Source of the DNA: Kineococcus radiotolerans SRS30216 = ATCC BAA-149
GTDB lineage: Bacteria; Actinomycetota; Actinomycetes; Actinomycetales; Kineococcaceae
Direction of reading: 5' to 3'
Assembly (NCBI RefSeq): GCF_000017305.1
Contig: NC_009664.2
Location: 1,350,001 to 1,382,000 of the forward strand
DNA: 32,000 nt
This document shows, one piece after another, positions 1 to 32,000 of the stretch (positions are counted from its first letter, which is position 1; each line of letters opens with the position of its first letter). The position numbers and the translations under genes are program-made. Under the pieces are notes generated by a model. It ran no database searches and was not told the origin of the DNA. It saw only the letters and a list, made by a program, of their open reading frames with translations.

Positions 1-502
1 CGACCGGGCGGGTCAGGAACCCGTCGGCGAGGGCCTCGGAGAACTCCCGGACCCCGCGGTCGTCGGCGAAGCGGAACGCGGTGCCGGGGCCGATCTCGGG
101 GACGAGGTAGTGGTAGTTCGTGTCGAACCACTTCGTCATCTCCAGCGGGGCGTCGGCCCCCCGCCCGCGGGCGATGGTGGAGTACCCGGCGAGGTCGACC
201 CGCCCGTCCTCCCCCACGACGTCGGCGAACCGCGGCGGGACCGCGCCGACCGCGACGGCGGCGTCGAGCACCTGGTCGTAGGCCGAGAACGCCGAGGGGA
301 TCGAGGCGTCGTGGGCGGGCAGGCCGAGGGAGTTGAGCCGGCGCACCGTGGCCGCCCGCACCCCGGCGAGGGCCCGCTCGGTGCTCGCGAGGTCGGCGCG
401 CCCGGCCCACAGCGCCTCGAGGGCCTTCTTGGCCTCGCGGTCGGCGCCGGTGCGGGGGTAGCCGAGGACGGTGGCGGTCCAGGCGGGGAGCTGTTCGGTC
501 AT
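1..502 (-). CDS. metE: Cobalamin-independent methionine synthase (5-methyltetrahydropteroyltriglutamate--homocysteine S-methyltransferase), N-terminal part; the gene runs off the window at position 1
   Basis: Reverse-strand translation from the ATG at 502-500 gives MTEQLPAWTATVLGYPRTGADREAKKALEALWAGR...GADAPLEMTKWFDTNYHYLVPEIGPGTAFRF. The 'EMTKWFDTNYHYLVPE' block is the classic MetE N-domain signature. It is absent from the ORF track because no stop lies in the window. Its ATG overlaps the metF stop (ATGA at 499-502). Confidence 0.9.
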   Translation of the reverse strand, partial: MTEQLPAWTATVLGYPRTGADREAKKALEALWAGRADLASTERALAGVRAATVRRLNSLGLPAHDASIPSAFSAYDQVLDAAVAVGAVPPRFADVVGEDGRVDLAGYSTIARGRGADAPLEMTKWFDTNYHYLVPEIGPGTAFRFADDRGVREFSEALADGFLTRPV

Positions 503-1452
503 CGTGCGGGTCCTCCTGCCGCGGCAGCCGTGCTGGCGCGGATCGGGTCGAGGGAGCGGGGCAGGTCGAGGTCGTCGAGCAGGTCGAGGGCCGGTTCGGC
601 CGCGTTGAACGTGTAGAGGTGGACACCGGGGGCGCCGGCGTCGAGCAGCCCGCGGGCCAGTCCCGCCGTGAACGCCGTCGCGGCGCGCCGGCGCCGGGGC
701 GCGTCGTCGGTGTCGAGCGCCGCCAGCAGCGGGACGGGGACGGGGACGCCGGTGAGTTCGCCGATCCGCCCCAGCCGACGGGTGCAGTCGGTCACCGCGA
801 CACCGGGCAGCAGCGGGATCCGCACCCCCGCCGCGCGGGCCCGGCGGACGAAGGCGGCGTACTCCCCGGCGGAGAACGTCACCTGGCAGACCGCGAAGTC
901 CGCGCCGGCGTCCTGCTTGGCGCGCAGCGCGGCCAGTTCGCCCTCGCCCCCGCGGGGGAAGGCGGCGACGGCGAGGCTCAGCGGGCCCTCGTCGACCGGG
1001 ACCCGCGCGCCCCGCAGGGCCGCCCGGCGCCGGTCGGCGACCTGGAGGAGTTCCACCAGGTCGCGGGCCGTGGCCACCCCGTCGGGGTGCGGGGTCCACC
1101 CCGCGTCCCCGGCCGGCGGGTCCCCGCGCAGGGCGAGGACGTTGCGGACCCCGGCGTCGAGGAACTCGCTGGCCAGGTCCACGACCTCGCGGCGGGAGGA
1201 CCCCACGCAGGTCAGGTGGGCCATGGCGGGCACGGCCGTCGTGCGGAGCACGTGGGCCAGCAGGTCCCGGCTGGGTCCGCGGGTGGCCCCGGCCGCGCCG
1301 AACGTGACCGACACGAAGTCCGGGCGGGCGGCGAGGAGGTCGGACAGCTTGCGCCACAAACCTTCCCGGGCGCTCTCGGAACGCGGGGGGAACAGTTCGA
1401 AGCTGAGGACGGGTCTCCCCGCCGCTCCGGCGACGAGGGGAGCCAGGGTCAC
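499..1452 (-). CDS. metF: Methylenetetrahydrofolate reductase
   Basis: 317-aa ORF with a GTG start at 1452. The N-terminus 'VLSFELFPPRS' and the blocks 'FVSVTFGAAG', 'AHLTCVG' and 'NVLALRGDPP' match the MetF family. It is translationally coupled to metE. Confidence 0.92.
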   Translation of the reverse strand: MTLAPLVAGAAGRPVLSFELFPPRSESAREGLWRKLSDLLAARPDFVSVTFGAAGATRGPSRDLLAHVLRTTAVPAMAHLTCVGSSRREVVDLASEFLDAGVRNVLALRGDPPAGDAGWTPHPDGVATARDLVELLQVADRRRAALRGARVPVDEGPLSLAVAAFPRGGEGELAALRAKQDAGADFAVCQVTFSAGEYAAFVRRARAAGVRIPLLPGVAVTDCTRRLGRIGELTGVPVPVPLLAALDTDDAPRRRRAATAFTAGLARGLLDAGAPGVHLYTFNAAEPALDLLDDLDLPRSLDPIRASTAAAAGGPAR

Positions 1453-1511
1453 CGCGGGCTGCCCGGGACCGGGACCGGGTAGGCGTCGACGACATCGGTG
1501 CTGCGCATCAC

Positions 1512-1608
1512 GAACTCCATCGGCCTGGCTTTAGCACCCTCGCCCGGGCTCGGGGGGTTGCTGCGGCGTCGTCGAGCCAGGACTCTCGGCCGCTCTGGAT
1601 GGTGTGGT
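1512..1608 (-). promoter_or_regulatory. SAM-I (S-box) riboswitch aptamer in the metF-metE leader
   Basis: Minus-strand read: ACACCATCCAGAGCGGCCGAGAGTCCTGGCTCGACGACGCCGCAGCAACCCCCCGAGCCCGGGCGAGGGTGCTAAAGCCAGGCCGATGGAGT. P1 is CCATC (1522-1518) pairing with GATGG (1603-1599 in plus coordinates). It carries the conserved S-box blocks AUC-AGAG-GG..GAGnG..UGGCnC..GA..CC..GCAACC and GGUGCUAAAnCC. It sits 66 nt upstream of the metF GTG. A near-identical core occurs at 7722-7820. Confidence 0.85.
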
Positions 1609-1612
1609 TCGA

Positions 1613-1642
1613 ATGTAGACCGGCACCGCGGCGCTCCACAAG
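1613..1642 (-). promoter_or_regulatory. Candidate promoter for the SAM-I/metF-metE transcript
   Basis: Minus strand reads TTGTGG (1642-1637), an 18-nt spacer, then TACATT (1618-1613). The -10 ends about 7 nt before the first P1 nucleotides. Sequence inspection only. Confidence 0.4.
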
Positions 1643-1756
1643 GGTTCCCCGGGAACACCGCCGGCGGTTCCCCCGGTCGGCCCCACCGGGGGTCCGGGAC
1701 GGCCCGCGACGCGCCGACCTTGCCGCCGGGCGGTGGTTCGTGGCAACCTCGCCGCA

Positions 1757-1870
1757 GGTCATGAGCGCCAGCGACAAGCCCCGGCTCGCTGGCCGGCAAC
1801 CCTCCTCCGCGGCGGGGTGCCCCGGGTGACGACCTGGCCGGTGCCGACGTGGCGCCGGCAAGCGCGGACC
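1757..1870 (+). promoter_or_regulatory. SAM-IV riboswitch aptamer
   Basis: GGTCATGAGCGCCAGCGACAAGCCCCGGCTCGCTGGCCGGCAACCCTCCTCCGCGGCGGGGTGCCCCGGGTGACGACCTGGCCGGTGCCGACGTGGCGCCGGCAAGCGCGGACC. As I recall it, this matches the actinomycete SAM-IV consensus almost base for base (GGUCAUGAG.GCCAGCG.CAAGCCCCGGCU.GCUGGCCGGCAACCCUCC...GCGG.GGGGUGCCCCGGGUGA.GACC...GGCAAGCGCGG). It lies 55 nt upstream of the GTG at 1926. Confidence 0.9.
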
Positions 1871-1925
1871 TCGCCGGGGGAACCCCGGTCCTCCCGGCAG
1901 GGTCCTGTTCCCGAGGAGACCCGTC

Positions 1926-3272
1926 GTGACGACCACCACCCTGTCCCCCTCCCGCCCCTGTCCCGGGGCGGTCCACGGGCCCCTGCTGCCCGTCGTCGGC
2001 GCGGGCACCCGCGTCCCCCTCGCCCACGGCGGGGAGATCCCCTACGCCAACCTGGACAACGCGGCGAGCGCGCCGGCGCTGACCGCGGTCGCCGACCGCG
2101 TCGCGCAGGTCCTGCCCCACTACGCCAGCGTCCACCGCGGCGCCGGGTACCTCTCCCGCGTCTCGACCGCGCTGTTCGAGCAGGCCCGCGCGCAGGTCGG
2201 CGCGTTCCTCGGGGCCGGCCCCGACGACGTGGTGGTCTTCACCCGCAGCACCACCGACGCCCTCGACCTGCTCTCGCGCGCGGTGCCGACGGGGGCGCGG
2301 GTGCTGGTCGCCGACGTGGAGCACCACGCGAACCTGCTGCCCTGGCAGCGCTCGGCGCGCACCACCGTCGTGCGCGGCGGCGCGGACGCCGGGGAGACCG
2401 CCGACCTGCTCGAGGCGGAGCTGGCCACCGGGCGCTACGCCCTGCTGGCCGTCGCGGGGGCCTCGAACGTGACGGGCGAGGTGCTGCCGCTGCGCCGCCT
2501 CGCCCGGGCCGCCCACGCCGCGGGCGCGCGCATCGCCGTCGACGGCGCGCAGCTGCTGCCCCACCGGCGGGTCGACCTCGGCCGCGACGGGATCGACTGG
2601 ATCGCGCTGTCGGGGCACAAGCTGTACGCCCCCTTCGGCGCCGGGGCGCTCGTCGGCCGCCGCGACTGGCTGGACGCCGCCGAGCCCTACCTCGCCGGCG
2701 GCGGCGCCACGCTCGACGTCGGCCACGACGCGGTGCGGTGGGCCAGCGGCCCCGACCGCCACGAAGCGGGTTCCCCGAACGTCGTCGGCGCCGTCGCGCT
2801 GGCCGAGGCCTGCGCGACGCTGGCCGCGCTGCCCGCCGGGGCGCTGGAGGCGCACGAGGCGGCGCTGCGCGAGCGGCTGGTCACCGGCCTGGGCGCGCTG
2901 GACGGCGTCCACGTCGTCCGCCCGCACCCCGAGGACGCGGTGGGGGTGGTGACGTTCACCGTGCCCGGCCACCCGGCGTCGGCGGTGGCGGCCTACCTCT
3001 CGGCCGAGCACGGCGTCGGGGTGCGCGACGGGCGGTTCTGCGCGCACCGGTTCGCCGACGCCCTCGGCCTCGCCGAGGGCGGCCTGCGGGCCTCCACCGG
3101 GGTCGGCACCGGGTCGGACGAGGTGGACCGGCTGCTCGCCGCCGTCGCGCAGTTCGTCACCACCGGCCCGGCGCTGGAGTACGGGACCACCGGGGGGCAC
3201 TGGGGTCCGCTGACCGACGCCCGCCCCGCGCCGGAGTCCTTCCTGCCCTCCCCCGGCGGGGGCCGGGGCTGA
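1926..3272 (+). CDS. Class-V aminotransferase-fold PLP enzyme, cysteine desulfurase/selenocysteine lyase-like
   Basis: 448-aa ORF with SD GAGGAG at 1913-1918 and GTG at 1926. Motifs: 'NLDNAASAP', 'YASVHRGAGYLS', the PLP-lysine motif 'SGHKLYAPFGAG', and 'VRDGRFCAH', which aligns to the SufS/CsdA 'RxGHHCA' catalytic-Cys loop. Confidence 0.8.
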   Translation: MTTTTLSPSRPCPGAVHGPLLPVVGAGTRVPLAHGGEIPYANLDNAASAPALTAVADRVAQVLPHYASVHRGAGYLSRVSTALFEQARAQVGAFLGAGPDDVVVFTRSTTDALDLLSRAVPTGARVLVADVEHHANLLPWQRSARTTVVRGGADAGETADLLEAELATGRYALLAVAGASNVTGEVLPLRRLARAAHAAGARIAVDGAQLLPHRRVDLGRDGIDWIALSGHKLYAPFGAGALVGRRDWLDAAEPYLAGGGATLDVGHDAVRWASGPDRHEAGSPNVVGAVALAEACATLAALPAGALEAHEAALRERLVTGLGALDGVHVVRPHPEDAVGVVTFTVPGHPASAVAAYLSAEHGVGVRDGRFCAHRFADALGLAEGGLRASTGVGTGSDEVDRLLAAVAQFVTTGPALEYGTTGGHWGPLTDARPAPESFLPSPGGGRG

Positions 3273-3319
3273 CCGTGCCGCACCGACCGCCGAACCCACC
3301 GCCGAACCCGAGGAGAGAC

Positions 3320-3706
3320 GTGACCGGGACCACCGCGGAACCGCCCGAGGCGCCGCTCGTCGACGCCGCGACCGCCGCGCGCGCCGTCGCCGCGGGCGCG
3401 CTGCTCGTCGACGTCCGCAGCGACGCCGGCCGTGCGGCGGCGGGCGACCTGCCCGGGGCCGTCGTCGTGGCCAAGACCGAGGTGGCGCGCCGGTTCACCC
3501 CGGGCGGGCCGGACGCCGTCCCCGGGCTGACCGGCCGGGACCGGCCCGTCGTCGTGGTCTGCGGCTCACCCGCGGGCTCCGCTCCCGTGGCCGCCCAGCT
3601 GCTGGCCGCCGGTTTCACCGACGTCGTGCACGTCGACGGGGGGTTCCCGGCGTGGAAGGCCGCCGGGCTGCCCGCGGGCGGACCCGCGGACTCGACGGAG
3701 CCCTGA
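3320..3706 (+). CDS. Rhodanese-domain sulfurtransferase (single domain)
   Basis: SD AGGAGAG at 3311-3317 and GTG at 3320, 128 aa. Motifs: 'LLVDVRS', active-site loop 'VVVCGSPAGS' and 'HVDGGFPAWKAAGLP', typical of rhodanese. The 5' part of track ORF 1733..3706 is an out-of-frame artefact. Confidence 0.8.
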   Translation: MTGTTAEPPEAPLVDAATAARAVAAGALLVDVRSDAGRAAAGDLPGAVVVAKTEVARRFTPGGPDAVPGLTGRDRPVVVVCGSPAGSAPVAAQLLAAGFTDVVHVDGGFPAWKAAGLPAGGPADSTEP

Positions 3707-3724
3707 CCGGGCCCTGACGGGGTT

Positions 3725-3967
3725 TCAGGCCAGGGGTCCGCCGCCGGGCCGGGAACCGTCGCCCACCCCGTCGCGGCGCGCGCCGTCCAGCAGCGCGTGC
3801 AGCTCCGCCTCGAACTCCGCCCAGCTCAGCTCCCCCGGCCCGGGCTGCTCCTCCGCCTCCTCCGGCGGGAACCACGGGAAGCCCCACTGACCGTGCCCGG
3901 CCACGGCCAGGCCCGCGACGAGGGACGCGACCCAGCGCCCCACGAGTTCCCGCACCCGGTGCCGCAC
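3725..3967 (-). CDS. Small hypothetical protein (80 aa), family not recognised
   Basis: In-frame GTG at 3967 preceded by GAGGAGG 5 nt upstream. Third-position GC is above 90% inside the ORF and drops immediately upstream. Translation: VRHRVRELVGRWVASLVAGLAVAGHGQWGFPWFPPEEAEEQPGPGELSWAEFEAELHALLDG... It is the only plausible part of the 912-aa track ORF 3725..6463. Confidence 0.45.
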   Translation of the reverse strand: MRHRVRELVGRWVASLVAGLAVAGHGQWGFPWFPPEEAEEQPGPGELSWAEFEAELHALLDGARRDGVGDGSRPGGGPLA

Positions 3968-4111
3968 AACCGCCTCCTCATCGATCGGTGGGGAGCACTG
4001 TGACACACGCCGGGGCCGCCGCGGGGGGTTCTCGCCGAACCCGTCCCCACCGCCCGCCGACGCCCCTCCTCCCCCTCCCCGACCCCCTCCCCGACGCGAC
4101 CAGGAGCCCCG

Positions 4112-5158
4112 ATGCCGACCCCGTTCCACGTGTTCCTCGACGTCGACGGCGGCGGGTGGCACCCCGCCGCCTGGCGCCGTTCCCGCGTCACCCCCGACGC
4201 CGTGCTGTCCCCGGCCCGGCTGCGGGAGTTCGCCGTCACCGCCCAGGCCCAGGGCCTCACGGGGCTGACGTTCGAGGACGCCGCGGCGCCGGACCCCCGC
4301 AACCCCGTCGGGCACCTCGACGCCGTCCAGCGCGCGGCGTTCCTGGCCGGCACGACCGACGCGATCGGGCTGCTGCCGGTGGCGGCGACGACGTACGCGG
4401 AACCGTTCCACGTCGCCGCGCAGATCGCCTCCCTCGACCACTCCAGCGCCGGGCGGGCCGGCTGGCTGGCGACGACGTCGCCCGCGGCGGTGGCGCGCGC
4501 GGTGGACCTCCCGGTGGCGCCGGACCCGGCCGCGGAGCTCGCGGACGTGGTCCGGGCCGTCCGCGCGCTGTGGGACTCCTGGGAGGACGACGCGGTGGTC
4601 CGCGACGTCGCCACGGGCCGCTACGTCGACCGCGACCGCCTGCATCACGTCGACGTCGAGACGGCGGGCTGGTCGGTGAAGGGCCCGCTCACGGTGCCCC
4701 GCCCGCCGCAGGGCCAGCCGGTCGTCGTCGTCCACGAGCGCGACCTGAGCGGCGCGCCGGGGACGGCCGACGTCGTCCTCACCGGCGACGAGCGCACCCG
4801 CCGGAGCGCGGGCGGCCCGCTCGTCGTGCTCGACGTCGAGCTCGCCCTCGACACCGACGCCGCACCCGGGGCCGAGCGGGTCGCGGCCCTCGACGCCGAC
4901 GCGCCCGCCCCGGTGCGCGACCGGGTGCGCTGGACGGGGTCCGGCGAGGGCTTCGCCCGCTACCTGTGCGGGCTGGCCGGCTCCTTCGACGGCGTGCGCC
5001 TGCACGCCGCCGTGCTCGACGAGGACCTGCGGGCGCTGCTGCGCACCACCCTCCCCGCGCTGCGGGTGGCCCGGCTGCTGCAGCCCCCGCTGCCCGGGTC
5101 CACCCTGCGCACCACCCTCGGCCTGACCCGGCCGGCCAACCGGTTCGCGACGACCTGA
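4112..5158 (+). CDS. Luciferase-like (LLM) flavin-dependent monooxygenase; short, divergent NtaA/DszA-type paralogue
   Basis: 348 aa with SD AGGAG at 4102-4106. The N-terminus 'FHVFLDVDGGGWHPAAWRRS' and the blocks 'LDHSSAGRAGWLATTS' and 'PPQGQPVVVV' parallel blocks in the downstream full-length paralogue ('HFGVFFQG..', 'LDVLSGGRAAWNVVTT', 'SPQGHPVVFQ'). Confidence 0.7.
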   Translation: MPTPFHVFLDVDGGGWHPAAWRRSRVTPDAVLSPARLREFAVTAQAQGLTGLTFEDAAAPDPRNPVGHLDAVQRAAFLAGTTDAIGLLPVAATTYAEPFHVAAQIASLDHSSAGRAGWLATTSPAAVARAVDLPVAPDPAAELADVVRAVRALWDSWEDDAVVRDVATGRYVDRDRLHHVDVETAGWSVKGPLTVPRPPQGQPVVVVHERDLSGAPGTADVVLTGDERTRRSAGGPLVVLDVELALDTDAAPGAERVAALDADAPAPVRDRVRWTGSGEGFARYLCGLAGSFDGVRLHAAVLDEDLRALLRTTLPALRVARLLQPPLPGSTLRTTLGLTRPANRFATT

Positions 5159-5167
5159 GGAGCCCCC

Positions 5168-6496
5168 GTGAGCGACACCACCAGCGACCTGCGCTTCCCC
5201 GACGCCGTCGTGCACTTCGGCGTCTTCTTCCAGGGCGTCAACCACAGCACCGTCTGGTCCGACCCCCGCAGCGGTTCCCAGCTGCACCCCTCGACGTTTA
5301 CCCAGCTGATCCGCACCGCCGAGCGGGGCCTGTTCGACGCGTTCTTCCTCGGCGAGGGGCTGCGGCTGCGCGAGCAGCACGGGAGGATCCACGACCTCGA
5401 CATCGTCGGGCGTCCGGACGCGCTCACCGAGCTCGCCACCCTGGCGGGGCTGACCGAGCGCATCGGCCTGGTCGCGACCCAGAACACCACCTACAACGAC
5501 CCCGCCGACCTCGCGCGCCGCCTCGCCTCGCTGGACGTGCTGTCCGGGGGGCGCGCGGCGTGGAACGTCGTGACCACCGACAACGCCTGGACGGGGGCGA
5601 ACTTCCGCCGCGGCGGGTACCTCGACCACGCCGACCGCTACGAGCGCGCCGAGCGCTTCGTGACCCTGGCCCGCCGGGTCTGGGACAGCTGGGACGGCGA
5701 GGGGTTCGCGCCCGTCACCTCGGCCGACCGGTTCTTCGACGTCGAGATCACCCCCACCGTCCCGCGCAGCCCGCAGGGCCACCCGGTGGTCTTCCAGGCC
5801 GGCGACTCCCCCGCCGGGCGCGACTTCGCCGCCCGCTCGGCCGACGTGATCTTCTCCCGGCACGGGACCCGCCACGACGACGCGCTCGAGTTCGCCGACG
5901 ACGTCCGGCGACGCGTCGTGGCCGCCGGCCGGCCCGAGGACGACGTCCTCGTCCTGCCCGGCACCCAGATCGTCGTGGCCGACACCGAGGCCGAGGTCGA
6001 GGAGAAGGCCCGCTGGGTGCTGGAGCAGCAGGTCACCCCGGCGACGGCCCTGTCCCTGGTGGGCCAGGTCTGGGGCGAGGACCTCTCCGGCTACGACCCC
6101 GACGGCCCGCTGCCGACGCACGACCCCGTGATCGCCGTCGTCGACGGCACCCGCGGCGCCGCCCGTCAGGGCCACGACCCCCGCGCCATCGCGCAGCGGT
6201 GGCGGGCGGTCGCGGAGGAGAACAAGTACTCGCTGCGCGAGCTCGTGCTGCACCACTCCTCCGAACGCGGTTTCGCCGGGACCGCCTCGCAGCTGGCCGA
6301 CGAGCTCACGCACTGGGTGCGCAGCGGGGCCTGCGACGGGTTCAACGTCACCCCGTACCTGGTGCCCAGCGGGCTCGACGACATCGTCGACCAGCTCGTC
6401 CCCGCGCTGCAGGACCGGGGCGCCTACCCGGCCGGGTACGTGGGGACGACGCTGCGCGAGCACCTCGGGCTGCGCCCGCCGCTGACCCGCCGCTGA
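5168..6496 (+). CDS. NtaA/SnaA/DszA-family FMNH2-dependent monooxygenase
   Basis: 442 aa with SD GAGGAG at 5157-5162 and GTG at 5168. Motifs: 'LDVLSGGRAAWNVVTTDN', 'YERAERFV', 'PQGHPVVFQAGDSPAGRDFAARSADVIF' and 'FAGTASQLADELTHWV..GACDGFNV', typical of this family. Confidence 0.85.
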   Translation: MSDTTSDLRFPDAVVHFGVFFQGVNHSTVWSDPRSGSQLHPSTFTQLIRTAERGLFDAFFLGEGLRLREQHGRIHDLDIVGRPDALTELATLAGLTERIGLVATQNTTYNDPADLARRLASLDVLSGGRAAWNVVTTDNAWTGANFRRGGYLDHADRYERAERFVTLARRVWDSWDGEGFAPVTSADRFFDVEITPTVPRSPQGHPVVFQAGDSPAGRDFAARSADVIFSRHGTRHDDALEFADDVRRRVVAAGRPEDDVLVLPGTQIVVADTEAEVEEKARWVLEQQVTPATALSLVGQVWGEDLSGYDPDGPLPTHDPVIAVVDGTRGAARQGHDPRAIAQRWRAVAEENKYSLRELVLHHSSERGFAGTASQLADELTHWVRSGACDGFNVTPYLVPSGLDDIVDQLVPALQDRGAYPAGYVGTTLREHLGLRPPLTRR

Positions 6497-6512
6497 CCCG
6501 CCGTGACCGCCG

Positions 6513-6542
6513 GCGCCGGTGGTCCCGCGGGACCACCGGCGC
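6513..6542. terminator. Palindromic GC hairpin between convergent genes (probable bidirectional terminator)
   Basis: GGCGCCGGTGGTCCCGCGGGACCACCGGCGCC is a perfect palindrome giving a stem of about 13-14 bp. It lies between the monooxygenase stop (6496) and the ATP-grasp stop (6546). Confidence 0.6.
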
Positions 6543-6545
6543 GGT

Positions 6546-7517
6546 TCAGGAGGAGGTCTCCGCGCGCAGGAGGTCGCCGAGGTAGCGGGCGATCTCCCCC
6601 GGCCCCGAGCGCGGGGCGACGGCCTCCACGGCGGGGTTGTAGTTGGTGTTCGTGTTGATGTCGTAGGTCACCGTGCGCCCGTCGGCGGTCTCCATGAACT
6701 CGATGCCGGCGATCTCGACCCCGGCCGCGGCGAGGAGCTCCTCGTAGCGGCGGACCAGCGGGTGCTCGGCGGTGATCTCCTCGCGCAGCGCGAACGGCAC
6801 CACGTCCGGCACCTCGCACGCGTCGGCGGGGCAGAGCTCGAAGCTGCCGGCGGAGGTGTCGACCCGGACGGCGTACACGAACCGGCCCCCCACGAACTCG
6901 GCCCGGGTGACGAACGGCTCGGCCGAGCGCAGGAACTCCTGCAGCAGGGTGGTGCCGTCGGCGGGTTCCTCGAACTCCGGCGAGGCGACGTAGGCGTCGA
7001 AGTCCTCGTGGGTGTCGAACCGGCGCACCCCCAGGCCCTTGCCCCCCTGGTTGTGCTTGGTGATGAACGGCACCTCCAGCTCGCGGGCCCGGGCCGGGAG
7101 GTCCTCGCGCCCGAAGACGGCCAGCGTCCGCGGCACGTCGAAACCGTGGCGGCGCAGCAGCGCGTGCTGGGCGACCTTGCTGACCTCGAGCTCCACGACG
7201 CCGGTCCCGCCGACCACGCGACGACCCCACCCCTCCAGCCAGGCGAAGACGGCGCGGGTGAACTCCTTCGTCCGCGCGTGGTCGCGGGTGTGCGCGGACG
7301 CGCTGAGCCGCGACCAGTAGACGCCCGGCGCCGGTTCGGCGTCGAGGTCGATCGACCCGCCGGTGAGCAGGACCTCCTGGAAGGGGACGCCCTGCGCCCG
7401 GAAGGCCGCCTCGAAGGGCGGGAACCAGTCGGGGTTCTCGTGCACGACGTGGACGCGCGGTTCGGCGTCGGTCGCGAACGACCAGGCCGCGACGGGGTGG
7501 TCCTCGACGCTCGTCAT
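6546..7517 (-). CDS. ATP-grasp domain ligase (RimK/glutathione-synthetase-like fold), substrate unknown
   Basis: 323 aa. ATG at 7517 is preceded by GGAGGAGGAG. Motifs: 'FITKHNQGGKGLGVRRF', 'LLQEFL' and 'AGIEFMETADGRTVTYDINTNTNYN', typical of ATP-grasp nucleotide/Mg sites. The rest of the 1182-aa track ORF 6546..10094 is an antisense artefact. Confidence 0.8.
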   Translation of the reverse strand: MTSVEDHPVAAWSFATDAEPRVHVVHENPDWFPPFEAAFRAQGVPFQEVLLTGGSIDLDAEPAPGVYWSRLSASAHTRDHARTKEFTRAVFAWLEGWGRRVVGGTGVVELEVSKVAQHALLRRHGFDVPRTLAVFGREDLPARARELEVPFITKHNQGGKGLGVRRFDTHEDFDAYVASPEFEEPADGTTLLQEFLRSAEPFVTRAEFVGGRFVYAVRVDTSAGSFELCPADACEVPDVVPFALREEITAEHPLVRRYEELLAAAGVEIAGIEFMETADGRTVTYDINTNTNYNPAVEAVAPRSGPGEIARYLGDLLRAETSS

Positions 7518-7687
7518 GCTCGTGCTCCTCCTCCGGTGGGACGCGGGGCGCCCCGGGTGGGACAACGGTACGACCGCTCCCCGGGCCCGCCGTCCCCGCA
7601 CCCGGACGGGCCGGCCGGAGTGAAGCGCTTCCCGGGCCGGTACGGGCCGTTCCCGGCGGAAACCCCTGCGGGGCAGGCCCTCCGGGG

Positions 7688-7718
7688 TTCGACAACGCGA
7701 CCTCCGGTGGGTTACCGT
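7688..7718 (+). promoter_or_regulatory. Candidate promoter for the second SAM-I leader
   Basis: TTCGACA (7688-7694), a spacer of about 18-19 nt, then TACCGT (7713-7718). The -10 ends about 8 nt before P1 of the aptamer. Inspection only. Confidence 0.35.
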
Positions 7719-7721
7719 CCA

Positions 7722-7820
7722 GGTGTCCATCCAGAGCGACCGAGAGACCTGGCTCGTCGACGTCGCAGCAACCCCCTGATCCGTCAGGCGCGGGTGCTTC
7801 CGCCAGGACCGATGGGAGAA
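7722..7820 (+). promoter_or_regulatory. SAM-I (S-box) riboswitch aptamer, second copy
   Basis: GTGTCCATCCAGAGCGACCGAGAGACCTGGCTCGTCGACGTCGCAGCAACCCCCTGATCCGTCAGGCGCGGGTGCTTCCGCCAGGACCGATGGGAG. P1 is CCATC (7727-7731) pairing with GATGG (7811-7815). Its core blocks match the 1512-1608 copy. The two copies are visible in the ORF track as the shared peptide 'HPERPR[VD]LARRRRSNP' on opposite strands. Confidence 0.85.
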
Positions 7821-7985
7821 CCCGTGCGCACCGCCACACCCGGCGAGCGGCTCGTCCGCCGCCGCCACGTCGACCTCGGCCGGTTGAGCTCCTCCGCCTG
7901 TGCGGGGTGCTGACCCCCGTCCGTCGCGGCACCCCCTCGGACGAGAACCCTGCGCCGTCGTCGGCGCGACCACCGGAGTACCCCC

Positions 7986-10064
7986 GTGCCCTCGCCGTCC
8001 CCCCGCACGTCCACCCCGCCCTCCCCCACCTCCGACGCCCCCGCACCTCCCGCGCCCCGCAGCCTCTGCGTCGTCGGGGCGGGCCCGCGCACCCTGGTCC
8101 TGCTGCAGCGCCTCGGCGCCCACGTCGCCGCCTCCCCCGGGGAGCACCCGGGTCTCGACGTGCACGTCGTCGACCCGCACGACTCCGGCGCCGGCCGGGT
8201 CTGGCGGGAGGCGCAGGACCCGCTGCTCTGGATGAACTCCCGGGCGTGCGACATCACGGTGCTGCCGGACGACTCCGTGACCGGCCTGACCGGCCCGGTC
8301 GGGCCGGGACCCTCGCTGGCCGGGTGGATCGCGGAGAACCGCGCCGACCTCGTCCGCGACGCCGCCGCCGCCGGGGACGACCTGCTGCGCGAGGAGGTGC
8401 TGCGCAGCGAGCCGGGTTCGTTCGTGTCCCGGCGCCTGGCCAGCCGCTACCTGGCCGCGGCCTGGCGGCGCACCCTGGACGGGCTGCCCCCGGGCCTGCG
8501 GGTGCACCGGCACGCCCGCACCGTCGTCGACGTCGTGGACGCCGTGGATGACGTGGATGACGTGGACGCCGGGCCCGGGGGTGGGGACGGGGACGGCCGC
8601 CAGCTCGTGCACCTCGACGGGACCGGCGAACCCCTCGCCGTGGACGTCGTGCTGCTCGTGCAGGGCCACCTCGACGTGCACCCGGGTCCGCGCGAACGGC
8701 GGGCGGCGACGTTCGCCCGCGCCCACGGCCTCGCCCACGTCCCGCCCGGGTACACCAGCGACCAGGACCTCGACGTCCTGGTCCCGGGCAGCGACGTGGT
8801 GGTCGTCGGCATGGGACTGGCCTTCGTCGACCTCGTGGTCCGCCTCACCGAGGGCCGCGGCGGGCGGTTCGAGGAACGCCCCGACGGCAGCCTGGAGTAC
8901 CGCCCCAGCGGCCGGGAACCGCGGCTGCACGCCGGTTCCCGCCGCGGGGTCCCCTACCGCTCCAAGATCGGGTACCCGAGCCCCACCGACCTCGGCCTGC
9001 CGCGGTACTGCACCGCGAGCGCCGTGGAGGCCCGCCACGGCACCGGCCCCCTGGACCTGCGCGCGGACCTGTGGCCGCTCGTGGTCAAGGAGCTCGCCGG
9101 CGCGCACTACCGGGAGCTGTTCCGCACCCACCGCGAGCGCACCGCCCTGGCCCCGGCCGAGTTCGACGCCCGCTTCAGCCGCTCGCCCTGGGGCAGCGCG
9201 GAGATCGACGAGCTGATCGCGCGCGCGGTCCCCGACCCCGCCGACCGCTTCGACGTGACCGCCCTCGACCGCCCCCTCGACGGGTGGTGGGGGACCTCCG
9301 GCGACGAGGTGCACGAGCGGGTGCTGCGGCACCTGGAGGCCGACCGCGAGCGCCGGACGGACCCCCGCCACTCCCCCGACGCCGCCGTGGTCACCGCCCT
9401 GCTGTCCACCTACGTCGTCGTCGCCGGCCTGCACGCGGCGGGCCGGCTGAACGCGCGGTCCACCGCGCTGGACCTCGACGGCTGGTGGCACGGGTTCTTC
9501 AGCTACGTGGCGAGCGGGCCGCCGCCGCAGCGGCTGCGGCAGTTGTCCGCGCTGGCGCGGGCCGGGGTCCTCCGCTTCCTCGGCGCCGACGTGCGGGTGC
9601 GTCCCGACGCCGACGAGGGGGTCTTCGTGGCCTCCTCGGCCAGCGGCCCGCACGAGGTGCGCGCCCGCGGCCTGGTGGAGGCCCGGCTGCCGGTCGCGGA
9701 CCTGGAACGCACCTCCGACGTCCTGCTGACGCGGTTGCGCGGACGCGGCGAGGTGCGGGCCCACGAACTGCTCGACGGCGAGGCGCGGTTGTCCAACGGC
9801 CGCCTCGTCGTGGACGGGCGCGGGCGGCTGGTGCGGGCCGACGGCAGCGTCCACCCCCGCCGCTTCGCCACCGGCGCCTGGGTCTCCGGGGAGGCCGGCG
9901 CCCCGGCCTTCGCCCGTCCCGGGGCGGACGCCGAGGTGTTCCGCCGCGCCGACCGGCTGGCCGCGGACGTGCTGCGCGCCGGCCGCCCCGCTCCGCCCGC
10001 GCCCCGCGCGGGCACCACCCCCGCCGCGGCCCGCCGCGAGCTCCCCCGAGGACGAGGACGATGA
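7986..10064 (+). CDS. FAD/NAD(P)-binding domain protein (PF13454-like), function unknown
   Basis: 692 aa with GTG at 7986. The N-terminal dinucleotide fold is 'LCVVGAGPRTLVLLQRL' and a second Rossmann-like motif is 'VVVVGMGLAFVDLVVRL'. Its stop overlaps the permease ATG (ATGA at 10061-10064). Confidence 0.75.
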   Translation: MPSPSPRTSTPPSPTSDAPAPPAPRSLCVVGAGPRTLVLLQRLGAHVAASPGEHPGLDVHVVDPHDSGAGRVWREAQDPLLWMNSRACDITVLPDDSVTGLTGPVGPGPSLAGWIAENRADLVRDAAAAGDDLLREEVLRSEPGSFVSRRLASRYLAAAWRRTLDGLPPGLRVHRHARTVVDVVDAVDDVDDVDAGPGGGDGDGRQLVHLDGTGEPLAVDVVLLVQGHLDVHPGPRERRAATFARAHGLAHVPPGYTSDQDLDVLVPGSDVVVVGMGLAFVDLVVRLTEGRGGRFEERPDGSLEYRPSGREPRLHAGSRRGVPYRSKIGYPSPTDLGLPRYCTASAVEARHGTGPLDLRADLWPLVVKELAGAHYRELFRTHRERTALAPAEFDARFSRSPWGSAEIDELIARAVPDPADRFDVTALDRPLDGWWGTSGDEVHERVLRHLEADRERRTDPRHSPDAAVVTALLSTYVVVAGLHAAGRLNARSTALDLDGWWHGFFSYVASGPPPQRLRQLSALARAGVLRFLGADVRVRPDADEGVFVASSASGPHEVRARGLVEARLPVADLERTSDVLLTRLRGRGEVRAHELLDGEARLSNGRLVVDGRGRLVRADGSVHPRRFATGAWVSGEAGAPAFARPGADAEVFRRADRLAADVLRAGRPAPPAPRAGTTPAAARRELPRGRGR

Positions 10065-11050
10065 GCCGGACGACCGGGACCACCGCCACCACACCCGTCA
10101 CCACACCCGAACCCGAACCCGCCCCCGCGCCGCCCGCCGCCGCGGCCCCGGCGCTGCGGGTCCTGCCCGCCCGCCACCCCGGGCGCTGGGTCGCCACCGC
10201 CGCCGTGGCGGTGCTCGCCGCGATGGCCGTCCACGCGCTGGTGACCAACCCCGCGTGGGACTGGCCGACGGTCGGGGAGTTCCTGTTCTCGGCCACCATC
10301 CTGGAGTCGCTGTGGCTGACCGTGGAACTCACCCTGGTGGGCACCGCGATCGGCCTCGTGCTGGGAACCGTCCTGGCCCTCATGCGGATGTCGGGCAACC
10401 CCCTGCTGAAGGCGGTCAGCTTCACCTACGTGAGCGTCTTCCGCTCCGTCCCGCTGATCCTGCAACTGCTGTTCTGGTACAACATGGCGATCCTCTACGA
10501 CCGGATCGGTTTCGGCGTCCCCTTCGGGCCGCAGTTCTGGACGATCTCGACGCAGGACCTCATCGGCCCGGTGACCGCGGCGTTCCTGGGCCTGGGTCTG
10601 CACCAGGCGGCGTACTTCGCCGAGATCGTCCGGTCGGGGTTCCTCGCCGTCGACCCGGGCCAGCGCGAGGCCGCGGCGGCGCTGGGCATCCCCCGGCTGC
10701 GCCAGTTCCGCCGGATCCAGCTCCCGCAGGCCCTGCGCGTCATCGTCCCCACCACGGGCAACGAGGTCATCGGCCTGCTCAAGGGGACCTCGGTCGTCTA
10801 CGTCATGGCCCTGCCGGAACTCTTCTACCAGGTGCAGGTCGTCTACAACCGCACCGGTCAGGTCATCCCGCTGCTGCTGGTGGCGGCCGTCTGGTACTTC
10901 GTCCTGACCACCGCGCTGTCGGCGCTGCAGTGGCTCGTCGAGCGCCACTACGGGCGCGGGAGTTCCCGCGGTCCCGCCGGGACCCCCCTGCCGGGGCTGG
11001 TCCGCACCCTGCGCGCCGCCCGGGCCCGTCGTCAGGAGGTGTCGCGGTGA
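10061..11050 (+). CDS. Polar amino-acid ABC transporter permease (His/Glu/Gln/Arg/opine family)
   Basis: 329 aa with a Pro/Thr-rich N-terminal tail followed by TM helices. The EAA-type loop is 'GQREAAAALGIPRLRQFRRIQLPQALRVIVP'. Other motifs: 'TYVSVFRSVPLILQLLFWY' and 'GLLKGTSVV'. Confidence 0.88.
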   Translation: MSRTTGTTATTPVTTPEPEPAPAPPAAAAPALRVLPARHPGRWVATAAVAVLAAMAVHALVTNPAWDWPTVGEFLFSATILESLWLTVELTLVGTAIGLVLGTVLALMRMSGNPLLKAVSFTYVSVFRSVPLILQLLFWYNMAILYDRIGFGVPFGPQFWTISTQDLIGPVTAAFLGLGLHQAAYFAEIVRSGFLAVDPGQREAAAALGIPRLRQFRRIQLPQALRVIVPTTGNEVIGLLKGTSVVYVMALPELFYQVQVVYNRTGQVIPLLLVAAVWYFVLTTALSALQWLVERHYGRGSSRGPAGTPLPGLVRTLRAARARRQEVSR

Positions 11051-11841
11051 GCGCGGTCGCTGCGGTCGGTACGGCCAGCGAGCAGCCCGTCGTGCGTCTC
11101 GAAGGGGTGCACAAGCGGTTCGGGGCGCTGGAGGTGCTGCGCGGCATCGACCTCACGGTGGCCGCCGGCACGGTGACCGTCGTCCTCGGCGCCTCCGGCT
11201 CGGGCAAGTCGACGTTGCTGCGCACCGTCAACCACCTGGAGAAGGTCGACGCCGGGATCGTCGAGGTCAACGGCGAGCTCATCGGGTACCGCCGCTCCGG
11301 GCGGCACCTGCGCGAACTCCACGAGCGCGAGGTCCTGCGGCAGCGCTCGCGCATCGGGTTCGTGTTCCAGCACTTCAACCTCTTCCCGCACCTGACGGTG
11401 CTGGAGAACGTCGTGGAGGCGCCGGTGTCGGCGCAACGGCGCCGCCGCTCCGAGGTCGAACCCGAAGCGCGCGCGCTCCTCGCCCGGGTGGGGTTGTCGG
11501 ACAAGGCCGGCGAGTACCCGCGGCGGTTGTCCGGGGGCCAGCAGCAACGGGTGGCCATCGCCCGCGCCCTCGCCCTGAAGCCGTCGCTGGTGCTCTTCGA
11601 CGAACCGACGTCGGCGCTCGACCCCGAACTCGTGGGCGAGGTCCTCGACGTCATCCGCGACCTGGCCGTCTCCGGCACGACGATGGTCGTGGTCACCCAC
11701 GAGATCGGTTTCGCCCGCGAGGTCGCCGACCGCGTCGTCTTCCTCCACGAGGGGACCGTCGTCGAGGAGGGCAGCGCCGCGCAGGTGCTGGACGCCCCCC
11801 GCCACGAGCGCACCCGCGCGTTCCTCGCCAAGGTCCTCTGA
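11047..11841 (+). CDS. Polar amino-acid ABC transporter ATP-binding protein
   Basis: 264 aa. Its GTG overlaps the permease stop (GTGA at 11047-11050). Walker A 'GASGSGKST', Q-loop 'FVFQHFNLFPHLTVLEN', signature 'LSGGQQQRVAIARAL', Walker B 'LVLFDEPTSALD', H-loop 'VVTHE'. Confidence 0.92.
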   Translation: MSAVAAVGTASEQPVVRLEGVHKRFGALEVLRGIDLTVAAGTVTVVLGASGSGKSTLLRTVNHLEKVDAGIVEVNGELIGYRRSGRHLRELHEREVLRQRSRIGFVFQHFNLFPHLTVLENVVEAPVSAQRRRRSEVEPEARALLARVGLSDKAGEYPRRLSGGQQQRVAIARALALKPSLVLFDEPTSALDPELVGEVLDVIRDLAVSGTTMVVVTHEIGFAREVADRVVFLHEGTVVEEGSAAQVLDAPRHERTRAFLAKVL

Positions 11842-11935
11842 CCCGCCCACCCCACCCGTCCCACCCGGTCCGGCGACAGTGCCGGACCGCCCTGCCGGCC
11901 TGCCGCAGCGCAGGCCCGACCCCGAGGAGAACCCC

Positions 11936-12904
11936 GTGATCAGCCGCCGCACCTGGATCCTGTCGCTGGCCGCCGCCCCCGTGGTGCTGTCCGCCTGCGG
12001 TTCCGGGGCCGACGACCCCGCCACCGCCCCGGCGGCCGCCGCGACCCGGGGCGGCGTCGACACCAGCCCCGAGCAGACCGGCCGGATCGCGGTGCAGGCC
12101 GTGCCCGAGATCGCGGCCAAGGTGCCCCGGGCGATCCGGGACCGCGGAACCCTGGTCATCGGGACCACCGGCAACGGCAACCCGCCGCTGAGCTTCCGCG
12201 CCGACGACGACGAGACGGTCATCGGCATCGAACCCGACATCGCCCTGCTCGTCGCCGCCACCCTCGGCCTGGAACCCGAGATCCGGACCACCTCCTGGGA
12301 GAACCTCTTCCTGTCGATGGAGTCCGGCCAGTACGACGTCGGGTTCTCCAACATCACCGTCACCGAGGAGCGCAAGGAAAAGTACGACTTCGCCTCCTAC
12401 CGCGTGGACACCCTGGCCTGGGAGGTCGCGAAGGACTCCGACATCACGAGGATCGCCGGCCCGGCGGACATCGCGGGGCTGACGGTGTCGGTCGGCTCGG
12501 GCACCAACCAGGAGAAGGTCCTGCTCGACTGGGACGCGCAGAACGTGGCCGCGGGCCGGGAGCCGGTGAAGATCCAGTACTACCAGCAGGCCGCCGACAC
12601 CTACCTCGCCCTGAGGTCCGGGCGCATCCAAGCCAGCTTCGGCCCGAACCCGACCGCGGCCTACCACGCCGCGGTGGCCGGGGACACGAAGGTCGTGGGC
12701 CTCGTCCCCGGGGGCGGCACGGTCCAGGCCGCCATCGCGGCGACGACGCAGAAGGGCAACGGCCTCGTCGAGGCGCTCGCCGACGCGCTGAACCACCTCA
12801 TCGGGTCCGGGGCGTACGCGAAGACCCTGGAGCGGTGGAGCCTCGCCGACGAGGCCGTCCCCGCGTCCGAGATCAACCCGCCCGGCCTGCCCAGGACCGC
12901 GTGA
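11936..12904 (+). CDS. Amino-acid ABC transporter substrate-binding lipoprotein (family 3 SBP)
   Basis: SD GAGGAG at 11924-11929 and GTG at 11936. The signal peptide carries a lipobox, 'RRTWILSLAAAPVVLSAC'. 'GTLVIGTTGNGNPPLSF' and 'YDVGFSNITVTEERK' are typical of polar amino-acid binding proteins. The track start at 11879 is probably too far upstream. Confidence 0.85.
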   Translation: MISRRTWILSLAAAPVVLSACGSGADDPATAPAAAATRGGVDTSPEQTGRIAVQAVPEIAAKVPRAIRDRGTLVIGTTGNGNPPLSFRADDDETVIGIEPDIALLVAATLGLEPEIRTTSWENLFLSMESGQYDVGFSNITVTEERKEKYDFASYRVDTLAWEVAKDSDITRIAGPADIAGLTVSVGSGTNQEKVLLDWDAQNVAAGREPVKIQYYQQAADTYLALRSGRIQASFGPNPTAAYHAAVAGDTKVVGLVPGGGTVQAAIAATTQKGNGLVEALADALNHLIGSGAYAKTLERWSLADEAVPASEINPPGLPRTA

Positions 12905-12941
12905 GCACCGGGGAACTCCGCGCGCAGGTGCACCGCGACGG

Positions 12942-12969
12942 GGCGGCGGCCCGGGACCGGGCCGCCGCC
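12942..12969. terminator. GC hairpin after the ABC operon, between convergent genes
   Basis: GGCGGCGGCCCGG-GA-CCGGGCCGCCGCC has perfectly complementary arms (effective stem about 11 bp). It lies between the binding-protein stop (12904) and the flavin reductase stop (13000). Confidence 0.55.
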
Positions 12970-12999
12970 GCGCTCACCCCCTGAGCGGGGGCCGGGCCC

Positions 13000-13521
13000 T
13001 CAGACCCGCGGGCTGAGGGTCCGGAACCCCGAGGAGTGCCAGACCAGGGGTTCGGTGTCGGGGGCCAGACCGCTCGCGTGGACCCGGAGCAGGACCACGT
13101 CGTGGTCCCCGGCGGGGAACTCCGAGTGGATCGACGTCTCCAGCCACACCGGGGCGCCGTGCACGAAGTGCGCGCCGGTGCCGGTGGTGGTCGTCTCGAT
13201 GCCCGCGAACCGGTCGGCGGCCTTCGACGCCAGCTGCCGCGCGGCGAGGTCGTGCGCCTCCCCCAGCACCGAGACGCCGATGCGCGGCGCGCCCCGGAGC
13301 TTCGGCCAGCTCGTCGAGGTGTGCTGCACCGCGAAGAGCACCAGCGGCGGGTCCAGGGAGATCCCCACCTGGAAGCTGGACGCGACGAGGACGACGGGTT
13401 CCCCCTCCACGACCGCGGACAGCGCCGCCACCCCGGAGGGGAACAGCGCGAACGTCGACCGCAGGGCGGCCGGGTCGTCGGCGATGTCCTGCAGGACGAG
13501 GGGTTTCGCGTTCTCGGTCAC
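13000..13521 (-). CDS. Flavin reductase-like FMN-binding protein (split-barrel)
   Basis: 173 aa. GTG at 13521 with AGGAGAA upstream. 'FALFPSGVAALSA', 'VASSFQVGISLDPPLVLFAV' and 'RFAG' match the flavin reductase domain family. Confidence 0.8.
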   Translation of the reverse strand: MTENAKPLVLQDIADDPAALRSTFALFPSGVAALSAVVEGEPVVLVASSFQVGISLDPPLVLFAVQHTSTSWPKLRGAPRIGVSVLGEAHDLAARQLASKAADRFAGIETTTTGTGAHFVHGAPVWLETSIHSEFPAGDHDVVLLRVHASGLAPDTEPLVWHSSGFRTLSPRV

Positions 13522-13661
13522 CGGTTCTCCTGTCGGGAGTTCACGTCCTGGGAGTTCTCGGGGGCAGCCTAGCCGCCCCTCCCGGCCCCGCCCCGTCCCG
13601 GTGGAGGACCGGCCGCGGACCCGGGACGCGCCCCGGCGCCGGGTGGGGCAGAGTCTGCGGG

Positions 13662-14756
13662 GTGACCCCGTCCACCGCCCCGAGCACCCCGGTCCCCGGC
13701 CTGCCCACCGACCAGGACCTGGGGGCCGCCGCCCGCCGCGGCGACCCCCTCGCCGACGCCGTCGCCGACCTGCTCGCGGAGGACCCCGCGGGCCGGCGGC
13801 GCCTGGACGCGGCCCTGCGCCACGGCTCGGCCACCGCCACCGACGCCGCGGTGCGCGATCTCGTGGCCGACCTCGAACGGGTCTGCGCCGCCGCCGACGA
13901 CGACGTCCTGGACCGGGACTCCGAGCCCACCTTCACCGTGCCGATGGCGGTGCACGTCTTCGACGTGGGGGCGGGCGCCCTCATCAGCTCCTACCGGCCG
14001 CCGGGCCCGGCGACGGTGCTGGTCGGCACCGGGCAGCTGGTCGGCAACGCGCACGGCCGGGTGTTCGACACCGCCCGCTGGCTCACCGCGGCGTCGCTGC
14101 CCGGCGGCACCCGCCCCGGGGCACAGGGGTTCGTCACCACCGGTCACGTGCGGGTCGGGCACGCCGTCGCGCGGCGCGGGGCGGCCCGGTCCGCGCCCCC
14201 CGCCGACGGGACGACCCCGATCAGCCAGTTCGACCAGGTGCGCACCTGGCTGGACTTCACCTACGTCGCCCCGCGGTCGGCCGCGGTCCTGGGCAGCGGG
14301 CTGACCCCCGAGGAGTACGCGCGGTTCCTGCGGTTCTGGCGCCACCTCGGCGCCCTGCTCGGGGTGGAGCCCGAGCTGATCGCGGGCGTGGTCGACCTGG
14401 GGACGGCGGCGGCCCTGCACGCCCGGGTCGACGCCCTCACCGGCCCCCCGAACCAGGACTCGCGGACCCTGACCGGCGCCGGGCTGGAGGTGCTGGCCCA
14501 GGGGCTCACCGACCTGACCCGCGTGCCGCGGGCGGTGGCCGTCCCGCTCGTGGAGACGGTCTCGCGGGCCATGCAGGGCGGGGAGCTGGCCGACGCGCTC
14601 GGCATCCCGCGCCACCCGCTGCTGGAGCGGGCGGTCCCCGCGGTGGCGGCGGTGCGGGCCGCGCGCCGCCGGCGGCTGCGGCGGGACCCGGTGGCGTGGC
14701 GGGCGGCGATCGCGCGCAACACCGCCGCGAACCGGGAGTTCCTGGCCGCGCCGTGA
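13662..14756 (+). CDS. Hypothetical protein, tentatively DUF2236/MpaB-like oxygenase family
   Basis: 364-aa ORF with high GC3. The N-terminal 'GDPLADAVADLL', the central 'GHVRVGHAVARR' and the helical C-terminal half resemble my recollection of MpaB-family proteins. No strong SD; the start is uncertain. Confidence 0.5.
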   Translation: MTPSTAPSTPVPGLPTDQDLGAAARRGDPLADAVADLLAEDPAGRRRLDAALRHGSATATDAAVRDLVADLERVCAAADDDVLDRDSEPTFTVPMAVHVFDVGAGALISSYRPPGPATVLVGTGQLVGNAHGRVFDTARWLTAASLPGGTRPGAQGFVTTGHVRVGHAVARRGAARSAPPADGTTPISQFDQVRTWLDFTYVAPRSAAVLGSGLTPEEYARFLRFWRHLGALLGVEPELIAGVVDLGTAAALHARVDALTGPPNQDSRTLTGAGLEVLAQGLTDLTRVPRAVAVPLVETVSRAMQGGELADALGIPRHPLLERAVPAVAAVRAARRRRLRRDPVAWRAAIARNTAANREFLAAP

Positions 14757-14820
14757 CCCGGCGGGAAGACGCGCGTCCCCCGCGGGGTTCCCGCCGGGGA
14801 CGCCGAGCGCAGGAGGAACC

Positions 14821-15111
14821 GTGAGCACCGCCGACGACCTGGTCGTGACCCACGACGAAGCGGCCCACCGCTGGGAGGGCCGGCTGGACGGGGAGGTCGT
14901 GGCCCTGGCCGACTACGTGCCGCAGGGGTCCTCGATCGCGATGGTCCACACCGAGGTCGACCCCGCCCACGAGCACGAGGGGCTGGCCACGAAGGTCGTC
15001 GAGGCCGCGCTGGCCGACGTCCGGGCCCGGGGGCTGCGCGTCGTGCCCGCGTGCTCCTTCGTCCGGCTGCACGTGCGGCGGCACGCCGAGGAGTACGCCG
15101 ACATCCTCTGA
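14821..15111 (+). CDS. Small GNAT-like N-acetyltransferase (YjdJ-type, about 96 aa)
   Basis: SD AGGAGGAA at 14811-14818 and GTG at 14821. The pattern 'VALADYV..GSSIAMVHTEVDPAHEHEGLATKVVEAALADVRARGLRVVPACSFV..HV' is that of the single-domain GNAT family. Confidence 0.75.
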   Translation: MSTADDLVVTHDEAAHRWEGRLDGEVVALADYVPQGSSIAMVHTEVDPAHEHEGLATKVVEAALADVRARGLRVVPACSFVRLHVRRHAEEYADIL

Positions 15112-15129
15112 GGGCGCCCGCCCGGCAGG

Positions 15130-16215
15130 ATGTCGCCCGTGACCAACGACGCGCCCCGCCGACGCGCCCGCCGGGCCCGCTCCGACGGGCCGGTGACCCT
15201 CGACGACGTCGCCCGCGAGGCGGGGGTGTCGCTGGCGACGGCCTCGCGGGTGCTCAACGGCAGCTCGCGGGTCGTGGGCGAGGCGCTGCGCGAGCGCGTG
15301 CACGCCGCGGCGGCGCAGCTGGACTACAGCGCCAACGCCCAGGCGCAGGCCATGGCCCGCGGCCGGTCCGGCGTGGTCGGGCTCGTCGTCCACGACATCG
15401 CCGACCCGTACTTCTCCTCCCTCGCCGCGGGGGTGATGACCCGGGCCGAGGCCGCGGACGTCGTCGTCACCCTCGCCGTCACCGGAGGGGACCCCGCGCG
15501 CGAGGTCCAGCAGGTCGCGGCGCTGCGGCGGCAGCGGGCGCGCGCGGTCCTGCTGGCCGGTTCCCGCTGGGCGGACCCGGCGGCCACGCAGCTCCTGCGC
15601 ACCGAGCTGGACGCCTTCCGCGCCGGCGGGGGCCTGGTCGCGGCGGCCACCCAGGACGTCCTGGGCGTCGACACCGTCCTCGTCGACAACCGCGACGGCG
15701 CGCGGCGGCTGGCCGAGGCGACCGTCGGGATCGGCTACCGGGAGTTCGTGCTCCTGACCGGTCCCGAGGACCTCGTCACGGCCCGCGAGCGCACGGCGGG
15801 GTTCCTCGCCGGGCTGGCCGCGCACGGGATCGAGCCCCTGGCCCGCCTCGGCGGCCCGTTCACCCGCGACGGGGCCCACGAGAGCGCGACGCGGTTCCTG
15901 GCCCGCGGCCCGCTGCCGCGGGTGGGGGGCCGGCTCCCGCTGCTGGTGGCGGCCAACGACGTGATGGCCGTGGGAGTCGTGGCCGCCGCCCGCGACGCGG
16001 GGCTCGACGTCCCGGGCGACCTGGCCGTGTGCGGGTTCGACGACATCCCCACCCTGCGCGACGTCGCGCCCGCCCTCACGACGGTGCGCCTGCCGCTGCA
16101 GGGCATCGGGGCGGCCCTGTTCGACCTCGTCGACTCCGCCGCGGACGGCGCGCCGCGGCGCGAGCACGTGGCGGGCGAGGTGCTGCTGCGGGCGAGCACC
16201 CCGCCGCAGTCCTGA
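15130..16215 (+). CDS. LacI-family transcriptional regulator
   Basis: 361 aa. The HTH is 'VTLDDVAREAGVSLATASRVLNGSSRV', followed by a periplasmic-binding-protein-like effector domain ('VVGLVVHDIADPYFSS', 'VANDVMAVGVV', 'DLAVCGFDD'). Confidence 0.9.
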   Translation: MSPVTNDAPRRRARRARSDGPVTLDDVAREAGVSLATASRVLNGSSRVVGEALRERVHAAAAQLDYSANAQAQAMARGRSGVVGLVVHDIADPYFSSLAAGVMTRAEAADVVVTLAVTGGDPAREVQQVAALRRQRARAVLLAGSRWADPAATQLLRTELDAFRAGGGLVAAATQDVLGVDTVLVDNRDGARRLAEATVGIGYREFVLLTGPEDLVTARERTAGFLAGLAAHGIEPLARLGGPFTRDGAHESATRFLARGPLPRVGGRLPLLVAANDVMAVGVVAAARDAGLDVPGDLAVCGFDDIPTLRDVAPALTTVRLPLQGIGAALFDLVDSAADGAPRREHVAGEVLLRASTPPQS

Positions 16216-16248
16216 CCCGCTCGCGCGGGCGGTCCGGGGGCGGGGCGG

Positions 16249-18261
16249 TCAGCTCAGCCGGCTGAGGGGCGGACCGGACAGCGGGCGCCAGTCCGGCTGC
16301 CCCCCGCCCAGGACCATGAGGGCCGCGGCGAAGGCCACGAGCAGCAGCAGGCCGATGACGACCCCCGTCTCGCGGTCCCCGCGCAGGGTGCTGCGGACGG
16401 TGGTGCGGGTCCCGCGCTGCAGCGACCGGCCCCCGGGGCCGTGCCAGGCGACGAGGGTCCCCGCGAGCCCGCCGAGGGCGAGCGTCCACGGGCTCTCGTA
16501 GCCGAGGGAGGCGCTGCGCCCGAACGTGCCCGTGATGAAGACGACGCTGATCCCGACCAGCAGCGGGATGATCGCCGAGACCGCCGTGGCGACCGCGGCG
16601 CGCACCGCGTGCCACGGGGTGGCCGCCCCCACGGCGAGGACGTCGGTCGAGCGGGGGCCGGCCTCCCAGCGGCGGCGGAACAACCCGGCCGCGGCGCGGT
16701 CGACGGTGCGGGCGAGGGTGCCGCCGGCGAGGGCGAGGAGGAGACCGGTGGTGGGGGCGACGGCGTAGACCCCCACCAGCGCGAGGAGGGCGGCGAGGAT
16801 CGTCCAGGACCGCTGGGGACGCGCGGGCAGGCCGTCGCTCCCCGTCGCCGGGGACCGCCCGGCGGGGTGGGAGCCGGGGTGCGGGGCCGGGGGCTGGGCG
16901 GGGTGCGCCGGGCCGGGGCCGGGGACGTTCGGGATCCAGCCCGGGGGCGCCTGCTGGGCCGGGGGCCGCGCGGGCTGGGGCGCGGCCGGCGGCCAGGCGG
17001 CGGGCGCGGTGGGCGGTGCGGCCGGCTGGGCGGGCAGGACGGTCGTCGACTCCGCCGGCGCCTCGGGCCGCGGGCCGCGGGCCTCGACGCGGGGCAGCTG
17101 GGCGGTCTCGTCGGCGATGAGGGACTCGAACCGCGACCGGGGCCCGGCCGGCGGGGCGGGGTGCGGGCCGGGGTGCGAGCCGGGCGGCGGGCTGGGCACG
17201 GCGGTCGTGCGGTCGGTGGGGCCGGCGTGGACCTGCGGCCCGGTGGTGGCGCCGTCGAGGGCCCGCAGCAGCGCGTCCGGGTGCGGGCGGTGCGCGGGGT
17301 TGACGGCGAGCGCCGCGAGGATCGGCCCGCGCAGGTCGGCGGGGACGGCGGAGACGTCGACGTCGGCGCGGCGGACGCGGTCGAGGACGACCTCCATGGG
17401 GCCGGACCCGTAGGGCGGGCGGCCGCTGGCGGCGTAGGCGACCGTCGCGGCCCAGCCCCACCAGTCGGTGGCCGGGGAGACGAGCCCGCCGGCGACGACC
17501 TCGGGCGAGAGGTAGCCGGGGGTGCCCATGACCAGGCCGGTGGAGGTGAGGCGGACGTCGTCGGCGACGTGGGCGATGCCGAAGTCGATGACCACGGGCA
17601 GGCCGTCGAGGAGGAGGACGTTGCTGGGCTTGAGGTCGCGGTGCACGACGCCGGCGGCGTGGATGGCGTGCAGGGCCTCGGCCAGCCCGTGGCCGAGGTC
17701 GCGCAGCGTGCTGCCGCGCAGCGGGCCGCGGGTCTGGACGACGTGCTCCAGGGAGGGGCCGGGGACGTAGCGGGTGACCAGGTGCGGCCACGGCCCGTCC
17801 ACGTCGGCGGCGAGCACCTCCGCCACGCGCGGGGAGCGGACGCGCTCGAGGGTCGCGACCTCGCGGGCCAGGCGCTGGCGGGCCTGCGGGTCGGCGGCGA
17901 TGTGCGGCTTGAGCACCTTGAGCGCGACGGCGCGGTGGTCGTCGTCGAGGCCGAGGTAGACGATGCCCATGCCGCCCTGGCCGACCTCGCGGTCGAGGCG
18001 GTAGGGGCCGAGGCGGTCCCCGGGCGAGGGCGCGTAGGCGGGCGGGCGCCACGTCACCTGCGGCGTGGGCTGCTCCTGCTCCCCCGTCCCGGTCCGCACG
18101 GCGCGGGTGCGCTCGTCGCCGGTGGACTGCGGGTAGGGGGTGACCACGGCCCCACGGTACGGCAGGGACGGGCCGTGACCAGGGCGCGCACGGGTCCTCC
18201 ACACAGTGGCCACCGGGGGACGACGGGGTGGCCCGGGTGGCCCGGGACGGGCCGGCCCCAA
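16249..18261 (-). CDS. Hanks-type Ser/Thr protein kinase with a Pro-rich linker and a polytopic membrane C-terminus
   Basis: Kinase motifs: 'GQGGMGIVY', 'VALKVL', 'HRDLKPSNVLL', 'VIDFGIA' and 'GTPGYLSPE'. These are followed by about 150 aa rich in Pro/Ala and about four predicted TM segments ('WTILAALLALVGVYAV', 'AIIPLLVGISVVFITG', 'VVIGLLLLVAFAAALMVLG'). The longest-ORF start is used; the true start may be an internal GTG around 18150-18200. Confidence 0.85.
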   Translation of the reverse strand: MGPARPGPPGPPRRPPVATVWRTRARPGHGPSLPYRGAVVTPYPQSTGDERTRAVRTGTGEQEQPTPQVTWRPPAYAPSPGDRLGPYRLDREVGQGGMGIVYLGLDDDHRAVALKVLKPHIAADPQARQRLAREVATLERVRSPRVAEVLAADVDGPWPHLVTRYVPGPSLEHVVQTRGPLRGSTLRDLGHGLAEALHAIHAAGVVHRDLKPSNVLLLDGLPVVIDFGIAHVADDVRLTSTGLVMGTPGYLSPEVVAGGLVSPATDWWGWAATVAYAASGRPPYGSGPMEVVLDRVRRADVDVSAVPADLRGPILAALAVNPAHRPHPDALLRALDGATTGPQVHAGPTDRTTAVPSPPPGSHPGPHPAPPAGPRSRFESLIADETAQLPRVEARGPRPEAPAESTTVLPAQPAAPPTAPAAWPPAAPQPARPPAQQAPPGWIPNVPGPGPAHPAQPPAPHPGSHPAGRSPATGSDGLPARPQRSWTILAALLALVGVYAVAPTTGLLLALAGGTLARTVDRAAAGLFRRRWEAGPRSTDVLAVGAATPWHAVRAAVATAVSAIIPLLVGISVVFITGTFGRSASLGYESPWTLALGGLAGTLVAWHGPGGRSLQRGTRTTVRSTLRGDRETGVVIGLLLLVAFAAALMVLGGGQPDWRPLSGPPLSRLS

Positions 18262-18353
18262 CCCCGCGACGGCCCCGCGACGATCACGGCGGGTGGTCCG
18301 CGGCGGTGCCCGGTAGGGTCGCCCGCGAAGCTACCCCCTAGGAGGATCCCCCC

Positions 18354-19805
18354 ATGGCCGGCGACTACGACCTGGTGGTGGTGGCCAACCGGCTCCCCGT
18401 CGACCGCGTGGAAGAACCCGACGGGTCGACGTCGTGGCGCCGCAGCCCGGGCGGGCTGGTCACCGCCCTGGAACCCGTGATGCAGCGCGAGGACGGGGCC
18501 TGGGTGGGGTGGGCGGGCACGCCCGGCGACCCCCCGGAGCCCTTCGACGCCGAGGGCGTGCGGTGCGTGCCGGTCGGCCTGTCGGAGCAGGAGGTGGAGG
18601 ACTACTACGAGGGGTTCTCCAACGGCACGCTGTGGCCGCTCTACCACGACGTCATCGTCGCCCCCGGCTACCACCGCAGCTGGTGGGAGGCCTACGTCCG
18701 GGTCAACGAGCGGTTCGCCGAGGCCGCGGCGGAGCAGGCGACCGAGGGCGCGACGGTCTGGGTGCAGGACTACCAGCTGCAGCTGGTCCCGCGGATGCTG
18801 CGCCGGCGCCGCCCGGACCTCTCGATCGGCTTCTTCAACCACATCCCGTTCCCGCCGTTCGAGATCTTCGCCCAGCTGCCGTGGCGCAAGGCCGTCATCG
18901 ACGGGCTGCTGGGGGCGGACCTCATCGGCTTCCAGCGGGCCGCGGACGCCAACAACTTCACCCGCGCCTGCCGCCGCGCCTCGAACCTGCCCGCGCGCTC
19001 GGGCCGCATCCGGCTGGACGCCGAGGGCGGGCGGGAGGTCCGGGCGGCGTCGTTCCCCATCTCCATCGACTTCGCCGCCCTGGACGAGCTCGCCGAGCGC
19101 GAGGACGTGAAGGCGCGGGCGGCGGAGATCCGCCGCGACCTGGGCAACCCCGAGCACGTCCTGCTGGGGGTGGACCGCCTCGACTACACCAAGGGGATCC
19201 TGCACCGGCTGAAGGCCTTCGAGGAGCTGCTGGACGACGGGGGCGTGAAGGTCGAGGAGGCCTCGCTGATCCAGGTCGCCACCCCCAGCCGGGAACGGGT
19301 CGAGCAGTACGTCCAGCTCCGCCAGGACGTCGAGGTCACCGTCGGGCGCATCAACGGCACCCACGGCACCATCAAGAACACCGCCGTCCACTACCTGCAC
19401 CACTCCTACGGGCGCGAGGAGATGGCGGCGCTGTTCCTGGCCGCGGACGTCATGCTCGTGACGGCGCTGCGCGACGGCATGAACCTCGTCGCCAAGGAGT
19501 ACGTCGCCTCCCGCCACGACGAGCGCGGGGTGCTGGTGCTCAGCGAGTTCACCGGCGCCGCGGACGAGCTCGGCCAGGCGCTCATGATCAACCCGCACGA
19601 CATCGACGGCCTCAAGGACGCGATCCTGCGCGCGCTGCGGATGTCCCCGCGCGAGGCCGGGCGGCGGATGCGCTCGCTGCGGCGGCGCGTGGGCGACCAC
19701 GACGTGCAGCGGTGGGCGGCCTCGTTCCTGCAGGCGCTGGCCGACCACCACACCACCGAGGCCGCCGTCTCGGTGGCCGCGGCGGCGGAGCGGGGCTCGT
19801 CGTGA
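18354..19805 (+). CDS. otsA: Alpha,alpha-trehalose-phosphate synthase (GT20)
   Basis: 483 aa with SD AGGAGGA at 18340-18346. Motifs: 'LVVVANRLP', 'SPGGLVTAL', '[12 protein letters not shown]', 'FFNHIPFP', 'RLDYTKG' and '[11 protein letters not shown]'. Confidence 0.93.
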
Positions 19806-20581
19806 GCCTCGACGCCGGCGTGGCGGCGGCGCTGCGGGGGTTCGCGGCCCGCGGGCGGGTGCTGGTCGCCCTCGACTTCGACGGGGTGCTGTCCCCCCTG
19901 GTCGACGAGCCGTCGGCGGCCCGGCCGCTGCCGGAGGCGGTGGCGGCCCTGGAGCGCCTCGTCGCCACGACCGACGTGGCCCTCGTCTCCGGGCGCGACC
20001 TGGACGACCTGCGGGCGTGCGCGGCCCCGCCGGCGGGCGTCGTGCTGGTCGGCGGGCACGGGACGCAGAGCTCCCTGGAGGGCGCCGCGGGCGGGCAGAC
20101 GCTCAGCGCGGCGGAGGCGGCGCTGCTGGAGCGCCTGGGCGCCGCCCTGGACGGCATCGCCGCGGGCCGCGCGGGGGTCCACGTGGAGCGCAAGCCCATG
20201 TCGGCGGTCCTGCACACCCGGCGGGCCTCGCGCCCGGACGCCGAGGCGGCGACGGCGCAGGCGCTGGCCGGGCCGGCGACGTGGGAGGGCGTGCACCCGC
20301 TGCGCGGCAAGGAGGTCGTCGAGCTCGGCGTGGTGCAGCTGGGCAAGGGGGCGGGGCTGCTGCGGCTGCGCGAGCGGCTGTCCGCGCAGGGTCCCCCCGT
20401 GGCGGCGGTCCTCTTCGCCGGCGACGACGTGACCGACGAGAACGCCTTCGCCGCGCTCTCCCCCGCCGACGGCGACGTCACCGTGAAGGTCGGGGAGGGC
20501 CCGACCGCGGCGTCGCTGCGGGTGGGCTCCCCCGTCGAGGTGGCGCAGCTGCTGCACGCGCTGGCCGACCTGCGCGGCTGA
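19802..20581 (+). CDS. otsB: Trehalose-phosphate phosphatase (HAD family)
   Basis: 259 aa. Its GTG overlaps the otsA stop (GTGA at 19802-19805). HAD motif I is 'LDFDGVLSP'; other motifs are 'VSGR', 'KGAGL' and '[11 protein letters not shown]'. Confidence 0.88.
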
Positions 20582-20594
20582 GGCGCCGCGGTCC

Positions 20595-21779
20595 TCAGCG
20601 GACGGTCGTCGCCGCGCGCTCGCGCTGGCGCCGCACGTAGGCCCGCGCCCACGGGTCGGCGAAGCGGGCCAGCACCGGCCCGAGGACGGCCATCGCCAGG
20701 ACGTACGCGGCGGCGAGGGCGGCGAGCTGGGGGTCCACCCCGGCGGCGGTGGCGAGCCCGGCGATGACGATGGAGAACTCCCCGCGCGGGATGAGCGCGG
20801 CCCCGGCGCGGATGCGGCCCGGGACGGCGATGCCGGCGCGCTTCGCCGCGACCCACCCGGTGACGAGCTTGGTCAGGACGCCGACGACGACGAGCCCGAG
20901 GGCCGGCAGCAGGACCGGGGGCAGGCTGCTGGGGTCGGTGGAGAGGCCGAAGGAGACGAAGAACACGGCGGCGAAGAGGTCGCGCAGCGGTTCGAGCCGG
21001 TGGTGGGTCTCCTCCTCCAGGTCGTTGGAGAGGCTGATGCCGAGGAGGAAGGCGCCGACCGCGGCGGAGACGTGCAGCTGCTCGGCGACGCCGGCGACCA
21101 GCAGCGCGAGGCCGAGGACGCGCAGCAGGGTCACCTCCCCGGAGCCCCCGGAGACGAACTTCGAGATGACCGACCCCCAGCGCAGCGCCACCACGAGGGC
21201 GACGGCGAGGCAGGCGAGGGCGATGAGGACCGAGCCGGTCGCCTCCCACACCCCGGAGGCGGCGAGGACGGCGGTGAGGATCGGCAGGTAGACGGCCATC
21301 CCGAGGTCCTCCAGGACCAGGATGCCGAGGATGGAGGGGGTCTCCCGGTTGCCGAGGCGGCCGAGGTCGGCGAGGACCTTGGCGACGATGCCGGAGGAGC
21401 TGACGGCGGTGATGCCGAACATGGCCAGCGCCCCGACGGGGCCGAAGCCCAGCAGCAGCCCGAACGCCGCGCCGGGCAGCCCGTTGAGGAGGAGGTCCAG
21501 GACGCCGACGGGGGCCTGCCGGCGCAGGTTGCCCAGCAGGTCACCGGCGGAGTACTCCAGCCCCAGCAGCAGCAGGAGCATGACGACGCCGATCTGCGAC
21601 GCCGCTTCGAGGAAGGCGTCGGGGGCGTTCAGCGGGACGACGCCGCCGGCCCCGAAGGCGAGGCCGGCGAGCAGGTAGAGCGGGACCGGGGAGATCCCCA
21701 GCCGTCCGGCGAGGCGACCGACGAGACCGAGCCCGAAGATGACCGCGCCGAGCTCGATGAGCAGAGCAGCGGTGTGCAC
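20595..21779 (-). CDS. Cation:proton antiporter, CPA2/Kef-KhtU-like membrane subunit
   Basis: 394 aa and polytopic. 'LIELGAVIFGLGLVGRLAGRLGISPVPLYLLAGLAFG' and 'IGVVMLLLLLGLEYS' are typical of the Na+/H+ exchanger family. Confidence 0.85.
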   Translation of the reverse strand: MHTAALLIELGAVIFGLGLVGRLAGRLGISPVPLYLLAGLAFGAGGVVPLNAPDAFLEAASQIGVVMLLLLLGLEYSAGDLLGNLRRQAPVGVLDLLLNGLPGAAFGLLLGFGPVGALAMFGITAVSSSGIVAKVLADLGRLGNRETPSILGILVLEDLGMAVYLPILTAVLAASGVWEATGSVLIALACLAVALVVALRWGSVISKFVSGGSGEVTLLRVLGLALLVAGVAEQLHVSAAVGAFLLGISLSNDLEEETHHRLEPLRDLFAAVFFVSFGLSTDPSSLPPVLLPALGLVVVGVLTKLVTGWVAAKRAGIAVPGRIRAGAALIPRGEFSIVIAGLATAAGVDPQLAALAAAYVLAMAVLGPVLARFADPWARAYVRRQRERAATTVR

Positions 21780-21822
21780 CTGTCGAGTTCCGTCCTCTCA
21801 GTCCGTGGGGCGACCGCGCCGG

Positions 21823-22305
21823 TCAGCCGTGCTGCAGCAGCTCGGCGGTGGCGCGCACGCCCTCCTGCGTCCCCACGACCACGATCTTGTCACCGGAGCG
21901 GAAGGCCTGGGACGGCGCGGGCGAGGGGGTCACCTCCCCGTTGCGCACGAGGGCGACGACGGAGGCGCCGGTGCGGCTGCGGATGGCCGCGTCGGCGAGG
22001 GTCTTCCCGACGTAGGGCGAGCCGGCCTCGAGGTAGATGCCCTCGGTGGCCAGGCCCTCGATCTGCTCGCGCAGCCGGGCGAGGCGCTCGATGACCCGCG
22101 GCTGGCCCAGCAGCTCGGCCAGGACCTCGGCCTCGTCGCCGTCGAGGTCCACGACGGCGTGGCACGCGTCGGGGTCGTCCTGGGAGTAGACGAGCAGCTC
22201 GCGCTCACCGCCGCGCGTGGAGATCACGCCGATGCGGCGACCGCGCGCGGTGGTGAAGTCGTGCCGCAGGCCGACGCCCGGCAGCTTGGTCTCTTCCAGG
22301 TCCAC
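21823..22305 (-). CDS. Antiporter regulatory subunit with a TrkA-C domain (KhtT-like)
   Basis: 160 aa. GTG at 22305 with GGAGGA 9 nt upstream. The N-terminus 'VDLEETKLPGVGLRHDFTT..GRRIGVI' resembles the KhtT N-domain. The C-terminal 'GKTLADAAIRSRTGASVVALVRNGEVTPSP..FRSGDKIVVVG' is a TrkA-C (RCK_C) domain. The 5' part of track ORF 21823..23634 is an artefact. Confidence 0.8.
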   Translation of the reverse strand: MDLEETKLPGVGLRHDFTTARGRRIGVISTRGGERELLVYSQDDPDACHAVVDLDGDEAEVLAELLGQPRVIERLARLREQIEGLATEGIYLEAGSPYVGKTLADAAIRSRTGASVVALVRNGEVTPSPAPSQAFRSGDKIVVVGTQEGVRATAELLQHG

Positions 22306-22584
22306 GGTCCCAGTGTCCTCCACGAGTGCGGGAGCCGACGACCAGGGCGCCGGCTGTCCCCCGGACGCCACGTCGTCGCGACGTCCCGAGGGGTTCAACG
22401 CGCAGTGACGTCGAGAACATCCCGCGCGCGGCCCTTGCCCCCGCTCCGTTCGTCGTGCATGATCCGAGCACCGCAGCGTCGCGACCGTCCCACCAGGGCC
22501 CGGCAGCGACGCCGAGGACAACTGAAGACCCCATTCCACAACGGATCGTCCGGCACGTACCTGCCGGTGGAAGGACACACGACG

Positions 22585-23661
<1,077 letters not shown>

Positions 23662-23678
23662 CGTCCTGATCGACGGCG

Positions 23679-23711
23679 GGGGCCGTCACTCCCGAGCGGA
23701 GTGGCGGCCCC
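23679..23711 (+). terminator. Hairpin terminator downstream of the msiK-like gene
   Basis: GGGGCCGTCACTCC-CGAGC-GGAGTGGCGGCCCC forms a 14-bp stem (one G-U pair) with a 5-nt loop, starting 18 nt after the stop. There is no U-tract, as is common in high-GC actinobacteria. Confidence 0.6.
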
Positions 23712-23771
23712 TCGTCACGTCCGGGGGTGCTGACGCCCCGGACCGGTCCCGGTGTTGAGAGGATGGGGTTC

Positions 23772-25034
23772 GTGAGCACCTCGACGGCGGCGTCCCTGCA
23801 GATCACGGCGGCCCGGCCGTACCCCGAGCTCCTGGACCTCCCGTGGGAGGTCCCGCTCGAGGAGTGGCCCGAGGAGCACCTCGCGGCGCTGCCCCGCGGC
23901 ATCTCCCGGCACATCGTCCGCTTCGTCAAGGTGGGCGGCCGGGTCATCGCGGTGAAGGAGACCAACGCGGAGATCGCCCACCGCGAGTACCGGATGCTGC
24001 GCATGCTGAACCGCCTCGACGTGCCCTCCGTGGCGCCGGTGGCCGTCATCACCGGCCGGGTGGACCGCCACGGGGAACCGCTGAACTCGGTGCTCGTCAC
24101 CCGCCACCTGCAGTACTCCCTGCCCTACCGGGCCCTCTACAGCCAGACGCTGCGCCCCGACACCGCCAAGCGGGCCGTCGACGCGCTCGCGGTGCTGCTG
24201 GTGAAGCTGCACCTGACGGGCTTCTACTGGGGCGACGTGTCGCTGTCGAACACCCTCTTCCGCCGCGACGCCGGGGCCTTCGCGGCGTACCTGGTGGACG
24301 CCGAGACCGGGGAGCTCTACGACGAGCTGTCCCCCGGCCAGCGCAACTACGACCTGGACCTGGCCCGCACCAACATCGCCGGCGAGCTCATGGACGTCGT
24401 CGCCTCGGAGGCGCTGGACGCCGACCTCGACGAGGTCATCGCCATCGCCGACCGCATCGTCTCCCGCTACCGCGCGCTGTGGTCGGAGCTGACGGAGGCG
24501 GAGTCGTTCGAGCGCGGTGACCGCTGGCGCGTGGAGGCCCGCATCCGCCGCCTCAACGACCTCGGGTTCGACGTCGGCGAGCTGGCCATCACGACCGACA
24601 TCGACGGGACCTCGGTGCGCATCGAGCCGAAGGTCGTCGACGCGGGGCACCACTCCCGGCGGTTGCTGCGGCTGACCGGTCTGGACGCGGAGGAGAACCA
24701 GGCGCGGCGCCTGCTCAACGACCTGGACTCCTACACCGCGGCCACCGACCGCCAGGGCGAGGACGAGGAGATCGTCGCCCACGACTGGATGGCCGACGTC
24801 TTCGAACCGGTGCAGCGGGCCGTCCCCCGCGAGATGCGGGGCAAGCTGGAGGCTGCTGAACTGTTCCACGAGGTCCTGGAGCACCGCTGGTACCTCTCCG
24901 AGCGGGCCGGCCGCGACGTCGGCCTGGAGGAGGCGGTGAACTCCTACGTGGTGGGCGTCCTGCCCGCCAAGCCCGACGAACGGGCCGTGCTCGGGGTGGA
25001 CACCGAGGCCATCCGGGTCATCGCCGACGACTGA
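23772..25034 (+). CDS. DUF4032-like protein with a kinase-like (LPS-kinase/RIO-type) N-terminal fold, function unknown
   Basis: ORF of about 420 aa. 'LLDLPWEVPLEEWPEEHL', 'VRFVKVGGRVIAVKET', 'EYRMLRML' and 'GFYWGDVSLSNTLFRRDAG' (catalytic-loop-like) are followed by a helical C-terminal region ending 'HRWYLSERAGRDVGLEEAV'. I chose the GTG at 23772 (GAGAGGA 9 nt upstream). ATG at 23763 and GTG at 23727 are alternative starts. Confidence 0.7.
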   Translation: MSTSTAASLQITAARPYPELLDLPWEVPLEEWPEEHLAALPRGISRHIVRFVKVGGRVIAVKETNAEIAHREYRMLRMLNRLDVPSVAPVAVITGRVDRHGEPLNSVLVTRHLQYSLPYRALYSQTLRPDTAKRAVDALAVLLVKLHLTGFYWGDVSLSNTLFRRDAGAFAAYLVDAETGELYDELSPGQRNYDLDLARTNIAGELMDVVASEALDADLDEVIAIADRIVSRYRALWSELTEAESFERGDRWRVEARIRRLNDLGFDVGELAITTDIDGTSVRIEPKVVDAGHHSRRLLRLTGLDAEENQARRLLNDLDSYTAATDRQGEDEEIVAHDWMADVFEPVQRAVPREMRGKLEAAELFHEVLEHRWYLSERAGRDVGLEEAVNSYVVGVLPAKPDERAVLGVDTEAIRVIADD

Positions 25035-25053
25035 ACGTCCCTGGAGGACACCC

Positions 25054-25941
25054 TTGCCCGCTCCTGCGAAACCCCGCGTCGCCCTGACCGGTGCGGCCGG
25101 CCGCCTCGGCCGCGTCGTGCTCCGCGACCTGCTCGACCACGGGTACTCCGTGCTGGCCCTGGACAAGGTCCGGCCGGCGACCCTGCTCCCCGGTGACGAC
25201 GGGCAGTTCGTGCCGATCGACCTCGCCGACCACGGCCAGGTCGTGGAGGCCCTGACCGGGGCCATCGAGGAGCGCCCCGGTCCCTTCGTCGGCGTCGTCC
25301 ACCTGGGCGCGATCCCGGCCCCCGGGCTGGCGCCCAACGCGGTGACGTTCCGGAACAACTCGGCCGCGACCTGGAACGTCTTCGACGCCGCCCGGGCCGC
25401 GGGGATCCGCAACGTGGTCTGGGCCTCCAGCGAGACGGTGCTGGGCCTGCCCTTCGAGGCCGCTCCCCCGCCCTACGCGCCGCTGGACGAGGAGTACCGG
25501 GTCCGTCCGGAGTCGACGTACTCGCTGGTGAAGGCCCTCGAGGAGGAGATGGCGCACCACTTCTGCCGGTGGAACCCCGAGCTGACGATGACGGGCCTGC
25601 GCTTCTCCAACGTCATGCACGTCGAGGACTACGCCCAGTTCCCCTCCTTCGACGCCGACCCGACGCTGCGCAAGTGGAACCTGTGGGGCTACATCGACGC
25701 CCGGGACGGCGCGCAGGCGGTGCGGTTGTCCCTGCAGCGGCGGGAGCCGGGGGTGGAGGTGTGCATCGTGGCGAACGCCGACACGGTGATGTCGCGCTCC
25801 TCGGCGGAGCTGATGGCCGAGGTGTACCCCGGGGTCGAGGTGCGCCGGGAGCTCGGTGAGCACGAGACCCTGCTGTCGATCGACAAGGCTCGCCGGCTGC
25901 TCGGCTTCGAACCCGAGCACTCCTGGCGCGACCACGTCTGA
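25054..25941 (+). CDS. NAD-dependent epimerase/dehydratase-family (extended SDR) protein
   Basis: 295 aa. TTG start at 25054 with GGAGGA 5 nt upstream. The Rossmann motif is 'VALTGAAGRLGRVV'. 'YSLVKALEE' supplies the YxxxK catalytic pair. Confidence 0.8.
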   Translation: MPAPAKPRVALTGAAGRLGRVVLRDLLDHGYSVLALDKVRPATLLPGDDGQFVPIDLADHGQVVEALTGAIEERPGPFVGVVHLGAIPAPGLAPNAVTFRNNSAATWNVFDAARAAGIRNVVWASSETVLGLPFEAAPPPYAPLDEEYRVRPESTYSLVKALEEEMAHHFCRWNPELTMTGLRFSNVMHVEDYAQFPSFDADPTLRKWNLWGYIDARDGAQAVRLSLQRREPGVEVCIVANADTVMSRSSAELMAEVYPGVEVRRELGEHETLLSIDKARRLLGFEPEHSWRDHV

Positions 25942-25972
25942 CCCTCCCCGCCCGCCGGGTCGGACCCCCGGG

Positions 25973-26473
25973 TCAGACCTGGCGGGCCAGGGCGGTCGCG
26001 GCGAACTTCGCGTCCGGGTCGAGGACGTCGAGCATCTTCGTCATCGTCGCGTCGAGGTCGGCGAGGTCCTCGGGGGCGAGGGGGTCGAAGACGAGCTGCC
26101 GGACGCGTTCGACGTGGCCGGGGGCGGAGGCGACGACCTTCTCGTAGCCGCTGTCGGTGAGCACGGCCACCTGACCGCGGCCGTCGGAGGCGCTCCGCTC
26201 GCGCCGGACCCAGCCGTCGCGCTCCAGCCGGCTCACGACGTGGGAGATCCGCGAGGGGCTGGCGTTGGAGCGGGCGCCGAGCTCGCTCATCCGCAGGCTG
26301 CGCGAGGGTTCCTCCGACAGCATCGCCAGGGTGAGGTAGGCGGTCTTGGTGAGGTCGGCGTCGCGCTGGAGCTGGGCGTCGAGCGCAGCGGGGAGGAGTT
26401 CCATGAGCGCGCTCAGCCGCAGCCACACCCGGCGTTCGTCGGCGGACAGCCAGCGGGGGCTCTGATCGTTCAT
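25973..26473 (-). CDS. MarR-family transcriptional regulator
   Basis: 166 aa. The winged HTH is 'LRMSELGARSNASPSRISHVVSRLERDGWVRRERSASDGRGQVAVLTDSG'. Confidence 0.9.
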   Translation of the reverse strand: MNDQSPRWLSADERRVWLRLSALMELLPAALDAQLQRDADLTKTAYLTLAMLSEEPSRSLRMSELGARSNASPSRISHVVSRLERDGWVRRERSASDGRGQVAVLTDSGYEKVVASAPGHVERVRQLVFDPLAPEDLADLDATMTKMLDVLDPDAKFAATALARQV

Positions 26474-26479
26474 CCCGCC

Positions 26480-26514
26480 ATGGTAGCAGATAGTTGCAGA
26501 TTAAAATAGTCTGC
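26480..26514 (-). promoter_or_regulatory. AT-rich promoter/operator of the marR-like gene (probable leaderless start)
   Basis: This is the only AT-rich patch in the window. Minus strand reads GCAGACTATTTTAATCTGCAACTATCTGC-TACCAT-ggcggg-ATG. The -10-like TACCAT (26485-26480) ends 6 nt before the ATG. The inverted repeat GCAGA(N9)TCTGC and the direct repeat ATCTGC x2 overlap the -35/spacer. Confidence 0.5.
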
Positions 26515-26567
26515 GTCCGCGGGACGGCCCGGCCCAGCCCGGCCGGACCCTCCCGCGGGCCCCCCGC

Positions 26568-27533
26568 TCAGCGGTGGCGGGCGACCTCGTACAGCGCGAT
26601 GCCCGCGGCGACACCCGCGTTCAGCGACTCGAAGGCACCGGCCATCGGGATGCTGACGACCTGGTCGCACTTCTCCCGCACCAGCCGCGACAGCCCCGCG
26701 CCCTCGGCCCCGACGACGAGGACGAGCGGACCGTCGGCGAGCTTGAGCTGCGGGAGCAGGACGTCGCCCTCCGCGTCGAGACCCACGACGAACAACCCGG
26801 CCTTCTGGTACTCCTCGATGGCGCGGACGAGGTTCGTCGCGCGCGCCACCGGGGTGCGGGCCGCCGCCCCGGCCGACGTCTTCCACGCCGAGGCGGTCAT
26901 GCCGGCCGCGCGACGCTCGGGGACGACGACGCCGTGCCCGCCGAACGCGGCGACCGAGCGGACGACCGCCCCGAGGTTGCGCGGGTCGGTCACCCCGTCG
27001 AGGGCGACGACCAGCGCCGGGCGACCGGAGTCCGCGGCGCGGTCCAGCAGGTCCATCGGGTGGGCGTAGTCGTAGGGCGGGACGGTGGCCGCGACGCCCT
27101 GGTGGACGGCGTTCTCGGTGTGGCGGTCGAGGTCCTGGCGGGAGGCCTCCAGCAGCGGGATGCCCTTGTCGCCCGCCGCGGCGAGGATCTCCTTGACCCG
27201 CTCGTCCGTCTCGATGCGCGAGGCGACGTAGATGCCGGTGATCGGCAGTTCCGCGCGCAGCGCCTCGACGATGGAGTTCCGGCCCGCGATCCACTCGGTC
27301 TCACCGGCCGGCTTGCGCCGCGCCGGCGGACGACCGCCGGGGCGGCCGTTCGTCGTGGCCGCCTTGTGCGCGGCCTTGGCCGCCGCCTTCGCCGCCGGGT
27401 GGTACGGGCGCTCGCTCGCCTTCGGCGTCGGGCCCCGCCCCTCCAGGCTGCGGCGGTTCTTGCCGCCGGAACCGACGGTCGGACCCTTCTTGCCCTTGCT
27501 GACAGCGCCGCGACGCTGGGAGTTCCCTGCCAC
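26568..27533 (-). CDS. rlmB: 23S rRNA (guanosine-2'-O)-methyltransferase, SpoU/TrmH family
   Basis: 321 aa with a basic Gly/Lys/Arg/Ala-rich N-terminal tail. Motifs: '[16 protein letters not shown]', '[10 protein letters not shown]' and '[22 protein letters not shown]'. Its GTG start overlaps the cysS stop by 1 nt (TAGTG at 27531-27535). Confidence 0.88.
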
Positions 27534-28948
27534 TACTGCTCACCCTCCAGAGCCCACCGTGCCCCGGTGGGGGTGTCCTCGATCACGATGCCCGCGCTCT
27601 TCAGGGAGTCGCGCACCGCGTCGGCGGTGGCGAAGTCCTTCGTGGCGCGAGCGGTTGCCCGGTCCTCCAGCCGAGCACGCACCAGCACGTCCAGTGCGGT
27701 GCGCGCGGCGTCGGAACCGGTGGTCTGCGACGCCCAGGGTTCGGCGAACGGGTCCAGCCCCAGCACGTCGAGGCCGGCGCGCAGCTGCCCGGCGGCCGTG
27801 CGCAGCGCCGCCTCGTCGCCGGCGGCGAGGGCGGAGTTCCCGGCGCGGGCGGTCTCGTGCAGGACCGCGAGCGCCGTGGGGGTCGCCAGGTCGTCGTCCA
27901 TCGCGGCGGCGAACGCCGCGGGGACCTCCCCCGCCGCGAGCCCGCCGAGGCGCTCGGCGGCCCGGCGCAGGAGACCCTCCAGCCGCGAGTAGGCGGCCTC
28001 GGCCTCCACCAGGGAGTTCTCGGAGTGCTCCAGGTGCGTGCGGTAGTGCCCGGAGACGAGGTAGTAGCGCAGCACGACCGCGCGGTGGGTCTCCAGCAGG
28101 TGCGGGACGCCGAGGACGTTGCCGAGGGACTTGCTCATCTTCTCGCCCGACATGGTGACGAAGTGGTTGTGCAGCCAGAAGTTCGCGAAGCCGTCGCCCG
28201 CGGCGCGCGACTGGGCCTGCTCGTTCTCGTGGTGGGGGAAGCGCAGGTCCAGGCCGCCGCCGTGGACGTCGAAGCGCGGGCCGAGGTAGCGACCGGCCAT
28301 CGCCGAGCACTCCAGGTGCCAGCCGGGCCGGCCGCGGCCCCACGGGGTCGCCCAGGACGCCGTCGCCGGCTCCCCGGGCTTGGCGCCCTTCCAGAGGGCG
28401 AAGTCGCGGGGGTCGCGCTTGCCGCGGGGGTCGGCGTCGGCGGCCGGCTCCATGTCGTCGAGGCGCTGGTGGGTCAGCTCCCCGTAGGCCGGCCAGGACC
28501 GGACGTCGAAGTAGACGTCGCCGGAGCCGTCGGCGGCCGCGTAGGCGTGCCCGCGCTCGACCAGCCGCTGGATCAGCTCGACCATCTCGGGGACGTGGCC
28601 GGTGGCGCGCGGCTCGACGGTGGGGGGCAGGACGCCGAGGGCGGCGTAGGCGGCGGAGAACTCGCGCTCGAAGCGGTAGGCGTGGGCCCACCACTCCGTG
28701 CCCGCCTCGGCGGCCTTGGCGAGGATCTTGTCGTCGATGTCGGTGACGTTGCGGACCAGCGTCACCTCGTACCCGCTGCGCACCAGCCAGCGGCGCAGGA
28801 CGTCGAAGACGACCTGGGCGCGGACGTGGCCGAGGTGGGGTGACCCCTGCGGCGTGGCGCCGCAGACGTAGATGCCGACCTGCCCGGGGACGAGCGGCGC
28901 GAACTCGCGCACCGCGCCGGCGGCGCTGTCGTGCAGGTGGAGGGTCAC
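27533..28948 (-). CDS. cysS: Cysteine--tRNA ligase
   Basis: 471 aa with GTG at 28948. Motifs: '[16 protein letters not shown]' (HIGH-type), '[12 protein letters not shown]', '[15 protein letters not shown]' and an exact 'KMSKS'. The C-terminal anticodon-binding region ends '[16 protein letters not shown]'. The 5' part of track ORF 27533..30004 is an artefact. Confidence 0.93.
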
Positions 28949-29005
28949 GGGCTCCAGGCTACCGGGGCGCGCCGCCTGTCCGGGGCCGTCGCTAGGGTCG
29001 TCCCC

Positions 29006-30124
29006 ATGGCCTGGACCGTTCCCGGAGTGATCTCGCGCGCCAAGGGCGCCCCCGTCGAGACCGTCGACATCGTGGTGCCCGAGCCGATCGCGGGCGAGGT
29101 CGTCGTCGACGTCGCCGCGTGCGGGGTCTGCCACACCGACCTGCACTACCGCGAGGGCGGGATCAACGACGACTACCCCTTCCTCCTCGGCCACGAGGCC
29201 GCCGGCACCGTCGCGCAGGTCGGCGAGGGCGTCACGAACGTCGCCGTCGGCGACGCCGTCGTCCTCAACTGGCGCGCGGTGTGCGGGGAGTGCCGGGCGT
29301 GCAAGCGCGGGCGCCCGCAGTACTGCTTCGCCACCCGCAACGCGAGCCAGAAGATGACGCTGACCGACGGCACCCCGCTCTCCCCCGCCCTGGGCATCGG
29401 CGCCTTCACCCCCAAGACCCTCGTCGCCGCCGGTCAGGCCACCAGGATCGACACCTCGATCTACGACGGCTCCACCACCGGCTTCGACCCCGCCGTCGCG
29501 GGCCTGCTGGGGTGCGGGGTCATGGCCGGCATCGGGGCCGCGGTCAACACCGCCCCCGTGCAGCGCGGGGACACCGTCGCCGTCATCGGCTGCGGCGGCG
29601 TGGGGTGCGCGGCGATCGCCGGGGCCGTCCTGGCCGGGGCGCGCCGGGTCATCGCCGTCGACCTCGACGACCGGAAGCTGGCCTGGGCGCGGCAGCTCGG
29701 GGCGACCCACACCGTCAACTCGCGCGGGCTCTCCGAGGACGAGGTCGTGAAGGCCGTCCAGGACCTCACCGACTCTTTCGGCGCCGACGTCGTCATCGAC
29801 GCCGTGGGCCGCCCGGAGACCTGGCGGCAGGCGTTCTACGCCCGCGACCTCGCCGGCACCGTCGTCCTCGTCGGGGTCCCCACCCCGGACATGCAGCTGC
29901 AGGTGCCGCTGCTGGACGTCTTCGGGCGCGGCGGGGCGCTGAAGTCCTCCTGGTACGGCGACTGCCTGCCCGAGCGGGACTTCCCGGCGCTGCTGGAGCT
30001 GCACGCCGACGGCCGCCTGCCCCTGGACGCGTTCGTCTCCGAGCGCATCGGCCTCGGCGACGTCGAGGAGGCCTTCGCCACCATGAAGGCCGGCGGGGTC
30101 CTGCGCAGCGTGGTGGTCCTGTGA
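29006..30124 (+). CDS. mscR: S-(hydroxymethyl)mycothiol dehydrogenase / S-nitrosomycothiol reductase-type Zn alcohol dehydrogenase
   Basis: 372 aa. '[30 protein letters not shown]', the structural-Zn cluster '[15 protein letters not shown]' and the Rossmann motif '[12 protein letters not shown]' closely resemble my recollection of mycobacterial MscR/AdhE2. Confidence 0.85.
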
Positions 30125-30762
30125 GCGCCCGGATCGAGCACCTCGTCACGTCGGGCACGTTCAGCCTCGACGGGCAGACCTTCGACGTGGACAACAACGT
30201 GTGGATCGTCGGCGACGACCGCGAGGTCGTCGTCCTCGACGCCCCCCACGACGTGGACGTCATCGCCGCCGCGATCGGCGAGCGCACGCTGCTGGCCGTC
30301 CTGTGCACCCACGCCCACGACGACCACGTCCGGCGGGCCCCCGCCCTGGCCGGGAGGTTCAGCACCCCCGAGCGGCGGGTGCCGGTCCTGCTGCACCCCG
30401 CCGACCGCGAGGTCTGGGACCTCACCCACCCCGGGGTGGCCACCACCGACCTCTCGAACGGGGAGGTCGTGACCGTGGCCGGGACGGAGCTGCACGTCCT
30501 GCACACCCCCGGGCACACCCCGGGCGCGGTCAGCGTCTACGCGCCGGAGCTCTCGACGGTCTTCACCGGCGACACCCTCTTCGCCGGCGGGCCCGGGGCC
30601 ACGGGCCGCTCGTTCTCGGACTTCGCCACGATCGTCGACTCGATCCGCGACGTCCTCTTCGAGCTGCCCGCCGACACCCGCGTCCACACCGGCCACGGCG
30701 AGGACACCACGATCGGCGACGAGTCCCCGCACCTGCAGGAGTGGATCGCCCGCGGGCACTGA
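30121..30762 (+). CDS. MBL-fold metallo-hydrolase (the conserved partner of mscR; possible S-formylmycothiol hydrolase)
   Basis: 213 aa. Its GTG overlaps the mscR stop (GTGA at 30121-30124). The metal motif is 'CTHAHDDH'. Other motifs: 'HTPGHTPG', 'GDTLF' and 'HTGHG'. Confidence 0.85.
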
Positions 30763-30772
30763 GGCGCCCGGC

Positions 30773-31834
30773 TCAGGACGGGGCGGACCCCGGCCGGTCG
30801 TCGGCGGCCTCGGCGACGATCCGGTCGGCGAGCTCGGCGCCGTAGCGCTCGCGCACGCGCCCGCGCACCTCGGCGTCGCCCTGCGGCACCGGCTCGAGGA
30901 ACACCTCGGCGACGTCGGGGAACCGCTCGCGCAGCGTGCGGCCGATGCGGACGGTGGCCCGCTCCACCTCGGCGCCGGTCAGGGTGTCGACGAGGTCCAG
31001 GCGGGCGCAGACCAGGACCTGGTCGGTGCCCAGCTGGACCGTCAGCAGGTCCACCACCGCCTCGACCTCCGGCTCGTCGCCGAGGTGGACGAGGACGGAG
31101 CTCACCAGCCGCGGATCGGCCTGGACCCCGGTGAGCAGGCGCATGTTCGTCCGTGCCAGCCGGACCGCGACGAGGGCCAGCAGCAGCGCGATGCAGAGGC
31201 TGGCGATCCCGTCGTAGACCCCCGAGCCGGTGACCTGGTGCATCGCGGTGCCCGCGCCGGCCAGCAGCAGCCCGGCCAGCGCGGCGCTGTCCTCGAACAC
31301 GACCGTGGTCGCGGTGGGGTCGTCGGTGGTGCGCAGGAACTCGCGGAAGCCCTGCCGCTTCTCCCGGGCCTCCCCCCGCGTCTGCTTCAGGCCCTTCAGC
31401 AGCGAGGAGCCCTCCAGGACGAAGGCGACGGCCAGCACGACGTAGGAGACCAGCGGGCTCTCCAGGTCGTGCGACTCCGACGTCAGCGCCTCCACGCCCT
31501 CGTAGGCGGAGTACAGCGCGCCGGTGACGAAGATCGAGCCGGCGGCGACCAGGGCCCAGAAGTAGCGGGCCCGGCCGTAGCCGAGGGGGTGCTCGCGGTC
31601 GGCGGGGCGGGCGCTGGTGCGCAGGGCCGTCAGCAGGAACACCTCGTTGACGGTGTCGGCCACCGAGTGCGCGGTCTCCGCGGCCATGGCCGCGGAGCCC
31701 GTGACGACCGCCGCGACGCCCTTGGCGACGGCGATGAGGGCGTTGGCGCCGAGGGCGACCAGGACGGTGGCGGTGCTCTCGCCACCGCCGGTTCCCGGGC
31801 TCCGGTGGTTCGTCGGGGAAACGGTCGAGGACAC
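30773..31834 (-). CDS. Cation diffusion facilitator (CDF) family metal efflux transporter
   Basis: 353 aa with GTG at 31834. Motifs: 'AMAAETAHSVADTVNE' (HxxxD site), 'PADREHPLGYGRARYFWAL' and six TM segments. The cytoplasmic C-terminal domain contains 'VEAVVDLLTVQLG'. Confidence 0.85.
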   Translation of the reverse strand: MSSTVSPTNHRSPGTGGGESTATVLVALGANALIAVAKGVAAVVTGSAAMAAETAHSVADTVNEVFLLTALRTSARPADREHPLGYGRARYFWALVAAGSIFVTGALYSAYEGVEALTSESHDLESPLVSYVVLAVAFVLEGSSLLKGLKQTRGEAREKRQGFREFLRTTDDPTATTVVFEDSAALAGLLLAGAGTAMHQVTGSGVYDGIASLCIALLLALVAVRLARTNMRLLTGVQADPRLVSSVLVHLGDEPEVEAVVDLLTVQLGTDQVLVCARLDLVDTLTGAEVERATVRIGRTLRERFPDVAEVFLEPVPQGDAEVRGRVRERYGAELADRIVAEAADDRPGSAPS

Positions 31835-32000
31835 GGCGAGACGCTAGGCCCCCGCCGGGCTCCGCGCGCGCGGAACGGCCCCGCGGACCCCTCCCCGGTC
31901 GCGGGGTGCCCCCTCGCGGTTCTCCTGAGAGCATCCACACCGTGAGCGACCAGCAGGGCGTCCCGCCCACCACCCCACCCGAGACCCCCCGAGAACGGCC

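Follow-up and report, generated by a model that had tools for sequence, protein, structure and literature searches.

SAM riboswitches and a small leader peptide in a methionine/sulfur gene island of Kineococcus radiotolerans

Introduction

The window analyzed here, a stretch of 32,000 nucleotides from Kineococcus radiotolerans SRS30216, carries SAM riboswitches close to genes for methionine synthesis, flavin-dependent monooxygenases and an amino acid transporter. Which of these genes belong together, and how would they be switched? The initial annotation had joined them, including an ATP-grasp gene and a flavin reductase gene, into one organosulfur-to-methionine salvage locus. We find that its first 13.5 kb are a real methionine/sulfur gene island (Table 1), which we read as four regulated units. 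In the arrangement that we propose, the first unit would consist of a SAM-I aptamer, a coupled uORF and metF-metE, and the second of a SAM-IV aptamer followed by the genes of a SufS-like PLP enzyme and of a rhodanese. The third would be the LLMa/LLMb pair, in front of which this genome has no RNA gate. In the fourth, a SAM-I aptamer and a leader peptide would precede FADN and a cystine-type ABC importer, with the flavin reductase gene in convergent orientation.

Materials and Methods

Genes were called by GC3 frame analysis and named by Pfam and NCBIfam profiles. Aptamers were identified with Rfam cmscan and scored against the gathering thresholds. For our own SAM-I covariance model (R1) we used Kineococcus sequences alone, and divergent SAM-I aptamers elsewhere could escape it. 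Gene neighborhoods were surveyed at 80 loci with FADN homologues, which represent about 15 genera of actinobacteria; neighbors were counted within 10 kb.

Results

Organization of the island

All three SAM aptamers that had been claimed scored above the Rfam gathering thresholds, with coordinates agreeing within 2-3 nt, and metF-metE, the two LLM genes, the ATP-grasp gene, the amino-acid ABC importer and the flavin reductase gene were found at the positions assigned to them.

Table 1. Features of the methionine/sulfur island (positions within the window).
Feature	Coordinates	Strand	Evidence or remark
metE, N-terminal part (cobalamin-independent methionine synthase)	1-502	-	continues beyond window edge
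metF (methylenetetrahydrofolate reductase)	499-1452	-	PF02219, E 6.9e-55
19-codon uORF MRSTDVVDAYPVPVPGSPR	1449-1508	-	read from sequence
SAM-I aptamer	1514-1605	-	RF00162, 63.0 bits, E 1.4e-12
SAM-IV aptamer	1757-1870	+	RF00634, 109.3 bits, E 1.5e-19
SufS-like class-V PLP enzyme	1926-3272	+	PF00266, E 4.9e-77
Single-domain rhodanese	3275-3706	+	PF00581, E 1.6e-12
orf80, small conserved ORF	3725-3967	-	GC3 frame signal, no family match
LLMa, short luciferase-like protein	4112-5158	+	PF00296
LLMb, NtaA/DmoA-family FMNH2-dependent monooxygenase	5168-6496	+	TIGR03860, 356 bits (cutoff 279.7)
ATP-grasp protein	6546-7517	-	weak RimK-family matches only
SAM-I aptamer	7724-7818	+	RF00162, 50.0 bits, E 8.8e-09
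29-codon leader ORF MRTATPGERLVRRRHVDLGRLSSSACAGC	7824-7913	+	GUG start, UGA stop; NF042934
C-rich, G-poor spacer with two small hairpins	7914-7985	+	candidate Rho-loading (rut) tract, 5' of FADN ribosome-binding site
FADN, 692-aa class-B flavoprotein monooxygenase	7986-10064	+	PF13454, E 4.8e-31
ABC permease, polar-amino-acid type	10061-11050	+	PF00528
ABC ATPase	11047-11841	+	PF00005
Family-3 substrate-binding lipoprotein	11879-12904	+	PF00497, E 3.3e-25
Flavin reductase (HpaC/HsaB type)	13000-13521	-	PF01613 (Flavin_Reduct), E 2.9e-27

The translation of metE on the minus strand begins with MTEQLPAW and includes the motif TKWFDTNYHYLVPE; its ATG overlaps the stop codon of metF. At the orthologous locus L085 the MTHFR gene is followed by Meth_synt_1/2. 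The SAM-I aptamer of this unit reaches 101.6 bits with model R1, and its P1 3' strand contains the GGAG of the uORF, whose UGA stop overlaps the GUG start of metF. This stop-start overlap (AUGA or GUGA) is retained in L001 and L004. All Kineococcus SAM-I aptamers end in GAUGG(G)AG(G) at the 3' side, with a start codon 4-7 nt further on.

The SAM-IV aptamer controls the SufS-like gene and the rhodanese gene, both missed by the initial annotation. This is the usual actinomycete context of SAM-IV, which in S. lividans likewise lies ahead of a "cysteine desulfurase" (PMC8079986). The SufS-like protein (TIGR01979, 264 bits, under the cutoff; motifs SGHK and RFCAH) would be of the cysteine desulfurase or C-S lyase type, and the active-site loop of the rhodanese reads CGSPAGS. 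The following orf80, which tblastn also finds in L001 (63%) and L085 (47%), is divergent from LLMa and breaks a possible SAM-IV read-through operon.

The best solved match of LLMb is NtfO2 (7e36_B, E 5.4e-72), followed by YtnJ/CmoJ (1yw1, 2.8e-61) and DszA (1.6e-58), and LLMa matches the small partner NtfO1 (7e36_A, E 4.5e-26). LLMa aligns with TIGR03860 by its N-terminal half alone (model positions 4-212 of 422, 144.9 bits, below cutoff) and shares 35% identity with LLMb over 146 aa. NtfO1 and NtfO2 together form a heterodimer (PMC8027225). Judged from these homologies, we read LLMa/LLMb as a heterodimeric FMNH2-dependent monooxygenase of the NtaA family, in which LLMb would be the catalytic subunit and LLMa probably a non-catalytic partner.

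The regions 5' of LLMa, of the ATP-grasp gene and of the flavin reductase gene yielded neither a riboswitch nor a leader ORF, and therefore, as far as known RNA elements go, these genes are rightly described as un-gated. Since the LLM pair has no detectable RNA element and the conserved antisense orf80 separates it from the SAM-IV operon, its co-regulation in this genome is at most putative.

Conservation of the module in actinobacteria

The ABC importer was present in 41 of the 80 FADN loci, LLMa plus LLMb in 35 and both in 27. In many Streptomyces loci these genes run in the same direction as a single operon; S. cattleya has the tight operon FADN-permease-ATPase-SBP-LLMa-LLMb-DUF1684. SAM-IV lies directly 5' of LLMa-LLMb in Kineococcus sp. 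NPDC059986 (L002) and at two Geodermatophilus loci (L014, L024), 5' of a SufS-like-leader-FADN unit in G. telluris (L014/L087), and 5' of transporter genes in L016 and probably in L050. At L086, LLM-LLM-DUF1684-SufS-like-NifU constitute one operon. The gene order of the whole window recurs in Kineococcus sp. SYSU DK001 (L001) and is reshuffled even inside the genus (L002, L003, L085). The 27 loci with both parts, and the gating of the LLM pair by SAM-IV in other genera, bear out the proposed link between this pair and the riboswitch-controlled operon: the LLM pair and the leader-FADN-importer unit jointly are a conserved actinobacterial module.

The ATP-grasp protein belongs to an uncharacterised, highly conserved family (65-75% identity among homologues across Micrococcales), and its place in the module is doubtful. 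The gene was found near FADN in 1/80 loci, which does not uphold its inclusion in the salvage locus, though it adjoins LLM genes in L083, L084 and L085, with Microbacterium and Curtobacterium among such hosts. The flavin reductase gene, convergent with the FADN-ABC operon, has a homologue at 7/80 FADN loci, at L050 inside the operon; this supports its proposed membership weakly. In Geodermatophilus an FMN_red gene replaces Flavin_Reduct, and in L087 it adjoins the LLM pair. The reductase is a candidate FMNH2 supplier for LLMa/LLMb.

Could the island be a chance neighborhood, in which the riboswitch-controlled genes for methionine synthesis are merely adjacent to unrelated operons with the LLM pair, the ATP-grasp gene and the flavin reductase gene? 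The scarcity of the latter two near FADN, together with that of metF (2/80) and of the SufS-like gene (4/80), fits this explanation, as do the missing RNA elements before the un-gated genes and the variable order among Kineococcus loci. However, it is opposed by the joint occurrence of FADN, importer and LLM pair in many genera, often in a single operon, by the SAM-IV gating of the LLM pair and of the SufS-like-leader-FADN unit elsewhere, by the operon at L086, and by the repeated adjacency of the ATP-grasp gene to LLM genes and a gene for a Cys/Met PLP enzyme. We consider coincidence unlikely.

The leader peptide behind the third aptamer

The second SAM-I aptamer reaches 105.8 bits with model R1, and its P1 3' strand, GAUGGGAG (7811-7818), includes the Shine-Dalgarno sequence from which the leader ORF is translated. 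The riboswitch thus seems to control whether a small Cys-containing leader peptide is made. This ORF between aptamer and FADN was absent from the initial annotation. It scores 27.4 bits with NF042934 (cutoff 27) and 18.7 bits with NF042936; the curated NCBI model labels the family a cis-regulatory leader. Orthologous leaders are present in L001, L002 and L003. A pattern search, which itself demanded a Cys, yielded 73 matches in 61 of 86 sequences and none in reversed-sequence controls. The peptides, with the conserved sequence RxHIDFGRVWSxxC, lie in sense direction directly 5' of genes for FADN, the substrate-binding protein or LLM proteins. The distance to the next gene is 4-450 nt, and a locus can have several leaders. 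At L038 a leader peptide comes after each of two SAM-IV aptamers; in most genera the conserved peptide occurs without a riboswitch.

All 74 leaders scored end in UGA. In the 80 nt past the stop, C = 40 and G = 22 here, and the means over the 74 leaders are 37.6 for C and 21.7 for G against a background of 28.7 for either; C exceeds G downstream of 73 of these stops. Such a skew points to a rut site only indirectly, and the spacer before FADN is a candidate. Its hairpins are retained in L003 despite a different sequence. Predicted pairing between the leader 3' end and the FADN ribosome-binding site was no better than in shuffled sequences, and the same was true for folding of the leader region (z = -1.09).

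An untranslatable leader ORF is reported to keep downstream genes locked off (10.1101/834739), and in M. tuberculosis riboswitch-controlled uORFs act with Rho-dependent termination without sensing an amino acid (PMC11260477, PMC12810186). The leader might accordingly be a passive "landing pad", with SAM controlling its translation and Rho-dependent polarity; peptide and Cys codons would add no second signal, which makes a single-input switch. In line with this, SAM-I within Kineococcus also gates the metF-coupled uORF, which is not homologous to the leader, and directly a rhodanese gene. The leader also differs from the validated mycobacterial attenuators in that it is not leaderless and in that it has just two Cys codons, which are not next to each other. 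On the other hand, most genera use the same peptide riboswitch-free, and the peptide itself must therefore convey a regulatory signal. A near-C-terminal Cys and UGA were found in every match, although the Cys was demanded by the search pattern. A purely passive role is rather improbable in our view.

FADN and the importer

The initial annotation had missed FADN. The first gene behind this aptamer is not a transporter gene but encodes FADN, whose sole solved relative is the L-aspartate N-hydroxylase 8cp2 (profile E 1.5e-150; PDB match E 2.6e-73; 40% pairwise identity). If FADN were a true enzyme of this type (nitrosuccinate synthase, FzmM/CreE type), its operon would have no sulfur role and would yield nitrosuccinate, nitrite or 3-nitropropionate for natural product or nitrogen chemistry. 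The catalytic N62 as well as R13 and R577 are indeed kept. However, the residues of the aspartate entry chamber, R266, R276, R412, N413 and R416, are replaced by K, L, S, T and V, no residue aligns with R409, and N413E by itself abolishes hydroxylation in the aspartate enzyme (PMC10404684). Neither a CreD-type lyase nor other biosynthetic genes were found among the genes named by Pfam/NCBIfam, and the operon has a binding-protein-dependent importer with a SAM riboswitch and a Cys-containing leader upstream. Aspartate as the substrate is clearly improbable.

The best NCBIfam matches of the ABC genes, all below the equivalog cutoffs, are the cystine permease NF011680 (148.8 bits), TcyN for the ATPase (NF008428, 311.9 bits) and the cystine-binding NF008426 (101 bits) for the substrate-binding protein, which has the lipobox LSAC. 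Because this family-3 lipoprotein is present, the system is an importer; it is of the polar-amino-acid type and not of the ssu type.

A RiPP precursor with FADN, the LLM pair and the ATP-grasp protein as tailoring enzymes would suit the amino-acid-level conservation of the small ORF, its C-terminal Cys residues and the flavoenzyme and ATP-grasp genes nearby, but is very hard to reconcile with sense-oriented peptides repeated per locus in the 5' leaders of different sulfur genes, directly downstream of SAM aptamers, always with UGA and C-rich RNA behind, labelled by NCBI as regulatory, beside an importer, and with the ATP-grasp gene missing in 79/80 loci.

Discussion

The best explanation of the locus as a whole, to which we assign a probability of roughly 0.6, is a module by which the cell would scavenge an imported sulfur amino acid under sulfur starvation, together with the regulation proposed below. 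The initial interpretation holds in tying the LLM pair to a riboswitch-controlled operon, but has little or no backing for the ATP-grasp gene and the reductase, and does not hold for a strict Bacillus parallel. The likeness to B. subtilis ytmI/tcy-cmo, where CmoO/CmoJ catalyze sulfoxidation first and then C-S cleavage (PMC10863075), is an analogy only: an acetyltransferase or deacetylase is not present in the island, and the likely S- or N-oxygenase here is a class-B flavoprotein, not an LLM protein. The combination, regarded before as unfamiliar, is widespread in genomes; we found no paper characterizing FADN, importer and LLM genes together.

With substrate and reaction inferred from family membership and context, the chemistry may proceed as follows. 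On starvation for sulfur amino acids the ABC system would import an organosulfur amino acid, which FADN would oxygenate on sulfur or nitrogen. LLMa/LLMb could next break the C-S bond with FMNH2 from the flavin reductase, the SufS-like enzyme and the rhodanese may pass the freed cysteine or sulfane sulfur towards homocysteine, and metF-metE would finish methionine synthesis.

As the P1 3' strand contains the Shine-Dalgarno sequence of the leader, SAM binding would block leader translation and switch the operon off. When SAM is low, the leader would be translated, and a ribosome halted close to the Cys codons or the UGA could cover the C-rich tract and prevent Rho-dependent termination. The scavenging operon would then be on only if SAM and, probably, cysteine are both low.

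Gene content of the island

Since open reading frames overlap in every frame at the G+C content of the window (about 76%), genes were called by third-position GC and named with Pfam and NCBIfam; a scan for consensus promoters and terminators was uninformative in DNA of this composition. The resulting map agrees with the genes called in the initial annotation, including metF-metE, for the minus strand at the left edge encodes the MetE N-terminus. The transporter genes described there were confirmed as well, but a 692-aa flavoprotein gene at the head of this unit, here termed FADN, had been overlooked. The same applies to a small leader ORF between the third aptamer and FADN, and to a SufS-like and a rhodanese gene under the control of SAM-IV. 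LLMa and LLMb denote the short and the full-length luciferase-like monooxygenase gene.

Features of the sulfur island, with positions in the window
Feature	Position	Strand
metE, partial (MetE N-terminus)	1-502	-
metF	499-1452	-
uORF coupled to metF, 19 codons	1449-1508	-
SAM-I aptamer	1514-1605	-
SAM-IV aptamer	1757-1870	+
SufS-like PLP enzyme	1926-3272	+
Rhodanese	3275-3706	+
orf80, small conserved ORF	3725-3967	-
LLMa	4112-5158	+
LLMb	5168-6496	+
ATP-grasp	6546-7517	-
SAM-I aptamer	7724-7818	+
Leader ORF	7824-7913	+
FADN	7986-10064	+
ABC permease	10061-11050	+
ABC ATPase	11047-11841	+
Substrate-binding lipoprotein	11879-12904	+
Flavin reductase	13000-13521	-

The small ORF orf80 is without a family match and is conserved in Kineococcus sp. 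SYSU DK001 (L001, 63%) and in a further Kineococcus locus (L085, 47%), with the motifs GHGQWGFPWFP and WAEFEAELHALL. A leader-like plus-strand ORF ending at 4003 was rejected, as it is not conserved in either locus; the conservation there belongs to orf80.

Outside the island, a Ser/Thr protein kinase gene (16249-18261, minus strand) and a GT20 trehalose-6-phosphate synthase (OtsA) gene (18354-19805, plus strand) are unremarkable. An msiK RNA motif (RF01747, 61.7 bits; 22523-22582, plus strand) is located immediately 5' of an msiK-type sugar ABC ATPase gene (22585-23661, plus strand; MATVTFDKATRIYPG...), which is the standard arrangement. Na+/H+ exchanger and DUF4032/Kdo-kinase-like genes are present in the window (20595-21779, minus strand, and 23727-25034, plus strand) and in Geodermatophilus telluris (L087, 12112-16636), and their location downstream of the sulfur island in both cases points to an older synteny of the wider region.

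Conservation of the flavoprotein-importer-monooxygenase module

For the comparison of gene order the proteins of the window were mapped onto 80 loci that contain a FADN homologue and represent about 15 actinobacterial genera, and partners were counted within 10 kb. LLMb was found at 45/80 loci, a full ABC importer at 41/80, LLMa together with LLMb at 35/80 and the importer together with the LLM pair at 27/80. Counts for the remaining partners were 7/80 (flavin reductase), 4/80 (SufS-like), 3/80 (rhodanese), 2/80 (metF) and 1/80 (ATP-grasp). Many Streptomyces and Kitasatospora loci show the order permease-FADN-permease-ATPase-substrate-binding protein-LLMa-LLMb on a single strand, and in S. cattleya FADN, permease, ATPase, substrate-binding protein, LLMa, LLMb and a DUF1684 gene follow each other with minimal gaps. 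These counts and the one-strand gene orders identify the core of the island as a conserved module. The interpretation given in the initial annotation is partly supported, for the core of its island but not for the flavin reductase and the ATP-grasp gene, which are rarely present; the latter is at most a lineage-specific addition.

Within Kineococcus, the whole order of the window is retained in Kineococcus sp. SYSU DK001. The order is rearranged in K. vitellinus (L003), where the ATP-grasp gene is absent, and in Kineococcus sp. NPDC059986 (L002), which has the two halves about 7 kb apart and contains a second LLM pair. The nearest named relatives of FADN are from Kineococcus, and K. radiotolerans itself encodes a 55% paralogue, the context of which was taken from paralogous loci in other Kineococcus species. 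One of these (L086, 12682-15664, minus strand) contains a SAM-I aptamer followed by rhodanese, Cys_Met_Meta_PP, a MetE C-terminal-domain-only protein (Meth_synt_2, 405 aa) and a methyltransferase; this gene run may be an alternative homocysteine/methionine route. An operon LLM-LLM-DUF1684-Aminotran_5-NifU is located in its vicinity.

SAM aptamers in the window and at related loci

Judged by covariance model, all three SAM aptamers proposed in the initial annotation are real members of their classes, as each exceeds the Rfam gathering score. The SAM-I pair (RF00162) reached 63.0 and 50.0 bits (gathering score 44.4; model positions 1-108 covered) and SAM-IV (RF00634) 109.3 bits (gathering score 38; model positions 1-116 covered). 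The description of LLMa, the ATP-grasp gene and the reductase gene as un-gated was also borne out, with no additional riboswitch or leader ORF upstream of them in the window. An Rfam search of 3600-4200, upstream of LLMa, at relaxed E-value gave only noise, and our own SAM-IV model, used with filters off on 1-16000, gave nothing above noise near LLMa. The 5' region of LLMa (4040-4105, plus strand) is extremely C-rich and G-poor (…CCCCTCCTCCCCCTCCCCGACCCCCTCCCC…), like the rut-like tracts behind the leaders described below, with no leader ORF ahead.

All fetched loci were then searched with covariance models made from the Kineococcus SAM-I and SAM-IV matches. With this Kineococcus-derived model SAM-I was restricted to Kineococcus among the fetched loci. 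SAM-IV was located immediately 5' of LLMa-LLMb in Kineococcus sp. NPDC059986, in G. telluris (L014) and at a Geodermatophilus locus (L024), ahead of transporter genes at L016 and probably also at L050, and ahead of a SufS-like-leader-FADN arrangement in G. telluris. A 'cysteine desulfurase' is likewise fronted by SAM-IV in S. lividans (PMC8079986). Genes that look un-gated in the window thus have a SAM gate at other loci, and this connects the module with methionine and SAM status.

A leader peptide family followed by a C-rich tract

The 29-codon leader ORF (MRTATPGERLVRRRHVDLGRLSSSACAGC) marginally passes the 'putative leader peptide' model NF042934 (27.4 bits, cutoff 27) and weakly matches the Ms4527A Cys-rich leader family/NF042936. 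It was the only leader returned by a six-frame motif scan of the window. A pattern for the leader core found 73 copies, distributed over 61 of 86 sequences, as against 0 in reversed-sequence controls, which strengthens the marginal assignment to NF042934; because the pattern itself fixes several residues, the codon-position entropy of the leaders is uninformative. The leader of the window ends with ...SSSACAGC and thus contains two separated Cys. The Streptomyces leader reads LVTR[DSG]HIDFGRVWS[SAC][SA]C and lies on the opposite strand to FADN, at the head of the divergent substrate-binding protein gene, and elsewhere the leader is found immediately 5' of LLMa or of a different LLM gene. A literature search returned no publication that deals with the leader motif or with the module in Streptomyces.

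At six Streptomyces loci (L081, L022, L029, L006, L021 and L077, about 9640-9800, minus strand) transcripts of the leader ORF seem to be leaderless. The strand of the leader carries a TTGACG-like -35 box and the opposite strand a TTGACA -35 box serving the FADN operon, so that about 230 nt form a compact control region for the two divergent units.

The stop codon was UGA in 74/74 leaders scored. In the 80 nt 3' of the stop, mean C was 37.6 and mean G 21.7, compared with a background of 28.7 each, and C exceeded G in 73/74 cases. Rho-loading sites typically show such a C>G skew. A Rho model of the tna operon type has been put forward for actinobacterial cys leaders by Seliverstov et al. (PMC1262725). 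An alternative in which the 3' end of the leader masks the FADN ribosome-binding site gained no support, with duplex energies equal to those of shuffled controls in all 4 orthologues; folding of the leader region gave an MFE z-score of -1.09.

The aptamer-leader junction and a regulatory model

Each Kineococcus SAM-I aptamer ends with GAUGG(G)AG(G) and a start codon follows 4-7 nt further on, so that the 3' strand of P1 holds the Shine-Dalgarno sequence. This start codon belongs either to an NF042934 leader (in four species at the FADN operon, and at two or three loci besides), to the 19-codon uORF with a UGA overlapping the metF start (three species), or directly to a rhodanese gene. More tandems of SAM-I and leader were seen in L001 (19730-19904; 18085-18179, minus strand), L003 (14346-14522, minus strand) and L002 (21392-21569, minus strand); one of the additional Kineococcus tandems lies 5' of a gene with a lipoprotein-like signal sequence, and one leader is a 36-aa variant (…GRGVVDLRRRSSTARR). 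At metF, the stop codon of the uORF overlaps the GUG start (GUGA). This overlap is kept in L001 and L004 despite drift of the peptide, which suggests termination-reinitiation coupling, resembling that at ppe2 of M. tuberculosis (PMC11260477, PMC12810186). A metagenome-assembled actinomycete genome (L038) contains two SAM-IV aptamers with a leader peptide after each, and the combination of riboswitch and leader has therefore arisen with two aptamer classes.

An untranslatable leader keeps the downstream genes off in the Cys attenuator of mycobacteria (10.1101/834739), and M. tuberculosis provides established cases of riboswitch-controlled uORFs that act together with Rho (PMC11260477, PMC12810186). 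Based on these precedents, the Shine-Dalgarno-in-P1 geometry and the L038 arrangement, we infer that at high SAM P1 would be closed, the leader would remain untranslated and Rho would terminate transcription, with the FADN operon switched off. At low SAM translation of the leader would proceed, and the C-rich tract would be shielded by a ribosome halted at the Cys codons or at the UGA. Of this model, ribosome stalling, the dependence on Rho and the signal from cysteine are predictions.

The conserved core, the invariant UGA and the adjacent rut-like tract are consistent with a further reading, to which we assign a probability of about 0.3: the leader of the NF042934 family may act as an arrest peptide like TnaC and form, together with the SAM aptamer, a two-input AND gate over a phylum-wide sulfur-release pathway. 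At the ribosome the leader would respond to cysteine or a different sulfur metabolite, and in Kineococcus (SAM-I) and at least one other actinomycete lineage (SAM-IV) it is located behind a SAM aptamer whose P1 would hide its Shine-Dalgarno sequence. The aspartate N-hydroxylase relative FADN and the putatively heterodimeric NtaA-type monooxygenase would jointly free sulfur from an imported amino acid.

The enzymes and the importer

The sole solved relative of FADN is the L-aspartate N-hydroxylase from Streptomyces sp. V2 (PDB 8cp2; profile E 1.5e-150, pairwise identity 40%). FADN retains the catalytic Asn62 and also Arg13 and Arg577. Aspartate is held in the entry chamber of the hydroxylase by R266, R276, R412, N413 and R416 (PMC10404684). 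At R266, R276, R409, R412, N413 and R416 FADN has K327, L336, a gap, S474, T475 and V478, in a helical-domain alignment that may be imprecise. Because of these replacements we read FADN as a class-B flavin monooxygenase that probably acts on a different, less anionic substrate. Among the genes neighbouring FADN, Pfam and NCBIfam revealed neither a nitrosuccinate lyase (CreD type) nor biosynthetic domains. A function as disulfide (cystine) reductase was discarded, since no cysteine is invariant among 12 homologues.

LLMb matches TIGR03860 (NtaA/DmoA) over its full length (356.1 bits, cutoff 279.7), and its top solved matches are NtfO2 (7e36_B, 5.4e-72), NTA monooxygenase, YtnJ/CmoJ (E 2.8e-61) and DszA. 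LLMa reaches 144.9 bits with the N-terminal half only and is therefore placed outside TIGR03860; it matches NtfO1 (7e36_A, 4.5e-26), the smaller subunit of a crystallised heterodimer with NtfO2 (PMC8027225). The two genes are separated by 9 nt and their products are 35% identical across 146 residues. As far as sequence can tell, the pair is of the NtfO1/NtfO2 type, with a short and a full-length gene side by side and each matching its own chain.

The best matches of the ABC components are parts of cystine transporters, TcyN among them, with scores below the equivalog cutoffs; the lipobox of the substrate-binding protein identifies the system as an importer. The ATP-grasp family is 65-75% identical across Micrococcales and adjoins an LLM gene in Microbacterium, while in Curtobacterium its neighbours encode an LLM protein and a Cys/Met PLP enzyme; a looser tie to LLM chemistry is possible.

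We propose the following pathway for the island. The importer would take up a sulfur-containing amino acid, which would be oxygenated by FADN. LLMa/LLMb would then cut a C-S bond, with FMNH2 supplied by the flavin reductase. Mobilisation of the sulfur would fall to the SufS-like enzyme together with the rhodanese, and metF-metE would complete methionine synthesis.

Relation to known systems

The nearest studied analogue is the S-alkylcysteine cluster of B. subtilis (snaA-tcyJKLMN-cmoO-cmoI-cmoJ-ribR-sndA, ytmI operon) together with the yxe operon. A resemblance to the ytmI cluster was pointed out in the initial annotation. The window shares with it cystine-type ABC importer genes beside an NtaA/DszA-family FMNH2 monooxygenase gene (LLMb); a second oxygenase and a flavin reductase are also present, and expression under sulfur limitation is expected. 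The oxygenation and subsequent C-S cleavage of the CmoO/CmoJ salvage pathway (PMC10863075) would apply here as well. However, the likeness is partial. Acetylation and deacetylation genes are missing, with no Acetyltransf or amidohydrolase domain detected by Pfam or NCBIfam in any gene of 1-16215, and the first oxygenase would be an N-hydroxylase-related class-B FAD/NADPH enzyme instead of the LLM protein CmoO. Furthermore, the NtaA-type enzyme is paired with a short LLM protein as its predicted partner subunit, and a SAM riboswitch with a leader peptide replaces CymR/YtlI control. The locus would work like the CmoO/CmoJ system and is not a member of it. The likeness to ssu-type systems was not upheld: SsuEADCB combines an SsuD-type LLM enzyme with a NitT/TauT-type sulfonate transporter, whereas LLMb scores 51.8 bits on the SsuD model (cutoff 518) and the transporter components (PF00497, PF00528) are those of a polar-amino-acid system.

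NtfO1/NtfO2 and SnaA/SnaB, which are heterodimeric LLM monooxygenases, belong to polyketide or streptogramin tailoring, in contrast to the sulfur-metabolism context of the LLM pair. FADN shares the fold family, the catalytic Asn and the NADPH/FAD architecture with the L-aspartate N-hydroxylases FzmM/CreE, but differs in the replaced entry-chamber arginines and Asn, in the missing nitrosuccinate lyase partner and in its catabolic or scavenging context.

With the mycobacterial Ms5788A polycysteine attenuators (NF042936), where translation of the sORF is required to leave the off state, the leader shares a short ORF with C-terminal Cys codons 5' of sulfur/cysteine genes. Unlike these it is not leaderless, as it follows a SAM-I aptamer of 95 nt and a Shine-Dalgarno sequence; its two Cys codons are separated, where the attenuators have at least 2 in a row, and it has a conserved non-Cys core (RRHVDLGR). 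Predicted pairing of its Cys region with the downstream ribosome-binding site is no better than shuffled, and the rut-like tract points to Rho. As in the B12 metE/ppe2 and Mbox pe20 elements of M. tuberculosis, the aptamer is proposed to set initiation at a small ORF and hence operon expression. Here the ligand is SAM, with SAM-I in the window and SAM-IV in L038, and two signals may be combined, since the uORF comes from a widespread leader family that also works alone. The E. coli tna operon resembles the locus in its conserved leader, invariant UGA and C-rich tract straight after the stop; there is no sequence similarity, and stalling and Rho dependence are predictions for the present leader.

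Taken together, two points stand out most clearly as new, the conserved module of FADN, importer and LLM pair and the layered control by SAM riboswitch and leader; both extend known kinds of system and neither establishes a new one. If the proposal is true, sulfur scavenging from amino-acid-like organosulfur compounds would be widespread in actinobacteria and would involve an N-hydroxylase-related class-B flavoprotein and a heterodimeric luciferase-like monooxygenase, neither of which has an assigned reaction. The locus would be a compact natural case of a riboswitch layered over a leader-peptide attenuator, in which a single mRNA leader integrates methionine (SAM) and cysteine status. Thousands of entries named 'FAD/NAD(P)-binding protein' and 'LLM class oxidoreductase' could then be given a sulfur-metabolism context.

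Follow-up and report, generated by a model that had tools for sequence, protein, structure and literature searches.

We propose, with a probability of roughly 0.7, that the intergenic region between a metF-type gene and a class-V PLP enzyme gene of Kineococcus radiotolerans carries two OFF switches that respond to SAM independently and have separate promoters, and that the gene order of Kineococcus set them back to back. Both elements are of known kinds, and no new principle of regulation emerges from the locus. Its newest part is a candidate relay that leads from a SAM-I aptamer, through a short upstream open reading frame (ORF), to metF.

Two classes of SAM aptamer on opposite strands of one intergenic region

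We searched the whole 32,000-nt stretch of DNA under analysis (here, the window; G+C content, 75.5%) against Rfam with cmscan, using the gathering thresholds. On the plus strand, a SAM-IV aptamer (RF00634) was found at positions 1757 to 1870, with a score of 109.3 bits (gathering threshold, 38; E = 1.5e-19) and an alignment that spans model positions 1 to 116 of 116 and is not truncated. On the minus strand, a SAM-I aptamer (RF00162) of 92 nt was found at positions 1605 to 1514, with a score of 63.0 bits (gathering threshold, 44.4; E = 1.4e-12; model positions 1 to 108 of 108). The 5' ends of the two aptamers are separated by 151 nt (1606 to 1756). The covariance models thus bear out an initial annotation of this DNA, which had described two classes of SAM aptamer transcribed divergently from one intergenic region; the coordinates that it gave, 1512 to 1608 on the minus strand for SAM-I and 1757 to 1870 on the plus strand for SAM-IV, were essentially right. 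The same search also returned a second SAM-I aptamer at positions 7724 to 7818 on the plus strand, which is the third SAM-clan element of the window, and an msiK RNA at positions 22523 to 22582.

Both RNAs of the intergenic region qualify as members of their Rfam families, although helix P4 of SAM-I is vestigial. Helices P1 to P3 align well to RF00162; at P4, the 18-nt insert of the model is replaced by 1 nt, and a single P4 pair is aligned. Every Kineococcus copy has such a vestigial P4. In SAM-IV aptamers, the P3 loop pairs with the 3' tail to form a pseudoknot. Reading the complementarity from the window sequence, the P3-loop segment CCGCG (1807 to 1811) is perfectly complementary to the 3'-tail segment CGCGG (1863 to 1867).

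Downstream of SAM-I on the minus strand lies a gene of the methylenetetrahydrofolate reductase family (MTHFR/metF type; positions 499 to 1452), which encodes 317 amino acids from a GTG start codon at 1452 to 1450 and scores 186.8 bits against Pfam MTHFR; its NCBIfam TIGR00676 score of 186.6 bits is under the equivalog cutoff of 293.7. Downstream of SAM-IV on the plus strand lies a gene for a class-V PLP enzyme of the SufS/cysteine desulfurase family (positions 1926 to 3272; 448 amino acids; Pfam Aminotran_5, 259.8 bits), whose NCBIfam SufS family score of 264 bits is under the subfamily cutoff. The closest relatives of this protein are from Kineococcus species (79 to 85% amino acid identity). 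It is followed on the same strand by a gene for a single-domain rhodanese (positions 3320 to 3706; Pfam Rhodanese, 48.6 bits), which is probably cotranscribed with the class-V gene, and then by genes for two luciferase-like monooxygenases of the NtaA/DmoA family. Independent gene calls on a public 2.8-kb contig agree for the class-V and rhodanese genes. Pfam and NCBIfam agree with the neighbors named in the initial annotation, metF on the minus strand and a class-V PLP enzyme on the plus strand, and both downstream units consist of sulfur or methionine genes. No metZ gene was found within the window.

Distribution of the divergent arrangement

With Rfam, we scanned 80 loci that encode relatives of this class-V enzyme, taking a single genome from each species. 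SAM-IV lies directly upstream of the class-V homolog in 76 of the 80 loci, which are spread across Actinomycetota (genera including Nocardia, Rhodococcus, Gordonia, Williamsia, Kineococcus, Kribbella, Kitasatospora, Embleya, Pseudonocardia, and Patulibacter), and in most of them it is found 16 to 68 nt upstream of the class-V start. The four loci without SAM-IV include one in which the contig breaks off within the gene and another with only ~150 nt of upstream sequence. In Streptomyces lividans, a cysteine desulfurase gene is reported to follow SAM-IV, and SAM-I to occur elsewhere in the genome (PMC8079986). Given this case and the 76 loci, both the SAM-IV/class-V unit and the presence of the two aptamer classes in one actinobacterial genome are ordinary; SAM-IV in front of a SufS-like class-V gene is ancient and routine.

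A divergent SAM-I aptamer is confined to six Kineococcus loci among the 80 (L001, L002, L003, L004, L007, and L061). These orthologous SAM-I aptamers score 54 to 62 bits. In four of the loci, the aptamer is followed by metF, which makes five metF-type sequences together with the window, and the aptamers of these four (L001, L002, L003, and L061) are nearly identical to that of the window. In L004 and L007, SAM-I precedes genes for a rhodanese and an O-succinylhomoserine sulfhydrylase (metZ), and it is a distinct variant, whose P3 is shorter and whose 3' end differs. We rejected the explanation that this variant is the metF aptamer with swapped cargo, given that its 3' end is closer to that of the second SAM-I aptamer of the window. 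Judging from these sequences, two different SAM-I units came to adjoin the SAM-IV unit within the genus Kineococcus. Some Gordonia and Williamsia loci have a metZ homolog that precedes the SAM-IV/class-V unit and shares its strand, which points to a general clustering of genes for homocysteine synthesis and sulfur mobilization and not to a purposeful pairing of aptamers. The back-to-back layout looks like a by-product of sulfur-gene clustering in one genus, that is, a genus-level accident of synteny. In the literature, we found no report of divergent SAM-I/SAM-IV pairs.

An alternative, which builds on the initial annotation, is a purposeful pairing of the two folds. According to this explanation, the aptamers would form a functional pair with a shared promoter region and promoter interference, in which SAM-I acts by transcription termination and SAM-IV acts on translation, so that two sulfur operons respond at different SAM thresholds. 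Both aptamers are indeed real and divergent, their layout is kept in 6/6 Kineococcus loci with enough upstream sequence, and the two folds could possibly differ in affinity. Yet in about 70 other loci the SAM-IV/class-V unit has no SAM-I neighbor at all, and within Kineococcus the partner itself varies, being a metF unit in four species and a metZ unit in two. We consider a functional pair quite improbable, also in view of the spacer and of the SAM-I leader, which are described below.

Each aptamer has a separate conserved promoter core

A generic sigma-70 scan of positions 1300 to 2100 returned no promoter; both promoters emerged only from comparative alignment. On the minus strand, the SAM-I/metF promoter (1641 to 1612) would consist of the −35 element TTGTGG (1641 to 1636), an 18-nt spacer, and the −10 element TACATT (1617 to 1612). 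A TACnnT hexamer occurs upstream of SAM-I in 7/7 Kineococcus sequences, ending 6 nt before the aptamer (4 nt in L004 and L007), and TTGnnn is found 18 nt further upstream in 5/5 metF-type sequences. The initial annotation had proposed this same TTGTGG-18-nt-TACATT candidate, which is present and conserved in related species. From its position, transcription is predicted to start at ~1606 to 1605, the first nucleotide of the SAM-I aptamer.

On the plus strand, the putative SAM-IV promoter (1720 to 1749) comprises the −35 element TTGCCG (1720 to 1725), an 18-nt spacer that includes an extended −10 TG (1741 to 1742), and the −10 element CAACCT (1744 to 1749). Conservation extends across genera in this case. 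Among 77 SAM-IV leaders, an NANNNT hexamer lies 5 to 9 nt before the first SAM-IV nucleotide in 76, TTGnnn is found at a spacer of 16 to 19 nt in 66 (48 of which are TTGACA), and the −10 element carries the TG extension in 54; at random positions of the same loci, NANNNT and TTGnnn came up together in 3 of 1,540 tests. The commonest −10 element of these leaders is CAATCT/CAACCT, with an atypical first base, which is why no convincing −10 element had been seen on this strand earlier. That view can be revised, since TTGnnn-17/18-TGn-CAnnCT recurs in different genera with its distance to the aptamer unchanged. The start predicted from it, at ~1756 to 1757, coincides with the first nucleotide of the SAM-IV aptamer.

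As had been expected, both promoters fit between the aptamers, with 78 nt separating their −35 hexamers in the window. The distance between the aptamer 5' ends ranges from 76 to 168 nt among the seven Kineococcus sequences. In L007, where it is 76 nt, the promoters must abut, an arrangement that would favor a functional pair. However, the spacer is otherwise unconstrained: when the seven Kineococcus spacers are aligned, conservation is limited to the two promoter cores, and the center is unalignable. We looked for a shared operator or conserved spacer element and rejected this candidate, having found only local inverted repeats (for example, 1649 to 1676) that are not conserved. The cores are separate, and the DNA between them is neither conserved nor fixed in length, which lends no support to a shared promoter region or to obligatory promoter interference and leaves two independent promoters as the preferred reading.

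The SAM-IV leader and its putative expression platform

The SAM-IV leader looks like one that acts on translation, as far as can be judged from its sequence and from that of its relatives. A terminator scan of positions 1300 to 2100 found no terminator-like site on either strand. Across genera, the aptamer is followed by a variable linker, a conserved GGGUCC(C) box, a short loop, the Shine-Dalgarno (SD) sequence, and the start codon. In the window, the SD sequence of the class-V gene is GAGGAG (1913 to 1918), located 7 nt before the GTG at 1926, with an anti-SD duplex of −8.7 kcal/mol; this GAGGAG is conserved in Kineococcus. The GGGUCC box at 1900 to 1905 is a candidate switching sequence with two alternative partners, as indicated by duplex analysis and a constrained fold. 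One is the aptamer tail GGACCU (1866 to 1871), in which G1866 and G1867 are common to the pseudoknot strand and whose pairing with the box is indicated by duplex analysis and covariation. The other is the SD side (G1915, G1916, and 1918 to 1922), where G1918 to C1922, with G1915 and G1916, takes in the SD core GGAG.

We analyzed the tail, box, and SD duplexes in the 68 leaders that have 28 to 80 nt between the aptamer and the start. The best partner of the tail within the linker is the box (mean, −11.7 kcal/mol, against −8.6 kcal/mol in shuffled linkers), and the best partner of the SD region within the linker is the same box (mean, −12.2 against −9.3 kcal/mol). The footprints of the two partners overlap by at least 3 nt in 59 of the 68 leaders, with a mean overlap of 7.4 nt, and by 8 nt in the window leader. 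For a covariation test, tail and box were registered without gaps, and the box was anchored by its motif and not by pairing. In the resulting 8-bp tail-box helix, 85% of the cells are paired, against 78% in column shuffles (0/500 reach 85%), and the covariation score is 0.265, against 0.160 in the shuffles (0/500 reach 0.265), with the qualification that the P values are inflated by the phylogenetic relatedness of the 68 leaders. Double-sided changes occur at six of the eight pairs, where, because of the anchoring by motif, positions 1 to 4 are constrained and the independent signal comes only from positions 5 to 8. When the partner was slid, at most 55% of the cells were paired.

When the tail was blocked in silico, the SD sequence was predicted to become less accessible in 36 of 74 leaders and more accessible in 4. 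In the window leader, the unpaired probability of the SD sequence is ~0.45 to 0.49 in either modeled state, and the tail-box energy of −10.8 kcal/mol is close to the −10.3 kcal/mol of shuffled linkers. We also folded six SAM-IV leaders from Kineococcus with the aptamer enforced, with no constraint, or with the 5' strand of P1 blocked; the modeled SD accessibility of the Kineococcus leaders barely shifted (0.45 against 0.46 to 0.49). Thermodynamic modeling of the window leader thus does not separate the two states, and for this leader the switch model draws mainly on the family-wide pattern. Single-sequence minimum free energy folds of the SAM-I and SAM-IV leaders gave z-scores of −1.5, −0.5, and +1.4, which are not significant, so that at 75% G+C such folds carry no information. 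The platform varies within the family, since Gordonia and Kribbella leaders have the SD sequence 6 to 10 nt from the SAM-IV aptamer and lack the box.

Based on these features, we propose the following sequence of events. Transcription from TTGCCG-18-TGg-CAACCT would start the mRNA at the first SAM-IV nucleotide. With SAM bound, the tail segment CGCGG (1863 to 1867) would be held in the pseudoknot, and the free GGGUCC box would pair with the SD region, blocking translation of the SufS-like gene and probably that of the rhodanese gene as well. In the absence of SAM, the tail (1866 to 1871) would pair with the box, and the ribosome-binding site would be freed.

A candidate relay from SAM-I through an upstream ORF to metF

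In the cmscan alignment, the 3' strand of SAM-I P1, GAUGGAGU (1521 to 1514), holds the SD sequence GGAG (1518 to 1515). The AUG of a putative upstream ORF (1508 to 1506) follows 6 nt after GGAG, with only 5 nt between the aptamer and the AUG. This ORF (1508 to 1449) has 19 codons (MRSTDVVDAYPVPVPGSPR*), its peptide is proline rich, and its UGA (1451 to 1449) overlaps the metF GUG (1452 to 1450) as GUGA. The leaders of L001, L002, L003, and L061 have the same GGAG-6-nt-AUG spacing, an ORF of 18 to 19 codons, and an AUGA overlap with metF. The overlap of stop and start, as AUGA or GUGA, is thus present in 5/5 metF-type leaders, which suggests termination-reinitiation. The frame of the ORF is kept across a 3-nt indel, despite low conservation of the peptide. 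No recognizable SD sequence precedes metF in the window. We rejected a metF start at a more distant upstream codon of the same frame, as L002 has an in-frame stop there. In L004, L007, and the second SAM-I leader of the window, GGGAG(G) begins inside the 3' strand of P1, and a GUG follows 5 nt past the purine run; these paralogous SAM-I units start their first ORF directly from the SD sequence embedded in P1.

Some of these features carry less weight than their recurrence might suggest. A 19-codon open frame is unremarkable in DNA of 75% G+C, the UGA is automatic because metF begins with Met-Thr, and the five metF-type Kineococcus species are close relatives.

Our best reading, on moderate evidence, is that SAM-I would turn off translation without a platform separate from the aptamer. 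The initial annotation had raised the possibility that SAM-I acts on transcription and SAM-IV on translation. This contrast finds no counterpart in the leaders: with the SD sequence of SAM-I inside P1 and no terminator-like site in 1300 to 2100, both switches look translational, which also argues against the functional pair discussed above. On the minus strand, TTGTGG-18-TACATT would start the mRNA at the first nucleotide of the compact SAM-I aptamer, and P1, when stabilized by SAM, would hide the GGAG sequence. When P1 is open, ribosomes would translate the 19-codon upstream ORF, and metF would then be made by termination-reinitiation at the GUGA overlap.

A different account is that SAM-I controls metF mainly at the level of transcription, through Rho-dependent premature termination or mRNA decay when translation of the leader ceases, with the short ORF serving only to keep Rho off. 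The leader is C rich and has no intrinsic terminator, and in a preprint, translated upstream ORFs in actinobacterial leaders are linked to conditional Rho termination (bioRxiv 10.1101/2022.06.01.494293). The AUGA/GUGA overlap in all five leaders, together with the lack of a recognizable metF SD sequence in the window, points instead to coupling, although Rho termination and reinitiation are not mutually exclusive. We consider control mainly through Rho or decay unlikely, with a small but appreciable chance. Still a little less probable, in our view, is that the short ORF is untranslated and that metF starts independently, the riboswitch acting via an undetected long-range pairing. The poor conservation of the peptide and the abundance of open frames at 75% G+C fit such an account, as do weak AGGA/GGGA motifs 9 to 14 nt before the metF ATG in L001, L003, and L061. 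Against it, GGAG with an AUG at 6 nt is the sole good ribosome-binding site of the leader in 5/5 species, the frame survives the indel, and the paralogous Kineococcus units use the same P1-borne SD sequence directly.

The strictest version of the relay combines several of these steps: SAM-I would be a minimal switch that lacks P4 and uses P1 to hide directly the site where ribosomes bind the upstream ORF, metF would be made solely by termination-reinitiation, and SAM-I and the nearby SAM-IV could be compared within one cell as two SAM folds that differ in threshold. We put this combined version forward tentatively, as somewhat short of an even chance. Such a difference in SAM threshold between the folds is possible.

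Significance and comparison with known systems

The comparative data yield a testable model of how the pseudoknot tail of SAM-IV may be coupled to the ribosome-binding site, as well as the candidate relay from SAM-I to metF. A fragment of 470 nt contains both SAM folds with short and different translational platforms and fits a dual reporter, which makes it a compact test bed. If the relay is true, its location 151 nt from a SAM-IV leader with a different, three-element platform would provide a natural comparison of two SAM folds in the same cell.

The SAM-IV leader resembles other RF00634 elements found before cysteine desulfurase-like genes, such as S. lividans SLIV_26975 (PMC8079986), in the class-V family of the gene, the 5' leader position, and the pseudoknot complementarity. 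The layout of promoter and platform is common to Nocardia, Rhodococcus, Gordonia, and Kineococcus. Nothing essential differs from other SAM-IV leaders; the Kineococcus form is more G+C rich and has an extra hairpin (1873 to 1898) between the tail and the box.

The SAM-I leader is like other SAM-I/S-box elements (RF00162) in its core sequence, in helices P1 to P3, and in its position before methionine-pathway genes (metF and metZ). It differs in being only 92 nt long, with P4 down to a few nucleotides. The terminator/antiterminator platform of the Firmicutes S-box is absent here; the SD sequence is embedded in the 3' strand of P1 instead, so that the aptamer itself would be the expression platform.

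Tandem and contiguous riboswitch arrangements have been surveyed (PMC12452182). The Kineococcus locus is similar in that two aptamers for the same family of ligands lie no more than a few hundred nucleotides apart. However, tandem riboswitches act on one transcript and one gene, whereas the aptamers described here lie on opposite strands, in separate transcripts, and control different operons; therefore, no cooperative or logic-gate behavior is expected. We rejected the classification of the locus as a tandem riboswitch, as the two aptamers are transcribed away from each other.

In the ppe2 leader of Mycobacterium tuberculosis, a B12 riboswitch controls a proline-rich upstream ORF, uPPE2, whose stop overlaps the ppe2 start as AUGA, and ppe2 is proposed to depend on termination-reinitiation (PMC11260477). 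The two leaders are alike in that a riboswitch would govern initiation at a short upstream ORF, which is rich in proline and ends in an overlap with the start codon of the main gene (as GUGA in the window). They differ in that the aptamer here is SAM-I and not B12, that the SD sequence lies directly in P1, and that the Kineococcus relay is a candidate predicted from sequence. By this analogy, the B12/uPPE2/ppe2 leader is the closest tested precedent for a putative SAM-I-upstream ORF-metF relay, which, if true, would be its SAM-class counterpart.

SAM-I aptamers of Kineococcus

All Kineococcus copies of the SAM-I aptamer are unusually short, at 87–95 nt, namely, both copies in the window (1514–1605 on the minus strand and 7724–7818 on the plus strand) and those at the six related Kineococcus loci (L001–L004, L007, and L061). 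All that remains of helix P4 is a linker some 8 nt long, and the 18-nt insert of the SAM-I model is represented by 1–2 nt. The reduction of P4 accounts for the modest scores of these aptamers (50–63 bits).

Immediately upstream of the −35 element of the SAM-I promoter lie local G+C-rich inverted repeats spanning 1649–1692 (1649–1662/1663–1676 and 1670–1680/1682–1692, plus strand). Alignment with relatives showed no conservation of these repeats; some relatives carry comparable but nonhomologous GGTTC…GAAC repeats.

Surroundings of the SAM-IV/class-V unit

Some 400 nt beyond the rhodanese gene come two genes for NtaA/DmoA-family FMN-dependent luciferase-like monooxygenases (4112–6496, plus strand), both conserved in the Kineococcus loci. 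This region may be an organosulfur-assimilation cluster adjoining the SAM-IV unit.

In Gordonia and Williamsia, a homologue of metZ, encoding O-succinylhomoserine sulfhydrylase, lies directly 5′ of the SAM-IV/class-V unit and shares its strand (about 2–890, plus strand, in loci L065, L069, L072, and L073). In genera other than Kineococcus, this adjacency connects the SufS-like enzyme with the synthesis of homocysteine; the role of the enzyme may be to provide persulfide sulfur. The Nakamurella leprariae locus (L039) has a second SAM-IV aptamer directly 3′ of the class-V gene (4508–4619, plus strand; 91.9 bits), and thus two SAM-IV units in series on one strand.

Unrelated riboswitches also neighbor the class-V gene on its 3′ side, namely, a ZMP/ZTP riboswitch in Williamsia (L072, 4430–4508) and a c-di-AMP riboswitch in Flexivirga (L068, 5657–5794). 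The window itself contains an msiK RNA motif (RF01747; 22523–22582, plus strand; 61.7 bits), unrelated to the SAM-I/SAM-IV pair.

A second SAM-I leader

The second SAM-I aptamer of the window (50 bits) is associated with a short open reading frame, the two together occupying 7724–7924 on the plus strand. The 3′ strand of its P1 helix holds the start of a GGGAG sequence, and a GUG at 7835 begins a 29-codon frame (peptide VRTATPGERLVRRRHVDLGRLSSSACAGC*). The next gene encodes an FAD-NAD(P)-binding protein (7986–10064, plus strand). The peptide matches the NCBIfam “putative leader peptide” family NF042934 with a score of 27.4 bits (cut-off, 27); it also shows a weak match to the Ms4527A Cys-rich leader family. 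This region could be a two-input leader, sensing both SAM and cysteine supply.
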